Part shown: piece after piece, positions 1 through 64,000 of the stretch
Layout of the letters: the number at the start of each line of letters is the position of its first letter
How positions within the stretch are numbered: position 1 is the stretch's first letter
Origin: Limnovirga soli
GTDB taxonomy: Bacteria > Bacteroidota > Bacteroidia > Chitinophagales > Chitinophagaceae
DNA: 64,000 nucleotides
Direction: 5' to 3'
Assembly (NCBI RefSeq): GCF_013106755.1
Contig: NZ_WHPF01000010.1
Coordinates: forward strand, 162,335 to 226,334
Translations under genes and position numbers: made by a program
The notes under the pieces: model-generated
Told to the model about the DNA's origin: nothing
Databases searched by the model: none
The model's input: only the letters and a program-made list of their open reading frames with translations

Positions 1-335
1 ACTGATATTAAGGCTTGTTCGCCAACAGTGATTTCCTGTGTTGCATAACCAACAAATGACAATACCAATACTGCATTAGCATCAGGAACTGTAATACTAA
101 ATACACCATTTTGATCGGTAGTTGTGCCTTTTTTGGTACCTTTTAACATTACAGATACAGCTGCCAAAGGCGCTCCTTTGTCATCAGTAACGGTACCGGT
201 TACTTTCCTGTCCGGTGCAGGGTTATCAAAGCCTTTCGCCTGTACTTGGGTATGTGTAATAAGTACAAGAGAAAAACAGCCGATGGCTGCAAGCAATGCT
301 TGAATTAAAAATTTTTTTCGGTAATTTTTTCTCAT
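1..335 (-). CDS. SusC/RagA-type TonB-dependent receptor; only the N-terminal part is in the window and the gene continues off the left edge
   Basis: Reverse translation from the ATG at 335 gives MRKNYRKKFLIQALLAAIGCFSLVLITHTQVQA (signal peptide). It is followed by VTGTVTDDKGAPLAAVSVMLKGTKKGTTTDQNGVFSI, a carboxypeptidase-regulatory-like domain typical of SusC N-termini. This ORF is not in the supplied track because it is truncated. Confidence 0.7.
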   Translation of the reverse strand, partial: MRKNYRKKFLIQALLAAIGCFSLVLITHTQVQAKGFDNPAPDRKVTGTVTDDKGAPLAAVSVMLKGTKKGTTTDQNGVFSITVPDANAVLVLSFVGYATQEITVGEQALIS

Positions 336-458
336 AATAAGCAAATTAGAGTGGTTTAAAAAATGAGTCGTTTAATGTTTACTTCAGGTAGTGTTTAGCT
401 GTCGTCGCATAGGTTTTTATTCATTATTTCTAAGTTTTATAGTTAACAAAAAAGGTGC

Positions 459-1523
459 TTAATATTTTGCCATTTGGTTTAGTTTAACCCTCCTGGATGA
501 TTCTCTGAAATACAAAACCGGTTCTAAAATAATGTTCTCTTCACTAGTATCATCTACCCCATTTTCTATAATTTCCAACAATAACTCAAACGATTTTTTT
601 CCCATTTCTACGGTTTGCTGATCAACGGTAGAAAGGGAAGGACTGATATATTCACCAAAACTTTCATTTGCAAAGCCAATTACCCCAAATTCTTTTGGTA
701 TAATAATTTTAAGCTCTTTTAACCGCTGCATAACCCCTAAAGCCGAAAAATCTTCTACAGCAAAAATGGCATCCGGTTTTGTTTCTAAACTCAAAAAATA
801 ATCTACCGCTTCCTTTCCTGATTCTATAGAAATATTACCATTATAAATAGAGGCTTCAGAGTAAGGCATCTTATAGTCGGCCATCGCTGCTTTGTATCCA
901 TTTAATCTGTCTTTAAATGCCTTCAAATGGGGAGCTCCGGTTACATGCATGATATTACGGTAACCCATTTCTATCAAATGTGCAGTTGCGCGGTAAGCCC
1001 CTTTAAAGTCATCTATAACTACAGAAGGTATTTTTAGCGATTCGTTATTACGGTCAAAAAAAACAAGTGGTATTTTTTTCTTCTTTAATTCTACAAAATG
1101 CGAATAATCAGTTGTTTCTTTTGAAATAGACACCAAAATACCATCTACCCTGGCATCTAAAAATGTTTCTATGGCTTTCTGCTCTAATGCCTGATTTTCT
1201 TCAGATTGATAAAGGATGATGGTATACCCGTTTACACTGGCCATATTTTGTATACCATGCACCACAGATCCAAAGAAATTAATTTGGGCACTTGGAATAA
1301 TTACACCAATTGTATGCGATTTACCTGAACGTAAGGAGGAAGCCAATTTATTCTGTCTGTAGTTCATTTCAAGCGCTTTCGCCTGAACTGATTTCTTTGT
1401 GTCTACACTAATACGCGGATGATCATTCAGTGCTCTGGATACAGAAGCACTGGTTAAACCCAGCTCCCTGGCAATATCGTTTATTGTTGTTCGTTTTGAC
1501 AATGTGTGCAATCGTGTGCACAA
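459..1523 (-). CDS. LacI-family transcriptional regulator
   Basis: N-terminal HTH (TTINDIARELGLTSASVSRALN) followed by a periplasmic-binding-protein-like sugar-binding domain. The track start is a TTG; the true start is probably one of the in-frame TTG codons at 1523, 1511 or 1502. Confidence 0.85.
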   Translation of the reverse strand: MCTRLHTLSKRTTINDIARELGLTSASVSRALNDHPRISVDTKKSVQAKALEMNYRQNKLASSLRSGKSHTIGVIIPSAQINFFGSVVHGIQNMASVNGYTIILYQSEENQALEQKAIETFLDARVDGILVSISKETTDYSHFVELKKKKIPLVFFDRNNESLKIPSVVIDDFKGAYRATAHLIEMGYRNIMHVTGAPHLKAFKDRLNGYKAAMADYKMPYSEASIYNGNISIESGKEAVDYFLSLETKPDAIFAVEDFSALGVMQRLKELKIIIPKEFGVIGFANESFGEYISPSLSTVDQQTVEMGKKSFELLLEIIENGVDDTSEENIILEPVLYFRESSRRVKLNQMAKY

Positions 1524-1741
1524 TATAAATACTAAGTTTTCAAATCACCAAAGAAAATTAACAGTTTTTTGGCCCAAACGTTTATAAAAACAAAATTTTA
1601 ATCGTCAATTGAACAATTAATCCAAAAATGGGGTTAGGTAGTGTAAATTGTACACATTATAATTAGCATTTCCCCCAATTAAATCAGGCTTTTCGCTTTC
1701 TTCACACTGCATACCGTTCACTACTGTTTATTGCCATTTTT

Positions 1742-1959
1742 GGCCAGGCAAAAACACATTTTTCATCGTTCTTTGCGTCGCACTCTTGTACACCTGAAAC
1801 CAGTTGCAACTGAACAGATTTACTGAAAATAAAGGTACCATTTGAAATTAAAATTAACAACCTAACTTGTAATACATTAGAGCCATTTAAAGATGCCCCT
1901 TGTTATGCAGTACAAGTGTGCGACGCAAGTAAAGCTACATTGCGGTTCTTTTGCCGGGC
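1742..1959. repeat. Family-1 intergenic element, full palindromic composite: box GGCCAGGC + core TTGCGTCGCACTCTTGTAC (1773-1791), then a 118-bp spacer, then the reverse-orientation core GTACAAGTGTGCGACGCAAG (1910-1929) + GCCGGGC box (1953-1959)
   Basis: Read directly in the sequence. Lies between the LacI gene start and the GH16 stop. Confidence 0.85.
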
Positions 1960-1987
1960 TCCAAAAAAAGTTGCATTGCTTTCTAAA

Positions 1988-2872
1988 CTAAGGTTCTTGC
2001 TGATAAACCCGCACATAATCTACCTGATAAGTAATTGGGTGTTGCATACCAGATGGATTGCCGCCATTACCACCCATGGCCAGGTTTAGCAATAAATAAT
2101 GCGGTTGCAAAAATGGATTGGTTCCATTATCATTTAGCGTTTCACTTAACATTGTGGTATTTAATAGCACATCATCAATATAAAGATTTATAGCTTCTTT
2201 TGACCAATCCATACGCCATACATGAAACTTATTTGGCCAATCGGCATCATTTGCCAAAAAACGGCTCAGCGGGTGTATTTCTGTATGCCATTTGGCCTTA
2301 AAGCGGGTGGCAGTGCCCCATGCAACATTTGCCAGTATGGCGGGCTGTTGCTGTACACGGTAAAATTCCATTATATCTACCTCGCCGTTATTTGGCCATT
2401 CGCCTTTTGTGCCTAGGGTCCAAATAGCAGGCCAGGCACCTAATGCTGTATCAATTTTTGCACGTACTTCAATGCTACCAAATTGCCATTGGTGCATTGT
2501 TCTTGTTTGTATACTTGCAGATGTATAATTGGCATATTCCCTATTCAGCTTCCAGTCTGCATTACCAGGTTGATAAGCAGGGTTTTTCACCTTCTCCTTT
2601 TTTCCTTGTATTAACAAAACCCCATTTACACAATTGGCATTTTGAGGTTGATACCATTGCAGTTCTTCATTGCGTACAAAGCCAGTTTCATATACCCAGT
2701 TAGTGCTATCAGGCTTGCCATTTATATTAAATTCATCGTGCCAAATTAAATTATACCCGGCCTTTTTTGGGGGACTAGAAAAATCCGGCTGATATGGATT
2801 TGGTTTTTGGCCCACTACAGTTATTGCCATACTTAAGACAATCACATTTAATAGTGCTATTTTTAAAAACAT
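1988..2872 (-). CDS. GH16-family glycoside hydrolase (laminarinase/beta-glucanase-like), secreted
   Basis: Signal peptide MFLKIALLNVIVLSMAITVVG. GH16 catalytic motif E-x-D-x-x-E present in GEVDIMEFY. Confidence 0.85.
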   Translation of the reverse strand: MFLKIALLNVIVLSMAITVVGQKPNPYQPDFSSPPKKAGYNLIWHDEFNINGKPDSTNWVYETGFVRNEELQWYQPQNANCVNGVLLIQGKKEKVKNPAYQPGNADWKLNREYANYTSASIQTRTMHQWQFGSIEVRAKIDTALGAWPAIWTLGTKGEWPNNGEVDIMEFYRVQQQPAILANVAWGTATRFKAKWHTEIHPLSRFLANDADWPNKFHVWRMDWSKEAINLYIDDVLLNTTMLSETLNDNGTNPFLQPHYLLLNLAMGGNGGNPSGMQHPITYQVDYVRVYQQEP

Positions 2873-2961
2873 AAGTTTTGTTTAGTTGATAAAATTAATG
2901 AGGAAATAAAAACACAAGATTGGTTTTCCTGCTGCCTTATGCGAGGAATAAGAATTGTATC

Positions 2962-3006
2962 AGCCAGGTACAAAAGGCATCTGTAGTTGTGTCACTCACT
3001 TGTGCG
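2962..3006 (+). repeat. Family-1 element, variant core GTTGTGTCACTCACTTGTGCG with adjacent GCCAGG...CTGTAG box
   Basis: Direct read. Between the GH16 start and the small ORF at 3029. Confidence 0.7.
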
Positions 3007-3028
3007 TTCAAATCCCTATTCAACAGAA

Positions 3029-3250
3029 TTAAATATCGATAGCCTCTATTATTTCGCCAAGTTCTGCAGCTAATGGTGTTGCCCCTTTATCTGCTTCGTA
3101 CCATTGCCAGGTTTCGTTTACTAATTCTTCTGCAATTATTACCTGCGAAGCAAAATGTATTATAAAATAAATATTGCCGCCATTTATTACCGGAGAAACC
3201 TTTACCTGCCTGCCGGCAAAAGTTATAAAAAAATCTTCCTCATTTGGCAT
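3029..3250 (-). CDS. Small hypothetical protein (73 aa) with weak PqqD/RRE-like similarity
   Basis: ATG at 3250. The stretch LVNETWQWYEA resembles the LNETaaxIWell motif of PqqD-family peptide chaperones. The similarity is weak and unverified. Confidence 0.35.
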   Translation of the reverse strand: MPNEEDFFITFAGRQVKVSPVINGGNIYFIIHFASQVIIAEELVNETWQWYEADKGATPLAAELGEIIEAIDI

Positions 3251-3448
3251 TGTTTAAAGGTAGCTAGAAATTGGGTGTAATAGAATAATGTTCTTAGTGT
3301 ATGGTAATGAATTTATACAAGTTGCCTACAAAATGGCTATTTTTTCCAGCTTATTTAAAATCTTGAAAAATACGAAAGACAAACATTTAGCAATATAGAG
3401 TTAATGTTTATCCCAAAAATTACGCAGCCCGAAAAAAAGTTTAATAAA

Positions 3449-5311
3449 CTACCTATACCCTTTTGCCTGTAGTTGAAATAACTCGGCATAGCGGCCATTT
3501 TGTTGCAGCAATTGTTCATGGCTGCCCAGTTCTATCAACTGCCCTTTTTCCAGCACCAGAATACGGTCGGCCATGCGCACGGTAGAAAAACGGTGTGAAA
3601 TCAATACTGCAGATTTGCCCTTTGTCAGCTCAGCAAAACGTTGAAACACTTCATACTCTGCACGGGCATCCAGCGCACTGGTAGGTTCATCTAATATCAA
3701 TACTTCGGCTTCCTTCATATAGGCGCGGGCCAATGCTACTTTCTGCCATTCACCGCCCGATAATTCTATGCCATCATTAAAACGGCGGCCCAATGCCTGA
3801 TCATATTGATTGGGTAATTTCATGGCCAACAGGTTAGCCAGGCTTTTTTCAGCAGCCTTAATAATTAAAGGGCGGTTATTTTGCTCATCTATATTACCAA
3901 CTGCAATATTTTGCGCAAAGCTCATCTGGTAGCGCAGGTAATCCTGAAAAATAACGCCTATATGTTTGCGCAGTTGCAAAATATCATATTCCTTCAGGTC
4001 TATATCATCCAATAAAATACGGCCCTCTTCAGGATCATATAAACGGGCCAATAGTTTTACCAGCGTGGTTTTGCCGGCTCCGTTCTCCCCTACCAATGCC
4101 AGTTTTTCACCAGCATGTAAGGTAAAACTCAAATAACGGTTGGCCCATTGCTCGCTATTGGCATATCTAAAACCTACATTTTCAAATACAAAACCCTTTT
4201 GTATGGGGTTAGGAAATGGTAGCGGGGTTTTGCTCACTTTTATTTTGGGTTTTATTTCAAAAAAATCAAAGAAATCCCTTAAGTAAATAGCCCCCTGAGA
4301 TACCGTACTAAAACGCGATAATATCCCTTCCAGTAAACTGCGTAACTGACGGAAAGAGCCGGCCAGGAATGTAAGATCACCGATGGACAAAGACCCTTCT
4401 ACCGTTTTTAAAATCATAATAATATAGGCCGCATAATACCCCATACTACCCAATATGGCAAACAAACTACCCCATGCTGCCCTGCGGGTAGAAAGCGATT
4501 TATTATCCGCATAAAACTGCTGACTAAGTGCCTTAAACCGTTTTATCAAAAAGCCTGACAAATCAAAGAGTTTTACTTCTTTGGCAGTCTCGTCGCTGGC
4601 GCCCAGGTAACGCATATAATCCAATTCGCGGCGTTGAGGGGTTTGCCCGCGGGTAAGCGCATAACTTTGATCGTTAAAATAAGATTCGCCCAAAAAAGCA
4701 GGTACAATTGCTATTAGTAATAACAATATCAACCATGGGTTAAAAGCCATTAAGCCCACTGCTAAAAACAACATGGTAATTAAATCCTGCACCTGCGTTA
4801 ATACCTGCGATAATAATACAGTCCGCCCAACGGTTTGCTGGCGGGCACGTTCCAGCTTATCGTAAAAAGCAGAGTCTTCAAACTGGTCAAGGTCCAGGGT
4901 GGCGGCATGTTCCATAATTTTTACAGAAGTATGGTTAGAAAACAAATCGCCCAATAAACCATCAACCAGCGATATGGCCCGGCTTAATGCATCAGATACT
5001 ATTGCCAATACAAACTCAGCTGCCACCAACTGCCACAAATAAGTATGATCTGTATTTGAATCAGGTGTTTTGGCTAACAGTACCACCTGATCAATAATCA
5101 ATTTACCAATATATAAAATAGCCACAGGTACGGCAGATTTGGCAATACGCAAAACAGCATTAATAATAGTGTACCAGCAATTGGTTTGCCAAACCAAAGC
5201 AAAAAAACGGGGCAGGTTACGCAGGGCAGCAAATTTTTCTTTTAAAGTTGGTTGTGGCACCCGGTTGTATAACAGCGGCCTTTTTTCGCGGGCCATTCTT
5301 ACCTTACTCAT
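3449..5311 (-). CDS. ABC exporter with fused N-terminal permease and C-terminal ATPase (MsbA-like)
   Basis: Walker A GENGAGKTT, ABC signature LSGGEWQKVALARA, Walker B ILDEPTSALD, and multiple N-terminal TM helices. The track start at 5329 is TTG; the first in-frame ATG is at 5311 (MSKVRMAREK). Confidence 0.9.
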   Translation of the reverse strand: MSKVRMAREKRPLLYNRVPQPTLKEKFAALRNLPRFFALVWQTNCWYTIINAVLRIAKSAVPVAILYIGKLIIDQVVLLAKTPDSNTDHTYLWQLVAAEFVLAIVSDALSRAISLVDGLLGDLFSNHTSVKIMEHAATLDLDQFEDSAFYDKLERARQQTVGRTVLLSQVLTQVQDLITMLFLAVGLMAFNPWLILLLLIAIVPAFLGESYFNDQSYALTRGQTPQRRELDYMRYLGASDETAKEVKLFDLSGFLIKRFKALSQQFYADNKSLSTRRAAWGSLFAILGSMGYYAAYIIMILKTVEGSLSIGDLTFLAGSFRQLRSLLEGILSRFSTVSQGAIYLRDFFDFFEIKPKIKVSKTPLPFPNPIQKGFVFENVGFRYANSEQWANRYLSFTLHAGEKLALVGENGAGKTTLVKLLARLYDPEEGRILLDDIDLKEYDILQLRKHIGVIFQDYLRYQMSFAQNIAVGNIDEQNNRPLIIKAAEKSLANLLAMKLPNQYDQALGRRFNDGIELSGGEWQKVALARAYMKEAEVLILDEPTSALDARAEYEVFQRFAELTKGKSAVLISHRFSTVRMADRILVLEKGQLIELGSHEQLLQQNGRYAELFQLQAKGYR

Positions 5312-5400
5312 AACAACGAAATTATGCAAACCTCAGCTGAGATATTTTTTGTTTATAGCTTTTGATATTTAATCTGTCAGCTTATTGTATTATATGTGGC

Positions 5401-5442
5401 GGGGATAATTTTTGGCGGCTAAATAAATAACAAATTATCCCC
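5401..5442. promoter_or_regulatory. Inverted repeat GGGGATAATTT-N20-AAATTATCCCC upstream of the ABC exporter gene (candidate operator or leader hairpin)
   Basis: Direct read: 11-bp perfect arms at 5401-5411 and 5432-5442. Confidence 0.35.
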
Positions 5443-5664
5443 GTTACAGTGAAATTAAAAAGATTAGTGTTTTTTTAATTGGTGCATGTTTTTTAAATCA
5501 AATGTTTTGCTATATCTTGCCACCAGTTTTTTAAGGGTTTAGGGTTGAAAAAAGGGGTTATGGTTCTCCACTACCCCTCTTTTTTTGTCTATACCTCAAC
5601 CACAACAATAGTTTCCCCGCTTTTTTCATTTATTTTTTTTCATTTATGTACCCGACTGTATAAT

Positions 5665-5698
5665 GTAATGCATCGCCTGTTGCGTCGCACTCTTGTAC
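5665..5698 (+). repeat. Family-1 half element (GCATCGCC-TG-TTGCGTCGCACTCTTGTAC)
   Basis: Direct read. Core at 5680-5698. Confidence 0.8.
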
Positions 5699-5773
5699 GT
5701 TCAGTTAATATTTCAGCTTTAATTTTTTGTTTAAATAGAAATACAACCCCGCATAATTTGGGTATTTGTTTTA

Positions 5774-5823
5774 GCCGCCACAAAGGTGGAACCCCGAACC
5801 GAGCGTGGCAAGCGGTGATGCCA
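5774..5823 (+). repeat. Family-2 element GCCGCCACAAAGGTGGAACCCCGAACCGAGCGTGGCAAG followed by TGGCA-N7-TGCCA hairpin
   Basis: Direct read. Five related copies in the window. Overlapping six-frame ORFs carry a conserved ..NRAWQAVMP.. peptide, which is a translation artifact of the repeat. Confidence 0.8.
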
Positions 5824-5896
5824 TTTATGCAACAGCCGGTTACCCAATAAAAAAAGCCCCGTACCATGTACAGGGCTTTTATAATAGTGATTTTTT

Positions 5897-8800
5897 TTAT
5901 TTTGTATTAAACTGCAACATAGCCGCCCCTGCCTGCAAAGTGCCTTTAGGGTTTACCGGTGTGTACAACACGTAAATGGCATGAAACTTACCATCGGTAA
6001 CAGCTTCGATTGGCACATGCACCATACCCATTTGCGAATTTTTTGCGGGTACGGGCATTAGTCCTTTGCCAATAGTTTTACCATCGGCAGCATCTATTTT
6101 AATTTCGTAGGAGAAAGCAAATTCGGGTGCTCCCTGCCATCCGCTAACTACATTTATAGAATGTACGCCTGTAAGATCAATGCTATCTACTGCAAACCAA
6201 CCACCTGAATTTGCAGGATACATTAAATAGTTATTACCATTGTAATTGAAAAACGTAAAGCCTTCTGTTTTTTCTTTACCAGTAAAGCTTAGGTTGTTAC
6301 TTGATAAAGCAATGCTGGCATTACCTGTTAATGGTTTTATGCCACTACCACCTTTATCAGTATAACTGGCTGACAAAACCAATGTAGCATTGGGCTTTTG
6401 ATTAGCCAATGGCGTTATAGTACCTGTTTGCGGCAGCGAAGGTTTTAGTGCCTCTTTGTTTGATAAAGAAAGTATCCAGGTTACAATGGTTTGCAAATCG
6501 GCTTGTGGTATATTTGGGTGTGCAGCCATTGCAACTTCGCCCCATACGCCACCGCCGCCTTTTATAATTTTTTGCGTTAAATAGCTCATGGCATTGGGGT
6601 CTTTATTATACTTTTCAGACACCCGTAAAAACGAAGGCCCTACTGAGGTTTCGGCCTCTTTATGGCAGCTTTTACAATCTAATGAAGCCATTAAGCTTTT
6701 AGCACTAACCGCTGCAGTGCCCTGCTGGTGCCCCATTGTACTGGAGGCTTTATCGTACCCTTCAGTATAATCAACAGAGGCATACAAATTGGCAGCATCT
6801 ACCGCTGCGTTATCGTTATCTTTTACTACAATCTCATAATTAAAAGGTACACCAGGCAAATAGAATGATTTGTTACCACCAGTAATATTGATAGAAACTT
6901 CCGGTTCCTGATTACCGGCATATACAGCAACGCCTTCGCTTTTGGTTACACCACCATTGCCATCGTTTACTTCTACTGAAATATTAAAATCGCCGGCAGC
7001 TGTAAATGTGTATTCCAGTTCTGGTGTAGTAGTTTCCTTGGTAATACCTGTACCCAGATGCCAGGTATATTTTAAAGCATCTTTTTCTGTATCAGTAGCT
7101 TTTACAGCAGCTTTTATAGTAAATGGTAAAACACCTGAGGTTTTGTTTACGGTAACAGCACTTACTTTTGGCGCAATATTGCCTGGGTTATAATCAATTC
7201 TTGCCAAACCTGCATCGGGGTTTTTAGTAAACCAGCCGGTGCCATATTCCAGTAAATACAGTTTACCGTCGGGGCCAACTTCCATATCTATGAGTGAGTT
7301 TACTTTTAAAGAGGGGAAGAAAGGCTCCATTTTATCAAAATCGCCATTAGGCAACATGGTTACTGCTTTTACCCATCCGCGAATCCAATCGTAAATAATA
7401 AGTTTATTATTGTAGTAATCAGGTAACCGTGTTTCCTTAGGAAACATATCTGTATAATACACGGGGCCAGCCATCGCATTACGACCGCCGGTTCCTACCT
7501 GAGGAAAATCTGGAGAAGCAGCATAAGGATACCAGATAAAGGCTGGCTGCGCAGGTGGCAATTCCGTTAAGCCGGTATTATTGCGTGAATTATTTATAGG
7601 TTTTGCAGGATCATAAGGCTCACCAGATTTACCTGTTGCATAATCGAATTGCCTGTACGCATAATTATTACCTACAAACAGTGGCCATCCAAAATAGCCG
7701 GCTTTACGTGCCTGATTCACTTCGTCGTACCCACGTGGCCCGCGGGTTTCTAAACTGTCGTTACCTGCATCCGGACCAACTTCACCCCAATATAAAAAGC
7801 CGTTCTTTTGGTCAATCGAAATACGATATGGGTTGCGGTTACCCATCACGTATATTTCAGGCCTGGTTTTAGGCGTGCCCTTTGGGAAAAGATTACCATC
7901 AGGTATTTCGTAGGTGCCGTCATCCTTTACGCGAATACGGTTTATTTTACCACGCAAATCGTTTGTGTTGGAAGAAGATCTTCTGGCATCATATTGCTGA
8001 CGGCCCGGCAAATCGTTGGCAGGGCCAAAACCACTGTTTACATATCTTACACCTGGTTCATCGAATGGAGTTGAATTATCGCCGGCAGAAAAATATAATA
8101 AGCCATCGGGACCAAATGCAATGGAACCACCAGTATGGCAACAAATTTCCCTTTGTGATTTTACTTCTAAAATTACTTTTTCAGTTGAAATGTCTATAGT
8201 ATCATTTGTAAAAGTAAATCTGGACAAGCGGTTTACAGCACTATCGGCCGGACTGTAATACATGTACACCCAATTGTTTTTATCAAAATGTGGATCTTTT
8301 GCTAAACCCAATAAACCTTCTTCTGCATTTACGCCTGATTCTTTTGTTTTGAAGTAAACATTTAAAAATCCAGCCTGTTTTACTTTTTTGGAATCATTTT
8401 TATAGAGCATTATTTCACCACGTCTTTGAATAACAAGTATATCCAGGTTGGGTAAAATAGTCATTTCGGTAGGCTCATAAAACTCACCCTGAGAAAGTTG
8501 TGTTTTGGTAAAGCGATCTTCATCGGGTGGCAATTGTGTTTTTACTTTGGTATAATCACCCACTCTATTTTCGCCAATAGCATATTGAATACCACCTAAT
8601 AAATGTTTCAGGTAATTCACTTCGGTATAAGATTCCTCTGTATGGCCCAACTCAGTATAAAAAGCACGGCCACCATCAAACTCTTGGTACCAGCTCATGG
8701 GATGAAATGCACCATTTGTGCCACCTTCGTAAGAAGTTTCATCAATAGTTAATACCACATGAATATCGGGGCTAAGTTTCTTGAAATTATATAGTTCATC

Positions 8801-9295
8801 TTTTCTTTTCCAAACAGAATCTGTGAAAAAACTGGTAGCGCCAAATGATTTATCTTTTATAATAAACCGGGCTTCCTGTTGGTGAGGGTGGCCATTAAAA
8901 TAACCGCCTACCAATCTGCCATACCAGCCCCAATCATATTCAGTATCGGTAGCAGCATGCACGCCTACAAATCCGCCGCCTGCCTGTATGTATCTTTCAA
9001 ATGCAGCTTCCTGTTTATAATCCAGCACATCACCTGTAGTGCTTAGAAAAATAACGGTAGCGTATTTCTTAAGTGAATCCTCGTTGAACACATCGGCATT
9101 TTCTGTTGTATCTACATCAAAACCATTTTCAGCACCCATTTTCATAATAGCTACTTTACCGTTTGGTATAGAAGAATGCCTGAAGCCCATGGTTTTAGAA
9201 AAAACCAGTACCCGGGGTTTATCGCTGCGTTTGCTGTTACAGGAAATGCTGATTACTACAATTGCAATAAGCAACAATAACATTAATTTTCTCAT
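5897..9295 (-). CDS. Multi-domain lipoprotein: ThuA-like domain, PQQ-dependent sugar (glucose/sorbosone) dehydrogenase beta-propeller, PKD domains and a c-type cytochrome
   Basis: Signal/lipobox MRKLMLLLLIAIVVISISC. ThuA-like region PRVLVFSKTMGFRHSSIP...GGGFVGVHAATDTEYDW. GSDH-like HTGGSIAFGPDGLLYFSAGDN. Heme motif CKSCH. The ATG at 9295 is preferred over the track start at 9313. Confidence 0.75.
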   Translation of the reverse strand: MRKLMLLLLIAIVVISISCNSKRSDKPRVLVFSKTMGFRHSSIPNGKVAIMKMGAENGFDVDTTENADVFNEDSLKKYATVIFLSTTGDVLDYKQEAAFERYIQAGGGFVGVHAATDTEYDWGWYGRLVGGYFNGHPHQQEARFIIKDKSFGATSFFTDSVWKRKDELYNFKKLSPDIHVVLTIDETSYEGGTNGAFHPMSWYQEFDGGRAFYTELGHTEESYTEVNYLKHLLGGIQYAIGENRVGDYTKVKTQLPPDEDRFTKTQLSQGEFYEPTEMTILPNLDILVIQRRGEIMLYKNDSKKVKQAGFLNVYFKTKESGVNAEEGLLGLAKDPHFDKNNWVYMYYSPADSAVNRLSRFTFTNDTIDISTEKVILEVKSQREICCHTGGSIAFGPDGLLYFSAGDNSTPFDEPGVRYVNSGFGPANDLPGRQQYDARRSSSNTNDLRGKINRIRVKDDGTYEIPDGNLFPKGTPKTRPEIYVMGNRNPYRISIDQKNGFLYWGEVGPDAGNDSLETRGPRGYDEVNQARKAGYFGWPLFVGNNYAYRQFDYATGKSGEPYDPAKPINNSRNNTGLTELPPAQPAFIWYPYAASPDFPQVGTGGRNAMAGPVYYTDMFPKETRLPDYYNNKLIIYDWIRGWVKAVTMLPNGDFDKMEPFFPSLKVNSLIDMEVGPDGKLYLLEYGTGWFTKNPDAGLARIDYNPGNIAPKVSAVTVNKTSGVLPFTIKAAVKATDTEKDALKYTWHLGTGITKETTTPELEYTFTAAGDFNISVEVNDGNGGVTKSEGVAVYAGNQEPEVSINITGGNKSFYLPGVPFNYEIVVKDNDNAAVDAANLYASVDYTEGYDKASSTMGHQQGTAAVSAKSLMASLDCKSCHKEAETSVGPSFLRVSEKYNKDPNAMSYLTQKIIKGGGGVWGEVAMAAHPNIPQADLQTIVTWILSLSNKEALKPSLPQTGTITPLANQKPNATLVLSASYTDKGGSGIKPLTGNASIALSSNNLSFTGKEKTEGFTFFNYNGNNYLMYPANSGGWFAVDSIDLTGVHSINVVSGWQGAPEFAFSYEIKIDAADGKTIGKGLMPVPAKNSQMGMVHVPIEAVTDGKFHAIYVLYTPVNPKGTLQAGAAMLQFNTK

Positions 9296-9372
9296 ATGGC
9301 AGTATATATTCATTGATAAAATTGAGGTCTAAATTTAGCAGTTAATTGTATTAAGGCAAGATAATTTTTTAC

Positions 9373-9393
9373 AATGCGTTAATTTAACGCATT
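9373..9393. promoter_or_regulatory. 21-bp perfect palindrome AATGCGTTAA-T-TTAACGCATT about 78 bp upstream of the ThuA/PQQ-dehydrogenase/cytochrome c gene
   Basis: Direct read. Confidence 0.4.
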
Positions 9394-9689
9394 ACAGTTA
9401 AAAACAAACCAGTGCAAAAGGGCTTAATTATACTGCCGATTCGGGATTCAAAAAATTAGGTCTGGAGGACAAATTTGCATACATATTGTGTCATTTCCGC
9501 ATTGTAATTTCTTATTAGTTTATTAAAATTATCCGGCAAAACCCTTTAGAAAATAGCGTTATTTGGCTTCATGCAGGTATCTTACCACAATTACCATGAT
9601 AAATTATAAGACACGAAGAATTCTACGATGAAGGCCTTTAATAAATATTTTGAAGTAGTTCTTCAGAAAAAGCTGCGCAATGCGTTAGA

Positions 9690-9721
9690 GTACAAGTGAG
9701 TGACACAACCAGGCCTGATAG
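9690..9721 (-). repeat. Family-1 element, variant core GTACAAGTGAGTGACACAAC + box CAGGCCTGATAG
   Basis: Direct read inside the 800-bp AT-rich intergenic region. Confidence 0.75.
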
Positions 9722-10037
9722 TAAACAAACTGCCCGATATCTAAAAACTTGAGTTTACATATTTGTTTAATCTATAACATTTTTGTCCACAACATTGCTC
9801 CACATAAAATCAACCAGCTTTAAAAACTTTTGAATTGGATTATACCAGATGCGCAAGGAATAATGGGTTTCAAGGCCTATAAATGGTTATTGTATTATTG
9901 AAAACTGCCTTAATTTTTTATAATCTGCAATAGAATTGATTAATATTTTTTTTATAACAAGCGCATTTGAAAATGACCGTATTAAAAAAAGATTATTTTT
10001 AAAAGGATTACCTGTTTGCTATATAACACACATCCCA

Positions 10038-10057
10038 AAATGCAATAATTTGCATTT
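10038..10057. promoter_or_regulatory. Palindrome AAATGCAA-TAAT-TTGCATTT about 60 bp upstream of the esterase gene at 10119
   Basis: Direct read: 8-bp perfect arms. Confidence 0.35.
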
Positions 10058-10118
10058 AAATATTTGTTTATAACAACCCAAATTCCTTTTATCCATTCAA
10101 AAAACTCAATTAACTATT

Positions 10119-11120
10119 ATGAAATTTTACACAATGCTGGCTTTGCCTTTTTTATACGTGTTAGCATCTTTGATAACGCCAGAACAAACCAATAATACAT
10201 ATGCCTATACAAATGAAGTGGCCGTTTCTGAATTAAGGGATATAAAAGGAAGGGTATTTGCAACAGGCCTGGTTGATTACAGAGGTTACCCGGTTGATAC
10301 TTTAAGATTTGATGCTTATTACCCAACTGGTGCAAGTTCTGACAAAAAATATCCTGTTTTGTTGTTTTGCCATGCAGGAGGATTTACAGGCGGTAACAGG
10401 TTTAATGTTTCTGCTATTTGCGACAGATTTGCTGATCAGGGTTTTATTGCTGTAGGTTTTGATTATCGTGTAGGTTACCGAAAAGGTAATATTCATAACT
10501 GTGAGGCTGATACTACCACACAAAACGAGGCTATTTACCGTGCCAGCCAGGATGCAAACTCTTGCATGCGTTATTTGGTTGCACATGCAGATGAATTAAA
10601 TATAGACACCAGTAAAATATTTATAGGAGGCTCTAGTGCGGGTGCCGTATTAGCGTTAACAAATGCATACCTGAATGATTCTATTGCACAAATCAGGTTT
10701 CCTGATGTGTATACCAAACTGGGAGGAGTGCAAAGTACCGGAAACAATTTAGTTGCTTCCTGGGGATACAAAGGCATTATATCTATGTGGGGTGGCTTAT
10801 TTAGCGATAAAGTAATTGACACCAATTATCGTGCATATCCGACCATCTTTTTCAGAGGATCCAGCGATGATGGTATACCAGACAGTATGGGCCATTATGC
10901 ACAATGCCCCAATTTTGGCATTATTTATGGCGCCACAGGTTTGTATGAAAGATGCCGGACCCAAAATACCCCATCGGTTTATTATTTGTTAGATGGGGCC
11001 TCACATCCTGCTTATGATGACATTTTCTGTGTTGAGCAATCAAGTTGTTTTCTTAAAGCAGTATTAGATAAAAGAGGATACACCGGGCAGTTTAGTGGTT
11101 ACGTATCTTCCTGTCAATAA
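10119..11120 (+). CDS. Secreted alpha/beta-hydrolase (carboxylesterase/lipase family with HGGG motif)
   Basis: Signal peptide. Oxyanion motif LLFCHAGGFTGG. Nucleophile elbow GGSSAGA (GxSxG). Confidence 0.8.
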   Translation: MKFYTMLALPFLYVLASLITPEQTNNTYAYTNEVAVSELRDIKGRVFATGLVDYRGYPVDTLRFDAYYPTGASSDKKYPVLLFCHAGGFTGGNRFNVSAICDRFADQGFIAVGFDYRVGYRKGNIHNCEADTTTQNEAIYRASQDANSCMRYLVAHADELNIDTSKIFIGGSSAGAVLALTNAYLNDSIAQIRFPDVYTKLGGVQSTGNNLVASWGYKGIISMWGGLFSDKVIDTNYRAYPTIFFRGSSDDGIPDSMGHYAQCPNFGIIYGATGLYERCRTQNTPSVYYLLDGASHPAYDDIFCVEQSSCFLKAVLDKRGYTGQFSGYVSSCQ

Positions 11121-11184
11121 ATACATATACCTAAATCTTAAAAGTAGTTTTCAAAAATTTTATTAACACCAAGTATTTACAGAT

Positions 11185-12867
11185 ATGAATATCAAATCTT
11201 TACTTCTAATCATAGCATTAACCGCAACATCGGGTATTTTATTTGCGCAAAATGCACCCAGAATTGTTTGGCAAAAAACATTTGGCGGCGCTGGCAACGA
11301 CAGCCTGGTAGCTATTTTACCTACAAACGATGGCGGCTTTATCATGTCGGGCCATTCTAATTCTAATGCTTTTGGAGACAAAACACAGAATTCGTATAAC
11401 AATACCCTTGACTATTGGGTAATTAAAACCAATAGCAAAGGCAAAATACAATGGTCAAGAACCCTTGGTGGGACAGGTATTGATAACGATCCTGTAGTTA
11501 TTCAAACAGGAGATGGTGGATTTTTGGTAGGAGGTACTTCTATTTCAATGCTATCTGGCGATAAAACTGAAGATGCAATTAACGGAAGTAACGATTATTG
11601 GGTGGTTAAACTGGATAAAAATGGTGTAACACAATGGAATAATACTATTGGCAGTATACAAAGGGAATCATTAAATGCACTTGCACAAGCATCTGATGGC
11701 ACTTATAGAATTGCCGGCAATTCCTGGTCAAATTTCCCCGGAGATGATAAACGCGACGCTAACCGTGGATCAAGTCTTTGGCCTGATTACTGGGTAGTTA
11801 AACTGGATAAAAAAGGTAAAGTTGTTTGGGACCATTGCTATGGTGGTGGTAACGAGGATTATCTTACCTGCTTAAAACCAACAAAAGACAGTGGATATAT
11901 CATGGGCGGCTATTCTTATTCGCCTGCAGAATATGAAAAAACAGACAGTTTTATTGGCAGCAATGATTACTGGATTGTGAAAATGGATAAAGACGGAAAT
12001 AAAACTTTTGACAAGACACTTGGTGGAGATTTATCAGATTACCAAACCGATGTACAGGAAACCTTTGACGGTGGTTATATACTTGGAGGCTATTCCAACT
12101 CAAATGCTACATTTAATAAAACCGGCATTTTTAAAGGATGGATGGACTACTGGATTGTAAAAACTGCTGCTGATGGTAGTGTTCAATGGGATAAAACCAT
12201 GGGTGGAACTTTGGGAGATTATTTAAGCACAGTTCAACAAACAAAGGATTCCAGTTATATTATTGGTGGTACTTCCAGTTCACCAACCAGTGCTACTAAA
12301 AATAGCCCTAACAAAGGTCTTGAAGATTACTGGATAGTTAAACTAAATAAGAATGGCCAAAAGTTATGGGATACTACTTATGGTGGTTCAGGCTCAGACA
12401 GGTTAGGCGCCATTAAAGAAATTAGCACAGGCGAGTATATTGCTGGTGGCACTTCTAATACCAGCAGAAATGGTGATAAAACAACTGGTACTGTTGGCAA
12501 CACTGGCCTTAACGATTTCTGGATTATACGCCTTAGCGAAACACCATTGCTTAAACCAGCTGCAAAATCTACCGAAAATATTCAACAGATTACCAGCAAT
12601 GCTACACCAATTGAAATGTCAAAGCTTAGTATGCAAGCTAACCCCAACCCTACCAAAGGCCCGGTAAATATTAGCTATAGCAGTACAGAAAAATCGAACA
12701 TATCCTTTATGGTATACGATGCAAAAGGTGCTTTGGTAATCACTAAAACATTGGCTGCAGGCAAAGGCAATTTCACTATTGATATCAGCAACCAGCAAAC
12801 AGGTATTTACTATGTGGTTATGAACGCCAAAAACAATAGCGTAACCAGAAAAATTATAAAAGAATAA
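11185..12867 (+). CDS. Secreted repeat protein (about 8 repeats of about 60 aa with a DYWVVK signature, beta-propeller-like) with a T9SS C-terminal sorting domain
   Basis: Signal peptide. Repeats of the form GGxGxDxxxxIxxTxDGGYIxxGxSxSxxxGDKTxxxxGxxDYWVVKLDKxG. The C-terminal tail TGIYYVVMNAKNNSVTRKIIKE is typical of Por_Secre_tail. Confidence 0.7.
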   Translation: MNIKSLLLIIALTATSGILFAQNAPRIVWQKTFGGAGNDSLVAILPTNDGGFIMSGHSNSNAFGDKTQNSYNNTLDYWVIKTNSKGKIQWSRTLGGTGIDNDPVVIQTGDGGFLVGGTSISMLSGDKTEDAINGSNDYWVVKLDKNGVTQWNNTIGSIQRESLNALAQASDGTYRIAGNSWSNFPGDDKRDANRGSSLWPDYWVVKLDKKGKVVWDHCYGGGNEDYLTCLKPTKDSGYIMGGYSYSPAEYEKTDSFIGSNDYWIVKMDKDGNKTFDKTLGGDLSDYQTDVQETFDGGYILGGYSNSNATFNKTGIFKGWMDYWIVKTAADGSVQWDKTMGGTLGDYLSTVQQTKDSSYIIGGTSSSPTSATKNSPNKGLEDYWIVKLNKNGQKLWDTTYGGSGSDRLGAIKEISTGEYIAGGTSNTSRNGDKTTGTVGNTGLNDFWIIRLSETPLLKPAAKSTENIQQITSNATPIEMSKLSMQANPNPTKGPVNISYSSTEKSNISFMVYDAKGALVITKTLAAGKGNFTIDISNQQTGIYYVVMNAKNNSVTRKIIKE

Positions 12868-12883
12868 TAAATTAGCTCAATAA

Positions 12884-12916
12884 AAAAAGGCATTCATAAT
12901 TGAATGCCTTTTTTTA
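12884..12916. terminator. Bidirectional rho-independent terminator between the convergent genes at 11185-12867 and 12931-13311
   Basis: A-run, stem AAAGGCATTCA / TGAATGCCTTT with loop TAAT, then a T-run. Confidence 0.7.
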
Positions 12917-12930
12917 TGTCTGTACTCTAA

Positions 12931-13311
12931 TTAAACTGCTTTTTCTCTTTTTATCGCCACCCAATAATTTATTACCAGAACGCCTATCAAAATTAGTAGC
13001 CCAAAAAATTCTCTCGATTCCTCAATCCAGGGCTTTTCTGCTTTCATTGTTTCGGCAAGATTTTCCGCGTCATGCAGGTTAAGCCAATCCAATAAACCAT
13101 TGGCGTCAAATACTTTGTACACCGCATACATGGCATACACAACAATACCCGCAATATAGGCTTTAGGATAATACCGTTGTTTTATGGCAAACCAACATAA
13201 AACAGCTGTATACACATAAATAGGCACCCAAATATAAGGGTCCGGGTCGTTATATTGTAAAGCCGCAAACACAATAAAAAGAAAACAAAAAATCCCATTA
13301 AATACTTTCAT
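12931..13311 (-). CDS. Small integral membrane protein, hypothetical
   Basis: 126 aa with 3-4 predicted TM helices. No recognisable catalytic motif. Confidence 0.5.
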   Translation of the reverse strand: MKVFNGIFCFLFIVFAALQYNDPDPYIWVPIYVYTAVLCWFAIKQRYYPKAYIAGIVVYAMYAVYKVFDANGLLDWLNLHDAENLAETMKAEKPWIEESREFFGLLILIGVLVINYWVAIKREKAV

Positions 13312-13494
13312 TAAAGCAATTTAAAGCAGTTAAAAAATATACCTCACTACAAAAACTGCAAAGCCCATTGAATGCAGTTTACCCTTTCAATAATTAAATA
13401 TAAAATTTAGCTTTCATAAAAACTGCCAGAAGGTTATTTTTTTAAACAACAATAAAAATTGTTGCCCAACCATGGGTAATTCTGTTCAACAACT

Positions 13495-13514
13495 GTTGTG
13501 TCACTCACTTGTAC
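13495..13514 (+). repeat. Family-1 variant core only (GTTGTGTCACTCACTTGTAC)
   Basis: Direct read. Confidence 0.7.
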
Positions 13515-13602
13515 TTCAGGATACTTTATGCAGCCATATCCATTTCGCATTGGTATTAGTTTATGCAACAGCATAAATACAACGAATCTCTTCTTAAAGG
13601 TT

Positions 13603-14034
13603 TTAACTTATGCCAAACATAGATAAGATAAACAAACCAATGATTAACGAAAAAAACGGCACTAATACCTTTTTATTTGCTGTATCCTGTTCTGTCGCTG
13701 GTAGCTGGTTAAAGGCGGCCACAGTAGTTTCAAAGTTTTTTTGGCTGCCTACCGTATTTGAAACTGCAAAATAAATTAAGGCAAATAAAGGAATGGCAAG
13801 CAATTTACCTACCGTTTTACCAGATAAAAATCCAAATACATCAGTAAGATTTTCCGAGAGTAACCTGTTAAACCCGGGAAGTGTGACTATACAAAAAAGC
13901 AAAAAATCCAGTAGTATCAAAAAAATAATGGCGCTTAATAAAATATTGCCATTCAACCTTCCTTTATTTCCATCTTTTCCATTGGCGGCAATTTCTTTGT
14001 ATTGGCTGCCGTAAATAGCTTGCAGATATGTCAT
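13603..14034 (-). CDS. Integral membrane protein, hypothetical
   Basis: 143 aa with multiple hydrophobic helices. Confidence 0.5.
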   Translation of the reverse strand: MTYLQAIYGSQYKEIAANGKDGNKGRLNGNILLSAIIFLILLDFLLFCIVTLPGFNRLLSENLTDVFGFLSGKTVGKLLAIPLFALIYFAVSNTVGSQKNFETTVAAFNQLPATEQDTANKKVLVPFFSLIIGLFILSMFGIS

Positions 14035-14151
14035 TTTTTTGCTTTAAAAGTCTGTGTATTTAGAGGACTTGACTATACCCATCACCGCGTATTTTTTGAA
14101 AAGCATAATAAAAAATATGGCTTAAATTGATAATAATGCGACTGCTGTTTT

Positions 14152-14202
14152 GCCGCCATAAAAGAGGAACCCTGAACCGAGCGTGGCAAGCGGTGATGCC
14201 AT
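14152..14202 (+). repeat. Family-2 element (GCCGCCATAAAAGAGGAACCCTGAACCGAGCGTGGCAAGCGGTGATGCCA)
   Basis: Direct read. Confidence 0.8.
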
Positions 14203-14254
14203 GGTTAACCAAAGCTGGTTTCAAAAAAAATAATAAGAATGTTTTTGTGCTTTA

Positions 14255-15358
14255 TTATATAGAAGGTAAGAGTTGCGTTAAAGGAGTTTCTTCCGCAATG
14301 GTGCGGGTGGGAGTATTGTTTTGGTAGCTCCATTTTACCAATCTGATATAACCATTGGCAATTTCAATTCCCGTGATGGTACCACCCTGAAAGCAACAGC
14401 AACCTGTGTTGAAATAGGAAGGATTTAGATTTTTGTAGGATTCGTTTACAAATTTATATTGCTGTCTGCGGGTGGCAATTTCGGTTTCAATAGAGGCAAT
14501 TTCAGCAGTGTTATTTTGATCTTTTGCCATTTCGAGTTGTAATAACAATCTTTCTAAATGGGTAAGCGATTCAAATACCGGCTGGTGCGTATGACCCGTA
14601 ATTAATAAGGCATTTGGTTGTTTGCTGGCCCATTGATACATGATTTGGTTATGCAGGCTTTTAAGCTCCTCGTTAGCAGAAACTGAATTGGTGTTTATTT
14701 GCAAAAAAGATTGCAAGGGGCCCCAGATATAACTTACAAACCATTTGCTAAATGCATTGCCATCGCTTTGGGCATCGCCCTGGTGGCCGTGGGTACACAA
14801 TATGTCTAAGTTTTTATCAGCAAGTGGAATACGTAAAACAGCAGCTTCGTAAATGGGTACTGGTTGTCCAAATAAATCTTTTAGTATGCCAGGAGCCAGC
14901 AGCGGATCGTTTTTCCAGAATAAATCATGATTGCCAATAATTTTACAGTAAGCATTTCTTTCCAGAAAAAGTTGCTCTGCCTTAAAGGTGGCTGGATAAT
15001 TTTTTATAACGGTATTCACCGTATTCTCCCATAATTCTTCGCTATCGCCCAGGTTGATGAAGTAAAAATTGTTGGCGTTATAATGTTCCAATGCAGCCAT
15101 ATAATTGGCTTCGGCGGCTGCAAAATCATCTGAGCCATCCCTGGCACCCTTGTGCTGATCGGAGAAAATAATTACCGGTGTTTGGCCAATATCGTGTAAT
15201 AGGAGGATATCTTTTTGCTTTTCTATGGGCTGCAAAGATTGATTATACAATTTTGTTAATGCGGCAAATACATTTTCCTGTTTGGGAGCAGAGGAATAGC
15301 GATGTGCCAAATAAGTAACAGGACGAGTAAGTATTTTTCGGAACAACTGCTTAAACAT
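14255..15358 (-). CDS. Calcineurin-like metallophosphoesterase
   Basis: GNHD motif in KIIGNHDLFW and GHTHQ motif in ITGHTHQPV. The ATG at 15358 (MFKQLFRK) is preferred over the track start at 15409. Confidence 0.8.
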   Translation of the reverse strand: MFKQLFRKILTRPVTYLAHRYSSAPKQENVFAALTKLYNQSLQPIEKQKDILLLHDIGQTPVIIFSDQHKGARDGSDDFAAAEANYMAALEHYNANNFYFINLGDSEELWENTVNTVIKNYPATFKAEQLFLERNAYCKIIGNHDLFWKNDPLLAPGILKDLFGQPVPIYEAAVLRIPLADKNLDILCTHGHQGDAQSDGNAFSKWFVSYIWGPLQSFLQINTNSVSANEELKSLHNQIMYQWASKQPNALLITGHTHQPVFESLTHLERLLLQLEMAKDQNNTAEIASIETEIATRRQQYKFVNESYKNLNPSYFNTGCCCFQGGTITGIEIANGYIRLVKWSYQNNTPTRTIAEETPLTQLLPSI

Positions 15359-15462
15359 ATTTAAATGTAAAGAATAGCGACAAATAAGTTGCCGATTTGC
15401 CAATTGCATCCAAAAATTAGTTGATTAGCTGAACTTTTTACTTTTTAAACCATTAGTTATAT

Positions 15463-16101
15463 ATGCAACATATTACTTTAAGCAATATCAGGAATTGGGA
15501 GCGGTTTTACAGGGCTAATTGTATTAATTGCCTTACTGGTTTTAAATCTGTTAGTTTAATAGGCAGTGTAAATGTAGCCGGCCAACCCAATCTTGCCATG
15601 TTTAGCAGTATTGTTCATTTGGGTTCTGACCCCGCATTGGTGGGGTATATCAACAGGCCAAGGGCCGCAGCACCGGATACACTACACAATATTGAAGCTA
15701 CTGGTGTATATACCATTAACCATATTCAGGCAAATTTTATTGAGGCAGCGCACCAAACCAGCGCCAAATATCCCTCATCAGTAAATGAATTTGAAGTAGT
15801 TGGTTTGGAACCGGAATTCAGGGATGGTATTATTGCCCCTTTTGTGCGGGTGAGTGAGGTAAAATATGCTTTGAAACTGGTAGAGATTGTACCAATTAGC
15901 CATAACAATACATTTCTGGTAATTGGCGCTGTAACAGATGTTTTTATACGTCCGGATATTTTACAGCCAGATGGCTTTTTGGCGATTGAAAAAGCAGGCT
16001 CGCTTACCAGTTTGGGGGCAGATGGATATTATACTACACAGCCATTGGCAAGGTACCAATATGCTAAACCCGACACACCTGTAAAGCGGATAGAACAATA
16101 A
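15463..16101 (+). CDS. Flavin reductase-like (FMN-binding split-barrel) family protein
   Basis: Pattern FKSVSLIGSVNVAGQPNLAMFSSIVHLGSDPALVG is typical of the flavin reductase-like domain. Confidence 0.65.
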   Translation: MQHITLSNIRNWERFYRANCINCLTGFKSVSLIGSVNVAGQPNLAMFSSIVHLGSDPALVGYINRPRAAAPDTLHNIEATGVYTINHIQANFIEAAHQTSAKYPSSVNEFEVVGLEPEFRDGIIAPFVRVSEVKYALKLVEIVPISHNNTFLVIGAVTDVFIRPDILQPDGFLAIEKAGSLTSLGADGYYTTQPLARYQYAKPDTPVKRIEQ

Positions 16102-16974
16102 TTAAAAAGTACTTACCTGCCAGCTACGTTGAAATATTTGAGAGGCAGCCAATACATTGATACCTTCTTTTTCGGATAGTTCGCCGGTGGTGTTTTCACT
16201 ATCGGCTATACCACACCAGGGTTCTATACAAACAAAATCGGCGTCTTTAGCATTCCAAATACCCATAAATGGAAATTGCTGAAAATTTACTGCAATGCCA
16301 TGTTGGGTTGCATTGCTTAGAATGGAAATGCTTTCAGATTGCAGGTGCTTAAATACCAGGGCATCTTCATAAAACAAGGCTTTGGTTAAAGCAATGCGAT
16401 TACTATTGTTAAAATAATTGTTAGGTGTTGTTTTAATTAAACCATCAGCAGTAAGTGGCCAGCGGCCACCGTTTTCTGTATGGCTAAATTGCAGATAATA
16501 ATCCTCAAAACGGGTATTTGGGCTTAGCGGCACTTTAAATGCCGGATGGGCTCCTACTGAAAAATACATTTCTTCTGTACCCGTATTTTCTACGGTATAC
16601 TGTACCTGCAAACTATTTTCTATTAGCGTATACTGCAGAGAAAAAATAAATGTAAACGGGTATTTTGCCAGCGTTACTGCGTTACTTTCTAAGGTAAAAG
16701 TGATGCTGTCATCTGTTTGGGCAGTTACGGTAAAATCCATTTCACGGGCAAAGCCGTGACGGCCCAAGGTATACGTGTTGCCTTTGTATTGATAAGCATT
16801 GTTTTTTAGCCCGCCTACCACCGGGAATAGTACCGGGCTTTTTTTACCCCAAAAAGCAGCATCGCCACTCCACATATATTCCAGTCCGGTGGTTTTATTA
16901 AACAGGCTTTGCAGTTCTGCACCTTTGGTATGTATTGATGCCCTTAATTGTGCATTTTGTATAGTGTAAATCAT
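16102..16974 (-). CDS. Aldose 1-epimerase family protein (galactose-mutarotase-like)
   Basis: MIYTIQNAQLRASIHTKGAELQSLF...VLFPVVGGLKNNAYQYKGNTYTLGRHGFAR. The ATG at 16974 is preferred; the track's extension to 17055 runs through a repeat element. Confidence 0.75.
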   Translation of the reverse strand: MIYTIQNAQLRASIHTKGAELQSLFNKTTGLEYMWSGDAAFWGKKSPVLFPVVGGLKNNAYQYKGNTYTLGRHGFAREMDFTVTAQTDDSITFTLESNAVTLAKYPFTFIFSLQYTLIENSLQVQYTVENTGTEEMYFSVGAHPAFKVPLSPNTRFEDYYLQFSHTENGGRWPLTADGLIKTTPNNYFNNSNRIALTKALFYEDALVFKHLQSESISILSNATQHGIAVNFQQFPFMGIWNAKDADFVCIEPWCGIADSENTTGELSEKEGINVLAASQIFQRSWQVSTF

Positions 16975-17024
16975 TGGGGTATGGATATTTTGTTGATGTG
17001 TATTTGCTGCATAACATTGTTGCC

Positions 17025-17083
17025 GTACAAGAGTGCGACGCAAGGATGCTGCCAAAGTGTACCATTGCCGGGCTACAAAAATT
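17025..17083 (-). repeat. Family-1 element (core GTACAAGAGTGCGACGCAAG 17025-17044, box GCCGGGC 17077-17083) abutting the pdxA stop codon
   Basis: Direct read. Confidence 0.85.
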
Positions 17084-18182
17084 AACCCGAAGTATCTTCT
17101 TTTATTACTTCATCCTGTGCATTGGCTACAATCATGGCGCTCATTTTACGCAACGGATTTTTATGCATATCAGCATAGCGGGACCTAGCATTTACAATGT
17201 CTAATGCCGTGTACATGGCTTCGAGGAAGGATAGATGATCTGCAATACCCTTGCCCGCAATATCGAATGCGGTACCATGATCGGGACTGGTTCTTACCAC
17301 CGGCAGGCCGGCTGTAAAATTTACACCCTCGCCATGCGCCAGCGATTTGAAGGGAATTAAACCCTGGTCGTGATACATGGCCAATACCGCGTCGAACTTT
17401 TCATGTTGGCCGCGGGCAAAAAAAGCATCGGCACTATAGGGGCCAAATGCCAGTATATTTTGGTGGCGGGCCTCTTTTAAAGCGGGTTTTAAAATGGTTT
17501 CTTCTTCGTTACCAATAAGTCCTTCATCACCAGCATGGGGGTTTAAACCCAGCACGGCAATTTTGGGTTTATCAATACCAAAATCTTTTTGCAAACTGGC
17601 ATGCAGTATTTTAAGTTTACCCATCACATTGGCTTTGGTAATATTTTGGGCAATTCCGCTAACAGGTACATGTTCAGTAACAAGTGCCACCCGCATATTG
17701 CTGGCTACCATTAGCATTACCACATCGTTTACTTCAAAAAATGCTTTTAAATATGGCGTGTGGCCGCTATAATTAAATGCCTCGCTTTGTATATTTTTTT
17801 TATGAATGGGCGCTGTTACCAATGCCTGTATATGACCGGCTTTTAAGGCTTTGGTGGCCTGCTCTAAAGAGGATAATGCATATTTGCCACCTAACTCTGT
17901 TAACTGGCCTGGGGTTATTTGCACTTCTTCTTCCCAGCAATTGTATACGTTTACCTGTTTGGGGTTAAGGCGGCTAAAATCTTTTATGCTTTGATAGGCA
18001 AAGTTAATATCGGGTAATACCTTACGATAGAAATTAATGCTTTTGTTGCTGGCAAAAACTACGGGGATGCAAACATCGGTAATTCGACTGTCGGATAAAC
18101 TTTTTATGATTAGTTCAATACCTATTCCGTTAATATCGCCACAACTAAAACCAACTACAGGCTTGTGCATTTCAACATTCAT
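17082..18182 (-). CDS. pdxA: 4-hydroxythreonine-4-phosphate dehydrogenase
   Basis: PVVGFSCGDINGIGIELIIKSL near the N-terminus; HGTAFDIAGKGIADHLSFLEAM near the C-terminus. Confidence 0.9.
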   Translation of the reverse strand: MNVEMHKPVVGFSCGDINGIGIELIIKSLSDSRITDVCIPVVFASNKSINFYRKVLPDINFAYQSIKDFSRLNPKQVNVYNCWEEEVQITPGQLTELGGKYALSSLEQATKALKAGHIQALVTAPIHKKNIQSEAFNYSGHTPYLKAFFEVNDVVMLMVASNMRVALVTEHVPVSGIAQNITKANVMGKLKILHASLQKDFGIDKPKIAVLGLNPHAGDEGLIGNEEETILKPALKEARHQNILAFGPYSADAFFARGQHEKFDAVLAMYHDQGLIPFKSLAHGEGVNFTAGLPVVRTSPDHGTAFDIAGKGIADHLSFLEAMYTALDIVNARSRYADMHKNPLRKMSAMIVANAQDEVIKEDTSG

Positions 18183-18314
18183 TCCGTTAGATTTATTGGT
18201 AAAAATACGGATTATAGTGAAGTATGCACCAGTAAATGCAAGTTATAGGGCTAAATGCGGGTAGCAACTAGTTTTAGTAAATATTTGTATTAACCCGGCA
18301 GTGGATATTTTATG

Positions 18315-18495
18315 GCATCGCCGCTTGCGTCGCACTCTTGTACTTTTGGTTATAGCATGGGCCAAATGGCCGGCGGCTGATAATTTATTAAATGGTTTTG
18401 CAGTTAATGCTATTGGCTGTTAAATGCCGCACCTAATTACTACAGTAAAAGTGAGCGACGCAAGTAAAGCATCAATTCAATTACATTGCCGGGCC
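18315..18495. repeat. Family-1 full palindromic composite (forward core 18325-18343; degenerate reverse core 18445-18464; GCCGGGC 18488-18494)
   Basis: Direct read. Lies between the pdxA start and the stop of the large GH gene. Confidence 0.8.
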
Positions 18496-18515
18496 CAAAA
18501 AACAAATGGGTTTAT

Positions 18516-21500
18516 TTAAAATTTACTAATCATCCATTTGCCATTGTATACATATTGCAAAGCCGCTACCGGCGATTTTGCTTTTATAAAAACCGGTGTT
18601 TCGGTGGCTATAATTTGTATTTGGCCATTGGTTACAGGCAGGTTTTGTTGATGCATGCTATTGGCACCCGCAGTTGGGGTATATATGGTTACAGAATCTG
18701 TTTGTTTAAAAGTTATTTGACAAGACTGGGAGGCACCGGTTTCAGTAGGCATCCATACGGCATATATGTAACTGCCATTCAAATCATACTCATCTACAAT
18801 TGGATAGGTTTGCAGGGTGCGTTTATAGCGGTAATTGCCCATTAATGCATTGGTTTGAAACAGGTAATCCATAGCTGGTTTACGCTGGTAAACAGAATCT
18901 GTTAAACCCATTGAATTGTATTGGGTGCTGCTATTGATATTATTGTCGTTTAACTCATAAAAGAACGTATGGTTTATACCTTCTCTTTGGTTAACGAGGG
19001 CAGAACGTAAAATCCAGTCGGCCTGCGTTTGCAAAGCGGTTTTATTGCCAATGGCAATGGCCTTACGCGGACTGCCCTGGTTGATATCGAAACCCATTTC
19101 GGTTATCCAAACTGGTTTGCTATAGGCATATTTTTCTGAGAATGAAACAAAAGCTTGAGCAACAGAATCTGCGCCGCCAATTTCAGGTGCTGCACCACGT
19201 GTAGCCACGCCCGACTGGGATTGGCCATTGTCAGTAGAATAGTGGTGATAATTGATTACATCCCAGCAAAGATTGATTGTGCCATCTGCTTTATAACCAC
19301 GGTTTTGTTTACACCATTCAATCATTCCCCTTACATAAGATGGTTTAGACCACGCAATACCATTCATAACTACCTGAATCGTAGAATCTGCATTTTTAAC
19401 GCCCACATCGGGGCCCAAAGCATTTTTGTGGCCATCATAAAATGCAGATAAGGCAGCAGCATATTCGTAAGGACTCATATAACCATTAATGCCTTTCCAC
19501 CATTTATCCAGTTCGTTACCACATTCCATATAGTGTACATAATCCAAACCTATTTTTACGGTATTGGGCGGATCGTTTGTCCACCGTGGGGTAGTATTTA
19601 CTTTTATAAGTGCCGGTGCAATATTTGTATTACTGCCATACCGCGCCGCAAACTGAAATGCTACTTTACCATATTCTATATAAGATTGTGGGTTATCTTT
19701 TGGCAGGCCATATTTCAAAGGAATATTATCAACAGCCTTTAACGAATCTGGCCAGGTATTTTGCATCCAGCTGGCAGTATTTTGTATGCAGGCCAATACT
19801 TCAATGCTATCGCGTTTACAACGTTCGTAGGTTAAGTCATAATCCCAACCGCCGGAATGGGTGGGGTTAAATGTGTATTGCCCTTCTGTATTCTCCAGCT
19901 TTTGCCAATCAATATAATGTCTAAAACCTCTGAAGTTTTGAATAGCGGCATATTTGTCTTCTGCAATAACTCTTGAATTTACAGATGGGCGTACAAAATC
20001 CCATTCAAAAGCATTCATGCCAAGTGTTGTACGAAAAGGGGCATAAGTTCTGGGTTTTTGTAATAAAATAGTTGGTGCTTTATAATAGCCGTAAAATTCT
20101 ATTTCAGTTGGCAGATCGTTACGGTTGCAGCTAATGCCAATGTATTGGATATTGGTAATGGCAGAATCTAACATAAATTGAGCATCGCCTACAATGGTTC
20201 TATCCGGGTAAGGCCCTACCCAAACGTTATAATTACTACCTGTAAAACTGCCAATATTAATACGGGTGCCATCTTTTTTTATTACAAATAATTGTACAGG
20301 GTTGGCGGTAAATACACCTGTATAATCAAACATTTTTATTTGCTTCAGGGTAATAGATTCACCTTCATCAATCGGGTAAAGTGCTTCGTAGGTTGGTTTA
20401 AAACTAGAAGCCCCGGTGTTTATACTTTCAGTCGTTACACCATTAAATAATGAAACCAACCCATTAGGTACATAATTTAGCGTGTACCATCTTTTTGCTT
20501 CGATTGGTATTTTAACAATGGGAATGGTATCCGTTTTTTTAGTGGTATCCAGCTTGCCATAAGCCCAAACTTTTTGAGGGATATTATTACCGTATTTCCT
20601 AACAACGATTGCTTCGGCAGATGGGGTATCCACAAAATTATAGTCTACAAATTCTTTATATTTTAAACCCTGGAAATTGGCTTTTAGCGTAAGCGTACTG
20701 TCATTTTTAATAAATATAGCAGCAGGATTGGTGGTAAAAATACCCGCATCATCGAACAACGATATTTTACTGATTTTATAGGCAGCCGGAAATTTTACTT
20801 CCACATCTACCCATTGCATATTGATGGCATTGAACACAGGCTTTACCAGGCTGTCTGTGCTTTCCAATAACCAGGGGGTATAATCCATACCAGTAATAAT
20901 GCCGGGCTTAACTGAGGTAATAGGCACCTTACTGTCTTCTACCGGCATATGAATCAATTTCATTTCGTCAAATGGCAAAGTGCGGCCAAAGGTTTGTACT
21001 TTTTGTGGTATGTTATTGCCGTATTTTCTTACAATAATGGCATCGGCCTGGGTTCCTTCGGGGATTACCATATCGACAAACTGCTTGTACAATAATCCCT
21101 GAAAAGTGCCTATCAGTTTCATAGAAGTATCCTTAAGTACATATACATAGGCGGGATTGGTGGTAAAAATACCGGCTTCATCATACAACCGTATTTTGGC
21201 TATTTGAGCCCTTTTATCGTTTAATAATAATTTTACGTCGGTGTACTGCAAATTGATGGGTGTGTATACACTTTTTACAAGATCGGTTAGATTATCTGTT
21301 AACCAGGGCTTATAGTTCATTCCTGTATTAACGAATGACTGAATACTATCCGTTAATAAACGAATGGGAGTGGAATCCGCAACAGCACCGGCTATATACT
21401 GGCTTCCATACACCTGCACTTTTTGCGGTATATTATTTCCATATTTTTTCATGGCAATTTTGGTAGCTACTACCGGAAAGGGACTGGCTATATCTACAAA

Positions 21501-21848
21501 AGCCTGGTAGGTTTCGCCGGTAAACTTGCCCAGATAGACTGTATCTGCACCATTGATAGCGTAGAAAAATGCGGGCTGATTGGTAAACACACCTGTATAA
21601 TCATATAAAGAAAGTCGGGTAATATTACTTTTTGCCTGCAGATTAATAATTACGGTGGAATAACTATATTTCTGTAACCATACCGATGGCACGAAAGCAC
21701 TAAGGTTATCATTTAAATAGTTGGAATAATTCCAGGCTGCAAAACTTTGATCTGCTACAGATACAATTGGAATTCTTTGTTCCGATTGCGCAATACTTAA
21801 GCACGGTATGCACAATAATAAAAACAAGCCAACAATTATTTGCTTCAT
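18516..21848 (-). CDS. Large secreted glycoside hydrolase-like protein: N-terminal tandem beta-sandwich-like repeats plus a C-terminal clan GH-A TIM-barrel
   Basis: Signal peptide. Three full and one degenerate repeat of about 140 aa containing KYGNNIPQKV. C-terminal region has a candidate acid/base motif ECGNELD and a candidate nucleophile motif ITEMGFD. Confidence 0.65.
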   Translation of the reverse strand: MKQIIVGLFLLLCIPCLSIAQSEQRIPIVSVADQSFAAWNYSNYLNDNLSAFVPSVWLQKYSYSTVIINLQAKSNITRLSLYDYTGVFTNQPAFFYAINGADTVYLGKFTGETYQAFVDIASPFPVVATKIAMKKYGNNIPQKVQVYGSQYIAGAVADSTPIRLLTDSIQSFVNTGMNYKPWLTDNLTDLVKSVYTPINLQYTDVKLLLNDKRAQIAKIRLYDEAGIFTTNPAYVYVLKDTSMKLIGTFQGLLYKQFVDMVIPEGTQADAIIVRKYGNNIPQKVQTFGRTLPFDEMKLIHMPVEDSKVPITSVKPGIITGMDYTPWLLESTDSLVKPVFNAINMQWVDVEVKFPAAYKISKISLFDDAGIFTTNPAAIFIKNDSTLTLKANFQGLKYKEFVDYNFVDTPSAEAIVVRKYGNNIPQKVWAYGKLDTTKKTDTIPIVKIPIEAKRWYTLNYVPNGLVSLFNGVTTESINTGASSFKPTYEALYPIDEGESITLKQIKMFDYTGVFTANPVQLFVIKKDGTRINIGSFTGSNYNVWVGPYPDRTIVGDAQFMLDSAITNIQYIGISCNRNDLPTEIEFYGYYKAPTILLQKPRTYAPFRTTLGMNAFEWDFVRPSVNSRVIAEDKYAAIQNFRGFRHYIDWQKLENTEGQYTFNPTHSGGWDYDLTYERCKRDSIEVLACIQNTASWMQNTWPDSLKAVDNIPLKYGLPKDNPQSYIEYGKVAFQFAARYGSNTNIAPALIKVNTTPRWTNDPPNTVKIGLDYVHYMECGNELDKWWKGINGYMSPYEYAAALSAFYDGHKNALGPDVGVKNADSTIQVVMNGIAWSKPSYVRGMIEWCKQNRGYKADGTINLCWDVINYHHYSTDNGQSQSGVATRGAAPEIGGADSVAQAFVSFSEKYAYSKPVWITEMGFDINQGSPRKAIAIGNKTALQTQADWILRSALVNQREGINHTFFYELNDNNINSSTQYNSMGLTDSVYQRKPAMDYLFQTNALMGNYRYKRTLQTYPIVDEYDLNGSYIYAVWMPTETGASQSCQITFKQTDSVTIYTPTAGANSMHQQNLPVTNGQIQIIATETPVFIKAKSPVAALQYVYNGKWMISKF
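20540..21650 (-). repeat. Intragenic tandem repeat, about 3.5 copies of about 423 bp, encoding the KYGNNIPQKV-containing domains of the large GH-like protein
   Basis: Recurrent DNA strings (ccgtatttcctaacaa / ccgtattttcttacaa / ccatattttttcatgg) at about 420-bp spacing. The repeated peptide is seen in the translation. Confidence 0.7.
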
Positions 21849-22147
21849 TTGGTGTTATTGGTGCAGGGTATAGCTGCGGTTCAGGAATATGTAAGGGTAT
21901 TACAATGTGCGGTAAAATTATTACAAAAGCACGCAGCAGCAAGGTGTTCAGGTATAAAGTAATATTAAGATAACCAGTTTTTTGGGGTAAAGGAGATTTG
22001 ATTAGTTAAGCCACTTTAAAGTTTTCTAAACAAAATTTAATAAAAACTCCAGCGAAAAATAAACCAATTGCTATTTATACAAATTTATTTACATATATAA
22101 AATGCTATTTATAAATCTTAAAAAGGGGTTATGGTTTTTTTGAATTA

Positions 22148-22789
22148 TCAAAATCCAAAATCTACCACCCGCCTGGAAAATAATTTGTCCTGAATAATCC
22201 AGGTTACCTCGTAGCCATTTTTATTGTCTATACTGTTTAGCATATAAATGTAGATTTTACTTCCATCGTTGGAAAGGTAAACAGCACAATTACATTTGGC
22301 ATCGCTGCTAACATTTCCGGTACAAAATACCGGATCGTACAAATCGTTAATAGCTGTGGCAGGTATTTGTACCGTATCCCGGCCAATGGTTACTAATACT
22401 GATTCTATGGTTTTTTTAGGCATATCGCCCAGTTTGGCGCTAAAAAATGGTTTATTGTCCAGCTTTAAAGTGTATTTATCATCATACAACATTAGTTTGT
22501 GTTTGGTTTTATCGAAGGTACCGGCAGTGATGGTTACCGAAATTTTACCATTAGAAAATTGTACAAGTCCGGGTTTATTCTCCGTTAATGGCAGTTTTGG
22601 CAGGCTTTCTTTATTCAAAGCCTCGTCTAGACTACTAAGGGTAAAAGCCGCCAGTTCGCTACGCAGGCCTTTATCCAGTATTTTTTTATAATTGTCTTTC
22701 TTAGGCCTGTAATCGGGTATATCGCTTATTTGGGCATTGGCAAAACTGTATGACACCAACAAGCAAAACAATAATAAAAACCTTTGCAT
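22148..22789 (-). CDS. Secreted hypothetical protein
   Basis: Signal peptide MQRFLLLFCLLVSYSFANAQ. No recognisable motifs. Confidence 0.5.
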   Translation of the reverse strand: MQRFLLLFCLLVSYSFANAQISDIPDYRPKKDNYKKILDKGLRSELAAFTLSSLDEALNKESLPKLPLTENKPGLVQFSNGKISVTITAGTFDKTKHKLMLYDDKYTLKLDNKPFFSAKLGDMPKKTIESVLVTIGRDTVQIPATAINDLYDPVFCTGNVSSDAKCNCAVYLSNDGSKIYIYMLNSIDNKNGYEVTWIIQDKLFSRRVVDFGF

Positions 22790-22880
22790 AATGTGTTTTT
22801 TGTTGTTAACTGATAGATAACGTTCACCCTATTAAAAAAGTACAAATAACCTGTTGTTTTATGTTGCAAATGGGTTTGCA

Positions 22881-22927
22881 GTACAAGTGTGCGACGCAAG
22901 CATGCCGATAGCGCCTTGCTGCCGGGT
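22881..22927 (-). repeat. Family-1 element (core 22881-22900, box GCCGGGT 22921-22927)
   Basis: Direct read. Confidence 0.85.
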
Positions 22928-22940
22928 ACATAATGCCAAA

Positions 22941-23885
22941 TTATATCTGCAGATTGCTTAACATATCGGCCGTAATACGCTGCAAATCGTATTCATGTTG
23001 CCAACCCCAATCGGCCCGGGCAATGGAGTCATCAATGCTTTGCGGCCAGCTATTGGCAATTTGCTGCCGGTAATCGGGCTTATATTGAATGCTAAAACCG
23101 GGTTTATGCAGGGCAATTTCTGCGGCAATTTCTTTTGGCGAAAAGCTGATGCCCGCAATATTATACGAGGTGCGCACCGATATTTTTTCCGCAGGCGCTT
23201 CCATTAATTCAATGGTAGCTTTTATAGCATCGGGCATATACATCATGGGCAGGTAAGTATCCTCCGTTAAAAAACATTCGTAACTGTTTTGTTCCAGCGC
23301 CTCATGAAAAATTTCAATGGCATAATCGGTAGTGCCGCCACCGGGTGCAGATTTATAGCTAATAAGTCCGGGATACCGCAAACTGCGCACATCTACACCA
23401 AACCGCTTATGATAATAATTGCACCAAAACTCTCCGGCATATTTACTTATGCCATATACCGTTATAGGTTCTATTACAGTTTGCTGGGGGCAGTTTTGTT
23501 TTGGACTGGTGGGCCCAAATACCGCAATGCTGCTTGGCCAATATACTTTGGTAAGTTTTTCTTCACGGGCTATATCCAATACATTTAACAAGCCCTGCAT
23601 ATTCAGGTTCCAGGCAAGGTTGGGATTTTTCTCGCCGGTAGCCGATAAAATGGCAGCCAACAAATAAATCTGCGTAATATTCTGGCGTATTACCTGTACA
23701 TGCAGCATTTCCTTATTCATCACATCCATAGAAACATAGGGCCCGGTACCTTTCAGCAATTCGTTTTCCTCCCGCATGTCAGATGCAATTACATTGCTGT
23801 TGCCATATATTTTTCTAAGGGCCAGCGTAAGTTCTACCCCAATTTGGCCACTGGCGCCAATCACCAATATTTTTTCTTTAACCAT
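22941..23885 (-). CDS. NAD-dependent epimerase/dehydratase (extended SDR), L-threonine 3-dehydrogenase-like
   Basis: Rossmann motif KILVIGASGQIGVELTLALRKIYG. The ATG at 23885 is preferred. Confidence 0.75.
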   Translation of the reverse strand: MVKEKILVIGASGQIGVELTLALRKIYGNSNVIASDMREENELLKGTGPYVSMDVMNKEMLHVQVIRQNITQIYLLAAILSATGEKNPNLAWNLNMQGLLNVLDIAREEKLTKVYWPSSIAVFGPTSPKQNCPQQTVIEPITVYGISKYAGEFWCNYYHKRFGVDVRSLRYPGLISYKSAPGGGTTDYAIEIFHEALEQNSYECFLTEDTYLPMMYMPDAIKATIELMEAPAEKISVRTSYNIAGISFSPKEIAAEIALHKPGFSIQYKPDYRQQIANSWPQSIDDSIARADWGWQHEYDLQRITADMLSNLQI

Positions 23886-23989
23886 TGCGTTTAATTCTAA
23901 GTGGTAAAAATAAAGGTTATCTGTAAAACCTAACAATAATTAGTTATGGATATTTATTAGTTAGAAAACAAGGAAAATTAAATTAGTTA

Positions 23990-24039
23990 GCCGGGCAGCA
24001 GATGCTATATGAGGCTTTACTTGCGTCGCACTCTTGTAC
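23990..24039 (+). repeat. Family-1 element (box GCCGGGCAGCAG; core TTGCGTCGCACTCTTGTAC 24021-24039)
   Basis: Direct read. Confidence 0.85.
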
Positions 24040-24131
24040 TGCAAATCAATAGTCAACAATACTGATGGTCTGTAATTAATCAGGAGTAAAACAGGAGGTA
24101 AAAGCCATCCATAAAAGATGGGGCCTTGCAG

Positions 24132-24965
24132 TTAATCCAGTACCACTTGTTTAATAAAATATCCGGCTGGGAATGTGGCCGTAAAAACATGGTTTGGCTC
24201 AAAAATACCAAAACAGGTACTGCCGCTGCCACTCATGGCTGCATAAACGGCCCCCTGATTATACAATGTTTCACAAATAGTTGTAATTACCGGGTGGGCA
24301 GCCGCAACTGCAACCTGAAAATCGTTGGTTAAACTTTGCCGCCAGTTAACTACCGGTGTTTGTATTAGCTCCAATAAATTTTTATCTGGTATTGCAGGAC
24401 TGATCGCCTTAAAAGCCCAACCCGTATTTACATGTATTCCCGGGTTTACCATTACACATGTATACCCTTTTAACTGTACAGAAACCGGAGTTAATTCCTC
24501 TCCCCTGCCTGTGGCATAACTAGGTTGGTTAACAATAAAAAATGGACAATCGCTGCCCAATTGTAATGCATAGTGTATTAACTGTTGTTCAGTTAAGCCC
24601 AGTTGGTATTTTTTGTTAAGTGCCAGCAGGGTAAAAGCACCATCGGCACTACCACCACCCAGGCCTGCACCCATTGGAATAGCCTTATGCAAATGCATTT
24701 TTACAGGGGGCAATTGTGCAAAATCTTTATGTAAAAGCTGGTAGGCTTTAATACAAAGATTACTATCAGCCGGGCCATCAATGGCTAAGCCGCTGCAACT
24801 AAATTCAACACCGGTAAATTCCTGCTTATTGGGGTGGGTAATTATTTCTAGAGCATCTGTAATTGGAAGAGGATAGAAAACTGTTTCCAGGTTATGAAAT
24901 CCATCATCCCGCCTGCTAATAACATGTAAGCCAAGATTAATTTTGCAATTGGGAAATACAACCAT
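24132..24965 (-). CDS. ispE: 4-diphosphocytidyl-2-C-methyl-D-erythritol kinase
   Basis: KINLGLHVISRRDDGFHNLETVFYPL; GHMP-kinase motif PMGAGLGGGSADGA. Confidence 0.9.
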   Translation of the reverse strand: MVVFPNCKINLGLHVISRRDDGFHNLETVFYPLPITDALEIITHPNKQEFTGVEFSCSGLAIDGPADSNLCIKAYQLLHKDFAQLPPVKMHLHKAIPMGAGLGGGSADGAFTLLALNKKYQLGLTEQQLIHYALQLGSDCPFFIVNQPSYATGRGEELTPVSVQLKGYTCVMVNPGIHVNTGWAFKAISPAIPDKNLLELIQTPVVNWRQSLTNDFQVAVAAAHPVITTICETLYNQGAVYAAMSGSGSTCFGIFEPNHVFTATFPAGYFIKQVVLD

Positions 24966-25007
24966 GTATGCTTTAATTAGGGAAAAAATAGTTGCTATTG
25001 CAGTTAG

Positions 25008-25604
25008 CTATTTGCGCTTATTAATTTCATCGCGAATTGAAATGGCCCTTATATAATCTTCCTGTTCAAGAACGTCATTTAATAAGGTATGTAACTCTTC
25101 CAGGTTTAATTTGCTTAATTCCTCTCTTGAAGCATCCGAGGTAACGGCAGAAGGTTCTTCCACCTGAATATCTGATTTGCGCTTTTTGCCGGTATCTTCC
25201 ATTAAAATGCCTGCACTTTCCAAAATATGATCGTAGGTATAAATAGGGCAGCCAAAACGTACGGCCAATGCCAATGCATCGCTGGTACGGCTATCTATTT
25301 CCACTGTATCATGTTCGCTTATACAAACCAGTTTCGAGTAAAAAATGCCTTCCTGCAAATCACTGATGATAATTTCCATCAGCTCTACATTAAATGCATT
25401 CATAAAATTTTTCATCAGGTCGTGGGTAAGCGGACGACTGGGTTGCATACGTTCCAATGCCACTGCAATAGCCTGTGCTTCAAATCCGCCAATTACAATA
25501 GGTAAACGGCGCAGTCCATTTAGCTCACCCAACACAACTGCATATGAATGCGTTTGTGTTATGCTATGAGAAAGGGCCACAATTTCCAGTTCTATTTTCT
25601 TCAT
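25008..25604 (-). CDS. Bifunctional nuclease family protein (BFN/DUF151 domain plus C-terminal UVR motif)
   Basis: LEIVALSHSITQTHSYAVVLGE...DALALAVRFGCPIYT; C-terminal RAISIRDEINKRK. The ATG at 25604 is preferred; the track's extension runs through a degenerate repeat copy. Confidence 0.75.
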   Translation of the reverse strand: MKKIELEIVALSHSITQTHSYAVVLGELNGLRRLPIVIGGFEAQAIAVALERMQPSRPLTHDLMKNFMNAFNVELMEIIISDLQEGIFYSKLVCISEHDTVEIDSRTSDALALAVRFGCPIYTYDHILESAGILMEDTGKKRKSDIQVEEPSAVTSDASREELSKLNLEELHTLLNDVLEQEDYIRAISIRDEINKRK

Positions 25605-25693
25605 ATCCTGACAAAAAATTTCTATTTGGCAAAAGTAAAGATTTAAAAGACTGTTTAAAAATTCAATTTCCACATACCAGCTATCATTTTTAT

Positions 25694-25726
25694 GGCAGCA
25701 TCCTTGCGTCGCAATCACTTTATCAG
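25694..25726 (+). repeat. Family-1 degenerate/truncated copy (GGCAGCATCCTTGCGTCGCAATCACTTTATCA; same subtype as the copy at 38409-38471)
   Basis: Direct read. Confidence 0.6.
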
Positions 25727-25878
25727 CAAATCATTTGGCAACTCTGGCCTCCGGTACAAAGGGCTTTGTAAAAAATACACCTGTTTCATGCATTTTTTAT
25801 CAACTGCTAATTTCAAAACATAAAAATGGCTGCCATTAGACAATGGCAGCCAATGCACATGAGAAATATTCAAAATGT

Positions 25879-26889
25879 TTACAGATCGGTTGTTTTTAAA
25901 TTTTTGGGGAATTTTACCTCCAGGGTTTGTTTCTTACCGTCGCGGCTAATTTCCACTTTTACAGTATCGCCTTTTTTAACCTCTTTCATTTTTTCTTTAA
26001 AATCATCTACTGAAGTGATGTCTTTACCATTTAAATTGGTAATAATATCCTCTTCTTCAATGCCTGCTTTGGCAGCTGGCTCATCCTCATTTACTTCCAA
26101 TACGGTTACACCTTTACCATCTTCTGTATCCTGTACCTGAAACCCAAAACGGGGTTTATCATCGTTCCAAAAAGATTGTCCACCGGCAAAATCACGTATG
26201 CGTGGCATCATTTCTGGTGCAATTTGCATATTAAAGGCTTCATCATTATCAGCACCAGCCCCATTTCTCCAGCTATATACCCTAACCTGTTTATTTTCCC
26301 CTAAGGTAGCTTCGGTGGTAGCAGGTTTACCATCGCGTAAATAGGCAATGGTTACTTTGTCTTCAGGTTTTAGCTTGCCAATGGTTTTATACAGGTCATC
26401 CGCATCGGTTATGTTTTCATCGCCTACTTTGGTGATGATATCTCCTTCCTTAAGTCCAGCCGCTTCTGCTGCACTTTTATTAGTTACCTCAGTAATTTCA
26501 GCGCCTTTATCAGCCTTTTTTGTCATAACGCCCAAAAAGGCCTTATTGCTTCTCACCTCACGCATAAAATCATCGTTCATCGTGGTGAATCCGTTAGCCT
26601 CCGGTGCTAATGGCGCAATGGGCATTTCCATTTGCAATACGGCCAAATCGCCATCTTTTATAATTTCAATGTTTTTCCCCTTAAAATCAGCAACTGGTTT
26701 ACCGTTAAGTGTTACTTTATTGCCATCAATTACAATGGTCATTTTTTCGTCGGCCTTGCCTTTTTTGCGGATGATGATATTCTCCTCCGTTTTTTTATCA
26801 GTAGTTGATGCTTTTGGTGCATTTTGTGCTGATGCAATGGTTACTGCACAAATACAAGCGAACATTGATAAACTTAGTATCTTTTTCAT
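25879..26889 (-). CDS. Periplasmic protein with two PDZ domains
   Basis: Signal peptide. Two GLK/IEEGDIIT-type PDZ segments, each followed by a V-x-V-x-R-DGK motif. Confidence 0.7.
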   Translation of the reverse strand: MKKILSLSMFACICAVTIASAQNAPKASTTDKKTEENIIIRKKGKADEKMTIVIDGNKVTLNGKPVADFKGKNIEIIKDGDLAVLQMEMPIAPLAPEANGFTTMNDDFMREVRSNKAFLGVMTKKADKGAEITEVTNKSAAEAAGLKEGDIITKVGDENITDADDLYKTIGKLKPEDKVTIAYLRDGKPATTEATLGENKQVRVYSWRNGAGADNDEAFNMQIAPEMMPRIRDFAGGQSFWNDDKPRFGFQVQDTEDGKGVTVLEVNEDEPAAKAGIEEEDIITNLNGKDITSVDDFKEKMKEVKKGDTVKVEISRDGKKQTLEVKFPKNLKTTDL

Positions 26890-27082
26890 GTTATTTATTT
26901 TTACGTCTACGAAATGTTTAGTAGTTCAAATGTAGGGAGTTTTTTCAAATACGAAGAGTTTCGGAAATGTTAAAAGAATTTAATTTTGAATTAGCAACAT
27001 CCAAACTATAAAATATATGGTTGTAATAGCCGTTTGCCTATTTAGTTTAAATATTCGTTATTAAGAAAAAAAATCACTACAA

Positions 27083-27364
27083 ATGAATAAACAACCTTCA
27101 CTGGTATTTTGCCTTTTAATGGATTTGCTTGGCAGTATTACCTATATCATTCCAGGTATTGGTGAAACGGCCGATATTATTTGGGCACCTATATCGGGTT
27201 ATCTGTTTTATAAAACTTTTGGTGGGCGTAAAGCAGCTATTGGTGGCCTGTTTAACTTTGCAGAAGAACTGCTGCTGTTTACCGATATCATTCCCAGCTT
27301 TACCATTATGTGGCTTATACAGCGCTTTTATGCCAATAAGCCATTACCAATTTTGCCGCTATGA
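27083..27364 (+). CDS. Small membrane protein, hypothetical
   Basis: 93 aa with two hydrophobic helices. Its stop codon and last codons lie inside a family-2 repeat copy. Confidence 0.45.
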   Translation: MNKQPSLVFCLLMDLLGSITYIIPGIGETADIIWAPISGYLFYKTFGGRKAAIGGLFNFAEELLLFTDIIPSFTIMWLIQRFYANKPLPILPL

Positions 27365-27393
27365 AAGCGGAACCCTGAACCGAGCGTGGCAAG
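27355..27393 (+). repeat. Family-2 element (GCCGCTATGAAAGCGGAACCCTGAACCGAGCGTGGCAAG); supplies the stop codon of the small membrane-protein gene
   Basis: Direct read. Confidence 0.75.
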
Positions 27394-27512
27394 CAAAGTT
27401 CCTTTTTATTCTACAGTTTAGTCCCAAAAAACAAATAACCAAAAGACAAAAAGCTTTAAAATAATTACCCAATTTTATTTTTACCAATTTGGGGTAATTA
27501 TTATATTTATAC

Positions 27513-29606
27513 ATGCCTTTTCTTACCCCAAAAACTTTAAAAAAATACCCCTTCATCCGTTTGCTGGCAGCATTGGTTGCCGGTATAATATTGCAATGGT
27601 ATATCAGTTTCTCTCCAATATTTCTTTTATCTGCATTTCTTGTTGTTTTGTTACTGCTACTTCTGTTTAGCTTGTTACCCAACGCCCGAAAATTTACAGG
27701 TAAATGGCTGCAAGGCCAATTGATTTTATTTGTGTTTTGCATTGCTGGTGCCCTGCTTGTTTATTCAAAAGATATTAGGCACCGCAATAACTGGATTGGT
27801 GCAGTTTATCAGCCGGGCGATACCATCCTGATAAGCTTATCAGAACCACTGGTTGAAAAAACAAATAGCTATAAAGCGCAGGCTGCTGTAAAAGCCATAC
27901 AGCAAAATGGCAATTGGGTAAATGTACAGGGCAATATACTGGTGTATTTTAAAAAAGCTGATAGCCTGCCACCATTAGAATATGGTTCTGTAATAGCACT
28001 GTATAAAGCATTGCAACCCATCACCAATAGCGGTAATCCGGGTGCATTTGATTATAACCGCTATTGTTTGTTTCAGGATATTACCGCACAGGTATTTGTA
28101 CAAGATGAAGATTATACTGTTTTGCCGCAATCAGATAAAAACCTTTTGCAGCAATTGATTTTTAATACCCGTGACGCAGCATTAAATACCCTGCAGCAAT
28201 ATATTCCCGGCGATAAAGAAACAGGGGTGGCAGAAGCCCTGCTTATTGGTTACCGCAACGATTTGGATAAGGACCTGGTACAGGCCTATAGCAACACCGG
28301 CGTAGTACATATCATCGCTATTAGTGGCTTGCATTTGGGTATGATCTACGCATTGCTTCGTGTATTTTTCAGTTTCTTTAAAAAGCGAAAATGGTTGTTG
28401 ATTGTACAGCCACTCTCCATTTTGTTTGTGTTATGGGCATTTACATTGGTTGCAGGTGCCGCCCCTTCCATATTACGCTCTGCAGTAATGTTTACATTTA
28501 TCGTTATTGCGGAAAGCATTGGCCGCCGCACCAATATGTACAATACCCTGGCAGCCGCTGCTTTTTGTATGCTGATATACAATCCATTTATGCTTTGGGA
28601 TGTTGGTTTCCTGCTATCTTTTGCGGCGGTTATCAGTATTGTAAGTTTTATGGTACCGGTATATAACTGGTTTTATTTCAAAAATAAATTAGCCGATAAA
28701 ATTTGGGCGCTTACGGCTGTTACCATCTCGGCTCAGGTGCTTACAGTGCCTATCATTATTTTTTATTTTCACCAGTTTCCTAACCTGTTTCTGCTCACCA
28801 ATTTTATTGCCGTGCCACTCTCAGGTATTATTTTGTATGGGGAAATTATTTTAATTTGTTTGGCATTTATTCCATTGGTGGCCCATTATGTAGGCATTGC
28901 CCTTTTTGGGTTAATATGGTGTATGAATAGTTTTATTGAATTCATCAACCACCTGCCTTTTGCAGTTTGGAATAACCTGCAAATCTCCATTACCCAAACC
29001 TGGTTATTGTACCTGATTATTGTAAGTATATGCATATGGCTTTTAAGAAAATCCATAACAGCCTTGCTGTTTGCTGCAGGCGCATTTGCTGTATTGGCAT
29101 TATCACTTAGCGTTAATTGGTTACAGGCTGCCAGTCAGCAACAGCTAATTGTATTTAATGTACCCAAACACACTGCTATGGATGTATTGCAGGGCCACCA
29201 GTACCATTTTAAAGGCGATGAAGAGATAGTAGCAGATGGTTTTTTACGCAATTTCCACCTAAAACCTGCCCGTATTGCCTTTTATGTAAATACTGATACA
29301 GTCCCACTTTTATCCATCCCGCACAATACCATTTTCCAAATAAATAACACCACGGTTTTGGTAATAGATAGCCTGCTTAGCCTACCGTCGCCTGCACAAA
29401 AAATACCGGTAGATTATATTATTCTCAGCCATAATCCACCGGTAGATCTCAATCAATTGGTGCAATTTTTTGCCTGTAAAACCATTGTTTTCGATAGCAG
29501 CAATCCTTTGTGGAAAACAGAGCTATGGAAAAAAGACTGCGAAAACTTACATTTGCGCTTTCATTCAGTAGCCCAACAGGGTGCTTTTATCACAGATCTT
29601 AATTAA
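27513..29606 (+). CDS. comEC: ComEC/Rec2-family DNA internalization-related competence protein
   Basis: Polytopic membrane protein with the ComEC competence-domain signature SNTGVVHIIAISGLHLGMIYALL. Confidence 0.85.
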   Translation: MPFLTPKTLKKYPFIRLLAALVAGIILQWYISFSPIFLLSAFLVVLLLLLLFSLLPNARKFTGKWLQGQLILFVFCIAGALLVYSKDIRHRNNWIGAVYQPGDTILISLSEPLVEKTNSYKAQAAVKAIQQNGNWVNVQGNILVYFKKADSLPPLEYGSVIALYKALQPITNSGNPGAFDYNRYCLFQDITAQVFVQDEDYTVLPQSDKNLLQQLIFNTRDAALNTLQQYIPGDKETGVAEALLIGYRNDLDKDLVQAYSNTGVVHIIAISGLHLGMIYALLRVFFSFFKKRKWLLIVQPLSILFVLWAFTLVAGAAPSILRSAVMFTFIVIAESIGRRTNMYNTLAAAAFCMLIYNPFMLWDVGFLLSFAAVISIVSFMVPVYNWFYFKNKLADKIWALTAVTISAQVLTVPIIIFYFHQFPNLFLLTNFIAVPLSGIILYGEIILICLAFIPLVAHYVGIALFGLIWCMNSFIEFINHLPFAVWNNLQISITQTWLLYLIIVSICIWLLRKSITALLFAAGAFAVLALSLSVNWLQAASQQQLIVFNVPKHTAMDVLQGHQYHFKGDEEIVADGFLRNFHLKPARIAFYVNTDTVPLLSIPHNTIFQINNTTVLVIDSLLSLPSPAQKIPVDYIILSHNPPVDLNQLVQFFACKTIVFDSSNPLWKTELWKKDCENLHLRFHSVAQQGAFITDLN

Positions 29607-29646
29607 AAAAGGCAGCAGGTTATTTTGTAACAGTACAAAAATTAGG

Positions 29647-29696
29647 TGCCCGGCAACAGAATCAAATAGCAGCATTCTTGCGTCGCACACTTGTAC
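29647..29696 (+). repeat. Family-1 element (box TGCCCGGCAACAG; core TTGCGTCGCACACTTGTAC 29678-29696) between the ComEC stop and the purH start
   Basis: Direct read. Confidence 0.85.
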
Positions 29697-29762
29697 GTTC
29701 TGATTAAGTATCAGCAACACAGTACCCAATTTGCCAATAAAACAGTATCAATCATCATTGCC

Positions 29763-31280
29763 ATGCAAAAGAAAATTCAATCTGCACTTATTTCCGTTTT
29801 TTATAAGGATGGTCTTGCCCCTGTTGTAAAAGAATTGGAGCGCCTGGGTATTACCATTTATACCACCGGCGGCACCCAAAAATTTATTGAAGATCTGGGT
29901 ATTTCCTGTGTGGCGGTAGAAAGCCTAACCACCTACCCTTCTATTTTGGGTGGCCGAGTAAAAACATTGCACCCTGCTGTGTTTGGTGGTATTTTGGGCA
30001 GAAGAAGTGTTGCACAGGATCTTGTAGAAATGAAAGAATATAATATTCCCGAAATAGATCTGGTAATTGTTGACCTGTATCCTTTCGAGGAAACCTTACG
30101 TACCACCAGCGAAGAAAAACTAATTATAGAAAAAATAGATATTGGCGGCCCATCTATGATTCGCGCCGCAGCAAAAAACTTCAGCGATCTGGTTGTAATC
30201 GCGGCCAAAGACGATTATGCTTCACTGGTACAAATTTTAGAAACCCAGCATGGAGAAACATCGCTTGATCAACGCAAAGCCTATGCTGCAAAAGCTTTTG
30301 AAGTAGTAATGAATTACGATATTGCTATCAACAACTACTTTAACGGTAGCATTTTACAACCATTAACGCATAAACAATCCATGCGCTATGGCGAAAACCC
30401 ACATCAACAGGCTTCATTTTATGGTAATCTTGCCGAAATGTTTAACCAATTAAATGGTAAAGAATTATCTTATAATAACCTGGTAGATGTGGATGCAGCT
30501 ATTCAGCTTATTACCGAATTTCCGGCAGCCACTGCTGCAGAAGCGGTATTTGCCATTATTAAACACACCAATGTATGCGGTGTAGCTGCCAGGGCAACTG
30601 TAAAAGAAAGCTGGGATGCCGCTTTAGCCGGCGATCCTGAAAGTGCATTTGGCGGCGTACTTGTTAGTAACGGCACCATAGATAAAGCAACCGCCGAAGC
30701 CATTAACGAAATATTTTTTGAAGTTTTAATTGCCCCTTCATTTGATGAAGATGCACTGGCCGTTCTTAAAAGCAAAAAGAACAGAATTTTATTACAATTA
30801 CAGGCCAATTTAGCTAAACCAACCCTGCAATTCAGGTCATTATTAAATGGTACGCTGGTACAGGGTACAGATATGGGCAATTATACTGACTGGAAAGAAG
30901 TTGGTGGCCGCGAAACCACTGCGGCCGAAAAATCAGATCTCAGCTTTGCCAATATCATCTGCAAACATTTGAAAAGTAATGCCATTGCACTTATTAAAAA
31001 CAAACAACTTATCGGCAAAGGTTGCGGACAAACCAGCCGTATAGATTCCCTGCGCCAGAGTATTGATAAGGCCAAACAATTTAATTTCGATCTGCATGGT
31101 GCGGTGTTGGCCAGTGATGCCTTCTTTCCTTTTAACGATTGTGTGCAAATGTCTCATGCCGAAGGTATTGAAGCATTTATACAGCCAGGTGGTTCTATCA
31201 GGGATAAAGACAGCATTGAGTATTGTGTAGCACATTCTTTGGCAATGGTAATGACCGGCTTAAGGCATTTTAAACATTAA
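29763..31280 (+). CDS. purH: Bifunctional AICAR formyltransferase / IMP cyclohydrolase
   Basis: ALISVFYKDGLAPVVKELERLGITIYTTGGT (MGS-like domain) and GGRVKTLHP. The ATG at 29763 is preferred; the upstream extension in the track covers a repeat element. Confidence 0.92.
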   Translation: MQKKIQSALISVFYKDGLAPVVKELERLGITIYTTGGTQKFIEDLGISCVAVESLTTYPSILGGRVKTLHPAVFGGILGRRSVAQDLVEMKEYNIPEIDLVIVDLYPFEETLRTTSEEKLIIEKIDIGGPSMIRAAAKNFSDLVVIAAKDDYASLVQILETQHGETSLDQRKAYAAKAFEVVMNYDIAINNYFNGSILQPLTHKQSMRYGENPHQQASFYGNLAEMFNQLNGKELSYNNLVDVDAAIQLITEFPAATAAEAVFAIIKHTNVCGVAARATVKESWDAALAGDPESAFGGVLVSNGTIDKATAEAINEIFFEVLIAPSFDEDALAVLKSKKNRILLQLQANLAKPTLQFRSLLNGTLVQGTDMGNYTDWKEVGGRETTAAEKSDLSFANIICKHLKSNAIALIKNKQLIGKGCGQTSRIDSLRQSIDKAKQFNFDLHGAVLASDAFFPFNDCVQMSHAEGIEAFIQPGGSIRDKDSIEYCVAHSLAMVMTGLRHFKH

Positions 31281-31354
31281 GATGGTTTTTTCTTCGGGTA
31301 AAATTGAAATAATATCCATGTAAAACAAGGCTCAACAAACGGGGTTTGTACGCT

Positions 31355-32284
31355 ATGAGAAATAACAACCAACATACCCTTGCCAATAGCGGTGGCGGCA
31401 ATAAACAAAAAGCCTATCTCGCATTGGCAGGCACCAGTATCATTTGGGGTACTACCTGGGTAGCCAGCCGTGTTGGTGTGCAACATATGCCAGGTTTGCA
31501 GCTTTCCTATTTACGCCAGTTTATTTCAGGTGCTATACTGCTTATTTTTTTTCTGATAAAGGGAGAAAAACTGCCCACCTGGCAACAGTTTAAATGGCTG
31601 GCTTTACTTTCTGTATTTATGTTTGTTTTGGCCAATGGGTTAAGTAGCTGGTGTGTAAAATATATTAGTAGCGGACTTGCATCTTTAATAAGTGCCTTAT
31701 ACCCGCTTTGTGTGGTTATAATTGAAATGATTTTTTACAAGAAACGCAACAACTCCCCACTCACTCTCATAGGCCTTGTGATTGGCATTATTGGTGTGGC
31801 TGTAGTTTTTTATGAAAATGCTTTTCACGAACAACCTGCCGGCTATGGCTTTGGCGTTTTGCTGGGTTTTCTGGCCATGTTTGGCTGGACCATCGGCACC
31901 ATCCTGGTGTCGCGGAATAAATACCAAATGAACCCCTATTATGCATTGGGCTGGCAAATGTTTATTTCATCCTTTATTATTTTTATAGCGGCCAATTTAA
32001 CCGGCAATACTATTCCCCTTAGCGATATTCCTTATCAATCCTGGTTGGCCATTGCTTACCTGGTGAGCATGGGTTCTTTAATTGCTTTTATGGCATTTAT
32101 TTATTCCATAAAAAACCTGCCGCCAGCTATTTCTTCTTTGTATGCTTATATCAATCCGTTGGTAGCTATGTTGGTGGGTGCCTTGCTGTTAAACGAACCA
32201 TTAACCACCTATATTATTGCCGGCGCCTGTATTACTTTGTTTGGTGTTTATCTGGTAAATTATAGCATCAAAAAAATGAAATAA
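31355..32284 (+). CDS. DMT-superfamily (EamA-like) transporter
   Basis: Ten predicted TM helices with duplicated EamA-like halves. The first in-frame ATG is at 31355 (the track start at 31346 is TTG). Confidence 0.8.
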   Translation: MRNNNQHTLANSGGGNKQKAYLALAGTSIIWGTTWVASRVGVQHMPGLQLSYLRQFISGAILLIFFLIKGEKLPTWQQFKWLALLSVFMFVLANGLSSWCVKYISSGLASLISALYPLCVVIIEMIFYKKRNNSPLTLIGLVIGIIGVAVVFYENAFHEQPAGYGFGVLLGFLAMFGWTIGTILVSRNKYQMNPYYALGWQMFISSFIIFIAANLTGNTIPLSDIPYQSWLAIAYLVSMGSLIAFMAFIYSIKNLPPAISSLYAYINPLVAMLVGALLLNEPLTTYIIAGACITLFGVYLVNYSIKKMK

Positions 32285-32340
32285 TCTGTATTTATTTCTG
32301 TTATTTTTTTTTGTTACCAGCCAATAATCAATATGCAGCT

Positions 32341-32384
32341 TTACTTGCCACGCTCGGTTCAGGGTTCCTCCTTTGTGGCAGCTG
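32341..32384 (-). repeat. Family-2 element, reverse orientation (CTTGCCACGCTCGGTTCAGGGTTCCTCCTTTGTGGCAGC)
   Basis: Direct read. Confidence 0.8.
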
Positions 32385-32466
32385 ATAATATGTTGGTGTA
32401 TATTTTTTACTCTTTGCTAGATCCAGGTTATGGGTCCAAAATACCTTGTTGAAGTATATCCCAAAC

Positions 32467-32515
32467 GAACAAGAGTGCGACGCAAGCGGCGATGATAGCA
32501 TTGGTATAGCCGGGC
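32467..32515 (-). repeat. Family-1 element (core GAACAAGAGTGCGACGCAAG; box AGCCGGGC 32508-32515) abutting the stop of the gene at 32515
   Basis: Direct read. Confidence 0.8.
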
Positions 32516-33843
32516 TAATGATACTTTTTTACACGCGGAAAATTATTCAAAATAAAAAGGCGGTACATTTCTCTCCAATCTTGCCATTCCTTTTGCTCAG
32601 TTAAAAAATGATTGTGAAAAATGGTAATCAGTGTGCCGCCTGTGGCTTTTGTGATATCATGGTAATATTGTAATTCTTTGGCGGCAGTCTCGGCGGTATA
32701 ATGCTGTTCAAAAAAAGAGTTGGCCTCCATATAGCAAAAAGGGTGAATTAACAATGGTGTGGCCATGTTTGCTGCAAGATTAAACCAGTAAAAAGGTGTG
32801 GCAACCGAAGCCCTGAAACCATTGATGCTGCCATATCCCATAGAATAATCGTGCTGAATTCCTGCTTGTAAAAGCTGACTATACGTTTCAGGGAGATTCA
32901 TTTTAATATAGTGCTGTCTGCTATGGGTTACTGGCTTCCCTGTTATGCTTTGTAATAACGAAATTTCTTGCTGTACAACCGCATGGCTATTATTGCTTTG
33001 CCAGGAAGGGTGAATGCCGGTTATATATTTTTTGTGCAGCCAGCGTATTAACTGCTGCATGTATTTATTGTTAGGAGAAATGTTTTTATCGTAGGCTTTT
33101 CTTTTTTGGGCCAATAAAAAAAAGTATACCGGATGCAGGTTGCATATTTCGTGCATAGCATCCATAAAATCATAATTTACAAAGGGGTCTTTCATGCCCA
33201 TTAATAGTACCCCGGCTCTCTCCAATACCTTGTTTATACGGCCGGTGAAAAGATCCTTAATAAATCCCCCAATATTTTGAATTAGCGGTTTATGTAAATA
33301 GCAATAGGCAATATCAATATCGTAAGTGGGCAAAAATTTAAAATCTGGTTTTGGAATGCGTATTAATGGCTGTTGTTGCTGCAGCATTGCGATGGTGGCT
33401 GCCACCCATTGGTTTACCAGCGGTGCCTGTAGAAAATTATGTTGATATGCCAGACTATTGGTATGCGCATAACGGCCATAAGCATCCTGCTGATTGGGCA
33501 GGTATTCTTCATAGCGGCTAACAAGGTAAAAGCTGGCTGCCAGCAAATCAAATGGCAGGTGGCCATTAGTACCAAAAAAAACCGGCATGCCTTTCCATTG
33601 CGTTACCAGAATTTGTTGCTGCGCTATATCCTCCTGTTCCAATAAACCGTGGGGTTGTATCCACAGTTCCAGACTGCAAACGGGCGCCGCGGTATAATTT
33701 ATTTTAAAACAATGGGTGGTATTTATAAATGCTGCTTTATCCTTTGTGCATTGTACCGTTAAACCGCCAATAGTACCAAACAGCAGTGCTGTGGTATATT
33801 CTATTCGGCTGGTGATATGGGGAGTATAAATTAGCAGTTTCAT
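32515..33843 (-). CDS. Polysaccharide deacetylase-like family protein (tentative)
   Basis: N-terminal MKLLIYTPHITSRIEYT, a PTYDIDIA (DxD-like) segment and a GIHPSWQSN segment resemble NodB-like deacetylase-family proteins of Bacteroidota. Recalled from memory and not verified. Confidence 0.45.
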   Translation of the reverse strand: MKLLIYTPHITSRIEYTTALLFGTIGGLTVQCTKDKAAFINTTHCFKINYTAAPVCSLELWIQPHGLLEQEDIAQQQILVTQWKGMPVFFGTNGHLPFDLLAASFYLVSRYEEYLPNQQDAYGRYAHTNSLAYQHNFLQAPLVNQWVAATIAMLQQQQPLIRIPKPDFKFLPTYDIDIAYCYLHKPLIQNIGGFIKDLFTGRINKVLERAGVLLMGMKDPFVNYDFMDAMHEICNLHPVYFFLLAQKRKAYDKNISPNNKYMQQLIRWLHKKYITGIHPSWQSNNSHAVVQQEISLLQSITGKPVTHSRQHYIKMNLPETYSQLLQAGIQHDYSMGYGSINGFRASVATPFYWFNLAANMATPLLIHPFCYMEANSFFEQHYTAETAAKELQYYHDITKATGGTLITIFHNHFLTEQKEWQDWREMYRLFILNNFPRVKKYH

Positions 33844-33922
33844 ACGCACAAGGGCACTATAAGCTATCTGAATTTGATGATGATTGTTTTGCTGCAACCT
33901 TTAGCTGCATAAAGAACCAACC

Positions 33923-33970
33923 GTACAAGTGAGTGACACAACGGAAGCTTATACTTGATATACAGCCTGC
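33923..33970 (-). repeat. Family-1 variant-core element (GTACAAGTGAGTGACACAAC + TACAGCCTGC box)
   Basis: Direct read. Confidence 0.75.
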
Positions 33971-33982
33971 TTAATAAAAGCA

Positions 33983-35359
33983 TTATTGGTTATGTTGCTC
34001 TTTCCACATTTCGTTAAAGGTTTTCTGGCTAAAATGCAGTTCGCTTCTGTGGGTTGTCCAGCCTTTAAAAACTTTATTCACTACCCAGTTTTTCAGGTTG
34101 CCATTACCTATATTCATCATACTGCGGTTAAGGCTGCTTTGGCGCCATACTTTCCAGGCAATTCTTTCGCTAAGGCTGCTTTCGCCCTGTGCTACGGCTT
34201 CCTGTCTGTTTTCGAGCAGTAGTTCGTGCAAGTTTATTTTTACGGCGCACACCTGTGTACAATTGCCACATAAGGAGGAGGCATTGCTTAGATGTTTATA
34301 ATCGCCCATGTTTTTTAAATGCGGCGTTATTACGCTGCCAATGGGGCCGCTATAGGTAGTTTCATAACTATGTCCGCCAATATTTTTATACACCGGGCAA
34401 GCATTTAAACAGGCACCGCAACGTATGCAATAAAGCGCTTCCCTTGTTTTGGCATTAGCCAATAAATTAGTGCGGCCATTGTTTAACAGAATAACATACA
34501 TTTCTTCGGGACCATCCTTTTCGTTGGGTTGTTTGGGGCCACTTACAATGCTATTGTATACGGTAACCTGCTGGCCTGTGCCATAGGTAGATAATAAGGG
34601 CCAGAACAATGCCAGATCGTTGATAGATGGAATCATTTTTTCTATACCCACCACAACAATATGTGTGGGTGGCCAGGCGCAACTTAGCCGGGCATTGCCT
34701 TCATTTTCGGTAATGGCGATGGAACCGGTATCGGCTATAATAAAATTGGCGCCGGTAACACCTACCTGTGCAGCAGTATATTTTGTTCTAAGTTTATCTC
34801 TTGCAACAAGCGTAAGCTGTTCTGGAGTTAAACCCGGTGGCACCCCAAGTTTTTCTACAAATAATTTGGCAACATCTTCTTTGCTTTTGTGCATGGCGGG
34901 TGTAACAATATGGTAGGGAGGTTCACCATCCAGCTGTTGTATGTATTCGCCCAAATCGGTTTCTACACTTTCAATACCATTTTTCTCCAGAAAATCATTC
35001 AGGTGAATTTCTTCTGTTACCATGCTTTTGCTTTTTACCAGCGTGGTACAGTTTTTTGCTGCACATATTTTACCAATTTCGGCAAGGGCATCATCGGCAG
35101 TATCGGCCCATATTACTTTTGCGCCGCGTTCAGATATTTTTTTCTCAAACTCTTCCAGGTATTTATCCAGATTTTCTATGGCACGCCACTTAGCATTTTT
35201 AGCCCTTTCTCTTGCCAGCATTACATCGGTAAACTGTTCTTTGCCAATAGGCACTACGGCATTATATTTAGCTATATTAAAATTAATCTTGCGCCGATGC
35301 TCCATGTCGGCAGCTTTAATAGTGCTTTTGGCAATAAATGAGGCAGCTGTATCGGTCAT
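33983..35359 (-). CDS. LutB/YkgF-like iron-sulfur protein (lactate utilization protein B family, LUD domain plus 4Fe-4S ferredoxin)
   Basis: Ferredoxin motif CIRCGACLNACPVYKNIGGH and a second cysteine cluster CGNCTQVCAVKI. Confidence 0.8.
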   Translation of the reverse strand: MTDTAASFIAKSTIKAADMEHRRKINFNIAKYNAVVPIGKEQFTDVMLARERAKNAKWRAIENLDKYLEEFEKKISERGAKVIWADTADDALAEIGKICAAKNCTTLVKSKSMVTEEIHLNDFLEKNGIESVETDLGEYIQQLDGEPPYHIVTPAMHKSKEDVAKLFVEKLGVPPGLTPEQLTLVARDKLRTKYTAAQVGVTGANFIIADTGSIAITENEGNARLSCAWPPTHIVVVGIEKMIPSINDLALFWPLLSTYGTGQQVTVYNSIVSGPKQPNEKDGPEEMYVILLNNGRTNLLANAKTREALYCIRCGACLNACPVYKNIGGHSYETTYSGPIGSVITPHLKNMGDYKHLSNASSLCGNCTQVCAVKINLHELLLENRQEAVAQGESSLSERIAWKVWRQSSLNRSMMNIGNGNLKNWVVNKVFKGWTTHRSELHFSQKTFNEMWKEQHNQ

Positions 35360-35384
35360 AAAGAATTAGGTTTAATTGCTTTAA

Positions 35385-35978
35385 TTAATCTGGCTGTTGG
35401 CTATTCATGTGTTCTGCGGTAGCGGCAAGGGTATCATAAAACTCCTGCCCGTATTTTCTTATAATAGATTCTTTTAGAAAAATATATACAGGCACTTTTA
35501 ATTTTTTGCCCAGATTGCAGGCGGCTTTGCACAAATCTTCCCGAGGTTCATAGTTTACATATTCCAGATCGGGGTCCAGTTTGCTTTTTTGAATGCGGAT
35601 TGGATACAAATGACAGCTGATAGGTTTTTTCCATTCCAGTTTACCATCATAATAAGCCTGTTCGATACCGCATTTTAAAATGCCCTTATTGTCTCTAAAA
35701 CCATAGGCACACATTTCGCCTTTAATGGTGGGCGTTACCCAGCCAAAATGGGCATCATATGCATATTTGCCCTGCTTTTCAATGGCAGCCAAACCGGCTG
35801 TTGTTAAATAGGGTTTTATTACTTCAAAGTGTTGAATTATCTCATCCAATTCCCAATCTTCCAATGGGGCGCCGGCATCACCATCTTCACAGCATCCGCC
35901 TTTGCACTTGCTTAAATCGCAAACAAATTGTTCTTCAATTATATGGTCGCTTACCAGTTTATTATCAATTGCTATCAT
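35385..35978 (-). CDS. DUF3109-like cysteine-rich protein, hypothetical
   Basis: CDLSKCKGGCCEDGDAG motif. Confidence 0.5.
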   Translation of the reverse strand: MIAIDNKLVSDHIIEEQFVCDLSKCKGGCCEDGDAGAPLEDWELDEIIQHFEVIKPYLTTAGLAAIEKQGKYAYDAHFGWVTPTIKGEMCAYGFRDNKGILKCGIEQAYYDGKLEWKKPISCHLYPIRIQKSKLDPDLEYVNYEPREDLCKAACNLGKKLKVPVYIFLKESIIRKYGQEFYDTLAATAEHMNSQQPD

Positions 35979-36261
35979 AAAATATACCCCGTTTCTGTTG
36001 CTTACAGCTATTTAATAGCAGCAAATATACGTATAACGAAACGCTATGGCACAACTGTTGAATGCTATAGCCAAAGCGAATCATCACCAAAATTGCTCTA
36101 AATGAAAAAGCCGCATTTATCCGCCAGCACTTTTTGCTGGCAGGAATAAACAGTTATTTTATTTAATTATTAATTATATATTTAATAGCTAACTCAAACA
36201 AGGGTATCCTGTTACATGTAAAACACCATAACAATTGTTTTTTACCAACTAAAACAAACTT

Positions 36262-37002
36262 ATGAGTTTACAAGTAATTGGTGCCGGTTTTGGAAGAACA
36301 GGCACCATGTCTACCTACAAAGCCCTGATAGAACTGGGCTTTCCCTGCTATCATATGAAGGAGATTATCCTTAACAAAGCCAATGCCTCGCATATTGATT
36401 TTTGGGACAAGGTTACCAATGCCCCCGCAGGACAGCAACACAACTGGAATGAAGTGTTTGCCAATTATACTGCCGCAGTAGATAACCCAGCCTGTTGTGT
36501 ATGGCATGAGTTAATGGTTGCTTACCCCAATGCCAAGGTGTTGTTAACCGTGCATCCCGGCGGCGCCGAAGCCTGGTACAACAGCACCATGGATACCATT
36601 TATTTTACTGAAACCTTATGGCAGTTTAAAGTACTAAAAGCCGTTGTACCGGCCATGCGCAAATTTGGCAATATCTCCAAAAACCTTATCTGGAAACGCT
36701 CTCACAAGGGCACTATGGAAAATAAAGCTGCCGCCATTGCACATTATCATGCACATATTGAGGAAGTAAAAGCAACAGTGCCTGCAGAAAAATTACTCGT
36801 CTTTAATGTAACCGAGGGCTGGGAGCCGCTATGTACATTTCTTGGTGTAGATATTCCTGCTACCCCTTTCCCTAACGTAAACGACAGGGCCGAGATTAAG
36901 AAAACCATTAGCGATTTTACCAAAGGCGCCTATGTTATTCTGGCTATTGGTGCAGCGGTACTTTTACTGGCAGCCTTTTTACTTTTTAAATTTTTTGCCT
37001 AA
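36262..37002 (+). CDS. Sulfotransferase-family protein (NodH-like PAPS-binding loop) with C-terminal TM anchor
   Basis: GAGFGRTGTMS P-loop-like 5'-PSB motif. C-terminal hydrophobic tail AYVILAIGAAVLLLAAFLLF. Confidence 0.6.
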   Translation: MSLQVIGAGFGRTGTMSTYKALIELGFPCYHMKEIILNKANASHIDFWDKVTNAPAGQQHNWNEVFANYTAAVDNPACCVWHELMVAYPNAKVLLTVHPGGAEAWYNSTMDTIYFTETLWQFKVLKAVVPAMRKFGNISKNLIWKRSHKGTMENKAAAIAHYHAHIEEVKATVPAEKLLVFNVTEGWEPLCTFLGVDIPATPFPNVNDRAEIKKTISDFTKGAYVILAIGAAVLLLAAFLLFKFFA

Positions 37003-37033
37003 CCAAGGTGATGGAAGGTTTGGCATTTTTTTG

Positions 37034-37083
37034 GGCCAGGCAATAGATTCAATTGCGGCTTTACTTGCGTCGCACACTTGTAC
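37034..37083 (+). repeat. Family-1 element (GGCCAGGCAATAG ... CTTTACTTGCGTCGCACACTTGTAC)
   Basis: Direct read. Confidence 0.85.
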
Positions 37084-37184
37084 GGCGGGATGATTGGGCA
37101 GCTTTTATACAGCCGGGGAATAGCAGATTGTTTTAAACATGTTTTTAAATAACAGTAGCAGGTGCTCATCTCCTGCTATTGTTA

Positions 37185-38165
37185 TTAATGGTTTAATGGC
37201 CGCTTTTTTATCATACCCCCTTTGGTATCTTTTACACTGCTCATTATAACAAAAGCATGTGGATCAATCTTTTCAATTTCAGTGTTTAGTTTGTTTAATT
37301 CAAGTCGGGTAATCACGGTATATACAATATCTATATCGTTTTTCTCGCCATGTTTGCCAAAACCCCGCTGGCCCTTATATACAGTTACGCCCCTGCCCAT
37401 AACATCAATAATCATCAGCCTTATATCGTTGCTGTGGGTAGAAATAATGGTAACGCCGGTATATTCTTCAATTCCCTCAATTACAAAGTCGAGTGTTTTA
37501 GATGCCGCCAGATAGGTAATCATAGAGTACAACGCAATTTCAATCGATAACAAATAAGCTGCCGCAGAAAAAATAACCACGTTTATGACAATGATAATAT
37601 CACCAATGGTGGCGCCAAATTTTTTACTTAAAAAAATGGCCAGTACTTCGGTGCCATCAATCACCGCACCGCCCCTTACCGAAAGGCCAATTCCTGCACC
37701 CAGAAAAAAGCCACCAAAAATGGCTACCAGCAAATTGTCTTTGGTAATATCCGGAAACTGCACCGTAGCCAGTACCAGTGCCAAACCCGAAATGGCCAAA
37801 GCTGTTTTTATGGCAAAGGCTTTACCCACCACATTATAGCCCAGAATAACAAAGGGAATATTAATGCAAATAATCAACAGATACAGGGGGATAGAAGTTA
37901 GGGCAGAAATTAGCAACGATATACCTGTTGCACCCCCATCAATAAAATGATTGGTTAATAAAAAACCTTTAAACCCAAATGCCGCTGAAAAAATGCCCAG
38001 TGTTATCAATACCACATCTTTTAATGTGTGGGTAAAAATGATTTTTAATTCACGAAACTTTTTAGCCAATTGAAACTGAGAATACGCCGGGCTTTCACCA
38101 GCAATGGATTTGCCTTTTTTGTTCTTTAATGTTTGTACTACAATTTGCGTGAAAAAATGATTCAT
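37185..38165 (-). CDS. YitT-family membrane protein (DUF161/DUF2179)
   Basis: Polytopic N-terminal region plus the C-terminal DUF2179-like segment TGVTIISTHSNDIRLMIIDVMGRGVTVYKGQRGFG. Confidence 0.75.
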   Translation of the reverse strand: MNHFFTQIVVQTLKNKKGKSIAGESPAYSQFQLAKKFRELKIIFTHTLKDVVLITLGIFSAAFGFKGFLLTNHFIDGGATGISLLISALTSIPLYLLIICINIPFVILGYNVVGKAFAIKTALAISGLALVLATVQFPDITKDNLLVAIFGGFFLGAGIGLSVRGGAVIDGTEVLAIFLSKKFGATIGDIIIVINVVIFSAAAYLLSIEIALYSMITYLAASKTLDFVIEGIEEYTGVTIISTHSNDIRLMIIDVMGRGVTVYKGQRGFGKHGEKNDIDIVYTVITRLELNKLNTEIEKIDPHAFVIMSSVKDTKGGMIKKRPLNH

Positions 38166-38408
38166 GGTTAGCGGTGTATTTGATGATTAGGTGGTGTTGA
38201 TTGAAGATAACACATGTTGTTTTAAAAAATTCCCAAATTCTGCCAATAGCCTAAATGAAAAGGATAATTCAGGAATTGCCTGCGCACAATTACAATAGCA
38301 AAATCCTTTTACTTTTCACCTAACGGGATGGCAATTTTACCATTCAACAAAGTATTTTACTTTTTAAGCAAGGGTTTTCCGCGAATTTGTATATTTAATT
38401 AAGATGCC

Positions 38409-38471
38409 ACAAGTACAGGTGATGAAGTGATTGCGACGCAAGGATGCTGCCACTAGTGCATTAGCCGGTAT
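38409..38471 (-). repeat. Family-1 degenerate copy with insertion (..GTGATGAAGTGATTGCGACGCAAGGATGCTGCC...AGCCGGT)
   Basis: Direct read. Confidence 0.6.
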
Positions 38472-38532
38472 TTACCTTAGCATTATTTGATTTTTATACC
38501 TATTTTTTATTTCACCATTTGAATTGTATACT

Positions 38533-40044
38533 ATGAAATTTGTATTATTTGTATTACTCTTTGTATTGCTGGCTTTTAAAATTCAAGCCCAACAAGAAAA
38601 TAGCATTGTTATTGGAAAAGTGGACAGTGTGTATTCCAGGATTTTAAATGAGCAGCGAAAAATTTGGGTATATGTGCCTGATATGAGGGGTGGCATGCAT
38701 GCCCCCAACCAAAAATATCCTGTAGTGTATTTACTAGACGGCGACGGACACTTTGAATCGGTAGTAGGCATGATACAGCAACTGAGTGAAGTAAATGGCA
38801 ATACAGTTGTTCCTGAAATGATTGTAGTAGGTATACCAAATACCGACCGCACAAGGGATTTAACCCCTACCCATATTGACAGCGATTTACCAATGATGGA
38901 TAGTGGCTTTTCAAGAACTACCGGGGGTAATGAAAACTTTATTTCGTTTATTGAAAAGGAATTGATGCCGCATATTGATTCTGCTTACCCCACACAACCA
39001 TATAAAACACTGATAGGCCATTCGTTTGGCGGCTTAACAGTGATGAATGTACTTACCAATCATACTAAACTTTTTAATGCATATATTGCTATAGACCCCA
39101 GCATGTGGTATGATAAAGAACGCTTTTTACAAGCTACCAAACAGAAGCTTACCGCTAAAAAATATGATGGTACAAGATTGTATTTAGGCATCGCCAATAC
39201 CATGCCCGAAGGTATGACGCTGGATAAAATGAAAAAAGATACCAGTGTCGATACCCGTCATATTCGTTCCATTTTTGCAATGGACCAATTTATAAAATCC
39301 AACAGCGCTAATGGGCTAACGTATGCCAGCAAATATTATGCAGATGATGATCATGGATCAGTGCCATTGATAAGTGAATACGATGGACTGAGATCTATTT
39401 TTAATTATTATCGATTTAAATTTACGCAAGCGGATTTTACTGATTCAAGTACTGCTTTGCCTACCAGGCTGGCAAAACATTATACTACTATATCAAAAGC
39501 ATTTGGATATACCGTTTCTCCGCCCGAAATGCAAATTAACGGGTTGGGTTATCAGGCATTAAGCCTTGGGCAGTATACAAAAGCAGCAGTTTTATTTCAA
39601 ATGAATATTGCCAACTATCCATCCAGCGGTAATGCACTGGATTCTTATGGCGATTTACTGGCTGCCAAAAAAGATACCCTTAATGCAATTGCCTATTACG
39701 AGAAAGCTTTGGCCATCAACAGCAATGAAGAAACCAAACAAAAGTTACTGCAACTACAAGGCAAAGCTGCATTTACCATCAGTGCGCAAGACCTTCAAAA
39801 ATATGTGGCTGCATTTGAATTTACCGATGTACCAGCCACTGCTACCACAGCTATCAAAGACAACGCTTTATTTGCTACAGTACCCGGACAGGGATCGTTT
39901 GAGCTGGTGCCGGTTGCAACCGATACTTTTAAAATTAAAGGTTTGGAAGGTTTTAAAATTCACTTTGAAATGGATGGCAATACGGTGATTGGATTAACTT
40001 CAATACAGGCAAATGGTACATATAAAGCAAAGGTGAAAAAATAA
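38533..40044 (+). CDS. Secreted esterase (alpha/beta-hydrolase, enterochelin-esterase-like) with C-terminal TPR-like and beta-rich domains
   Basis: Signal peptide. GxSxG motif LIGHSFGG. TPR-like segment YYEKALAINSNEE. First ATG at 38533 (the track start at 38524 is TTG). Confidence 0.75.
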   Translation: MKFVLFVLLFVLLAFKIQAQQENSIVIGKVDSVYSRILNEQRKIWVYVPDMRGGMHAPNQKYPVVYLLDGDGHFESVVGMIQQLSEVNGNTVVPEMIVVGIPNTDRTRDLTPTHIDSDLPMMDSGFSRTTGGNENFISFIEKELMPHIDSAYPTQPYKTLIGHSFGGLTVMNVLTNHTKLFNAYIAIDPSMWYDKERFLQATKQKLTAKKYDGTRLYLGIANTMPEGMTLDKMKKDTSVDTRHIRSIFAMDQFIKSNSANGLTYASKYYADDDHGSVPLISEYDGLRSIFNYYRFKFTQADFTDSSTALPTRLAKHYTTISKAFGYTVSPPEMQINGLGYQALSLGQYTKAAVLFQMNIANYPSSGNALDSYGDLLAAKKDTLNAIAYYEKALAINSNEETKQKLLQLQGKAAFTISAQDLQKYVAAFEFTDVPATATTAIKDNALFATVPGQGSFELVPVATDTFKIKGLEGFKIHFEMDGNTVIGLTSIQANGTYKAKVKK

Positions 40045-40085
40045 AAAACCAATTATTATAGTTGTTGCATTAAACTATTTTTTGA

Positions 40086-40260
40086 GCCCGGCACTTGAAT
40101 TTCTATTGGGCTTAACTTGCGTCGCACACTTGTACGGTTGGATTTATTCTTAAACAGTGTAATACTATCTTTGCAGCGAGTAAGTCTCATTGCTGCATAA
40201 AGTATCTATCAGCACAAGTGTGCGACGCAACGGATGTTTAATGCTTTATAAAAGCCGGGC
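40086..40260. repeat. Family-1 full palindromic composite (GCCCGGC 40086-40092; forward core 40117-40135; reverse core 40212-40230; GCCGGGC 40254-40260) between the convergent esterase and A2M genes
   Basis: Direct read. Confidence 0.85.
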
Positions 40261-40280
40261 TAATAATTTTCCTTTTGTAT

Positions 40281-43200
40281 TTATGGTGCCTTATTTACAT
40301 TAATTTTTATACCCTGGCTATGGCTGCCAAAAGCAGGCGCATACATACATTCTATACTTGCAATACCTGCGGTAAAACTACCCGCCTGTGTAATAAAAAC
40401 CGGATACTCAAAAATATAAGTGCCCTTATTAATATTGCTGATAAAAAAGTTGGTAGCAGCATCTTTTGTTGATTCGTAATAGCCCAATCCATCCTGCCAT
40501 TTATAGCCACTTAATACATTAACCGGTTCCATGGTAGCTGCACGCATATCTTTAAGATGTAAGTACTCCATTGGCCTGTCGCAATGCAATTCAATGCGAA
40601 TAATTATTTTTTGCCCAACGGTTAATTCCTGTCCATCAGTTACAGGTTGCAGCACTTTACCGCTACTGGTATTTTCTTGTATAAACAATGATCGGGAAAG
40701 GGTTAAAGGCGAAGCTGCAGGAGTTATTTTATCCAGATCTTCAAAATATTGCCAGTATACAGCACCCCAGGATGGCAGTGCGATTTTATTGTTAACCGCA
40801 TTTTTTGCACTACTGGTAGTAACAGTAATATTACCCATACCAGCCGTTACGGCATTGCCACTGATACGTGTTTTGATATAGCCGGTACCAGCCTGCGCAT
40901 TGGATATATTTACAAGTTGGTTGTTTAAAGATATTTGCACCATGGTGTTATTAGTGATGGCTTTTGCAGTGTCTAGTAACAGGCTGTAACAGGCGTCTGC
41001 TGTGGCTTTGGTGGTTTCCCAATTATTGGTTTGCTTGTTTAATATTAGCCAGGTGCACATATTATTTGCATCAGTAGTTAGTTTACTGTTTTTTTGTTGC
41101 GCTGCCATTTCGCTTACAAGTTGAATAAGCAATGCCTGTTGCTCAATAGGATGCTGATACCAGTAATACCCGGCTTTACTGTTTTTCCAATACATGCCTT
41201 TTATACTGTCTGTTACTGCATTTTCTAAAATGGAAGGCAATATGTTTTTTTCGGTAAAAATTTGCTGACCTGTTTTGTTTAATGCCAATGCAATCATGGC
41301 CTTTAGATAAGTATTTTGAACATTCCAGTATAGTTTAGCCTGACGGGTATAATAATTTTGTGCGTTTGTAATACCCTCATTTGCTTTAATATTGGCAAAG
41401 TAACTGCGCATGTATAAATACTGTATTTGCAACATACCCAAATGGTTGTTATTGGCATCTTTTGCAGTTATGAAATGTTTGTCATTTTCAATTGCCAAAT
41501 CTGCATAGTGAATACCTTTTGTAATAATGCTTTGCAATAATCCATCAGTAGTATTATCAATAGCGCCAAGTGCTTTTAATTTGCCGATACCGGTTAATAT
41601 GTATTGTGTAATATACCTGTCTTCATAACCACCACTAAACCAGGGGAATGCTCCATTTTCCAACTGCATTTGCTGCAATTGTTGTAATGCTTTTGCAGAG
41701 GAAGCACTCATGTTTAATACATCAAATAGTAGGGCAATATTTTGTTGTTGCTGTGTTTCGGTGGCAGCATCTAATACCCATGGCGTTTCCTCCAGCAGAA
41801 TTTGTTTTAGTTCAGGATTTAAGGCAAGATTAGATTGCAGCGACTGATGAGTTGTGTCGTTTTTCCATTGTGCAAAAACGGATTTAATCCTGGGGAATCT
41901 GGCTACAATATAGGCAGCCAGCGTATTGGCATAAAAACGGTTAAATGTTTGTTCGGCACAATCCTGTGGGTATTCCATTAAATAGGGCAAAGCCTTTATG
42001 GCAAACCAAACGGGGTCTGGTGTATATTCAACAGTAAGGCTTTCGTTGGTTAAACTGGCAGAATTATTTTGCAGCAGTTTGGTAAAGTTGAATGTTTTTG
42101 AACCATTACCATGCATTAACAAAGGCAGGCTTTCTGTTACCAATATTCGGTTTGATAATAAAGGCAAAGTGTTTTCTTCACCATCAGAATAATTGCCAGC
42201 CTGTGCAATAATTTTAATGGTTAATGGATTCGGATAAGTAAATGGAATACTAACTGGAAATGTAACCTGAGTACTTTTACCGGCCTCAGCAGTAAAATAT
42301 TGATTAGGAAAAACGTTTTGAAACAGACCATCTACAGCTTCATTGGTAACGGCATCTATCAATTGCAGGTAAGCCTGACCGGTTAGGCTGCTATCGCTGA
42401 TATTACTGATTTTAGCAGATAATTCTATCTGGTCTCCCTCCCTTAAAAAGCGGGGCAAATTGGGTTGCACCATCAATGTTTTTTGGGTGGTAATGGTTTG
42501 TTGTGCATAACCAAATGCGAGCTCTTTGGTATAAGCGAAACTCATCCATTTCCATTGTGTTAATGCATCAGGCATAGTAAAACCAAACTGGTAATTGCCA
42601 TCTGCATCAGCCATTAATTGTGGTAGGAAGAACGCTGTTTCATTAAAATTTTTACGGGCTTGTATATTGGGCGGAGTTGCTGCTGATGTACCGTATGCCT
42701 GACCAGCTCCTGATTTCGTTTCTTCGTCTTTTATTATTTGTGGCGGAGTAAATTTCTTATCCCCTACTTTATTGTATGCCATTGCTTCTGGCATCATCAC
42801 ATCACTTTTGTCTCCTGCTTGAGTGATGTACCCCATCCTTGTCTGGTCATAACCATATTGCCAAAGCACATCTCCACTGGTAACCAATTCATCATAGCTA
42901 CTATAACCACTTTCTATGCTGGTTGGCAGCTCATTTTCTTCACCGCTTTTTGTACCAAAAGCATTGCGGCCATTAAATTCGTTTCGGGTGCTATAAGTTT
43001 CCCAAATATTGGGGGTAACCCATTTGTGTGGGATGAATTGGTCTAAAGAAGCGTCATACATGGTGGTTAATAATTCAGCAACCACTTTTTTCTCGTTATG
43101 GCCTTTTACAGTAAGCGACCATTGCTCCTTACTGCCAGGTTCGGTTTTATTTCTAAAACTACCATACGCTATGGTTAGTTCTTTGTCGATATATGGAATG

Positions 43201-46200
43201 TTCACATCCATACCCCCGGTATAAAACCGATTATGTTTTACAAATGCATAATAAACACCAAGCCCATTTCTATCGGCTTCACCAGCCAATAACTCAATTT
43301 TTTTCTTGCTGTCAGTTAGGCTATAAAACGAATAATTATCGGCTCTGTTGGGGTTTGAAGCCTGTCCTTTTATTTGCTGAATTACAAATACATCCTTCTC
43401 GTTTGTCCCTATCATTAATGCAGCTTTTTCACCGGGTTGTACGGTATTGTTTATAACCGTATTCCAGTTAGGCTGAGGGGAAGGCAAATTGTTGCTTTCC
43501 TTTGTAAATACCTGTATGTATTGCACATTTTTTATCTTATTGCCATCCTTATCAATTGTGCTGGCTTCAATACAATACCAACCTTGCTTTAAAATACCTG
43601 GTTGAATGATAAAATTTTGAGCATCGCCAGTATTCAAGCTATCAATTATGATTGGGTTTTCAACAGTCCATGTATGGTAATCGCTTTCTGCTTCATATTC
43701 ATCATAGGGGAAATATGTTGTAAAACTGGCTTTATCCAAACTAAATACATCCGGTCTTTCCCATAACCGTTTTCTATATAATTGTGTGGGCACAGTTAAA
43801 GGTGATATACTAATAATTACGTTTGCTGGCACCAACTGTCCGGCAATATTCTCTGTACGCACCGTTATTGCCTTAAAAATTGCAGCATCAACCACGTCTG
43901 GCACCTGCAGTTGCAATTGCATAGATGTATACCCAACTGAAATAACACTGCTGGTTTCATGGGTTTCTCCACTGATATCGGTTACAGTAATATCGATAGT
44001 AAAATCAAATACAGGATCGTTGCTTTTATCAGTGGTAACATCTGGCAATGCAGTAATTGCTATTGCAAAACGTCCGTCATCATTTGTTGTAACTACTCCT
44101 TCGGCTATTTCCTGTTCATTAGAACCGGGCTCAGCCATTTTCCAAAACATCCAGGGATACAGGAACCTGGTATTTCTCTTTATATTATAAGTTACTGTGG
44201 CTCCACCTAAAGGCTGACCAGCAAAAGCCTTTGCAAATCCGGTAAGTTGTATGATTTCATTTAAACGATAGCTGCTTTTTAGTGTATCTATTGCAATATA
44301 AAATGCCGGGCGTTTATATGCCTCTACCTGCACACTTGCAAGGCTGTTAAACAAATTAGTAGTTATGCTAAAACTGCCCGTTAATACCTGTTTTGGCAAT
44401 TGAAAGGAGCCGGTAAAAGAACCAAAATCATTTAGCTTTACCTTAAGAGAATCTATCAACTGGTTATTTACATCTTTTAATTCTACCATAATACTGTCCT
44501 TAAAATCCGATAATCTGGCGCCAGTGGCATTGGGCTCCTTATAAATACCAATTCCTTTAAAAAGAATGGTTTGCCCGGGGCGGTAAATGCTTCTATCAGT
44601 AAAAATATGAATGGTAGTATTTAGTTCTATAGCATTTACAGCTGGCGGGGCGCTGCTAGTATTATTAAATGATCCATAATAATTGCTGTTTTGCAATACT
44701 AAAGAATCGTTGCCCTGTTTAAAAACAAGTGAAATATTTCCTTCATTTTTAAAATCAATATTTCTTAAAGAAAAATAGCCATGCATATCTGTTGCCAAAT
44801 GGCCAGCATTGGCAATTATATAAGCACTCTTTGTATAATCATATCGTTGAATGGCAAATTGTATTGTTGCATCTTTAATTGGCGCTCCGGTTTCCCTGTT
44901 TAAAACAAAATAATCAGCGCCATTATTAATAAAACTGATATTACTAACATCAAAACTTTGCACTACCAGTTTATCATTTTGCGTATCAAAACGGTCACTG
45001 CCTGCTGCCAATATAAAATAGCTACCTGCACCCAACCCATCAATTTTTATTTCGGTAGCATGCTCCTGATAATCATTGGTGGCAGGTAAAGCCTGCGAGA
45101 GGGTTTTTATTGCAGGTACAGCAGTGATGGCTTCCCAGTAGCCATCTTCCCACCGTTTCATTTTGATAGTTTTTAATTCGGCTGCATTAATAATTCTAAT
45201 ATTGATATTAGTTATATTCCGGTATTTTACCAGCATGCGAAAAGGTTGGTCAGGCACATTTATACTTTCAACCGTGGTGGATAACTGTTGTTCCTTAATA
45301 CTAAATAGCAAGTGCTGCATATTTAAAACACCCATACTGTCAGCATCCTTTTGTTGTAATTGTTTCCCTGCAATACCTATCGCCTTTAAATAATCGTAGC
45401 GATAACTGGTATCCCCAAACGGCGTATACAATTTTGCCTGGTCGGCATATTGTTTGGCCAGTAAATACCATGCATTAATGGTAAATTTATCATTGGGAAA
45501 GCTGGTTGTAATATCTTCCAGTGCTTTTGTATATAGTACTTTTTTATTTTCAAAAATTCCGTGTTCATTTACCCATTCAATTCGTTCCAGATTTATATCA
45601 ATAAAAGCAGCAGGATCATTATCACGGGCATGAAACCGCATCAGTTGTTGAAAAAGTTGTAATGACAATAACAAGTTAGAACTGCTATCTTTTGAAATAA
45701 AACGGGCATCCATAAATATTGCTGCACTGCCCAATGCCGCAGAATCCTTTATGGTAAATGCATAAGCAGGCTTGGTGATATAATTGTTCTCATCTTTGTA
45801 ATACTGAAGGGCAACATGTGCCAATAAATCGTATAAAGTAGGCCTCAGGTTAGATCTGTTACCTTTATAAATAATTGGTGCATACGCATCAGTTTTTATT
45901 TGCTGTAATAAGGTTACAGGCTCCAGCGCCTTTGCATATAATTTGTTAATGGCTCTATTTAAATCATCAGGGCTCCAGGTGCTAATATCGTTTTTAATTG
46001 TAGCAACAGTGGTACTTCTGTCAAACGACTGCCATCGCAATTCGTTGGTATAAATATTTGCCAGCATTATTTGCAATACACTTTTTTGGGCTATATTTTT
46101 GGTGCTGTTAATTTCATTTTGAAGCAGTTTTACTGTGGCATTCGCGTCTTCATCTGTAACCTTTTCCTGCAGACTAATTATATAAATTAAGGCTTTTAGC

Positions 46201-46400
46201 ACCTGCGCATCAAGCCCTCTTTTTTTGGCATCTGTATAAATAATTTTTACTTTTTGCAAGGCTGTTTTAGGCAGGCTTTTCTGTACAATCAGTGTGTCAA
46301 TTATCTTCCATTCTTTGGTATAATTTATATCTTTCATCTGTGCAACTGATATTAGGTAAAAAGCTATGGTACAAAGGGTAAATAATACTATCTTTTTCAT
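40281..46400 (-). CDS. Alpha-2-macroglobulin-family protein (2039 aa)
   Basis: Signal peptide, multiple MG-like domains, and a thioester-like motif CAEQ in YPQDCAEQTFNRF. The size is typical of bacterial A2M. Confidence 0.8.
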   Translation of the reverse strand: MKKIVLFTLCTIAFYLISVAQMKDINYTKEWKIIDTLIVQKSLPKTALQKVKIIYTDAKKRGLDAQVLKALIYIISLQEKVTDEDANATVKLLQNEINSTKNIAQKSVLQIMLANIYTNELRWQSFDRSTTVATIKNDISTWSPDDLNRAINKLYAKALEPVTLLQQIKTDAYAPIIYKGNRSNLRPTLYDLLAHVALQYYKDENNYITKPAYAFTIKDSAALGSAAIFMDARFISKDSSSNLLLSLQLFQQLMRFHARDNDPAAFIDINLERIEWVNEHGIFENKKVLYTKALEDITTSFPNDKFTINAWYLLAKQYADQAKLYTPFGDTSYRYDYLKAIGIAGKQLQQKDADSMGVLNMQHLLFSIKEQQLSTTVESINVPDQPFRMLVKYRNITNINIRIINAAELKTIKMKRWEDGYWEAITAVPAIKTLSQALPATNDYQEHATEIKIDGLGAGSYFILAAGSDRFDTQNDKLVVQSFDVSNISFINNGADYFVLNRETGAPIKDATIQFAIQRYDYTKSAYIIANAGHLATDMHGYFSLRNIDFKNEGNISLVFKQGNDSLVLQNSNYYGSFNNTSSAPPAVNAIELNTTIHIFTDRSIYRPGQTILFKGIGIYKEPNATGARLSDFKDSIMVELKDVNNQLIDSLKVKLNDFGSFTGSFQLPKQVLTGSFSITTNLFNSLASVQVEAYKRPAFYIAIDTLKSSYRLNEIIQLTGFAKAFAGQPLGGATVTYNIKRNTRFLYPWMFWKMAEPGSNEQEIAEGVVTTNDDGRFAIAITALPDVTTDKSNDPVFDFTIDITVTDISGETHETSSVISVGYTSMQLQLQVPDVVDAAIFKAITVRTENIAGQLVPANVIISISPLTVPTQLYRKRLWERPDVFSLDKASFTTYFPYDEYEAESDYHTWTVENPIIIDSLNTGDAQNFIIQPGILKQGWYCIEASTIDKDGNKIKNVQYIQVFTKESNNLPSPQPNWNTVINNTVQPGEKAALMIGTNEKDVFVIQQIKGQASNPNRADNYSFYSLTDSKKKIELLAGEADRNGLGVYYAFVKHNRFYTGGMDVNIPYIDKELTIAYGSFRNKTEPGSKEQWSLTVKGHNEKKVVAELLTTMYDASLDQFIPHKWVTPNIWETYSTRNEFNGRNAFGTKSGEENELPTSIESGYSSYDELVTSGDVLWQYGYDQTRMGYITQAGDKSDVMMPEAMAYNKVGDKKFTPPQIIKDEETKSGAGQAYGTSAATPPNIQARKNFNETAFFLPQLMADADGNYQFGFTMPDALTQWKWMSFAYTKELAFGYAQQTITTQKTLMVQPNLPRFLREGDQIELSAKISNISDSSLTGQAYLQLIDAVTNEAVDGLFQNVFPNQYFTAEAGKSTQVTFPVSIPFTYPNPLTIKIIAQAGNYSDGEENTLPLLSNRILVTESLPLLMHGNGSKTFNFTKLLQNNSASLTNESLTVEYTPDPVWFAIKALPYLMEYPQDCAEQTFNRFYANTLAAYIVARFPRIKSVFAQWKNDTTHQSLQSNLALNPELKQILLEETPWVLDAATETQQQQNIALLFDVLNMSASSAKALQQLQQMQLENGAFPWFSGGYEDRYITQYILTGIGKLKALGAIDNTTDGLLQSIITKGIHYADLAIENDKHFITAKDANNNHLGMLQIQYLYMRSYFANIKANEGITNAQNYYTRQAKLYWNVQNTYLKAMIALALNKTGQQIFTEKNILPSILENAVTDSIKGMYWKNSKAGYYWYQHPIEQQALLIQLVSEMAAQQKNSKLTTDANNMCTWLILNKQTNNWETTKATADACYSLLLDTAKAITNNTMVQISLNNQLVNISNAQAGTGYIKTRISGNAVTAGMGNITVTTSSAKNAVNNKIALPSWGAVYWQYFEDLDKITPAASPLTLSRSLFIQENTSSGKVLQPVTDGQELTVGQKIIIRIELHCDRPMEYLHLKDMRAATMEPVNVLSGYKWQDGLGYYESTKDAATNFFISNINKGTYIFEYPVFITQAGSFTAGIASIECMYAPAFGSHSQGIKINVNKAP

Positions 46401-46503
46401 GAACCGGTGTTTGATGATACAAAATAAACAATTAATCTACAGATGCAGGAATAACTATTTTACATATTGACTATGGTTTGTTAAATCTTTTACCAGCAGG
46501 TGT

Positions 46504-46706
46504 TACCGGCTGTATATTATTGTGCAGCTGCTGTTGTGTCACTCACTTGTACGTTTATAACAATAGGCAACATTAGTAACAACACTTTTATTGATTGTAT
46601 CATACTTTAAACAGGCATTTGGGTTAATACCTACAGCCCGGTTTAAATACAGCAGTACAAGTGTGCGACGCAAGTAAAGCCTCATATACATTCATTTGCC
46701 TGGCCC
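46504..46706. repeat. Family-1 full composite (box ACCGGCTGTAT; variant core 46533-46552; reverse core 46655-46674; box GCCTGGCCC 46698-46706)
   Basis: Direct read. Confidence 0.8.
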
Positions 46707-46787
46707 ATAAAAATGCAAAAGGGCCGCGGAGAACCACAGCCCGTAATGCACAAACGAGAAATATTCCAGGTTGACTAATCAACTATA

Positions 46788-47663
46788 TTACCAGTTGCTA
46801 AAGCGTATACCCACAGCATAGGGATATTGCTCTAAACCGGTTTGGTGTAACCTGTTTAAACTATAACTGCCATATACCCTTATTGGTCCAAGCCCCAATT
46901 CGGTAACAGCGGCAAGGCGAAATGGTTCTAAATCAAAATCACCCTTGGTTTTATCCTTGCCTCTTTCGCTGCTTATTTGTTTATTACGGCTACCTACTTT
47001 ATATCCCGCACTAACACCGGCACTAATGCTGAAGCCTTTTCTTTTAGACGGGGTTGCATCAATATTAAGCATTAATGGCACGGTTGCATAGCCAACATAT
47101 AATTTGTTTTTAGAAAAATCAACATCATCTCTTATTATAGATGCAGGGCTTTTAACATAGCTGATATTATTCTCGTAACGATAATTGTACATTTCCATGC
47201 CAAGACCATATTTAAGGTTAAGCACATGTTTGGAGATGTTTACTTTTTGCATAAATAACCACAAATTGGCATTGGTTGATTTGCCGGTTCTTATTGACAA
47301 ATCGCTTTTGGTAAAAGGTGCGCCGGCTCCGGCATTTAAATAACTATTTGCTTCAGCTGAGCCATATACTGTTTTATCACGCAGGTTCGCAAATCCCAGG
47401 TCGAATATAAGCCAGTTGGTACTTACATTCGATCTTTTACGTTCTTTATTATTGGTTACATTAAGCGATCCTACATTAATATCAATGTATACATTCTTTT
47501 TCCCGTTGCTGCCCGTATCTGTTCCCTGCCTGTCTTTTTTAACAATAATAAAATTGCCTACTTTAATGGTATCGGGCCCATTATTTAAAATGGTAGTATC
47601 TGTTTGGGCAAAAGCATTGGCCGTAAACAACAGGATTGCTGCTGTGTAAAAAATCCGTTTCAT
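46788..47663 (-). CDS. Outer-membrane beta-barrel protein (porin-like)
   Basis: Signal peptide, alternating amphipathic beta-strand pattern, C-terminal aromatic residue (..RFSNW). Confidence 0.6.
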   Translation of the reverse strand: MKRIFYTAAILLFTANAFAQTDTTILNNGPDTIKVGNFIIVKKDRQGTDTGSNGKKNVYIDINVGSLNVTNNKERKRSNVSTNWLIFDLGFANLRDKTVYGSAEANSYLNAGAGAPFTKSDLSIRTGKSTNANLWLFMQKVNISKHVLNLKYGLGMEMYNYRYENNISYVKSPASIIRDDVDFSKNKLYVGYATVPLMLNIDATPSKRKGFSISAGVSAGYKVGSRNKQISSERGKDKTKGDFDLEPFRLAAVTELGLGPIRVYGSYSLNRLHQTGLEQYPYAVGIRFSNW

Positions 47664-47688
47664 ATTTGTTTGATTGTAAATTGTTGTA

Positions 47689-48747
47689 CTAATTTTTGTT
47701 TATTTCAAAGTTGGCAACCTGCAGTTTGCCTTGTTCGTTGGCGGCTACAGCAGATTTGTTTTTGCCTGCAAAAATGCCGCCTACTTTTTTTATTACGCCG
47801 CGTAATTTGTTTTTATTAATGTTTAGGTTTCCTACGTATAAAGATGCATCATTATCGTCGTTGGTATTTAGTTCCCGGTAAGCCGCAGGCTGTGTTACAG
47901 CTGCCAAAACCTGTTCCTGTGTATTTGCCGGTACCGGCAATACATTTGTTTCTTCCTTAGCAATGGTGGGTATATATGTTTCTACATTAACTTCTTTAAC
48001 CCCGTTGTTGGTTTGTGGTAAAAGGTTGTTGTCATTATTGGTTTGGGCAACAGTTTTATCATTATTTGTCTGTATGGGTATGGGCTGTTTGCGTTGCTCA
48101 ACGGGCTTTGTAATAATATTGGCAACAGCTGTTTTTGGCACCTCCACAGGTGCAGTTATTGCGGGAGATTTTGTACTGGCCACCGGCTGCTGCTGTTTTA
48201 AGTTATTTGCCGGAGTAAGAGCTACTACATTTGCTGGTGCAATATCGGTGGTTCCGGGAACCATCCACCATATCACAATTGCAAGGCCTGCAATGGCAGC
48301 TGCTACCGCCAACCTCATCCAACCAATAGGTATAACCCTTCTTTCTTCCTTTTTGTAAAGGCTGTCTTTGCCGGTAAATTCAATAATTTCTGCCGGCAAA
48401 ACCAATTCCCTAAGTAAAGTAAAATTTACCTGTAATGCCGGATGCTGTAATACAAATGTTTCTACTTCCGCTTTTGATTTGGCATCCAGTTCATTATCTA
48501 TATAAAGTAAAAAATACGATTCGTAGTTGTCCATTGTAATTGTTTCACCGGTTTTATATAAACCAGATTTATCCATTAACATGGCTTCATTATCTATGCT
48601 CAGCACGGTTTGTTGTAAAATCTCCAGTTCCTGTTTCAAATCAGGGTTATCCTGCACAAATAATTCTACTGCCTTGCGCTGGTCGGGCGTAAGCTCTGCA
48701 TCTGCATACAGTAAAAAATATTCTTCGTAATTATGTCGGTTAATCAT
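47689..48747 (-). CDS. Membrane anti-sigma factor-like protein with an internally duplicated cytoplasmic N-domain
   Basis: Two about 60-aa paralogous segments (HNYEEYFLLYADAELTPDQRKAVELFVQDNP... and DNYESYFLLYIDNELDAKSKAEVETFVLQHP...). One TM helix (AVAAAIAGLAIVIWWMV). Located immediately downstream of the ECF sigma gene. Confidence 0.6.
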   Translation of the reverse strand: MINRHNYEEYFLLYADAELTPDQRKAVELFVQDNPDLKQELEILQQTVLSIDNEAMLMDKSGLYKTGETITMDNYESYFLLYIDNELDAKSKAEVETFVLQHPALQVNFTLLRELVLPAEIIEFTGKDSLYKKEERRVIPIGWMRLAVAAAIAGLAIVIWWMVPGTTDIAPANVVALTPANNLKQQQPVASTKSPAITAPVEVPKTAVANIITKPVEQRKQPIPIQTNNDKTVAQTNNDNNLLPQTNNGVKEVNVETYIPTIAKEETNVLPVPANTQEQVLAAVTQPAAYRELNTNDDNDASLYVGNLNINKNKLRGVIKKVGGIFAGKNKSAVAANEQGKLQVANFEINKN

Positions 48748-48789
48748 TGTGTTCTAATTAAAAATGGCTGTTACTAAATGCCTGTTTGG

Positions 48790-49275
48790 CTACATCACGT
48801 TTTCCGGACTAACCAGGTAATTGCGCAAGGTTAGTCTGGCCCTGTGCAGATATACTTTCACCTGTGCCGCATTTAAGCCGGTAATTTGTCCAATTTCTTC
48901 ATAACTATATCCTTCATAGTCTTTTAACATTACCAGGCTCTTCTGCACCTCATTTAATCTGTTTAGTGCTTCCTGCAGCGATTGCCTTAGGTTGGTTACC
49001 GGTTGACGGGTGCTTCTCCCATCTTCCTTTAATTCATCCGTTAATTGCACCCTCTTGCTTTTTCTCAAATGATCTATCATCTGGTTATAGGCCACCGTAA
49101 ACAGGTAAGATTTGCATTTTGCATATTCCACCATATCCCGGTTGCGCCAGAGTTTTTCAAACGCTGTTTGAACAATATCCTTCGCATCATCCTCATGCCG
49201 TAAATTCTTTACGATGAAGCGAAACACGTTGTCAGCGTATTGATTCACACATTGGTTATATTCCCTTTCCGTCAT
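48790..49275 (-). CDS. ECF-subfamily RNA polymerase sigma-70 factor
   Basis: Region 2 (FEKLWRNRDMVEY...YLFTVAYNQMIDHLR) and region 4 (SLVMLKDYEGYSYEEIGQITGLNAAQVKVYLHRAR). The ATG at 49275 is preferred. Confidence 0.88.
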   Translation of the reverse strand: MTEREYNQCVNQYADNVFRFIVKNLRHEDDAKDIVQTAFEKLWRNRDMVEYAKCKSYLFTVAYNQMIDHLRKSKRVQLTDELKEDGRSTRQPVTNLRQSLQEALNRLNEVQKSLVMLKDYEGYSYEEIGQITGLNAAQVKVYLHRARLTLRNYLVSPENVM

Positions 49276-49400
49276 AAGCTGTATTTCTTGGTCTGTGCAT
49301 TGAAAGTACACCTGTTATACGTTGCAGCATTTTTAAAGTTACAGGGTAGGCAAAATATTTCTACAATTGGCCTTATTCATTTTTATACCTCTTTTATTAG

Positions 49401-49449
49401 CCCTGCAATATCATTTCATAGCATCGCCGCTTGCGTCGCACTCTTGTAC
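49401..49449 (+). repeat. Family-1 element (degenerate box GCCCTGCAATAT; core 49431-49449)
   Basis: Direct read. Confidence 0.8.
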
Positions 49450-49625
49450 TTATGGGGCAATGGTCGGCAAGGCAATGCTATAGCTATTAAAAAAGGGGCA
49501 ATAAACTACAAATCTGGTCTGTTTTTGCCTTTTTAGCCCCAAAATCATCATTCTTTAACGGCAATACTGGCATTACTTAAAAAAAAAATAACTAAACCAG
49601 CAATTGCAAACTTTGAAATACCTAA

Positions 49626-51167
<1,542 letters not shown>

Positions 51168-51222
51168 TACCCCTTTGCAGCTAAACAAATTTCTTTTCAT
51201 CCACCTGAAAATGTATATATAA

Positions 51223-51471
51223 ATGACTTTAGAAATATTAACACCAGAAAAAAAAGTATACAGCGGCAATGTTTATGGCGTTCAATTACCCGGTATTACC
51301 GGTTTATTTGAAGTGCTTGATAAACATGCGCCAATGGTAACTGCACTTACAAAAGGCAATCTTAAAATTCTGGTTGATAAAAGCACAGTTGAAAATTATA
51401 CTATACAGGCTGGGTTTGTTGAAATTTTAAACAATAAAGCCACTGTACTGGTAGAAGGTGCTACTATATAG
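51223..51471 (+). CDS. atpC: F0F1 ATP synthase subunit epsilon
   Basis: 82 aa beginning LEILTPEKKVYSGNVYGVQLPGITGLFEVL. Sits immediately downstream of atpD and is followed by a strong terminator. Confidence 0.85.
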   Translation: MTLEILTPEKKVYSGNVYGVQLPGITGLFEVLDKHAPMVTALTKGNLKILVDKSTVENYTIQAGFVEILNNKATVLVEGATI

Positions 51472-51494
51472 CTATCTTTATAATATCGTTCAAA

Positions 51495-51522
51495 AGCAGG
51501 TGTTGTACACCTGCTTTTTTTA
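51495..51522 (+). terminator. Rho-independent terminator after atpC
   Basis: Stem AGCAGGTG / CACCTGCT with loop TTGTA, followed by TTTTTTT. Confidence 0.8.
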
Positions 51523-51564
51523 TGTAGTTATGTGTGGACTTTTATAAATGTAACTTTTTTATGA

Positions 51565-51780
51565 GCCAGGCTAATGGCCTGCAAACCAGGCTTTACTTGC
51601 GTCGCACTCTTGTACGGCAGCAAATGGGGCAACAAAGATTTTACCCACTGTTTATGGCTTTACAAATGGATTGGCACCTGTATTTGAAATAATCAATACC
51701 CAAAAAAAAACTGCTGCCTGTGGGTATAAACGTACAAGTGAGTGACACAACGGATGCATCATGCTTATTCTACAGCCGGC
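51565..51780. repeat. Family-1 full composite (forward core 51597-51615; variant reverse core 51732-51751; box CTACAGCCGGC 51770-51780) between the atpC terminator and the ruvB stop
   Basis: Direct read. Confidence 0.8.
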
Positions 51781-51789
51781 TACCCACAA

Positions 51790-52824
51790 CTAACTAAACA
51801 AAGTGCCTGCAGCCAAATTATTACCCGGCTTTTTGCCTAAATGTTCATAAGCCTTAATGGTGGCTTCGCGGCCACGGGGGGTTCTTTGCAAAAAGCCTTC
51901 CTGTATTAAAAATGGCTCATATACTTCTTCCAATGTGCCAGGTTCTTCGCCAACAGCGGTGGCAATGGTGGTTAAACCCACCGGCCCGCCCTTAAATTTC
52001 TCTATAATGGCAGAAAGAATGCGGTTATCCATTTCATCCAAACCATGCTCATCCACATTTAAAGCACGCAGGGCATGTTGGGTAATGCCAAGGTCAATTT
52101 GGCCGTCATTAAGTACTTGAGCAAAATCCCGTACCCTGCGTAACAGTCCATTGGCAATACGTGGTGTACCACGGCTGCGGCGGGCAATTTCACCAGCCGC
52201 ATCAGAGCTAATAGGTGTTTGAAAAATGGCTGCACTACGCTGGATAATTTTTTTAAGTACATCGGCTGTATAATATTCCAACCTTGATTTAATACCAAAA
52301 CGGGATAATAAGGGTGCAGTTAATAAACCACTGCGTGTAGTAGCGCCAATTAGCGTAAAGGGATTTAAATTTATTTGTATACTGCGGGCATTGGGGCCGC
52401 TATCAATCATGATATCTATACGGTAATCTTCCATGGCCGCATACAGATATTCTTCCACAACGGTGCTAAGCCGGTGAATTTCATCAATAAACAAAACATC
52501 GTTGGGCTGCAGATTTGTAAGTAAACCTGCCAGGTCGCCCGGTTTTTCAATTACCGGACCACTGGTTTCTTTTATTGTTACCCCCAGTTCATTAGCCACA
52601 ATACGGGATAAAGTAGTTTTACCCAAACCCGGCGGACCATGAAACAACACATGATCCAGTGCTTCACCACGAATTTTAGCCGCCTTAATAAATATGAGCA
52701 GGTTTTCTACCAGCTGCGGCTGGCCTGAAAAATCATCCAGCTCCTGTGGACGGATGGCATTCTCAAATTCCTTTTCGGCAGAAGTGAGTTCAGATTTCTC
52801 GGTATGTAAATTGGGATTACTCAT
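51790..52824 (-). CDS. ruvB: Holliday junction branch-migration helicase
   Basis: AAA+ Walker [16 protein letters not shown], and overall RuvB sequence. Confidence 0.97.
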
Positions 52825-52879
52825 GATAGATTACAATTCTGCGCTTTATTAGCTAAAGATATAGCAGCAATGACACTGA

Positions 52880-53323
52880 TTACTTTTTAATTAATATAAT
52901 TCCAGCTACAATCAATGCAGCACCGGCCAATTTTTCGAGGGTAATTGTTTTTACCGCCGAGCCAAATAAACCGTAATGATCTATAAGTAAGGAAATAAAT
53001 ATTTGTCCGCTTACCACCAGCGCAAAGGTAAGCGCCACGCCTTGTTCCTGATTAACCCAGGTAATAAAGCCCACGAAAATAGCCCCAATTACACCTCCCA
53101 TCCATAAATACCATGGGCCGGTGGCAGTAGGCTTTAACTGCATTAAAGCTGTACTATTGGTGCCCAGATTTAGCAGGGTAAGGCATATCATGCCAACACC
53201 AAAACTCATTAGCGAACCCATAAGCGGCCCGCCTACCTGCCTGCCCAGCCGGGTATTTAATACTGCCTGTACAGGTATAATTGTACCCACAAAAAAGGTA
53301 AGCACCATCAATATGTATTTCAT
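52880..53323 (-). CDS. DMT-family small membrane transporter (YdcZ/DUF606-like)
   Basis: 147 aa with 4-5 TM helices; N-terminus MKYILMVLTFFVGTIIPVQAVLNTRLG. Confidence 0.65.
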   Translation of the reverse strand: MKYILMVLTFFVGTIIPVQAVLNTRLGRQVGGPLMGSLMSFGVGMICLTLLNLGTNSTALMQLKPTATGPWYLWMGGVIGAIFVGFITWVNQEQGVALTFALVVSGQIFISLLIDHYGLFGSAVKTITLEKLAGAALIVAGIILIKK

Positions 53324-53357
53324 GCCTTATTTTTTGGAAAGTTAAAAAAATAAAAAT

Positions 53358-53373
53358 ATTTGTATATACAAAT
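53358..53373. promoter_or_regulatory. 16-bp perfect palindrome ATTTGTATATACAAAT in the divergent promoter region between the DMT transporter gene (52880-53323) and marR; candidate MarR operator
   Basis: Perfect inverted repeat. An identical copy lies at 53869-53884. Confidence 0.5.
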
Positions 53374-53426
53374 AAAAACATTCTATCTTTGACATCTCAA
53401 AAAAACAAAAGCACCTGGTGCTATTA

Positions 53427-53849
53427 ATGAAAACCTCAGAAAGCAGATATTGTAAGTGTATGTATTTTTCAGCCAATGCTCTGGCCCGAAAAATAGAAAA
53501 ACTCGCAGTTGACAGCTGGAAGATGATTGATTTATCGCCCAGCCACGCTTATTTACTGATGGCCGTTATTAGTGAACCGGGTATACAGCCAGGCGGACTG
53601 GCAGATGAGCTACAACTTACACCCAGCACCATTACCCGGCTTATTGAAAAACTGGAAGAAAAAAAATTAGTGGTACGTACCACAGATGGTAAACTTACCA
53701 ATGTGTACCCAACACCAAAAGCAAAAGAGCTGCAACCAAAAATGAAAGAATGCTCAGCCAGATTTTACGAAAACTATGCCGGCATATTGGGCAGGGAAGA
53801 AAGTTATAAGCTGGTAGAAAGCATTAACAAACTGGCAGATAAACTATAA
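53427..53849 (+). CDS. MarR-family transcriptional regulator
   Basis: Winged-helix core LSPSHAYLLMAVISEPGIQPGGLADELQLTPSTITRLIEKLEEKKLVVR. First ATG at 53427 (the track start at 53418 is GTG). Confidence 0.85.
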   Translation: MKTSESRYCKCMYFSANALARKIEKLAVDSWKMIDLSPSHAYLLMAVISEPGIQPGGLADELQLTPSTITRLIEKLEEKKLVVRTTDGKLTNVYPTPKAKELQPKMKECSARFYENYAGILGREESYKLVESINKLADKL

Positions 53850-53868
53850 TATATTTTTTTAACACAAC

Positions 53869-53884
53869 ATTTGTATATACAAAT
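53869..53884. promoter_or_regulatory. Second copy of the ATTTGTATATACAAAT palindrome, 59 bp upstream of the NmrA-like gene; candidate MarR operator
   Basis: Identical 16-mer to the copy at 53358-53373. Confidence 0.5.
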
Positions 53885-53942
53885 ATAATTCCTCTAAAAG
53901 AGCAATAGTTAAAAACAATTTTCCACATATAAATTAAACACA

Positions 53943-54824
53943 ATGAAATTCGTCATCACAGGTTCTTTGGGCAACATTAGCAAACCACTTTCACTAGCCC
54001 TTATCAATGCAGGTCACCAGGTTACTATCGTAACGTCAAAATCAGCTAATGCTGCTGCCATTGAAGCATTGGGCGCTACAGCTGCTGTAGGTTCAGTGGA
54101 AGATGTAGATTTTTTAACTGCCACTTTTAGCGGTGCAGATGCAGTGTACACCATGATTCCGCCAAAATGGGATGCTGCAGACTGGAAAGCCTATATAGGC
54201 GGTATCGGTGCCAATTATACAGCAGCTATAGCCGCATCAGGGGTAAAAAAAGTGGTTAACCTAAGTAGCATAGGTGCCCACTTACCCGAAGGCTGTGGCC
54301 CGGTAACAGGTTTATATCGTGCTGAGCAGTCGCTAAACACCCTTACAGATGTGGCCATCAGGCACCTGCGCCCTGCTTATTTTTTTACCAATCTTTTTGC
54401 CAATATTGGTTTAATAAAACACCTCAATGTTATCGGCAGTAATTTTGGCGAGCAACCCATTGCGCTAGTACATCCTACAGATATTGCCGCTGTTGCAGCC
54501 GAAGAATTACTTTCCCTTTCCTTTACCGGACATAGTGTAAATTATATTGTTGGCGATGAAAGAACCGGCAACGAAATTGCCTCTGTATTGGGTACAGCTA
54601 TTGGCCAGCCCGATTTACCATGGGTTGTTTTCTCAGATGAACAATCACTGCAAGGTGCCATTGGTGCAGGACTTTCTCACGAAGTAGCCAGTAACTATAC
54701 CGAAATGGGTACTGCCATGCGTTCAGGCGCTATGAGCGAAGATTTTCTACAAAACCGCAATGCATTAACCAGCACCAAACTCGAGGACTTTGCACCTGCT
54801 TTTGCCGCCGCATTTCATGCATAG
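53943..54824 (+). CDS. NmrA-like / NAD(P)H-binding atypical SDR
   Basis: MKFVITGSLGNISKPLSLALINAGHQVTIVT Rossmann fold lacking the classical catalytic YxxxK tetrad. Confidence 0.75.
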   Translation: MKFVITGSLGNISKPLSLALINAGHQVTIVTSKSANAAAIEALGATAAVGSVEDVDFLTATFSGADAVYTMIPPKWDAADWKAYIGGIGANYTAAIAASGVKKVVNLSSIGAHLPEGCGPVTGLYRAEQSLNTLTDVAIRHLRPAYFFTNLFANIGLIKHLNVIGSNFGEQPIALVHPTDIAAVAAEELLSLSFTGHSVNYIVGDERTGNEIASVLGTAIGQPDLPWVVFSDEQSLQGAIGAGLSHEVASNYTEMGTAMRSGAMSEDFLQNRNALTSTKLEDFAPAFAAAFHA

Positions 54825-54840
54825 CAAAACAATATTATAT

Positions 54841-54889
54841 GCCCGGCTGTAGTACAGTCATGCAGCATCCTTGCGTCGCACACTTGTAC
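54841..54889 (+). repeat. Family-1 element (GCCCGGCTGTAG ... TTGCGTCGCACACTTGTAC) between the NmrA-like and MDR genes
   Basis: Direct read. Confidence 0.85.
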
Positions 54890-54933
54890 TGCACCAAATA
54901 AATGCAGCAAAAACAACAATAAGCAGCAACACA

Positions 54934-55854
54934 ATGAAAGCAATTGTTTTAACTGAAAAAGGTTCGTTTGATAATGTAGTAGTTTCAGAAATAGAAAAAC
55001 CCATTATTGGCGATCATGAAATATTGGTAAAAATCCAGTCGGCCGGCGTTAACCCGGTCGACTGGAAAGCTGCCCTAAACGGGTACTTCCCTACCCCATT
55101 AATATTGGGCAGTGATATTGCCGGCACCATAGAAGCCGTTGGAAAAGCCGTTGCCACCTACACCGTTGGAGATGAAATTATTGGCTCGTTAGACTGGAGC
55201 AAACAAAGTGCTTTTGCAGAATATGTTGCCACCAGGGAAAAGTACATTACCCGTAAGCCAAACAATATATCATTAACAGATGCGGCGGCTATTCCGTTGG
55301 CGGCACTAACCGCCTGGCAAGCGCTGTTTGATCATGCGGATATACAACCTGGTCAAAGAATTGTAATACATGCAGCCGCAGGTGGTGTTGGCTTATTTGC
55401 ACTACAATTTGCCAAATGGAAAGGTGCCCATGTAATTGCAACAGCATCGTCCCGCAATAGTGCTTTTTTACTGGCACTTGGTGCAGATGAAGTAATAGAT
55501 TACACACTGTACCCGCTTTCACAAAAAGTAAAAAATGTTGATGCTGTGTTAGACAGTATTGCCACTCCTGAAGTTCAGCTGGAATCTTTTAAAGCCTTAA
55601 AACAGGGAGGCAAATATGTGTCTATTACCGCACCACCAAGAGAAGAATTACTAAAAGATTTTAATATCAGTGCAGTAAGGTTTCTTTTCCATTCAAATCC
55701 TGTACAACTGTCGCAAATTGTTGCCTTACTGGAGCAGGGTATTGTACAACTATTTATTGAAAAAAGGTTTCCCCTAAAAGAAGCCAAAGAAGCACTGGCT
55801 TATGTGCACAAGGGAAGAACAAGAGGTAAAGTAGTTCTGGTAAATGAAGGGTAA
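54934..55854 (+). CDS. Zinc-type/quinone-oxidoreductase-like medium-chain dehydrogenase/reductase (MDR)
   Basis: GroES-like N-domain (EILVKIQSAGVNPVDWK) and a Rossmann motif AAAGGVGLFALQFAK. ATG at 54934 is preferred; the track extension covers a repeat element. Confidence 0.85.
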   Translation: MKAIVLTEKGSFDNVVVSEIEKPIIGDHEILVKIQSAGVNPVDWKAALNGYFPTPLILGSDIAGTIEAVGKAVATYTVGDEIIGSLDWSKQSAFAEYVATREKYITRKPNNISLTDAAAIPLAALTAWQALFDHADIQPGQRIVIHAAAGGVGLFALQFAKWKGAHVIATASSRNSAFLLALGADEVIDYTLYPLSQKVKNVDAVLDSIATPEVQLESFKALKQGGKYVSITAPPREELLKDFNISAVRFLFHSNPVQLSQIVALLEQGIVQLFIEKRFPLKEAKEALAYVHKGRTRGKVVLVNEG

Positions 55855-55910
55855 GCACAGGCATAATTGCAGTAATAAACTCACGCATTCTTTGCTTAGC
55901 TATTGATGCA

Positions 55911-55970
55911 GTACAAGTGTGCGACGCAAGTATGCCCAATAGTACTGCCTTAGCCCGGCTAATAATTTTA
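55911..55970 (-). repeat. Family-1 element (core 55911-55930; GCCCGGC 55963-55969) between the MDR gene and the F420-type reductase gene
   Basis: Direct read. Confidence 0.85.
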
Positions 55971-55998
55971 TAACACCAAATAACAAAAACACTTACTT

Positions 55999-56646
55999 AT
56001 GAAAATTGGAATTATTGGCTCCGGAATTGTGGGCCAAACACTAGCAAAGGCGTTTTCCAGCGAAGGCCATACCGTAATGCTGGGCACCCGCAATATTGCA
56101 AAGAAGGAAGTGGTTGATTTTAATATGGCCAACCCACAAATAGCCATTGGCGATTTTGCTACAACGGCAGCCTTTGGCGAAGTGCTGGTACTGGCAACAG
56201 GCGGTGCCGTAACACTGGAAGCCATTACATTGTCAGGCACAGTAAATTTTGCCAACAAAGTGGTAATAGATACTACCAATCCCATAGCAGCTGCACCGCC
56301 TGTAGATGGCGTATTGCAATACTTTACAGGCCCCAATGAATCGTTGATGGAACGCATTCAACAACATATTCCCGATGCATGGGTAGTAAAAGCATTTAAC
56401 AGCGTAGGCAATGCCGCATTTTATAAACCAGCTTTTACTGAAGGCACACCCACCATGTTTATAGCAGGCAATAGCGATACTGCAAAAGCAACCGTTACAA
56501 CCATACTTGCAGCATTTGGATGGGATACGGCAGACATGGGCAAAGCTGCCGCTGCAAGGGCCATAGAACCATTGTGTATGCTCTGGTGTATTGATGGATT
56601 TGTAAAAAACGACTGGTATCACGCATTTAAAATATTACGTAAATAA
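55999..56646 (+). CDS. NADP-dependent oxidoreductase of the F420-dependent-reductase-like (NADP_oxidored/ProC-like) fold
   Basis: MKIGIIGSGIVGQTLAKAFSSEGHTVMLGTRN dinucleotide-binding N-terminus. Confidence 0.65.
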   Translation: MKIGIIGSGIVGQTLAKAFSSEGHTVMLGTRNIAKKEVVDFNMANPQIAIGDFATTAAFGEVLVLATGGAVTLEAITLSGTVNFANKVVIDTTNPIAAAPPVDGVLQYFTGPNESLMERIQQHIPDAWVVKAFNSVGNAAFYKPAFTEGTPTMFIAGNSDTAKATVTTILAAFGWDTADMGKAAAARAIEPLCMLWCIDGFVKNDWYHAFKILRK

Positions 56647-56663
56647 AAAATAAAATAACACAT

Positions 56664-57401
56664 ATGTCAACAAAAATTGCACTGGTAACAGGTGCCAATA
56701 AAGGAATAGGTTTAGCCACTGCAGAGCAACTGGCACAGGCAGGCGTAAAGGTTTTTGCAGCATCAAGAAATGAAGCAAAAGGCAAGGCAGCTGTAGCCAC
56801 TTTATCAGAAAAGGGATTGGATGTAACCTATATAAAACTGGATGTAAACAGTCAGGCAGATATTGATGCAGTATATGAATTTTTCAACAGCAATTATGGC
56901 AGGTTGGATATACTGGTAAACAATGCCGGCATTCAAATAGAAAGCGATAATTGGGGCGAAAACACAGCTACCGATATTTCTGCACCAGCTCTACGCGAAA
57001 CCTTCGACACCAATTTTTTTAGTGTGGTAAGCCTTACCAATACCTTGCTGCCCTTACTTAAAAAAAGCAGTGCCGGCCGCATAGTAAACCTTAGCAGCAT
57101 TTTAGGTTCATTGCATTTGCATGCTACACCGGGTTCGCCCATTTATGATTCAAAACTATTTGCCTATAATGCCTCTAAAACTGCATTAAATGCTTATACC
57201 ATACACCTGGCACACGCCCTAAAAAATACCAATATACAGGTAAATGCAGCGCATCCGGGTTGGGTAAAAACTGATCTTGGCAGCAATGCGGCACCTATGA
57301 GTATTGCAGACGGTGCTAAAACATCTGTAGCGTTGGCCCTTGCCGGCGAAGAAGGCAGCACTGGTAAATACATTCACCTGGGCGCTGAATTACCCTGGTA
57401 A
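56664..57401 (+). CDS. Short-chain dehydrogenase/reductase (classical SDR)
   Basis: TGANKGIGLATA cofactor motif, NNAG motif, and catalytic Y-x-x-x-K (YNASK). Confidence 0.9.
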   Translation: MSTKIALVTGANKGIGLATAEQLAQAGVKVFAASRNEAKGKAAVATLSEKGLDVTYIKLDVNSQADIDAVYEFFNSNYGRLDILVNNAGIQIESDNWGENTATDISAPALRETFDTNFFSVVSLTNTLLPLLKKSSAGRIVNLSSILGSLHLHATPGSPIYDSKLFAYNASKTALNAYTIHLAHALKNTNIQVNAAHPGWVKTDLGSNAAPMSIADGAKTSVALALAGEEGSTGKYIHLGAELPW

Positions 57402-57449
57402 TAACCAAACAATTTGTAAGTTTTTCTGTAATACAACGTAGTAATAAAT

Positions 57450-58082
57450 ATGAACACAATTATTGCAAACCCAACAGATACAAGAAATAGAATTGATGTT
57501 GCCTATATCAATAAAAGCATCGATTACGAAGAATACAGAAGATTAATAGACGCATTAATTATGGTAGGCCGTTCAACTGCCACGCACGAATCAGAAAGCT
57601 TGGTGGAATACAGTAAACTGAATGTGGTGCGCATGAAAAGATTAGACAAAACCATAGAATTGATACCGGAAGCAGTAGAATATGTGAAGAGAATATCTGC
57701 GCCGCAAACCTGGATAGTGATTACAGAAGGTTGGTGTGGCGATGCGGCGCAGATTATTCCGGTATTACATCATATGGCAGCAATAAATCCCAACATACGT
57801 TTACGGTTTTTGCTGCGGGATGATAATCTGCCATTAATGGACCAATATTTAACCAATGGCAAAAGTCGCAGTATTCCTATTGTAATTGTGCTTAATCAAA
57901 ACAACGAAGAGTTGTTTCATTTTGGGCCAAGGCCACAGGCGTTGCAGGAGCTTTTTTATCAATTAAAAGCCAATGCCATAGACAATAACAGTATCAAGGA
58001 AGAAATGCATCGCTGGTATGCCAAAGATAAAACGGTAACCACGCAGCAGGAGTTCTTACAACTGTTACTTGAAAATGAATAA
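57450..58082 (+). CDS. Thioredoxin-fold protein (single-Cys WCGD motif), hypothetical
   Basis: WIVITEGWCGDAAQIIPVLH resembles the thioredoxin-like active-site region; the family assignment is uncertain. Confidence 0.5.
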   Translation: MNTIIANPTDTRNRIDVAYINKSIDYEEYRRLIDALIMVGRSTATHESESLVEYSKLNVVRMKRLDKTIELIPEAVEYVKRISAPQTWIVITEGWCGDAAQIIPVLHHMAAINPNIRLRFLLRDDNLPLMDQYLTNGKSRSIPIVIVLNQNNEELFHFGPRPQALQELFYQLKANAIDNNSIKEEMHRWYAKDKTVTTQQEFLQLLLENE

Positions 58083-58088
58083 ATAATA

Positions 58089-58123
58089 AAAGAGCATTGA
58101 TTTTTTCAATGCTCTTTTTATAT
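58089..58123 (+). terminator. Rho-independent terminator after the thioredoxin-like gene
   Basis: Perfect 12-bp stem AAAGAGCATTGA / TCAATGCTCTTT, loop TTTTTT, trailing TTTTA. Confidence 0.7.
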
Positions 58124-58172
58124 ACCCGGCAATAGTATTGTTATTAGGCATACTTGCGTCGCACACTTGTAC
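58124..58172 (+). repeat. Family-1 element (ACCCGGCAATAG ... TTGCGTCGCACACTTGTAC) between the thioredoxin-like and AKR genes
   Basis: Direct read. Confidence 0.85.
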
Positions 58173-58281
58173 TGCAACAAAACATGCAGCTATAAACAGC
58201 CGATTGCAGTTTACAACAAACAATACAGTAACAAAGGCAATCTTTTTAATAGCGTAAGTTTGCAACAATAAAAACACAACT

Positions 58282-59301
58282 ATGAAATATAAATTATTAG
58301 GCAGGTCGGGATTAAAAGTTTCTGAACTATGCTTAGGCACCATGGGCTTTGGCACCGAGGCCGGATGGGGCGCCACCAAAGAACAAAGCTTCGAAATAAT
58401 GGAAGCATATGCCAATGCGGGTGGTAATTTTTTAGACACTGCCAACATTTACAAGCTGGGCACCAGTGAAAAAATTATTGGTGAATTTATGCACCCCCGT
58501 GACCGTGATTATTTTGTACTGGCCACCAAGTACTCGCTACTGGATAATAAAACCAATCCCAATGCCAGTGGCAATAACAGAAAAAATATGATGCGCAGTG
58601 TGGAGCAAAGTCTGCAACGCCTGCAAACAGATTTTATTGATGTACTATACCTGCACATTTGGGATAACCTTACACCCATTGACGAAGTGTTGCGTGGCCT
58701 TGATGATTTGGTACGCAATGGCATGGTAAACTATATTGCCATTAGCGATACACCGGCCTGGGTAGTTGCAAAAGGCAATACATTGGCCGAACTAATGGGA
58801 TGGAGCCAGTTTATTGCATTACAGGTAGAATACAGTTTATTACAACGCACACCCGAAAGAGAATTAATACCTATGGCCCAACATTTTGGTATGACACTTA
58901 CCCCATGGGCACCACTGGCAGGCGGTGCATTAACAGGCAAATACCTGCGTGGCGATTTTGGTCGTATTAAAGAAGGCAGTAACCGCTTAAATGAGCGCAG
59001 CCAATCTATTACCAAAGAAGTGGTTGCCATTGCCGAAGAATTGGGTGTACAGGCTTCGCATGTAGCTTTAAAATGGACCATGCAGCAGCCCTTTCAAAGC
59101 ATACCTATTGTGGGTGCCACCAAGTTAAGTCAGCTACAGGAAAACCTAAAAACCATTGATGTAACGCTTACACCCGAACATATGCAGCGCCTTGATGAGG
59201 TAAGTGCTATACCATTGGGTTTTCCGGGAGACTTTTTTAAGGAGGAAGGGGTGCGACTAAATAATTTTGGCGGATTTTATGACAAAATAGAAAAAAGATA
59301 A
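58282..59301 (+). CDS. Aldo/keto reductase
   Basis: N-terminal LGRSGLKVSELCLGTMGFG and the overall AKR barrel pattern (IDVLYLHIWD). Confidence 0.9.
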   Translation: MKYKLLGRSGLKVSELCLGTMGFGTEAGWGATKEQSFEIMEAYANAGGNFLDTANIYKLGTSEKIIGEFMHPRDRDYFVLATKYSLLDNKTNPNASGNNRKNMMRSVEQSLQRLQTDFIDVLYLHIWDNLTPIDEVLRGLDDLVRNGMVNYIAISDTPAWVVAKGNTLAELMGWSQFIALQVEYSLLQRTPERELIPMAQHFGMTLTPWAPLAGGALTGKYLRGDFGRIKEGSNRLNERSQSITKEVVAIAEELGVQASHVALKWTMQQPFQSIPIVGATKLSQLQENLKTIDVTLTPEHMQRLDEVSAIPLGFPGDFFKEEGVRLNNFGGFYDKIEKR

Positions 59302-59321
59302 ATTGTATAATTCGTATAATA

Positions 59322-59351
59322 AAATGCTCCTGATACAGGGGCATTTTTGTT
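59322..59351 (+). terminator. Rho-independent terminator after the aldo/keto reductase gene
   Basis: Stem AATGCTCCTG / CAGGGGCATT (one mismatch), loop ATA, then TTTTTGTTTT. Confidence 0.6.
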
Positions 59352-59514
59352 TTAACCCACTTGTAGAAAGGATAGTAATGGCAAAAAAATACCCGGACTT
59401 TAAAAAAGCCCGGGCGGGTGTACAAAAGGTTAGTAACGGCGTTACTTAAGCAGACCTACAGGGGTTGGGGTTAAAACCAGCACAAATGTAGATATCCCAT
59501 TTTTCCTGTACAAG

Positions 59515-59571
59515 GTGATTTATCACGCATTTTTTCGCGTGATAAATCACACCCTGCGTGATTTATCACGC
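59515..59571. promoter_or_regulatory. Array of three palindromic operators GTGAT-TT-ATCAC / GTGAT-AA-ATCAC / GTGAT-TT-ATCAC (each flanked by GC/GCG), centres about 21-22 bp apart, about 75 bp upstream of the small ORF at 59645; the array is flanked by the inverted repeats GGTTAAAACC (59470-59479) and GGTTTTAACC (59579-59588)
   Basis: Direct read: gtgatttatcacgc at 59515-59528, gcgtgataaatcac at 59537-59550, gtgatttatcacgc at 59558-59571. Confidence 0.5.
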
Positions 59572-59644
59572 GAAAACCGGGTTTTAACCTGATTTGCAGT
59601 GGCTTATATATGCTATCATTTTACTTTCGTGAAAAATATTGGCT

Positions 59645-59938
59645 ATGAATATTTTAGATTTTATAAAAACTACTGAAGAAACCACCCAACCGGCAGGGTT
59701 AACAGTGCACCTGGCAGCACTTTGGCAGGATGCAAAAGGCGATTGGCAGGCTGCACATAGTTTGATAGACCAGTTAACAGATACCACATCGGCATGGGTA
59801 CATGCTTATCTGCACCGTAAAGAAGGGGATAACAGCAATGCCCGTTACTGGTATAACCGTGCAGGCAAACCTTTCCCTTCTATTAGTTTACAGGAAGAAT
59901 GGACTGTGATAGCCACGGCCTTATTGGCAAAACGCTAA
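59645..59938 (+). CDS. Small hypothetical protein (about 97 aa)
   Basis: The ORF has no recognisable motifs. First ATG at 59645. It is preceded by an array of three palindromic operators. Confidence 0.4.
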   Translation: MNILDFIKTTEETTQPAGLTVHLAALWQDAKGDWQAAHSLIDQLTDTTSAWVHAYLHRKEGDNSNARYWYNRAGKPFPSISLQEEWTVIATALLAKR

Positions 59939-59939
59939 T

Positions 59940-59985
59940 GCCGCCACAAAGGAGGAACCCTGAACCGAGCGTGGCAAGTAAAGCC
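59940..59985 (+). repeat. Family-2 element (GCCGCCACAAAGGAGGAACCCTGAACCGAGCGTGGCAAGTAAAGC) abutting the stop of the small ORF
   Basis: Direct read. Confidence 0.8.
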
Positions 59986-60009
59986 TGATATTTATTCTAC
60001 TGTTGGTAA

Positions 60010-60048
60010 CATAAAAAAAGAGCCGTTATTTACTAACGACTCTTTCTG
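60010..60048 (-). terminator. Candidate terminator after the flotillin-like gene (minus strand)
   Basis: On the minus strand: stem AAAGAGTCG...CGGCTCTTT (one mismatch) followed by TTTTTTTAT. Confidence 0.5.
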
Positions 60049-60063
60049 CTAACAGATAGTTTA

Positions 60064-61986
60064 TTAATTAGCATTGGGCGTGCTGTCTGTATTCTTTTTA
60101 TCCTGCAACATTTGCAATAACTGCAAACCCATAAGACCACTTAAAGAACCATCAGATCCATTGTTACCGCTTACAATTAAATCGGGTATAATTTTAATAT
60201 TACCCTTACCAATTTCTTCGGTAATCTTAAACTTGGTAAAGTTATCGCCACCCATTGCACGTACCTGCAATTCGTAGGCTTCGGCGGTAGACTTACCAAT
60301 GGCCATAATTTTCTCTGCTTCGGCCAAACCGGTTTTAGCAATTTGTTCAGCTTGTGCGCTGGCATTTAGTTTTGTAGCATCGGCTTGTGCACCGGCCCTT
60401 GCACGGGTAGCTTCTGCCTCGGCACTGGCACGCATTTTTGTGGCTTCTGCTTCGGCGTTTACATTTAGTTTTAAACTGGTGGCATCACCTTCTGCTTTTT
60501 TAACAGTAGCATCGGCAGTGCGTTGTGCAATTTCTACGCTTTGCTGTGCTTTTACTATTTCTTTCTGCATATCGGCAATAGCGGTTTCCTTTTCCATACC
60601 CTGGCGTTTTTCCTGCGCCATTCTTTGGGTTTCGTAGGTTTTTTCTTCTTCCTGGGCAATCTTCCTGTTGGTTAAGGTTTTCATTAATGCTTCAGGAGGC
60701 ACTATGTCGCCAATAAGCGTGTCAACCGCGTTTACGTTATAATCATCCAATACTGCTTTAATATGCTCTTTAGCAGCAGTCTGACGCTCTTTACGGGTGG
60801 TTAAGAAACTAATTACATCGCTGTCCTGTGCACTATTACGGAAATAGTTACCAATAGTAGGTTCCAATACCTGCGATACCAGGTTACCCATACTACCAAA
60901 ACGGGCAATCACTTTTGGTGCTTCGTTGGCGGGTATATGTATAATCTGCGCTACATCCAGGTTAAAAGGGAAACCGTCTTTTGAACGCACGGTAATGGTA
61001 GACAGATTTTTATCCAGGTTATGCGATTCACTTCTGGCATTGGCCCAGTTTAATACCAGGTTGGTGGTAGGCACCAGTTCTACCTTCATGGTATATTTAT
61101 TAATGGGGTATTTACCGGGGCCCAGGGGCTCCATCCATACACCACGGAAACCTTTACTTACAATATTACCGTGTTTAAAACTATCGCCGGTTACGTCCAC
61201 CCCATCTTCACCAATATAACTGATTACTACGCCTACGTGGCCAATAGGTACATCGGTCATGGGGTTTTCTTCAATTTGTACTGCCCATGGGTTTATATAA
61301 TAGCTACCGGCCAATATAACCTGTGGTTGTAAACCACGGCAACCGCCATTGTTCATAAAAGTGTCGATATCCTGGAAGTTATTGTGCCCGTCTACATTAT
61401 TACCGGCAATTTTACCTTGAGGAATGGGCTGACCATCCAGTGATGTAATGATACCCACCATGTTTTCATTAATAATGATTTGGTCGGCAATGGTTACATC
61501 AAATAAAAAGCTGTTGATACGGTAAGAACCGGCGGTAATATAAGCGGTTTGTCTACCACGCTGGCCGCCATTATCCAGGAATTTTTGCGCATCCTGATAA
61601 TTATCGCTGTCAACCTTACGTGCCAGAATTCTACCGGTAGGTATTTCTGCACCATCCTTACTAAGTACCAGTCCAATCTTGCCTTCGGGTATTACAGTAA
61701 AGGGTATCATGTCTACCCCATACTGCCAAGGCCACATACCCCAGTACAAACCCGGCGCAAGTGTTTTAGCTTGAAAACCCGCTTCACCCTTAGTAGCAAT
61801 AATACGTCCATCAGGTAATTCGCGGTTAGCACCAAATAACACGAATTTTTTGGTGGCCAATCCAATTCTGTTCTCTGGTACTATTACCATACCAAAGAAA
61901 ACACGCAGAATAAACTTGTAAAACAATAAGAATAATAATACAATAAAAATCCACCAATAGGAGGATAAAATGCCTGAAATGTCCAT
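60064..61986 (-). CDS. SPFH/band-7 (flotillin-like) membrane protein with C-terminal coiled-coil repeats
   Basis: N-terminal TM helix (ILSSYWWIFIVLLFLLFY). Extended SPFH region. C-terminal 11-residue Ala/Glu-rich periodic repeats (EATKMRASAEAEATRARAGAQADATKL). Confidence 0.75.
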   Translation of the reverse strand: MDISGILSSYWWIFIVLLFLLFYKFILRVFFGMVIVPENRIGLATKKFVLFGANRELPDGRIIATKGEAGFQAKTLAPGLYWGMWPWQYGVDMIPFTVIPEGKIGLVLSKDGAEIPTGRILARKVDSDNYQDAQKFLDNGGQRGRQTAYITAGSYRINSFLFDVTIADQIIINENMVGIITSLDGQPIPQGKIAGNNVDGHNNFQDIDTFMNNGGCRGLQPQVILAGSYYINPWAVQIEENPMTDVPIGHVGVVISYIGEDGVDVTGDSFKHGNIVSKGFRGVWMEPLGPGKYPINKYTMKVELVPTTNLVLNWANARSESHNLDKNLSTITVRSKDGFPFNLDVAQIIHIPANEAPKVIARFGSMGNLVSQVLEPTIGNYFRNSAQDSDVISFLTTRKERQTAAKEHIKAVLDDYNVNAVDTLIGDIVPPEALMKTLTNRKIAQEEEKTYETQRMAQEKRQGMEKETAIADMQKEIVKAQQSVEIAQRTADATVKKAEGDATSLKLNVNAEAEATKMRASAEAEATRARAGAQADATKLNASAQAEQIAKTGLAEAEKIMAIGKSTAEAYELQVRAMGGDNFTKFKITEEIGKGNIKIIPDLIVSGNNGSDGSLSGLMGLQLLQMLQDKKNTDSTPNAN

Positions 61987-62150
61987 AGTTGTTTTGTTTA
62001 ATGGTTGTTGAAATAAATGTTGGTTGTTATTGGCTTTTATTAGAAAGTTGTTGCTTTTAAGTGGCTGTATATTTTATCAGCCAAGCTACTAAATACGCCA
62101 GCTTCCGCAAAATGCCAATAATATGTTGCTGTTAAATGTGTATAAATTGT

Positions 62151-62333
62151 TTACCATAAAAGTGGATGAATTAGCATCTCGGCAATACTGTTACCCATAC
62201 CACTGGCAGGTGCAGGTATTTTTTTATGTTGTTTATGCGAAACAGTGGTGATAACAGCTGCATGGCTGTTATGGTGCAACAGCGCATACATTGTTATTGC
62301 TGCCAGTATAATCACCAATAATATTGGTTTCAT
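62151..62333 (-). CDS. Small secreted/membrane His-rich peptide (60 aa), hypothetical
   Basis: Signal-like N-terminus MKPILLVIILAAITMYALL followed by HHNSHAAVITTVSHKQHKK. Only 164 bp upstream of the flotillin-like gene. Weak gene call. Confidence 0.3.
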   Translation of the reverse strand: MKPILLVIILAAITMYALLHHNSHAAVITTVSHKQHKKIPAPASGMGNSIAEMLIHPLLW

Positions 62334-62731
62334 GTTGTTGTTTAATTACAGTTGGTGTAGGGGCATACTGGTAAGGTAAAGGCAACAGTACAATATACTG
62401 ATTAGCCAATTTTACAATATGCCCAAACGAAAAATGCAAAAAAGAATGCTGAAATAATTACCGGAAAAAGTTCTGCTGTTTAAGTGCGGAAATTTATCTG
62501 CGGGGTGGTTTAACTCTTTGCCTGCAACGTGCCAAGAGAAACTCGAGTATGTGGTTCATAACTGGTGGAGACTGGCTCCTGTTTGTTTTGGAATTGTAAA
62601 GATACTATCAACGGCAGGGATTAACGAAGATAATCCATGACCAATGGGACTGGCGGTTTCACCAATGGTAAAGTATGCTTGATGAGTGGTAACCGGAAAC
62701 AAATAAGTGTACCTGTAAGTATATAAACAAC

Positions 62732-63802
62732 TTATCTATCGGCCAATACCCTTTTAAACCGCTGTACATCTGCCAGGGGATTAATAGGCAACTGGTGTAA
62801 TAAGTGCTGGGTAAGTTCATGGGCAAAAAATGGTGCCAGCGAACAACCCTTGGTACCCATACCATTTAAAATGCCCAATAATGGCTGGTGCGGATGCAGT
62901 CCCACAAAAGGCCGGCGCTCAATATTGGCGGGCCGCTCAGCAGCCAAATGATCGGTAATGGTATAAGGTATGCGCAGCCAATAGTTTAATTGCTCTTCCA
63001 CCTTTTTTCTAAAAGCGACGGTAGGCAAAACATCTTCATAATCCCATACATAGTTCGATCCTATCCAGAAAAGTCCATCCTTCCATGGAACAATGGTGAT
63101 GCCTTGCTTATACAATTGGGTACGGGGTAAACCGGGTATATCTGCAATAATGGCTTCGCCTTTGGTGCGTACATAGGGCAATTTATTAAACCAGGGCAGG
63201 TTAAAGCCGGCAACCCCATCGCAACAAATTATTTTAGCGGCGCTAAAATCCTTATACTGCACTTCTTCTGCTGCGGTATTAAAAACCAGCTCCCCATGGT
63301 TAAATGTTTCTTCCAGTAAAAGCTGGTGTTGTTGCAAATACAATCTCCAATTGGCCAGCATGGCTTGCAGGTGCAATATCAATGCAGGTTGTATTTTGCC
63401 AATGCCATAATTGTATCTAAAAAAGTGTTGCCAGCTGGCATCTTCCTCCTTATCGGGCAGGTGCAAATAGGTGGGTTCCTGTGGCAGCCGCTCAGCAAAA
63501 GCCTGTTGCATTTGGGGTGTTGGGTGAAAATCCAATATGCTGCTTTCCTCTACCAGCGTGGTGTTTATCTGCTGCCCCAATTGTGTATAAGCGTCTATAG
63601 CAAAAGGCAACAAATCTTCAATCATCCAGGTACGTACAATGCGGCGACCGGTAACGGGATTAATAATACCACTGGCCACCTTGGTAGCGGTAAAGGGCTG
63701 TGGCGCATCTATCACCAGAACAGATTTGCCGGCTTTTAATAAGTTCCAGCTTAAAAATGTACCGCAAAGGCCCTGACCAACAATAATATAATCTACCCGC
63801 AT
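62732..63802 (-). CDS. FAD-dependent oxidoreductase (DAO/MnmC-C-terminal-like)
   Basis: Dinucleotide-binding N-terminus MRVDYIIVGQGLCGTFLSWNLLKAGKSVLVID. Confidence 0.75.
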   Translation of the reverse strand: MRVDYIIVGQGLCGTFLSWNLLKAGKSVLVIDAPQPFTATKVASGIINPVTGRRIVRTWMIEDLLPFAIDAYTQLGQQINTTLVEESSILDFHPTPQMQQAFAERLPQEPTYLHLPDKEEDASWQHFFRYNYGIGKIQPALILHLQAMLANWRLYLQQHQLLLEETFNHGELVFNTAAEEVQYKDFSAAKIICCDGVAGFNLPWFNKLPYVRTKGEAIIADIPGLPRTQLYKQGITIVPWKDGLFWIGSNYVWDYEDVLPTVAFRKKVEEQLNYWLRIPYTITDHLAAERPANIERRPFVGLHPHQPLLGILNGMGTKGCSLAPFFAHELTQHLLHQLPINPLADVQRFKRVLADR

Positions 63803-63850
63803 GCTGCAAAGAAACTACAGCCAGCCGAGGCAACAAAAAACTAATTATTG

Positions 63851-63899
63851 GCCCGGCAGTAGCGCCAGTGGCAACTTTACTTGCGTCGCACTATTGTAC
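63851..63899 (+). repeat. Family-1 element (GCCCGGCAGTAG ... CTTTACTTGCGTCGCACTATTGTAC)
   Basis: Direct read. Confidence 0.85.
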
Positions 63900-64000
63900 G
63901 GTTGGATACTTTATTCGGCAATTATTGGCGGGCAAATTATAGCAACTAACATTGGGTAGGTGCCTACCAAAAAAATGGTACTATGGATATTACCCACACT

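Follow-up and report, generated by a model that had tools for sequence, protein, structure and literature searches.

A directional, mosaic intergenic repeat with REP/BIME-like behavior in a 64-kb region of Limnovirga soli and in related genomes

The window analyzed here, a 64-kb stretch of Limnovirga soli DNA whose genes include pdxA, comEC, purH, ruvB and atpD, holds about 33 elements of a single repeat family (Table 1). At ≤3 mismatches, the 20-bp core CTTGCGTCGCACWCTTGTAC has 20 matches in the window, compared with 0.01 expected from shuffles, and at ≤5 mismatches 26 copies of the 20-mer core were recovered, six of which carry a second, discrete core allele, GTTGTGTCACTCACTTGTAC. A profile search added seven elements that share the A/T tract, box and spacer with these copies and carry another module on the right. 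The abundance noted in a preliminary description of this sequence is confirmed, whereas the number given there, 28 copies, is too low once type-2 and type-3 elements are included. In keeping with the earlier statement that nearly every intergenic gap is occupied, 21 of the 26 gaps longer than 100 nt (about 80%, counted by hand) contain at least one copy, and the copies are indeed intergenic, overlapping only with TTG- or GTG-start ORFs or with small, probably spurious ORFs. As had been reported for transposases, neither a transposase nor a recombinase gene was found in the 64-kb window.

Table 1. Repeat elements in the window and their surroundings
Type	Position	Strand	Core or right module	Context
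type-1	1734..1811	+	core 1772-1791	left arm, pair 1; A/T end toward start of LacI-family gene 459-1523(-)
type-1	1890..1967	-	core 1910-1929	right arm, pair 1; adjoins stop of GH16 gene 1988-2872(-)
type-1, variant core allele	2948..3025	+	core 2986-3005	
type-1	5641..5718	+	core 5679-5698	convergent with type-2 element 5773-5850
type-2	5773..5850	-	right module 5788-5812	directly past canonical terminator hairpin (5880-5852) of gene 5897-9313(-)
type-1, variant core	9670..9747	-	core 9690-9709	
type-1, variant core	13457..13534	+	core 13495-13514	
type-2	14151..14228	-	right module 14166-14190	follows stop of gene 14255-15409(-)
type-1	17005..17082	-	core 17025-17044	T-run begins at pdxA stop codon; orthologous gap empty in L120, L122
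type-1	18286..18363	+	core 18324-18343	pair 2 arm, pdxA-start side
type-1	18425..18502	-	core 18445-18464	pair 2 arm; follows stop of gene 18516-21848(-)
type-1	22861..22938	-	core 22881-22900	follows stop of epimerase gene 22941-23936(-)
type-1	23982..24059	+	core 24020-24039	adjoins start of gene 22941-23936(-); same-place copy in Segetibacter locus L082
type-3	25665..25742	+	right module CTTGCGTCGCAATCACTTTATCA, 25703-25725	
type-2	27354..27431	-	right module 27369-27393	
type-1	29639..29716	+	core 29677-29696	between comEC stop and purH start (ATG ~72 nt past core)
type-2	32306..32383	+	right module 32344-32368	convergent with element 32447-32524
type-1	32447..32524	-	core 32467-32486	syntenic copy in locus L013
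type-1, variant core	33903..33980	-	core 33923-33942	occupies gap between two tandem genes
type-1	37026..37103	+	core 37064-37083	follows stop of gene 36262-37002(+)
type-3	38403..38480	-	right module 38420-38442	
type-1	40078..40155	+	core 40116-40135	pair 3 arm; pair 3 between convergent genes
type-1	40192..40269	-	core 40212-40231	pair 3 arm
type-1, variant core	46495..46572	+	core 46533-46552	pair 4 arm
type-1	46635..46712	-	core 46655-46674	pair 4 arm; strong hairpin precedes
type-1	49392..49469	+	core 49430-49449	divergent gap, ECF sigma gene / atpD
type-1	51558..51635	+	core 51596-51615	pair 5 arm
type-1, variant core	51712..51789	-	core 51732-51751	pair 5 arm; adjoins ruvB stop
type-1	54832..54909	+	core 54870-54889	follows stop of gene 53943-54824(+)
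type-1	55891..55968	-	core 55911-55930	adjoins start of gene 55999-56646(+)
type-1	58115..58192	+	core 58153-58172	directly past terminator-like hairpin of gene 57450-58082(+)
type-2	59939..60016	-	right module 59954-59978	past hairpin and T-run downstream of gene 60064-61986(-)
type-1	63842..63919	+	core 63880-63899	adjoins start of gene 62732-63802(-)

The unit is about 80 bp long rather than the approximately 50 bp first proposed, is directional and non-palindromic, and runs from an A6T7 tract through a GCCNGGC box, a spacer of 19-20 nt, the core and a further 11 nt to TATTSARC. The box motif, (G)CCNGGC, lies at a fixed distance of 28-29 nt upstream of the core and is preceded by the A-run and the T-run; the right end is formed by a TATTSARC/GCARC motif at +31..+38, beyond which conservation is zero, and the spacing between the motifs is constant. 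The GC box and a spacer of about 18 bp had been recognized earlier, but the box was over-specified, as its first version, GCCCGGCARTAG, has only seven window matches at ≤1 mismatch, and the GCTTTA with which the spacer was said often to end is one among many spacer subtypes. The core includes the inverted repeat TGCG-T-CGCA, as described, and this dyad is maintained in both alleles, which differ by a compensatory change from C-G to T-A (99% pairing). The two dyad motifs, in the core and the box, are separated by 32-33 bp, about three helical turns.

With fold z-scores of -2.1 to +0.6, a single unit is neither a palindrome nor a hairpin. RNAalifold gave no consensus structure across 269 copies and no conserved fold on either strand, no covariation supporting an RNA structure was found, and the element has no match in Rfam even at E up to 10. 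In a doublet the two arms are able to form a long hairpin, and its folding exceeds that of shuffled sequences by a wide margin (z = -5.6 for DNA and -2.3 for RNA), which does not apply to single units. The lack of a fold rules out the suggested transcript-stabilizing or terminating hairpin for single copies, which make up two-thirds of the total, the rest standing in head-to-head pairs. The unit was likewise rejected as an intrinsic terminator, because its T-run lies upstream of the GC box and not downstream of a stem.

Neighboring units within 400 bp are arranged head to head in 45 cases, divergently in one and in tandem in none. The A/T end points to the flanking gene, with the T-run beginning a median of 22-26 nt past stop codons and often touching them, whereas the core side stays 60-90 nt from genes (compared with about 22 nt between A/T end and stop codon). 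Among 249 classified copies, 151 lie just past a stop codon in sense orientation and 98 are antisense to the nearest gene, the latter being as well conserved as the former; the A/T tract and box are also equally conserved on the 5' and 3' sides of genes. The five inverted pairs reported previously are all present (pairs 1 to 5 in Table 1). Inverted pairs enclose 24-380 bp, and the interiors of the window pairs are not homologous to each other, which means that most of these pairs did not arise as copies of a single MITE. Partner arms are no closer to one another than random copies are (similarity of 0.38 versus 0.36), and since most interiors are also unrelated, the doublet cannot be demonstrated to be the general spreading unit. 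Neither a target-site duplication nor an empty target motif was evident.

Beyond the window, 252 copies at ≤3 mismatches were found in 778 kb of flanks from other genomes, and exact matches to the 20-mer core in at least 111 stretches, although core conservation is overstated because these outside copies were gathered via the core itself. Of the 80 metagenome loci anchored on pdxA, ten have a pdxA with 79% or higher identity to the window gene, and nine of these carry the element, compared with only four of the remaining 70. The repeat is lineage-restricted, being confined to part of the Chitinophagaceae and its phages, where it is patchy, filling some lineages and missing from most of their sisters. 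Copies turn over between related genomes: the pdxA-epimerase gap is 36 nt long and empty in L120 and L122, and the elements that occupy it in the window and in L112-L119 differ in subtype and spacer, with a decayed core in L112 and a nested insertion in L113. In the accA-dapA gap, the core persists from genus to genus although the flanks have diverged. A temperate phage also carries the element, at a density in its compact genome equal to that of the host. Its terL is bracketed on both sides by elements, and copies lie directly past terL, portal and a tail-region gene, intercistronic and in sense orientation, within what is expected to be a single late operon; one of them adjoins the next start codon.

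The family is mosaic: left- and right-hand modules combine anew from copy to copy, with the 20-bp core and, in one strain pair, the box as the junction. Spacers that are 86-100% identical are shared between copies at unrelated loci, also across genomes; the identity starts at the box and stops where the core ends, and the flanks are unrelated. One doublet with a 53-nt interior recurs, with different spacers, in MAG UBA4407 (two loci) and phage contigs L198 and L206, which shows that modules reassort at the core. The two phage contigs share blocks that are 93-98% identical, an identical interior (53/53) and the same doublet orientation, and in their alignment they differ by a 3-position allele patch within one core. 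In strains L118 and L119, which are 98.5% identical, divergence begins exactly past the box. Both differences speak for gene conversion. Subfamilies, such as were suggested at the outset, mosaic structure and turnover at orthologous sites are in line with REP/BIME- or MITE-like behavior.

We propose, with a probability of about 0.42, that the family is a non-autonomous mosaic repeat of the REPIN/BIME-like kind, whose core and box are recognized by an enzyme encoded elsewhere and whose copies are homogenized by gene conversion. No published description of the family was found, which agrees with the initial failure to recognize it. The early proposal of REP/BIME- or MITE-like behavior is upheld, in that copies are numerous, extragenic, lineage-restricted and dimeric only head to head; the construction differs, however, and the family is neither REP, as the hairpin is missing, nor a classical MITE. 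A DNA enzyme, transposase or recombinase, would use the core and box dyads for recognition and crossover, and the head-to-head doublet may be at least one spreading form, with many of the singles being half-elements or products of recombination. Gene conversion, acting frequently among so many copies, would keep the core near-invariant while the spacers drift. The outermost position of the A/T end in the doublet could account for its facing flanking genes, and any influence on neighboring genes, through 3'-end formation or insulation, would be secondary. A counterpoint to a mobile repeat is that no such enzyme was found in the window and no gene recurs between convergent copies.

The distance of the A/T end from stop codons, the density in the phage with the bracketing of terL, and core retention at accA-dapA fit a host function at least as well as selfish spread, and a role as a gene-boundary signal is possible. 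This alternative is doubtful, though the likeliest of those considered: the element would be read as duplex DNA and act by hairpin-independent, roadblock-type termination or insulation. A sequence-specific protein seated on box and core, on one helix face beside the bent A6T7 tract, would be met after the T-tract by RNA polymerase coming out of a gene on either strand, which would stall on a weak rU:dA hybrid and let go of the transcript; the copies would have spread long ago by a copying process and been retained through selection. The strict polarity, fixed motif spacing and lack of RNA structure agree with such a signal, as does the presence of canonical terminators at only about 20-30% of gene ends in element-bearing genomes, and the equal conservation of tract and box on both sides of genes argues for a reading of DNA rather than RNA. 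However, sister lineages do without the element and orthologous gaps can be empty, canonical terminators are little rarer at gene ends with an element than without one (21% versus 31%), and a full terminator stands directly upstream of the element in 22-29% of cases. The phage copies inside the presumed late operon also speak against a boundary, as do the lack of a known binding protein and the unclear benefit to the 40% of copies that lie beside gene starts pointing away.

An action as RNA, in which the element is a 3'-UTR or intercistronic target of an RNA-binding protein, an RNase or a small RNA, and doublets are RNase III substrates as the Neisseria Correia elements are, is unlikely: the sense copies past stop codons, the intercistronic phage copies and the long hairpins of doublets would suit it, but antisense copies are equally well conserved, and the absence of conserved structure, covariation and Rfam matches weighs against it. 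Quite improbable, too, is the action of a site-specific recombinase on the elements, with head-to-head pairs forming invertible or exchangeable intergenic cassettes and the core dyad the crossover site, as in the invertible promoters of Bacteroidota or in pdif and NIME-type modules. The symmetry kept in both core alleles, the constant inversion of pairs, the reassorting modules and the L118/L119 junction at the box are what such cassettes would leave, yet at about five pairs per 64 kb a genome would have to contain invertible segments in the hundreds, single copies make up two-thirds of the total, the doublet of the close phage contigs has one orientation in both, the Bacteroidota promoter consensus is not enriched in pair interiors, and no recombinase gene lies nearby in the window. 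Very improbable is a promoter, for a Bacteroidota housekeeping or alternative sigma factor, serving the gene downstream of the core. Several copies do lie 30-90 nt upstream of starts and are suitably oriented (those before purH, dapA, the gene after pdxA and a phage gene), and at about 80 bp the element is similar in length to the footprint of an RNA polymerase, but about half of the singles and every pair point into a gene 3' end or each other, the TTTG / TAnnTTTG arrangement occurs at no fixed place, and sigma-54 spacing, read by eye, fits few copies only.

Compared with known systems, the family resembles E. coli REP and the RAYT-mobilized REPINs of Pseudomonas in being extragenic, lineage-specific and divided into several subfamilies per genome, with hundreds to thousands of copies often just past stop codons. 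It also shares their singlets and head-to-head doublets able to form a long hairpin; in REP families such dimers predominate and head-to-tail ones are negligible (PMC3733652), and here the latter are essentially lacking. In contrast, the REP unit is an imperfect palindrome of 20-40 bp with an unpaired GTAG/CGTC tag, whereas the present one measures about 80 bp and is directional with no stem-loop, the DNA covered here yielded no RAYT, and the partner arms of doublets are dissimilar. Like BIMEs and the Neisseria NIMEs, in which dRS3 repeats flank variable RS modules, the family places a short, highly conserved repeat between variable modules that occur in various combinations and alternates in orientation along the chromosome; however, this repeat is neither a REP hairpin nor the 20-bp dRS3 palindrome, ATTCCC-N8-GGGAAT, and copies are scattered, one or two per gap, rather than in clustered arrays. 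With MITEs such as Neisseria Correia and pneumococcal RUP, the doublets share a length of 175-220 bp, long imperfect terminal inverted repeats, an intergenic position and the lack of a transposase, and one doublet subfamily at least is found repeatedly together with its interior, also in phage, but no target-site duplication was seen, most interiors are unrelated, most copies are single "ends", and no parent insertion sequence with such ends was found. Eukaryotic RNA polymerase I roadblock terminators, in which a T-rich release element lies upstream of a Reb1/TTF-I site, belong to another domain of life, no corresponding protein is known here, and the present copies also occur beside gene starts; in layout only, the element may be likened to them, with a T-tract and then a bipartite site large enough for a protein, in strict polarity to the transcribed gene.

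The element is a real, abundant and directional intergenic repeat, mosaic in structure and restricted to one lineage. A consensus was built from 269 distinct copies in the window and in 111 loci of other genomes, with position 0 assigned to the first core base. In this consensus, an A-run and then a T-run occupy positions of about -45 to -32, followed by G/A and a (G)CCNGGC box; of the 180 copies in which a box is recognizable, 147 have its start at -29 or -28. A spacer of fixed length and many sequence subtypes, often containing ...ACTATTnAGC..., leads to the core (0 to +19), which is followed by approximately 11 variable nucleotides and a TATTSARC motif (GCARC in the window) at +31 to +38, beyond which the information content is zero. 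The centers of the two dyads, GCC-N-GGC in the box and TGCG-T-CGCA in the core, are 32-33 bp apart, corresponding to about three helical turns. The sole covariation in the element involves core positions 4 and 8 (C-G, n = 230; T-A, n = 36; 99% paired), located within the 9-nt dyad TGCGTCGCA, and thus defines two core alleles, each preserving the dyad.

In the window, the 20-nt core CTTGCGTCGCACWCTTGTAC has 20 matches at ≤3 mismatches, compared with 0.01 in shuffled sequences, and 26 at ≤5 mismatches, six of which carry a second discrete allele, GTTGTGTCACTCACTTGTAC. Searching the window with a profile of the 269 copies added seven elements whose left half is that of the core-bearing type 1 and whose right half is different (types 2 and 3, n = 5 and n = 2, respectively). 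Their right modules equal the type-1 module in length, and the A/T tract, box, and spacer are common to all types. The abundance noted in the preliminary description therefore stands, although its figure of 28 copies has to be raised to approximately 33 elements. The box that it proposed, GCCCGGCARTAG, is present but over-specified, with only seven window matches at ≤1 mismatch, whereas its five head-to-head pairs were all recovered in place. By our own count, 21 of the 26 window gaps longer than 100 nt, i.e., ~80% of the larger gaps, carry at least one element. Type 2 is nearly restricted to the genome of the window, with no exact and only four diverged matches in the 111 loci.

Elements of types 2 and 3, head-to-head pairs, recurring doublets, and copies in a temperate phage. 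Loci with L-numbers come from other genomes or metagenomes.
Feature	Location	Coordinates (strand)	Description
Type 2	Window	5773-5850(-)	Right module CTTGCCACGCTCGGTTCAGGGTTCC..GTGGCRGC
Type 2	Window	14151-14228(-)	Right module CTTGCCACGCTCGGTTCAGGGTTCC..GTGGCRGC
Type 2	Window	27354-27431(-)	Right module CTTGCCACGCTCGGTTCAGGGTTCC..GTGGCRGC
Type 2	Window	32306-32383(+)	Right module CTTGCCACGCTCGGTTCAGGGTTCC..GTGGCRGC
Type 2	Window	59939-60016(-)	Right module CTTGCCACGCTCGGTTCAGGGTTCC..GTGGCRGC
Type 3	Window	25665-25742(+)	Right module CTTGCGTCGCAATCACTTYATCA
Type 3	Window	38403-38480(-)	Right module CTTGCGTCGCAATCACTTYATCA
Head-to-head pair	Window	1742-1959
Head-to-head pair	Window	18315-18495
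Head-to-head pair	Window	40086-40260
Head-to-head pair	Window	46504-46706
Head-to-head pair	Window	51565-51780
Doublet, 53-nt interior	L019 (MAG UBA4407)	526-618	GTCGAC / GTTGAC-repeat interior
Doublet, 53-nt interior	L019 (MAG UBA4407)	6005-6097	GTCGAC / GTTGAC-repeat interior
Doublet, 53-nt interior	L198 (phage contig)	11958-12050	GTCGAC / GTTGAC-repeat interior
Doublet, 53-nt interior	L206 (phage contig)	6361-6453	GTCGAC / GTTGAC-repeat interior
Phage copies	L194 (phage contig)		One on each side of terL, A/T and box ends facing the gene
Phage copy	L194 (phage contig)		Fills the 70-nt gap from portal to next gene
Phage copy	L194 (phage contig)		After a tail-region gene

The window has a G+C content of 39.7%, and its genes are ordinary chromosomal ones, including pdxA, purH, comEC, an ispE-like gene, atpD, ruvB, an ECF sigma factor, dehydrogenases, and transporters. 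Pfam scans of 40 ORFs, outside which fell a 2039-aa ORF at 40281-46400(-), detected neither a transposase, as had been noted from the sequence, nor a recombinase. ARAGORN found no tRNA genes in the window, and a tRNA-like origin of the element was rejected on this basis. Pfam gave no match at E ≤1e-5 for four ORFs, among them one of 1110 aa (18516-21848(-), 47689-48747(-), 22148-22789(-), and 13603-14034(-)), and no Rfam family was found in the long element-free gaps that lack an ORF of ≥70 aa (21848-22148, 35978-36262, 59301-59639, and 61986-62732, the last being the largest at 746 bp). Several ORF calls with TTG or GTG starts (16102-17055, 29691-31280, 54871-55854, 38524-40044, and 25008-25718) extend upstream into elements, so that these repeats can mislead start-codon calling. 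The real starts probably lie further downstream, such as the purH ATG near 29769, and automatic annotation of element-bearing genomes may be over-extending genes into the repeats.

Placement relative to genes follows consistent rules. Among 278 copies, 151 have their A/T end just past a stop codon, in the sense orientation of that gene (median 26 nt), and 98 have it beside a start codon and point away (median 77 nt), while 12 lie inside called ORFs. Neighboring copies less than 400 bp apart are convergent, with cores facing, in 45 cases, divergent in one, and tandem in none, and alternating orientation still prevails at 0.4-4 kb (98 vs. 19). Single copies in tandem gene gaps are nearly evenly oriented (62 vs. 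50) and unevenly placed, with the A/T end ~22 nt and the core side 60-90 nt from a stop codon.

Copies of the element have exchanged sequence with one another. Within genomes, spacers are 33-41% identical (52% among seven Foetidibacter copies) and unrelated flanks 27-29%, compared with 84-99% for cores, a value inflated by the way in which the outside copies were collected. In a small fraction of copy pairs, some across genomes, the spacers are 86-100% identical, and this identity spans the box to the last core base and then ends, the flanks being unrelated. A doublet with a 53-nt interior of GTCGAC / GTTGAC repeats is common to two loci of the bacterial MAG UBA4407 and to temperate-phage contigs, with conserved cores and interior and differing spacers and boxes. 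Together, the spacer-sharing pairs and this recurring doublet indicate that left and right modules reassort with the core as the junction, forming a BIME- or NIME-like mosaic. The two phage contigs carrying this doublet share blocks of 93-98% identity and an identical interior, and they differ by a three-position allele patch in one core, which we read from the alignment as probable gene conversion from another copy. The strains L118 and L119 (pdxA-anchored loci), at 98.5% identity, diverge right after the box. Partner arms of doublets resemble each other only about as much as random copies do (0.38 vs. 0.36), which led us to reject them as recent twins; the interiors of the five window pairs show no mutual alignment, and only 17 of 1275 interior comparisons gave any similarity, the exception being the single 53-nt subfamily. 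With arms unlike and most interiors unrelated, the doublet is not demonstrably the general unit of spread.

The exact 20-mer core occurs in many Chitinophagaceae, in at least 111 stretches. Element density is high in the MAGs UBA4407, Co_metawrap_2476, and GL140_2_metabat_114, in Foetidibacter luteolus, and in Segetibacter sp. RYN_294, and among the matches listed, Hydrotalea, Terrimonas, Niabella, Segetibacter koreensis, and others have one each. The element turns over from relative to relative. Among 80 pdxA-anchored metagenome loci, it is present in nine of the ten whose pdxA is ≥79% identical to that of the window and missing in 66 of the other 70, giving a patchy pattern. The gap after pdxA is compact in two lineages (36 nt, no element), while the window and its relatives hold elements of differing subtype with unrelated spacers there. 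In the gap upstream of pdxA, the core found in one relative (L112) is internally deleted. Another relative (L113) has an element that is intact apart from an AT-rich palindromic insertion of ~85 nt (gatgatatggtaatttgatgatgtg...cattatcaaattaccatatcatc), nested in the box-core spacer at ~20-105 nt downstream of pdxA (locus ~1895-1980); this insertion has the appearance of another small family of mobile repeats. Certain positions persist over long distances, such as the accA-dapA gap in Hydrotalea and another genus, and those at 32467 and 24020 of the window, retained in L013 and L082, respectively; other orthologous gaps differ (e.g., L045 vs. L096). No 5'-truncated copies, as expected under a retroposition-like process, were found. 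In L116-L119, low-complexity GTGAAAATGTG / GATGAT repeats of ~60-100 nt lie between the pdxA stop codon and the element. In the MAGs GL140_2_metabat_114 and Co_metawrap_2476, a further conserved module, GCTTTTAYCGAAGCG..., often comes after the element, in many copies, and it also does so at L047:5333-5460 and L104:2340-2466; in one case, the two form a 187-bp composite repeat with 85% identity.

The element is also present in phages, with the core found in 15 stretches of IMG/VR contigs, while plasmid and GenBank phage collections yielded no match. One of these contigs (L194, UViG_3300020047_016721) is a genuine temperate myophage encoding a terminase, portal, head protease/major head protein, tail sheath, and integrase, and it carries elements at a host-like density (four in 14.5 kb) that follow the placement rules described above. 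In a related contig (L206), a ~2-kb segment is replaced relative to L198, with an additional 349-bp indel. A search among relatives of the phage portal for an empty site returned only the same contig. The phage copies are open to two readings, invasion of resident phages by the repeat or phage use of a host signal, and the doublet common to UBA4407 and the phage contigs may hint at the host of the phage.

We tentatively rank first a REPIN/BIME-like repeat, selfish or domesticated (probability about 0.42), because it best accounts for the patchy phylogeny, subfamilies, mosaicism, decay, nested insertions, and the dimer rule, which is REP-like (PMC3733652). Under this interpretation, the element would have been spread and homogenized at the DNA level, and its two dyads may be recognized by a protein whose gene lies elsewhere. 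Ranked second and somewhat unlikely, a selected gene-boundary or roadblock signal would account for the stop-codon abutment, fixed geometry, phage density, and long-term retention, which selfish spread alone leaves unexplained. The A/T tract and box are equally conserved on the start and stop sides of genes, which argues against a signal acting only in the 3' UTR. Of the after-stop copies, 22-29% have a canonical hairpin immediately before the T-run, vs. 3-9% of start-side copies, and hairpin-plus-T-run terminators occur at 21% of gene ends with the element vs. 31% of those without it, so that the element is not clearly a terminator replacement; no association of element subtype with gene-end class was found. 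An intrinsic terminator was rejected, since the T-run precedes the GC box and thus lies on its wrong side, only 21-29% of after-stop copies have a real hairpin ahead of the T-run, and a consensus scan of window positions 1-20000 revealed no enrichment. Less probable again is that the element is the standard gene-boundary mark of the lineage, with a dedicated protein reading a directional duplex-DNA signal that brackets genes at both ends. Such a signal, composed of a bent A/T tract and two dyad motifs three helical turns apart, would stop or insulate transcription with no RNA hairpin involved, and resident phages would have taken it over. If true, this would reveal a hairpin-independent end or insulation of bacterial transcription and a bacterial counterpart of eukaryotic roadblock terminators and insulators. 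The repeat and boundary-signal interpretations are not mutually exclusive, as the history of REP shows.

An RNA-level role is improbable. Doublets fold core to core and box to box (z = -5.6 as DNA and -2.3 as RNA), while six single units gave fold z-scores of -2.1 to +0.6 against shuffled sequences, RNAalifold detected no consensus structure on either strand of the 269 copies, and mutual information revealed no structure in the element. Rfam 15 gave no gathering-score match in the window and, at E ≤10 in two element-rich stretches, only weak matches far under the gathering scores of the families; an RNA motif was rejected on these results. Recombination cassettes are slightly less probable still. 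Bacteroidota invertons consist of inverted repeats around a short intergenic segment that is found in both orientations; the pairs show this arrangement of repeats, and the single doublet that was compared across related phage contigs is oriented identically in the two. Over ~1.5 Mb of loci, convergent copies 0.4-3.5 kb apart enclose no recurring gene, and a search there for cargo or a transposase met only unrelated ORFs, several of them housekeeping-like (e.g., purH). Promoter function is the least probable, as the Bacteroidota housekeeping arrangement (TTTG at -33 and TAnnTTTG at -7, 19-21 nt apart) never appears in fixed form. TAnnTTTG has no fixed place on the A/T side, and on the core side it has one (+15 to +19) in only 10 of 264 copies, too near the TTG of the core for a spacing of 19-21 nt. 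Of the single copies, half are directed toward the 3' end of a gene. By eye, the sigma-54 spacing TGGCA-N6-TTGC suits only a few copies, and the type-3 copies that seemed to bear start codons have frames inconsistent between loci, which excluded a coding reading. A boxA-like resemblance (CTCTT..AC) was dismissed as limited to the W=T allele.

Dispersed intergenic repeats such as REP, BIME, REPIN, and Correia elements are best known from Proteobacteria, where they shape mRNA stability, termination, supercoiling, and genome rearrangement and are served by dedicated domesticated transposases. Literature searches by sequence and taxon retrieved no relevant description of the present element, which is a dispersed intergenic repeat of distinctive architecture in an under-studied phylum. 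The family thus offers an independent case, unusual in its hairpin-free single unit, for how such repeats spread and persist, and it points to a putative sequence-specific DNA enzyme or binding protein in Chitinophagaceae. The repeats are recombination breakpoints and probably metagenome-assembly breakpoints as well, and they could serve as lineage markers.

Compared with MITEs, terminal inverted repeats are not found on every copy, since about one-third of copies occur in inverted pairs and the rest are single and directional. The boundaries show no direct repeat indicative of a target-site duplication, which the near-palindromic outer A6T7 could mask, and no empty target motif (T-run, ~11 nt, TATTSARC) was found in the window. 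A homologous interior of a parent IS is also lacking, and a MITE with a common interior was rejected because the window pair interiors do not align. A BIME is a mosaic in which REP units of alternating orientation are separated by a few other conserved motifs; the present copies are mosaic and alternate in orientation, with a unit that is not a REP and no grouping into arrays. A REP unit is an imperfect palindrome of 20-40 bp that folds into a stem-loop flanked on one side by an unpaired tag, GTAG or CGTC (PMC3733652), whereas a single unit of the element has no such fold. CGTC occurs within the core, and (G/A)TAG comes after the box of some window copies. With no stem for either to flank, they are not REP tags; nor was a RAYT (an IS200/IS605-type Y1 transposase), as in REP systems, found among the 40 window ORFs scanned with Pfam. 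Without the unit hairpin and terminal tag that define REP, BIME, and REPIN sequences, the element nevertheless behaves like them, being, as REP is, extragenic, present in high copy number (33 in 64 kb), and paired predominantly head to head, with zero head-to-tail dimers.

Follow-up and report, generated by a model that had tools for sequence, protein, structure and literature searches.

A palindromic intergenic composite of Limnovirga soli is a tail-to-tail pair of diverged copies of an ~86-bp repeat found in Chitinophagaceae and phages

The palindromic composite at 40086-40260 of the window (the whole stretch of Limnovirga soli DNA analysed, 64,000 nt) is not one discrete element: two copies of an ~86-bp repeat, independent and diverged, lie tail to tail with their heads outward (head-out) and form a heterodimer. 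The repeat is probably (probability about 0.55) a dispersed element of the REP/BIME or REPIN kind whose core is recognised by a trans-acting protein, with the composite a tail-to-tail pair of such elements. Judged from sequence, the family appears specific to Chitinophagaceae and their temperate phages and seems to fit no described repeat type; among known kinds it would be filed under dispersed intergenic repeats.

The composite lies in the 236-nt gap between two convergent genes, an esterase gene and an alpha-2-macroglobulin gene (domains MG2, A2M and bMG10; PF01835, PF00207, PF17973), an arrangement described in the earlier note and borne out by gene and domain calls. The boxes, spacers, cores and 76-nt interior that the earlier note had placed in this gap were all read from the sequence where it had put them. 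Region 40035-40290 has 100% identity in an independent Logan assembly, so the composite is not an assembly artefact. The left unit is of the alpha subtype (spacer end GGCTTAAC) and the right unit of the beta subtype (spacer end ACATCCG). The main features are:

38533-40044, plus strand: esterase gene (PF00756), the upstream convergent gene; its stop codon is 34 nt before the left-unit T-run
40071-40162, plus strand: left unit (profile HMM E = 7e-18), head facing the esterase gene
40078-40083: T-run of the left unit
40086-40092: outer box GCCCGGC of the left arm
40093-40116: left spacer, 24 nt
40117-40135, plus strand: left core TTGCGTCGCACACTTGTAC, 19 nt, exact match
40136-40211: interior between the cores, 76 nt
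40136-40157: degenerate tail of the left unit
40158-40188: true spacer between the two tails, ~31 nt, with no counterpart in other dimers (five-composite alignment)
40187-40271, minus strand: right unit (profile HMM E = 1.1e-15, 40271-40187), head facing the alpha-2-macroglobulin gene
40189-40211: tail of the right unit
40212-40230, minus strand: reverse-complement core with one mismatch (TTGCGTCGCACACTTGTGC)
40231-40253: right spacer, 23 nt
40254-40260: box GCCGGGC of the right arm
40261-40268: A/T head of the right unit
40281-46400, minus strand: alpha-2-macroglobulin gene, the downstream convergent gene; its stop codon is 20 nt from the right-unit box

A repeat finder reported 27-nt arms at 40117-40143 and 40204-40230 with 85% complementarity, and an outer pair of 13 nt; by inspection, the box-to-core spacers of the two arms (24 nt and 23 nt) do not pair with each other. 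Folded as RNA, the composite reaches -66 kcal/mol (z = -6.4; as DNA, z = -6.7), with helices of 17 bp (core), ~8 bp (middle) and 8 bp (box) separated by internal loops. Because the box-to-core spacers do not pair, the fold consists of three interrupted helices (~33 bp in total), not one stem, and the stem of more than 45 bp expected in the earlier note is not predicted. The same note had described the interior as having no counterpart in other composites. This holds for the ~31 nt at 40158-40188, but not for ~22 nt at each end, which are weakly conserved unit tails; when the five composites were aligned, as had been proposed there, they were alignable only within the units themselves. What stands of that first interpretation is the conserved inverted arms, a composite-specific interior and a real hairpin potential; its two classifications, as a MITE or as a long REP hairpin, do not. 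The second of these does not suit a monomer that is non-palindromic and folds no better than shuffled sequence, and the first is taken up below.

Core- and box-anchored profiles, built from the window copies plus 233-281 copies from other genomes (281 units for the profile HMM), define an oriented, linear unit of ~86 nt with its parts in fixed order. The head consists of an A/T-rich (A-rich) stretch and a T-run (TTTTWTG in consensus) that occupies -41 to -33 relative to the start of the core. It is followed by a box, CCNGGC, at -30 or -29, a loosely conserved spacer of ~24 nt with a strongly conserved C at -6, and the almost invariant 19-nt core TTGCGTCGCACWCTTGTAC. After the core come ~13 variable nt and then TTCAGCA, where conservation ends abruptly, giving the unit a sharp 3′ end. 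The core has 25 matches in the window at ≤3 mismatches, against 0.02 expected, and these include all four further composites listed in the earlier note (1742-1959, 18315-18495, 46504-46706 and 51565-51780); GCCCGGC occurs 19 times, against 5.9 expected. The profile HMM gives 26 strong matches in the window (E below 1e-6), all intergenic, and then a few weak matches to the head only. The 26th family-1 unit, at 2987-3005(+) just upstream of gene 1988-2872, is degenerate, with a type-B core (TTGTGTCACTCACTTGTGC) that has four mismatches to the search pattern and without a recognisable head.

The core is ~95-100% conserved, and pairwise identity of the flanks within the window averages 0.37 (maximum 0.71); nearest-neighbour flank identity is 0.63 vs 0.53 in column-shuffled controls. 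Near-identical copies at different host loci were not seen, but the sample takes in only a little of each genome and may have missed recent ones. Two discrete core haplotypes, TTGCGTCGCAC and TTGTGTCACTC, are three linked changes apart, with a single intermediate seen (L184 12031-; loci fetched from other genomes carry L numbers). Both are common to several genomes, the pattern expected of subfamilies spread by copying. The core is either selected in place or kept because it is needed for copying, while the flanks drift. The variable spacers were also considered as guides, and they match the window or their own neighbourhood no better than shuffled spacers do.

The weak head-only matches revealed a second unit family, with four copies in the window:

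5778-5854, minus strand: second-family unit
14156-14245, minus strand: second-family unit
32304-32380, plus strand: second-family unit
59944-60029, minus strand: second-family unit

These copies have the T-run/box head and the alpha/beta spacer endings in common with family 1. The payload after TTGC is different and invariant (35 nt, CACGCTCGGTTCAGGGTTCCTCCTTTGTGG (CTTGCCACGCTCGGTTCAGGGTTCCTCCTTTGTGG), then CAGC), and the second family has no match in Rfam. The copies at 5854- and 32304+ face family-1 units 5680+ and 32467- tail to tail; these two apparently single units are therefore members of mixed dimers. Other core variants are found behind normal heads (L060 3348, L016 3768 and 5162(-), L030 4414, L063 334 and L038 2804); one variant payload consists of TTGC, a GC-rich hairpin of ~23 nt and GTCGCAC, and another is TTGCGCCTGCCCCGACGAGCC. 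The unit scaffold seems to accept several payloads, and conserved ends with a replaceable interior are, as a sequence pattern, typical of transposable-element subfamilies.

In the pooled set of window and fetched loci ~80% of units are single. Where two units lie <300 nt apart they are head-out in 26 of 28 pairs, with an inner spacing of 24-186 nt. Each of the five window composites is, by eye, made up of one alpha and one beta unit, alpha units having the spacer end GCTTTAC and beta units the CATCGCC or ACATCCG type, sometimes with a type-B core. Alpha/beta combinations account for 7 of 29 pairs in the pooled set, against 2.2 expected, and alpha/alpha for none. Dimer interiors are mostly non-matching among dimers. 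No direct repeat of 2 to 8 nt flanks, at any offset, the 12 dimers whose two boxes could both be placed (at best 3-4 of the 12 scored, for 2-3-mers in AT-rich flanks); inspection of the flanks by eye likewise showed none, and the search for target-site duplications outside the boxes proposed in the earlier note found none. That note had held that missing duplications combined with homologous interiors would point to an ancient conserved structure instead of mobile insertions; duplications are indeed absent, but the interiors are homologous only in the unit tails.

Some dimer interiors carry small repeats of their own. Those at L016 6333-6454 and L060 805-931, from one MAG, have a small element in common with its own inverted ends (GAACCTGGATTTTG ... 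AAATCCAGGTTC), which seems to lie nested between the tails. Dimer interiors of a host MAG and of phage contigs repeatedly contain short GGTCGAC..GTTGAC repeats (L052 546-598 and 6025-6077; L184 11978-12030; L201 6381-6433; L179 after 5819); the two L052 interiors are ~85% alike and the surrounding unit spacers differ.

Gene context was tabulated on a crude gene map drawn from the ORFs of all loci. Of the single units located between tandem genes, 51 run with transcription and 47 against it; a further 38 lie between convergent and 19 between divergent genes, and 14 of 235 copies were placed inside genes by the crude ORF calls. The 2:1 bias away from divergent regions is the usual picture with intergenic insertions that are tolerated. 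That neither strand is preferred speaks for an action, or for neutrality, at the level of DNA and not of RNA. The unit head faces the nearest gene; where the upstream gene runs in the direction of the unit, its stop codon is found most often at -45 to -41, immediately ahead of the T-run. In compact phage genomes some units, in either orientation, fill the entire gap from stop to start codon (L175 2468-2546 and 7014-7092).

Comparison of orthologous junctions revealed presence/absence differences in both hosts and phages. The atpD-atpC junction has a complete unit in L032 and a 55-nt gap without a unit in the window; upstream of atpD, the L032 unit differs from window unit 49431+ in place and has the opposite orientation. 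L029, syntenic over four genes, has no counterpart of window unit 33923-, and in the gap matching window 32285-32514 its unit is oppositely oriented. At the integrase-terminase junction of phages, a unit is present in L175, L197 and L203, where its tail supplies the final codons of the integrase gene together with its stop; L176 has 9 nt there. Further differences were found between L193 and both L175 and L183, and between L198 and both L201 and L184; in two of three phage comparisons the core-less “empty” allele keeps the head box. A clean empty site with exact boundaries was not found in these junction comparisons. Closer relatives of the window, sought for an exact empty-site comparison, were limited to the source contig and one identical Logan contig, and synteny is lost around esterase orthologues (60-76% identity). 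Units at orthologous positions have flanks no more alike than random unit pairs, also between genera, so that inheritance in place and independent insertion look the same.

In L193, positions 4387-4692 include a 76-residue Ala-rich C-terminal extension of a structural gene as well as a unit. The counterparts of this insert, L175 10211-10231 and L183 632-652, are 21 nt long, keep only a GCCTGGC box and lie directly before a start codon.

A scan of 185,579 species genomes identified the exact core (TTGCGTCGCACNCTTGTAC) in at least 117 genomic stretches. Those listed are all from Chitinophagaceae or from unresolved Chitinophagales, Sphingobacteriales or Bacteroidota MAGs, and genera among the matches listed are Segetibacter, Ferruginibacter, Flavisolibacter, Foetidibacter, Flavihumibacter, Lacibacter, Pinibacter, Puia, Paracnuella, Hydrotalea, Ilyomonas and Chitinophaga. 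In IMG/VR the word occurs in 32 phage stretches, with 58 units. Contig L175, which is among them, has genes for an integrase, a gpA-type large terminase and a lambda-type portal protein; we take it to be a temperate phage. Plasmid and cultured-phage collections gave no match to the repeat, and a literature search on the sequence or on repeats of Chitinophagaceae and Bacteroidetes returned nothing relevant. Within 1.1 Mb of loci no mobilising enzyme was found, including Y1 transposases (tblastn with an IS200 TnpA query). Head-out units 250-3200 nt apart enclose housekeeping genes only, with no autonomous element or parent insertion sequence between them; the plasmid collection likewise yielded no parent insertion sequence. 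No recurrent host protein cluster is associated with the units beyond common paralog families.

An action of the units in RNA, as terminator, 3′-end stabiliser, processing site or small RNA gene, with the dimer as a bidirectional terminator, is unlikely, although the composite folds far better than shuffled sequence, unit heads often directly follow stop codons and payload swaps in a common scaffold resemble the variable domains of structured RNAs. A scan of 39800-40500 for intrinsic terminators found none for either convergent gene, which also suits such a role. However, on both strands of a dimer the T-run precedes the hairpin and the A-run follows it, the reverse of intrinsic-terminator geometry, and strand preference is absent (51 vs 47). 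For monomers RNAalifold predicts no pairs, the folding z is about 0, sub-regions do no better than shuffled sequence, and a mutual-information scan of 281 aligned units detected no Watson-Crick covariation. Rfam 15 gave no match for the whole window at gathering thresholds, and chance-level matches only for 39950-40400. The hairpin itself does not seem to be the conserved feature, since ~80% of the pooled units are single, spacing is free and partners often have different core haplotypes, which weakens the stem. Promoter-like signals were also considered and rejected: in the Bacteroidetes -7 box, consensus TAnnTTTG, an A and a T are expected at positions where the T-run has A in 22% and, at the first T of TTTG, T in 43% of units, and the GG-TTGC spacing of sigma-54 promoters is, by eye, inconsistent between copies. 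That each unit encodes a small peptide starting from an ATG or TTG after the T-run is scarcely credible. In 85 of 141 units an ATG, TTG or GTG does stand at a fixed position ahead of the box, the left-unit frame is open for 23 codons when read by hand, and in one frame the C-to-T change at core position 4 is synonymous. Against this, the frame is not kept, since 59 units have a box-to-core spacing of 29 nt and 64 one of 30 nt. The three forward frames are open to the same extent, so that none is preferred, and the right unit of the composite has in-frame stop codons.

The classical MITE, in which the composite would be an insertion-sequence deletion derivative with ~86-bp imperfect terminal inverted repeats and the singles decayed halves, is improbable, and here the analysis departs from the earlier note. 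Such a derivation would suit the almost invariably head-out arrangement of close pairs, the degenerate or second-family partners of some apparent singles (5680+ with 5854-, 32304+ with 32467-) and the combination of conserved outer ends with a variable interior that is typical of transposon derivatives. It does not suit arms that are mostly solitary, complete and sharply ended at the tail, arm subtypes that differ, a spacing of 24-186 nt with neither a characteristic length nor a common interior, or a most conserved part that lies 30-48 bp inside the end, not at it; there is also no target-site duplication, and neither a transposase nor a parent insertion sequence was found in the 1.1 Mb of loci and the plasmid collection. 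Known MITEs (Correia/NEMIS, MITEAba12 and the Porphyromonas gingivalis MITE; PMC4596501) are likewise short, non-coding and intergenic with inverted ends, show presence/absence between related genomes, and can supply stop codons or alter gene 3′ ends, but differ from the present units, which lack target-site duplications, a fixed length and a common interior, occur mostly as complete single arms and are highly diverged save for one internal 19-bp word. A different account, which we regard as possible without favouring it, is that the units are cis-acting DNA sites of the host and no longer mobile, the core and boxes being bound by a nucleoid-associated, gyrase-like, roadblock or uptake-type protein, host selection or a molecular drive holding each copy where it is, and inverted pairs acting in both directions. 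Consistent with this, the core is near-invariant and the flanks near saturation, both within one genome and at the same junction across genera. HMM scores are bimodal (26 strong matches, then few weak ones) with no continuum of decayed copies, no orientation is preferred relative to transcription, the exact word is conserved across Chitinophagaceae, and the phages of these hosts carry it, as with uptake sequences. Evidence of the opposite kind comes from the presence/absence differences at orthologous junctions, including one inside the atpDC operon, from discrete haplotypes and alternative payload families that look copied, from some phage lineages whose cores and flanks change at the same rate (L175 2488- vs L197 3517-), and from the 14 of 235 copies inside genes (crude ORF calls), unlike uptake sequences. 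We know of no candidate protein that binds the core.

The reading as a REP/BIME- or REPIN-like dispersed repeat would account for the composite as follows. The units would be non-autonomous DNA, and the core a putative recognition site on DNA for a trans-acting protein. This protein, a transposase/recombinase-like enzyme or its domesticated descendant, would copy or maintain the units. The ends of the scaffold (head and TTCAGCA) would define the element; the hairpin at 40086-40260 follows from two units lying tail to tail. As neither convergent gene has a canonical terminator, this hairpin may mark the 3′ ends of both transcripts and could, as a secondary effect, serve there as a 3′-end structure in the way REP and BIME elements do. 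Tentatively, the units could represent a new class of element, with a non-palindromic ~86-bp scaffold, interchangeable near-invariant payloads and a putative dedicated DNA-recognising protein that keeps the 19-bp payload identical throughout Chitinophagaceae and their temperate phages. Such a protein could be a mobilising enzyme that leaves no duplications, or a host protein that reads the word, at gene boundaries, as a genome-wide self, uptake or chromosome-organisation signal.

The closest parallels are found among the REP, BIME and REPIN repeats of Proteobacteria, which are RAYT-associated, the single-copy RAYT gene having the repeats on either side, and include GTAG- or CGTC-tagged REPs (PMC3733652, PMC3116915). 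The tag is conserved and unpaired at the stem foot, and the CGTC type has a stem of 8-9 bp and a loop of 4-5 nt (PMC3733652). Points of likeness are abundance, extragenic location, bias towards 3′ ends and convergent genes, inheritance within a lineage and lack of target-site duplications, as well as frequent inverted, hairpin-capable dimers that are often subtype heterodimers, comparable to the Y and Z REPs of BIMEs; the alpha/beta heterodimers found here recall the alternation of REP types in BIMEs. CGTC-type REPs are likewise without an identified transposase. CGTC also occurs inside the present core (TTGCGTCGC...), where the best palindrome after it is imperfect, 5 bp long and centred on 2 nt. 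Unlike REPs, whose defining monomer is an imperfect palindrome of 20-40 nt able to form a stem-loop, the monomer here is ~86 nt long and non-palindromic, with no stem, no covariation and a folding z near 0. Many genera retain one exact 19-mer, most dimers are tail-to-tail and vary in spacing, and no RAYT was found in the 1.1 Mb of loci.

A short invariant word within a weaker extended consensus, dense and in both orientations, is characteristic of the Neisseria DUS and Pasteurellaceae USS, which also have family-conserved variants, form inverted pairs behind genes, and occur in host phages and inside coding sequence. The present family resembles them in its over-represented invariant word, occurrence in both orientations, conserved variants, inverted pairs and phage copies, and differs in that the word is essentially absent from coding sequence and constitutes 19 bp within an 86-bp motif. 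We know of no link of the word to competence in Chitinophagaceae. Pneumococcal BOX elements are modular, and MIRUs fill intercistronic gaps, co-oriented and translationally coupled. The units described here are similarly modular, with a common head and spacer and alternative payloads, and some copies span exactly from stop to start codon, but they occur in both orientations and without tandem arrays, in another phylum, and are unrelated in sequence.

Extrapolated genome-wide, the density in the window (~1 unit per 2.5 kb) would give of the order of a thousand or more copies and a large share of intergenic DNA. As units abut or supply stop codons and fill gaps, they affect annotation of gene ends, operon structure and assembly in these soil and rhizosphere bacteria. 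The exact 19-bp word, kept across genera and in prophages, implies a putative conserved protein that recognises it, which to our knowledge nobody has described. Its discovery would either bring Bacteroidota, with a substrate that is no hairpin, into the REP/RAYT picture or uncover a new genome-wide DNA signal. The word could also be used as a lineage marker, assigning contigs and prophages to Chitinophagaceae hosts.

Two other types of sequence were observed close to units. GC-rich palindromes of the CCCCTAAAGGGG type form a separate family in the same intergenic regions (L032 about 1136-1160, 2770-2795 and 3000-3030; L029 about 2270-2300). Window 49304-49348, on the 5′ side of an ECF sigma-factor gene (48790-49311, minus strand), is a stretch of ~45 nt that is ~85-90% conserved across genera (L060 6600-6660(-)), unlike the flanks of the adjacent unit, and may be a leader or promoter.

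Follow-up and report, generated by a model that had tools for sequence, protein, structure and literature searches.

A palindromic array at a fixed distance from a predicted leftward promoter in Limnovirga soli and in Chitinophagaceae prophages: a putative operator-promoter module

The window analysed here, that is, the whole 64-kb stretch from Limnovirga soli, contains a gap between an AKR gene, whose terminator lies at 59321-59347, and an open reading frame of 97 amino acids on the plus strand, which is followed by a family-2 repeat (59936-60020). Both the terminator and the repeat are present as the first-pass annotation had described them. The gap and its right-hand neighbour comprise the following features, those of transcription being predictions:

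59515-59526, O1, putative operator, GTGATTTATCAC on the plus strand and GTGATAAATCAC on the minus strand, exact match
59539-59550, O2, putative operator, GTGATAAATCAC on the plus strand, exact match
59558-59569, O3, putative operator, GTGATTTATCAC on the plus strand, exact match
59469-59478, left arm of an outer inverted repeat, GGTTAAAACC, coinciding with the first 10 nt of the predicted transcript
59580-59589, right arm of the outer inverted repeat, GGTTTTAACC, 11 nt beyond O3
59511-59513, minus strand, predicted -33 element TTG (CAA on the plus strand), part of a TTG-N20-TACATTTG pattern and invariant in position in related modules
59483-59490, minus strand, predicted -7 box TACATTTG (TAnnTTTG), with a predicted start near 59478
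59383-59478, minus strand, predicted transcript of about 96 nt, a candidate sRNA on the grounds of promoter, terminator and fold
59382-59415, minus strand, intrinsic terminator, GCCCGGGCTTTTTTAAAGTCCGGGT and then ATTTTTTT (stem 59415-59391 plus T-run)
59645-59938, plus strand, 97-aa ORF, a conserved TPR-like helical protein, neighbour lying outside the module

The three 12-mers have the form GTGAT-WW-ATCAC, with TT, AA and TT as the centres of O1, O2 and O3 on the plus strand, and no other exact match to GTGATNNATCAC exists in the window (3 observed against 0.00 expected from 100 dinucleotide-preserving shuffles of the window). No other copy occurs in the 64 kb, even when one mismatch is allowed. 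The palindromes noticed on first reading are therefore real, although the coordinates originally assigned to them included flanking bases and were 1-3 nt off, and the spacing of about 21 bp proves to be 24 bp from O1 to O2 and 19 bp from O2 to O3, measured from start to start. The proposal that all of them face one side of the helix holds for O1 and O3, which are in helical phase (43 bp), but not for O2, which is offset. The GC/GCG flanks said to surround each palindrome are symmetric in part only, and related modules do not preserve the outer GC positions. Together with their flanks, O2 and O3 form a perfect 19-bp inverted repeat (59532-50 and 59558-76), and O1 and O2 form one of 14 bp. The outer inverted repeat that brackets the array is present as reported; its two arms are the only copies in the window, where 0.48 would be expected, and a reading of the prophage modules described below finds it absent from them. 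A further palindrome, reported near 59433-59450, is also confirmed, as AGTAACG-G-CGTTACT at 59432-59446.

Related arrays were recovered from prophages and from Chitinophagales contigs. A scan of viral contigs for two nearby 12-mers led to L141, a 39.9-kb predicted prophage assigned to Limnovirga soli, Chitinophagaceae, in which the array reads GTGATTTATCAC, 12 nt, GTGATAAATCAC, 7 nt, GTGATTTATCAC. Its centres (AA/TT/AA on the minus strand) and its 24/19 spacing are identical to those of the window and its spacers are similar; the two modules share 65 of 89 positions, the flanks being unrelated, and it is to this version that the window module is closest. An 86-aa ORF beside the L141 array served as a handle for finding the prophage contigs L160, L161/L162 (copies of one locus) and L163, which are syntenic with L141 and carry the array in the same intergenic position, with two to three copies of GTGATAAATCAC at 22-23 bp spacing. 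A related array with a disrupted O1-equivalent lies in an unrelated gene context in L050, a Segetibacter MAG, and five units at 22-bp spacing lie between a secreted protein gene and sucD, with dprA nearby, in L004 (Chitinophagales). The number of sites in the variant modules (three prophages, L050 and L004) ranges from 2 to 5, and the units of the related modules are all in one orientation. Across modules, the 12-mers and the promoter boxes are conserved, whereas the spacers and the transcribed DNA have diverged. In the Chitinophagaceae prophages, the shared module precedes a block of phage genes, with the predicted promoter ahead of a 49-aa membrane protein gene and a series of genes lacking annotation, among them one for a PLD-like nuclease; Pfam, PHROGs and NCBIfam scans of these prophage neighbours left almost all of them unannotated and found no repressor or terminase.

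The module is rare. Among 185,579 species genomes (species representatives, which do not include the source genome), two perfect tandem sites occur in Chitinophagales at only two loci, and because of this rarity a large host regulon is unlikely. In viral contigs, a looser three-site pattern matched only AT-rich tandem repeats of giant viruses and L141, and a pattern combining operator and promoter matched L141 only; BLAST of the module against phage and plasmid collections gave nothing significant, and a literature search for the 12-mers returned only primers and unrelated matches. Most tandem-site matches of the genome scan were set aside as unrelated REP-type or tandem repeats of other phyla that share the 12-mer by coincidence. 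Such matches are seen in Ktedonobacteraceae, Parabeggiatoa, Hallella (with a RAYT gene), Enterococcus and others.

What unites the modules is the distance between the array and a pair of promoter-like boxes. On the minus strand, the window reads O3, 7 nt, O2, 12 nt, O1, 1 nt, TTG, 20 nt, TACATTTG. In every module, the last 12-mer is followed by one nucleotide, TT(G/T), exactly 20 nt and (T/C)AnnTTT(G/A), as established in the window and in seven related sequences, six of which are independent (L161 and L162 being one locus):

Window, minus strand: C-TTG-N20-TACATTTG
L141: G-TTG-N20-TATTTTTG
L160 and L161: G-TTG-N20-TAAATTTG
L163: G-TTG-N20-TACATTTG
L050: G-TTG-N20-TAATTTTA
L004: A-TTT-N20-CATCTTTG

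These boxes match the Bacteroidetes sigma-A consensus, which consists of TTG or TTTG near -33 and a TAnnTTTG -7 box (PMC7366714, PMC9723704) that spans -12 to -5 (PMC9723704). The window has both the TAnnTTTG box and a -33 TTG separated from it by 20 nt, where 19-21 nt is expected. The strict promoter pattern was rejected as evidence when taken alone, as it occurs 6 times in the window where 7.7 are expected and so shows no enrichment, and for this reason the promoter call rests on the comparative geometry. O1 keeps its position relative to the boxes in L001 (a close relative introduced below), L141, L160, L161, L163 and L004, and O2 and O3 are kept with the same 24-bp and 19-bp offsets in L001 and L141. 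Relative to the predicted start, the site centres fall at about -42.5, -66.5 and -85.5 in the window, L001 and L141, and at -42.5, -64.5 and about -87 in L160 and L163. Conserved sites and promoter boxes amid diverged DNA form the pattern typical of sites that bind a protein and are linked to a promoter, and it is from this pattern that we infer both protein binding and promoter activity.

The sole close relative of the locus is L001, a Logan contig whose copy of the 97-aa ORF is 92% identical. All three 12-mers are intact in it, so that the triple array is indeed conserved in a related genome; the array differs from that of the window at three positions, all in spacers or flanks and none in the 12-mers. 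Divergence between the two sequences is uneven, amounting to 2.9% in the 3' coding end of the AKR gene, 14.8% (12/81) in the AKR terminator and spacer (59302-59382), 1.9% (5/262) in 59383-59644 and 7.8% (23/294) in the 97-aa ORF. The contrast between 59383-59644 and the adjacent spacer is significant (Fisher p = 3e-5).

The predicted promoter points leftward, away from the 97-aa ORF, and transcription from it would start near 59478 and stop at 59415-59382. The terminator found there on the minus strand is established and has 11 pairs, 6 of them G-C, and a run of seven T's, about 65-95 nt past the predicted start. No other minus-strand gene needs it, since the flotillin-like gene has its own minus-strand terminator at 60047-60015. 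The product would be about 96 nt long and lack a credible ORF; this candidate sRNA is predicted to fold into a 5' stem, a hairpin AGUAACG-C-CGUUACU (59446-59432) and the terminator hairpin. This fold is unexceptional (z = -1.8), and an Rfam search of the unit returned only noise. The unit differs from its counterpart in L001 at only two positions, a conservation that is gauged against one relative and few substitutions and yields no covariation; one change, A-to-G at 59391, converts a G.U pair at the base of the terminator stem into G-C. No homologue of the transcribed unit was found in the other fetched loci, in the prophage DNA or in viral contigs, against which pieces of it gave nothing or chance matches. 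In L004 the array is followed by a comparable terminated unit of about 110 nt, which is not alignable with that of the window. The attributes of an sRNA gene that can be read from sequence, namely a predicted promoter, an intrinsic terminator, the lack of an ORF and conservation (in a single relative), are thus all found in the leftward unit. A short plus-strand ORF at 59303-59449 was rejected, as an indel in L001 shifts its frame.

Taken together, these data suggest that the 12-mers are probably operators of a dyad-recognising protein, and that they form a module with a leftward sigma-A promoter for a candidate sRNA. The first-pass annotation had proposed an operator array for a dimeric factor, and this part of its reading is the one best supported by the comparative evidence, but the target gene that it assumed for the array is not supported. 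According to the favoured scheme, a presumably dimeric protein would bind the three 12-mers, which together with the adjacent Bacteroidetes sigma-A promoter would constitute one regulatory module. The proximal dimer, centred at -42.5 and set against the -33 element, might either contact the RNA polymerase, in a class-II-like activation, or occlude the -33 element and thereby repress, and cooperative occupancy would come from the upstream sites. Class II activators classically bind with their centre at -42.5. Activation would be suited by this class-II-like centre and by the poor promoter boxes (-33 and -7) of L004, while repression would be suited by the near-consensus promoters of the window and L163, where a bound dimer would cover the -33 element. 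The module has probably been exchanged between phage and this chromosome.

As for the regulator, the nearest regulator genes in the window, according to a Pfam scan of 17 window ORFs, encode a MarR protein (53418-53849) and an ECF sigma factor (48790-49311), and both lie several kb away. In the prophages, the 86-aa ORF lies directly upstream of the array. Its AF2 model has a winged-helix topology (H-S-H-H-S-S) of moderate confidence (pLDDT 69), and the top structural matches are the Fur DNA-binding domain, Rok, RosR and BlaI, with weak E-values of 0.07 or higher. The family comprises about 50 clusters at 50% identity, several members of which have weak winged-HTH Pfam matches. The gene is absent from the window, and a distant phage with the same synteny (L166/L167) has the gene and lacks the array. 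This winged-helix-like prophage protein (P0121 in Limnovirga soli) is a speculative candidate for the regulator, a lead and not a finding. A bolder conjecture, which we consider unlikely, is that a prophage regulator, possibly the 86-aa protein, recognises CGTGATWWATCACG and that the host has captured the phage operator-promoter module and placed an sRNA under it. If this were true, whether a host sRNA is on or off would depend on a phage being there or on its state, as a phage-sensing response of the host or as a reprogramming of the host by the phage.

The alternative that survives best, although it too is rather unlikely, is that the array is the operator region of a plus-strand promoter of the 97-aa ORF, or that it regulates both divergent units. 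The array does lie 75 nt upstream of the start of this ORF, and that stretch is 100% identical in L001; moreover, divergent pairs of an sRNA and a gene with a common control region are frequent. The first-pass annotation considered the ORF an orphan, which it is not, and the array possibly its promoter region, which the comparison does not support. For the product, 3,559 homologues were found at E ≤ 0.001, the majority in Bacteroidota, which also answers the question of whether the downstream ORF is conserved, and its AF2 model (pLDDT 97.5) has six helices and TPR-like structural matches; it has no Pfam or NCBIfam family. The conserved promoter lies on the opposite strand, and on the plus strand N1-TTG-N20-TAnnTTTG is absent after O3, where the mirror-image position reads G-CGA-N20-TTGCAGTG. 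In four prophages, that is, in all the prophage copies, the array lies between co-directional genes, with no divergent gene. Upstream of the ORF homologues, the motif was found at none of 80 metagenome loci encoding proteins of 47-63% identity, where only scattered single matches with one mismatch were seen. In the relative L171, the AKR gene and the ORF homologue are separated by lgt, a radical-SAM gene and a 92-aa gene, the homologue being the last gene of this operon, and in a second relative the homologue adjoins ruvB. Since the upstream neighbourhood of the homologue differs in relatives, the AKR-to-ORF segment of the window is lineage-specific. On the sequence evidence, with homologous loci that have no motif and upstream neighbourhoods that differ, the array and the 97-aa ORF are not linked, and the ORF's own promoter must sit within 59570-59644.

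Less probable still is that the module is active in the phage and survives in this chromosome only as an inert relic of recombination with a prophage. The nearness of the window module to the L141 version, the rearrangement of the AKR-to-ORF region relative to L171 and the lack of homologues of the transcribed unit elsewhere would all agree with such an origin. However, 59383-59644 is far better conserved than the adjacent spacer and the ORF, and the lone change in the terminator stem makes a base pair stronger, both of which speak against a relic.

A role as a site of phage DNA transactions, be it terminase binding (cos/pac-like), replication iterons or recombination, is very improbable overall, although it may apply to the prophage copies. 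Nothing in the data speaks for the recombination site that the first-pass annotation had also raised. Iterons and the R sites of phage lambda cosB are arrays akin to the 2-5 units at 22 bp seen here (the 22-bp periodicity applies to L160, L163 and L004), and the prophage array lies about 2 kb upstream of genes for a 100-aa HTH-like protein and a 522-aa protein, which are possible terminase subunits with no family match. Nevertheless, the array of seven related sequences keeps a constant distance from the -33 and -7 boxes, as a transcriptional role would predict, none of the adjacent genes belongs to a Rep, integrase or recognised terminase family, and chromosomal copies in housekeeping contexts (that of the window and that of L004 by sucD and dprA) would gain no use from such a site.

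Two further explanations are extremely improbable. According to the first, the array acts as an RNA or single-strand DNA structure, in which alternative hairpins (1:2 against 2:3) serve as an attenuator, a riboswitch-like leader or a processing site. The perfect 19-bp and 14-bp inverted repeats are compatible with this, and the array region folds far better than shuffles (z = -5.1 and -4.5), but this strong fold is a by-product of the palindromic nature of the sites. On neither strand does a U-run follow either hairpin, there being a T-run before the stem and an A-run after it, and no Rfam family matches the region beyond noise. The related modules have lost the complementarity between sites, with the central pairs broken in five of eight sequences and most of the outer pairs broken as well; 75.0% of positions pair, against 74.2% in shuffles, and 66 of 500 shuffles reach the covariation score. 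The covariation check suggested on first reading thus gives no support to a long hairpin, the two flank changes in L001 are not compensatory for one, and, as the array lies upstream of the predicted promoter, it would not be transcribed from it. The idea of a riboswitch or attenuator in a 5' leader, which the first-pass annotation had raised, is not supported. According to the second, the array consists of selfish palindromic units clustered as in REP/BIME elements and moved by a RAYT transposase, as might be suggested by GTAG-type REP repeats of other phyla, whose hairpin core is the same 12-mer, by the repeats that flank an IS200-like Y1 transposase gene in Hallella colorans (L031) and by TT/AA/TT centres that recall the alternating orientation within BIMEs, but no GTAG or CTAC adjoins any of the three units, no further copies exist in 64 kb where two other repeat families abound, the units of the related modules keep one orientation locked to the promoter, and the apparent GTAG of L050 is part of an extended consensus TAGC-GTGAT.

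The preferred reading, an operator array coupled to a leftward sigma-A promoter, bears on a field that is almost unexplored, namely regulation in Chitinophagaceae and their phages. It offers a sharply delimited operator, CGTGATWWATCACG, that is amenable to experiment and has a fixed geometry relative to a -33/-7 promoter, in eight natural variants of which seven are independent, and it predicts a new small RNA. It also corrects the assignment of the feature, which would belong to the leftward unit and not to the 97-aa ORF. That a chromosome and prophages have this module in common hints at an exchange of regulatory cassettes between phages and their hosts.

From the perspective of known systems, the module would act as a multi-operator promoter of the phage type, and its closest textbook case is by analogy the lambda operator OR1-OR2-OR3 with PRM, with which it shares three near-identical dyad sites about two helical turns apart, a proximal site near -42, an association with temperate-phage DNA and an expected cooperative occupancy. 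The differences are that its sites are of 12-14 bp with a 5-2-5 architecture instead of 17 bp, that their number varies from 2 to 5, that the promoter is of the Bacteroidetes -33/-7 type and that the prophage arrays have no second, divergent promoter overlapping the sites; no cI/Cro-like or HTH repressor family was found among the neighbours of the prophage arrays. Class II CRP/FNR promoters are similar in their GTGA...TCAC core and in the centre at about -42.5, near the classical -41.5, although the gap between GTGA and TCAC is 4 bp here (GTGA-TTTA-TCAC) and 6 bp in CRP sites, the module has multiple tandem sites, and no CRP/FNR-family gene was identified nearby. NarL-type sites of the LuxR/FixJ family are 7-2-7 inverted heptamers, and GCGTGAT-WW-ATCACGC can be read as such a repeat, but its outer GC is the unconserved part in related modules and no response regulator is linked to it. 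The divergent sRNA genes of the oxyS/oxyR and gcvB/gcvA pairs resemble the window unit in being short, ORF-less stretches from promoter to terminator that lie behind putative factor-binding sites and diverge from a protein gene; here, however, the divergent gene encodes a TPR-like protein instead of a DNA-binding regulator, and the unit is predicted from sequence and belongs to no RNA family. REP/BIME elements with RAYT share with the array the short palindromic units, down to an identical 12-mer in the REPs of other phyla, from which the array of the window differs in having no GTAG, in being undispersed in the window and in being fixed to a promoter. The module lacks defining traits of a lambda-type divergent switch, of CRP/FNR sites, of REP/BIME elements and of riboswitches and attenuators. 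It does present the features of an operator array, that is, dyad sites repeated beyond chance whose sequence and position are conserved while their surroundings diverge (in the window, L001, L141, L160, L161, L163, L050 and L004). The best label for it is that of an uncharacterised cassette of operators and promoter, shared by Chitinophagaceae and their prophages and here set ahead of a candidate sRNA, ordinary in kind.

Within the window, GGTTTTAACC occurs just twice, at 59469-59478 and 59580-59589. The two copies are inverted relative to each other and bracket the predicted leftward promoter and the three-site array; the left one (59469-59478) coincides with the first 10 nt of the predicted RNA. 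The modules of the prophage contigs that carry a related array are without this pair. The neighbouring 97-aa protein (window 59645-59938) is one of a large, as yet unnamed family of Bacteroidota proteins with an invariant HAYLHR-EGD-NA-YWY motif and a predicted TPR-like fold. In one of the two relatives whose loci were compared (L171 and L173), its gene is coupled at the level of translation to an operon of lgt, a radical-SAM gene and a 92-aa gene.

The stop codon of this ORF is also the start of one copy of GCCGCCACAAAGGAGGAACCCTGAACCGAGCGTGGCAAG, the second of two repeat families dispersed in the window. The other, CTTGCGTCGCAC[AT]CTTGTAC, with the variant form GTTGTGTCACTCACTTGTAC, is intergenic, very abundant (about 30 sites) and present in both orientations, often with a GCCCGGCA-like box approximately 30 nt upstream. 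It is also found in L141 and L160-L163 (prophage contigs) and in L004 (a Chitinophagales MAG contig); the prophage contigs contain identical 20-mers of it several times, one copy being wrongly annotated as a 73-aa gene.

Repeat copies in the window
58151-58170, first family (example)
54868-54887, first family (example)
55907-55926, minus strand, first family (example)
51594-51613, first family (example)
63878-63897, first family (example)
5770-5854, second family
14148-14232, second family
27351-27435, second family
32326-32382, minus strand, second family
59936-60020, second family

In the phage contigs, a conserved, structured-looking element lies directly 5' of the winged-helix-like ORF. 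It comprises an outer helix (GGGUUGAGG/CCUCAACC) around two hairpins, after which come a U-run and then the ATG.

Structured element in phage contigs
L141, 5539-5670, minus strand
L160/L161, 5872-6003
L163, 251-382
L164, 283-414
L165, 7-138
L166, 2872-3003

Compensatory changes accompany 9 of its 29 pairs predicted by RNAalifold, and Rfam gave no match at the loci searched (L163-L166). The element may represent either a cis-regulatory RNA or a terminator of complex structure.

Related arrays occur in two MAG contigs. The one in L004 (4184-4295 and 4319-4432) consists of five tandem 22-bp units, ATGTGA(T/A)AAATCACAT...; beyond them lie a weak promoter and then a unit of about 110 nt that ends in a terminator and could also code for an 18-aa peptide, MNFKNLTRGGYYMLAITAVL. 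The whole is flanked by sucD and a gene for a secreted protein. In the Segetibacter contig L050, the promoter-proximal site (508-545), GTGATAA-ACACCCCCCTAAAAAAGGGTGTTT-ATCAC, appears split by an insertion of ~24 nt that forms a hairpin of its own.

Elsewhere in the window (53360-53391), a TTG-N21-TATCTTTG arrangement resembles a promoter and has the palindrome TTGTATATACAA within it. It lies directly 5' of a MarR-family gene (53418-53849), divergent from a YdcZ exporter gene, and is likely a MarR autoregulatory site.

The REP repeats of Hallella colorans (L031) happen to share the 12-mer of the window's array. There, an IS200-like Y1 transposase ORF (1690-2274) lies between GTAG-type repeats GTAGGGGCGTGATTTATCACGTTCCGCC (1490-1640 and 2515-2625), which is a textbook RAYT/REP arrangement.
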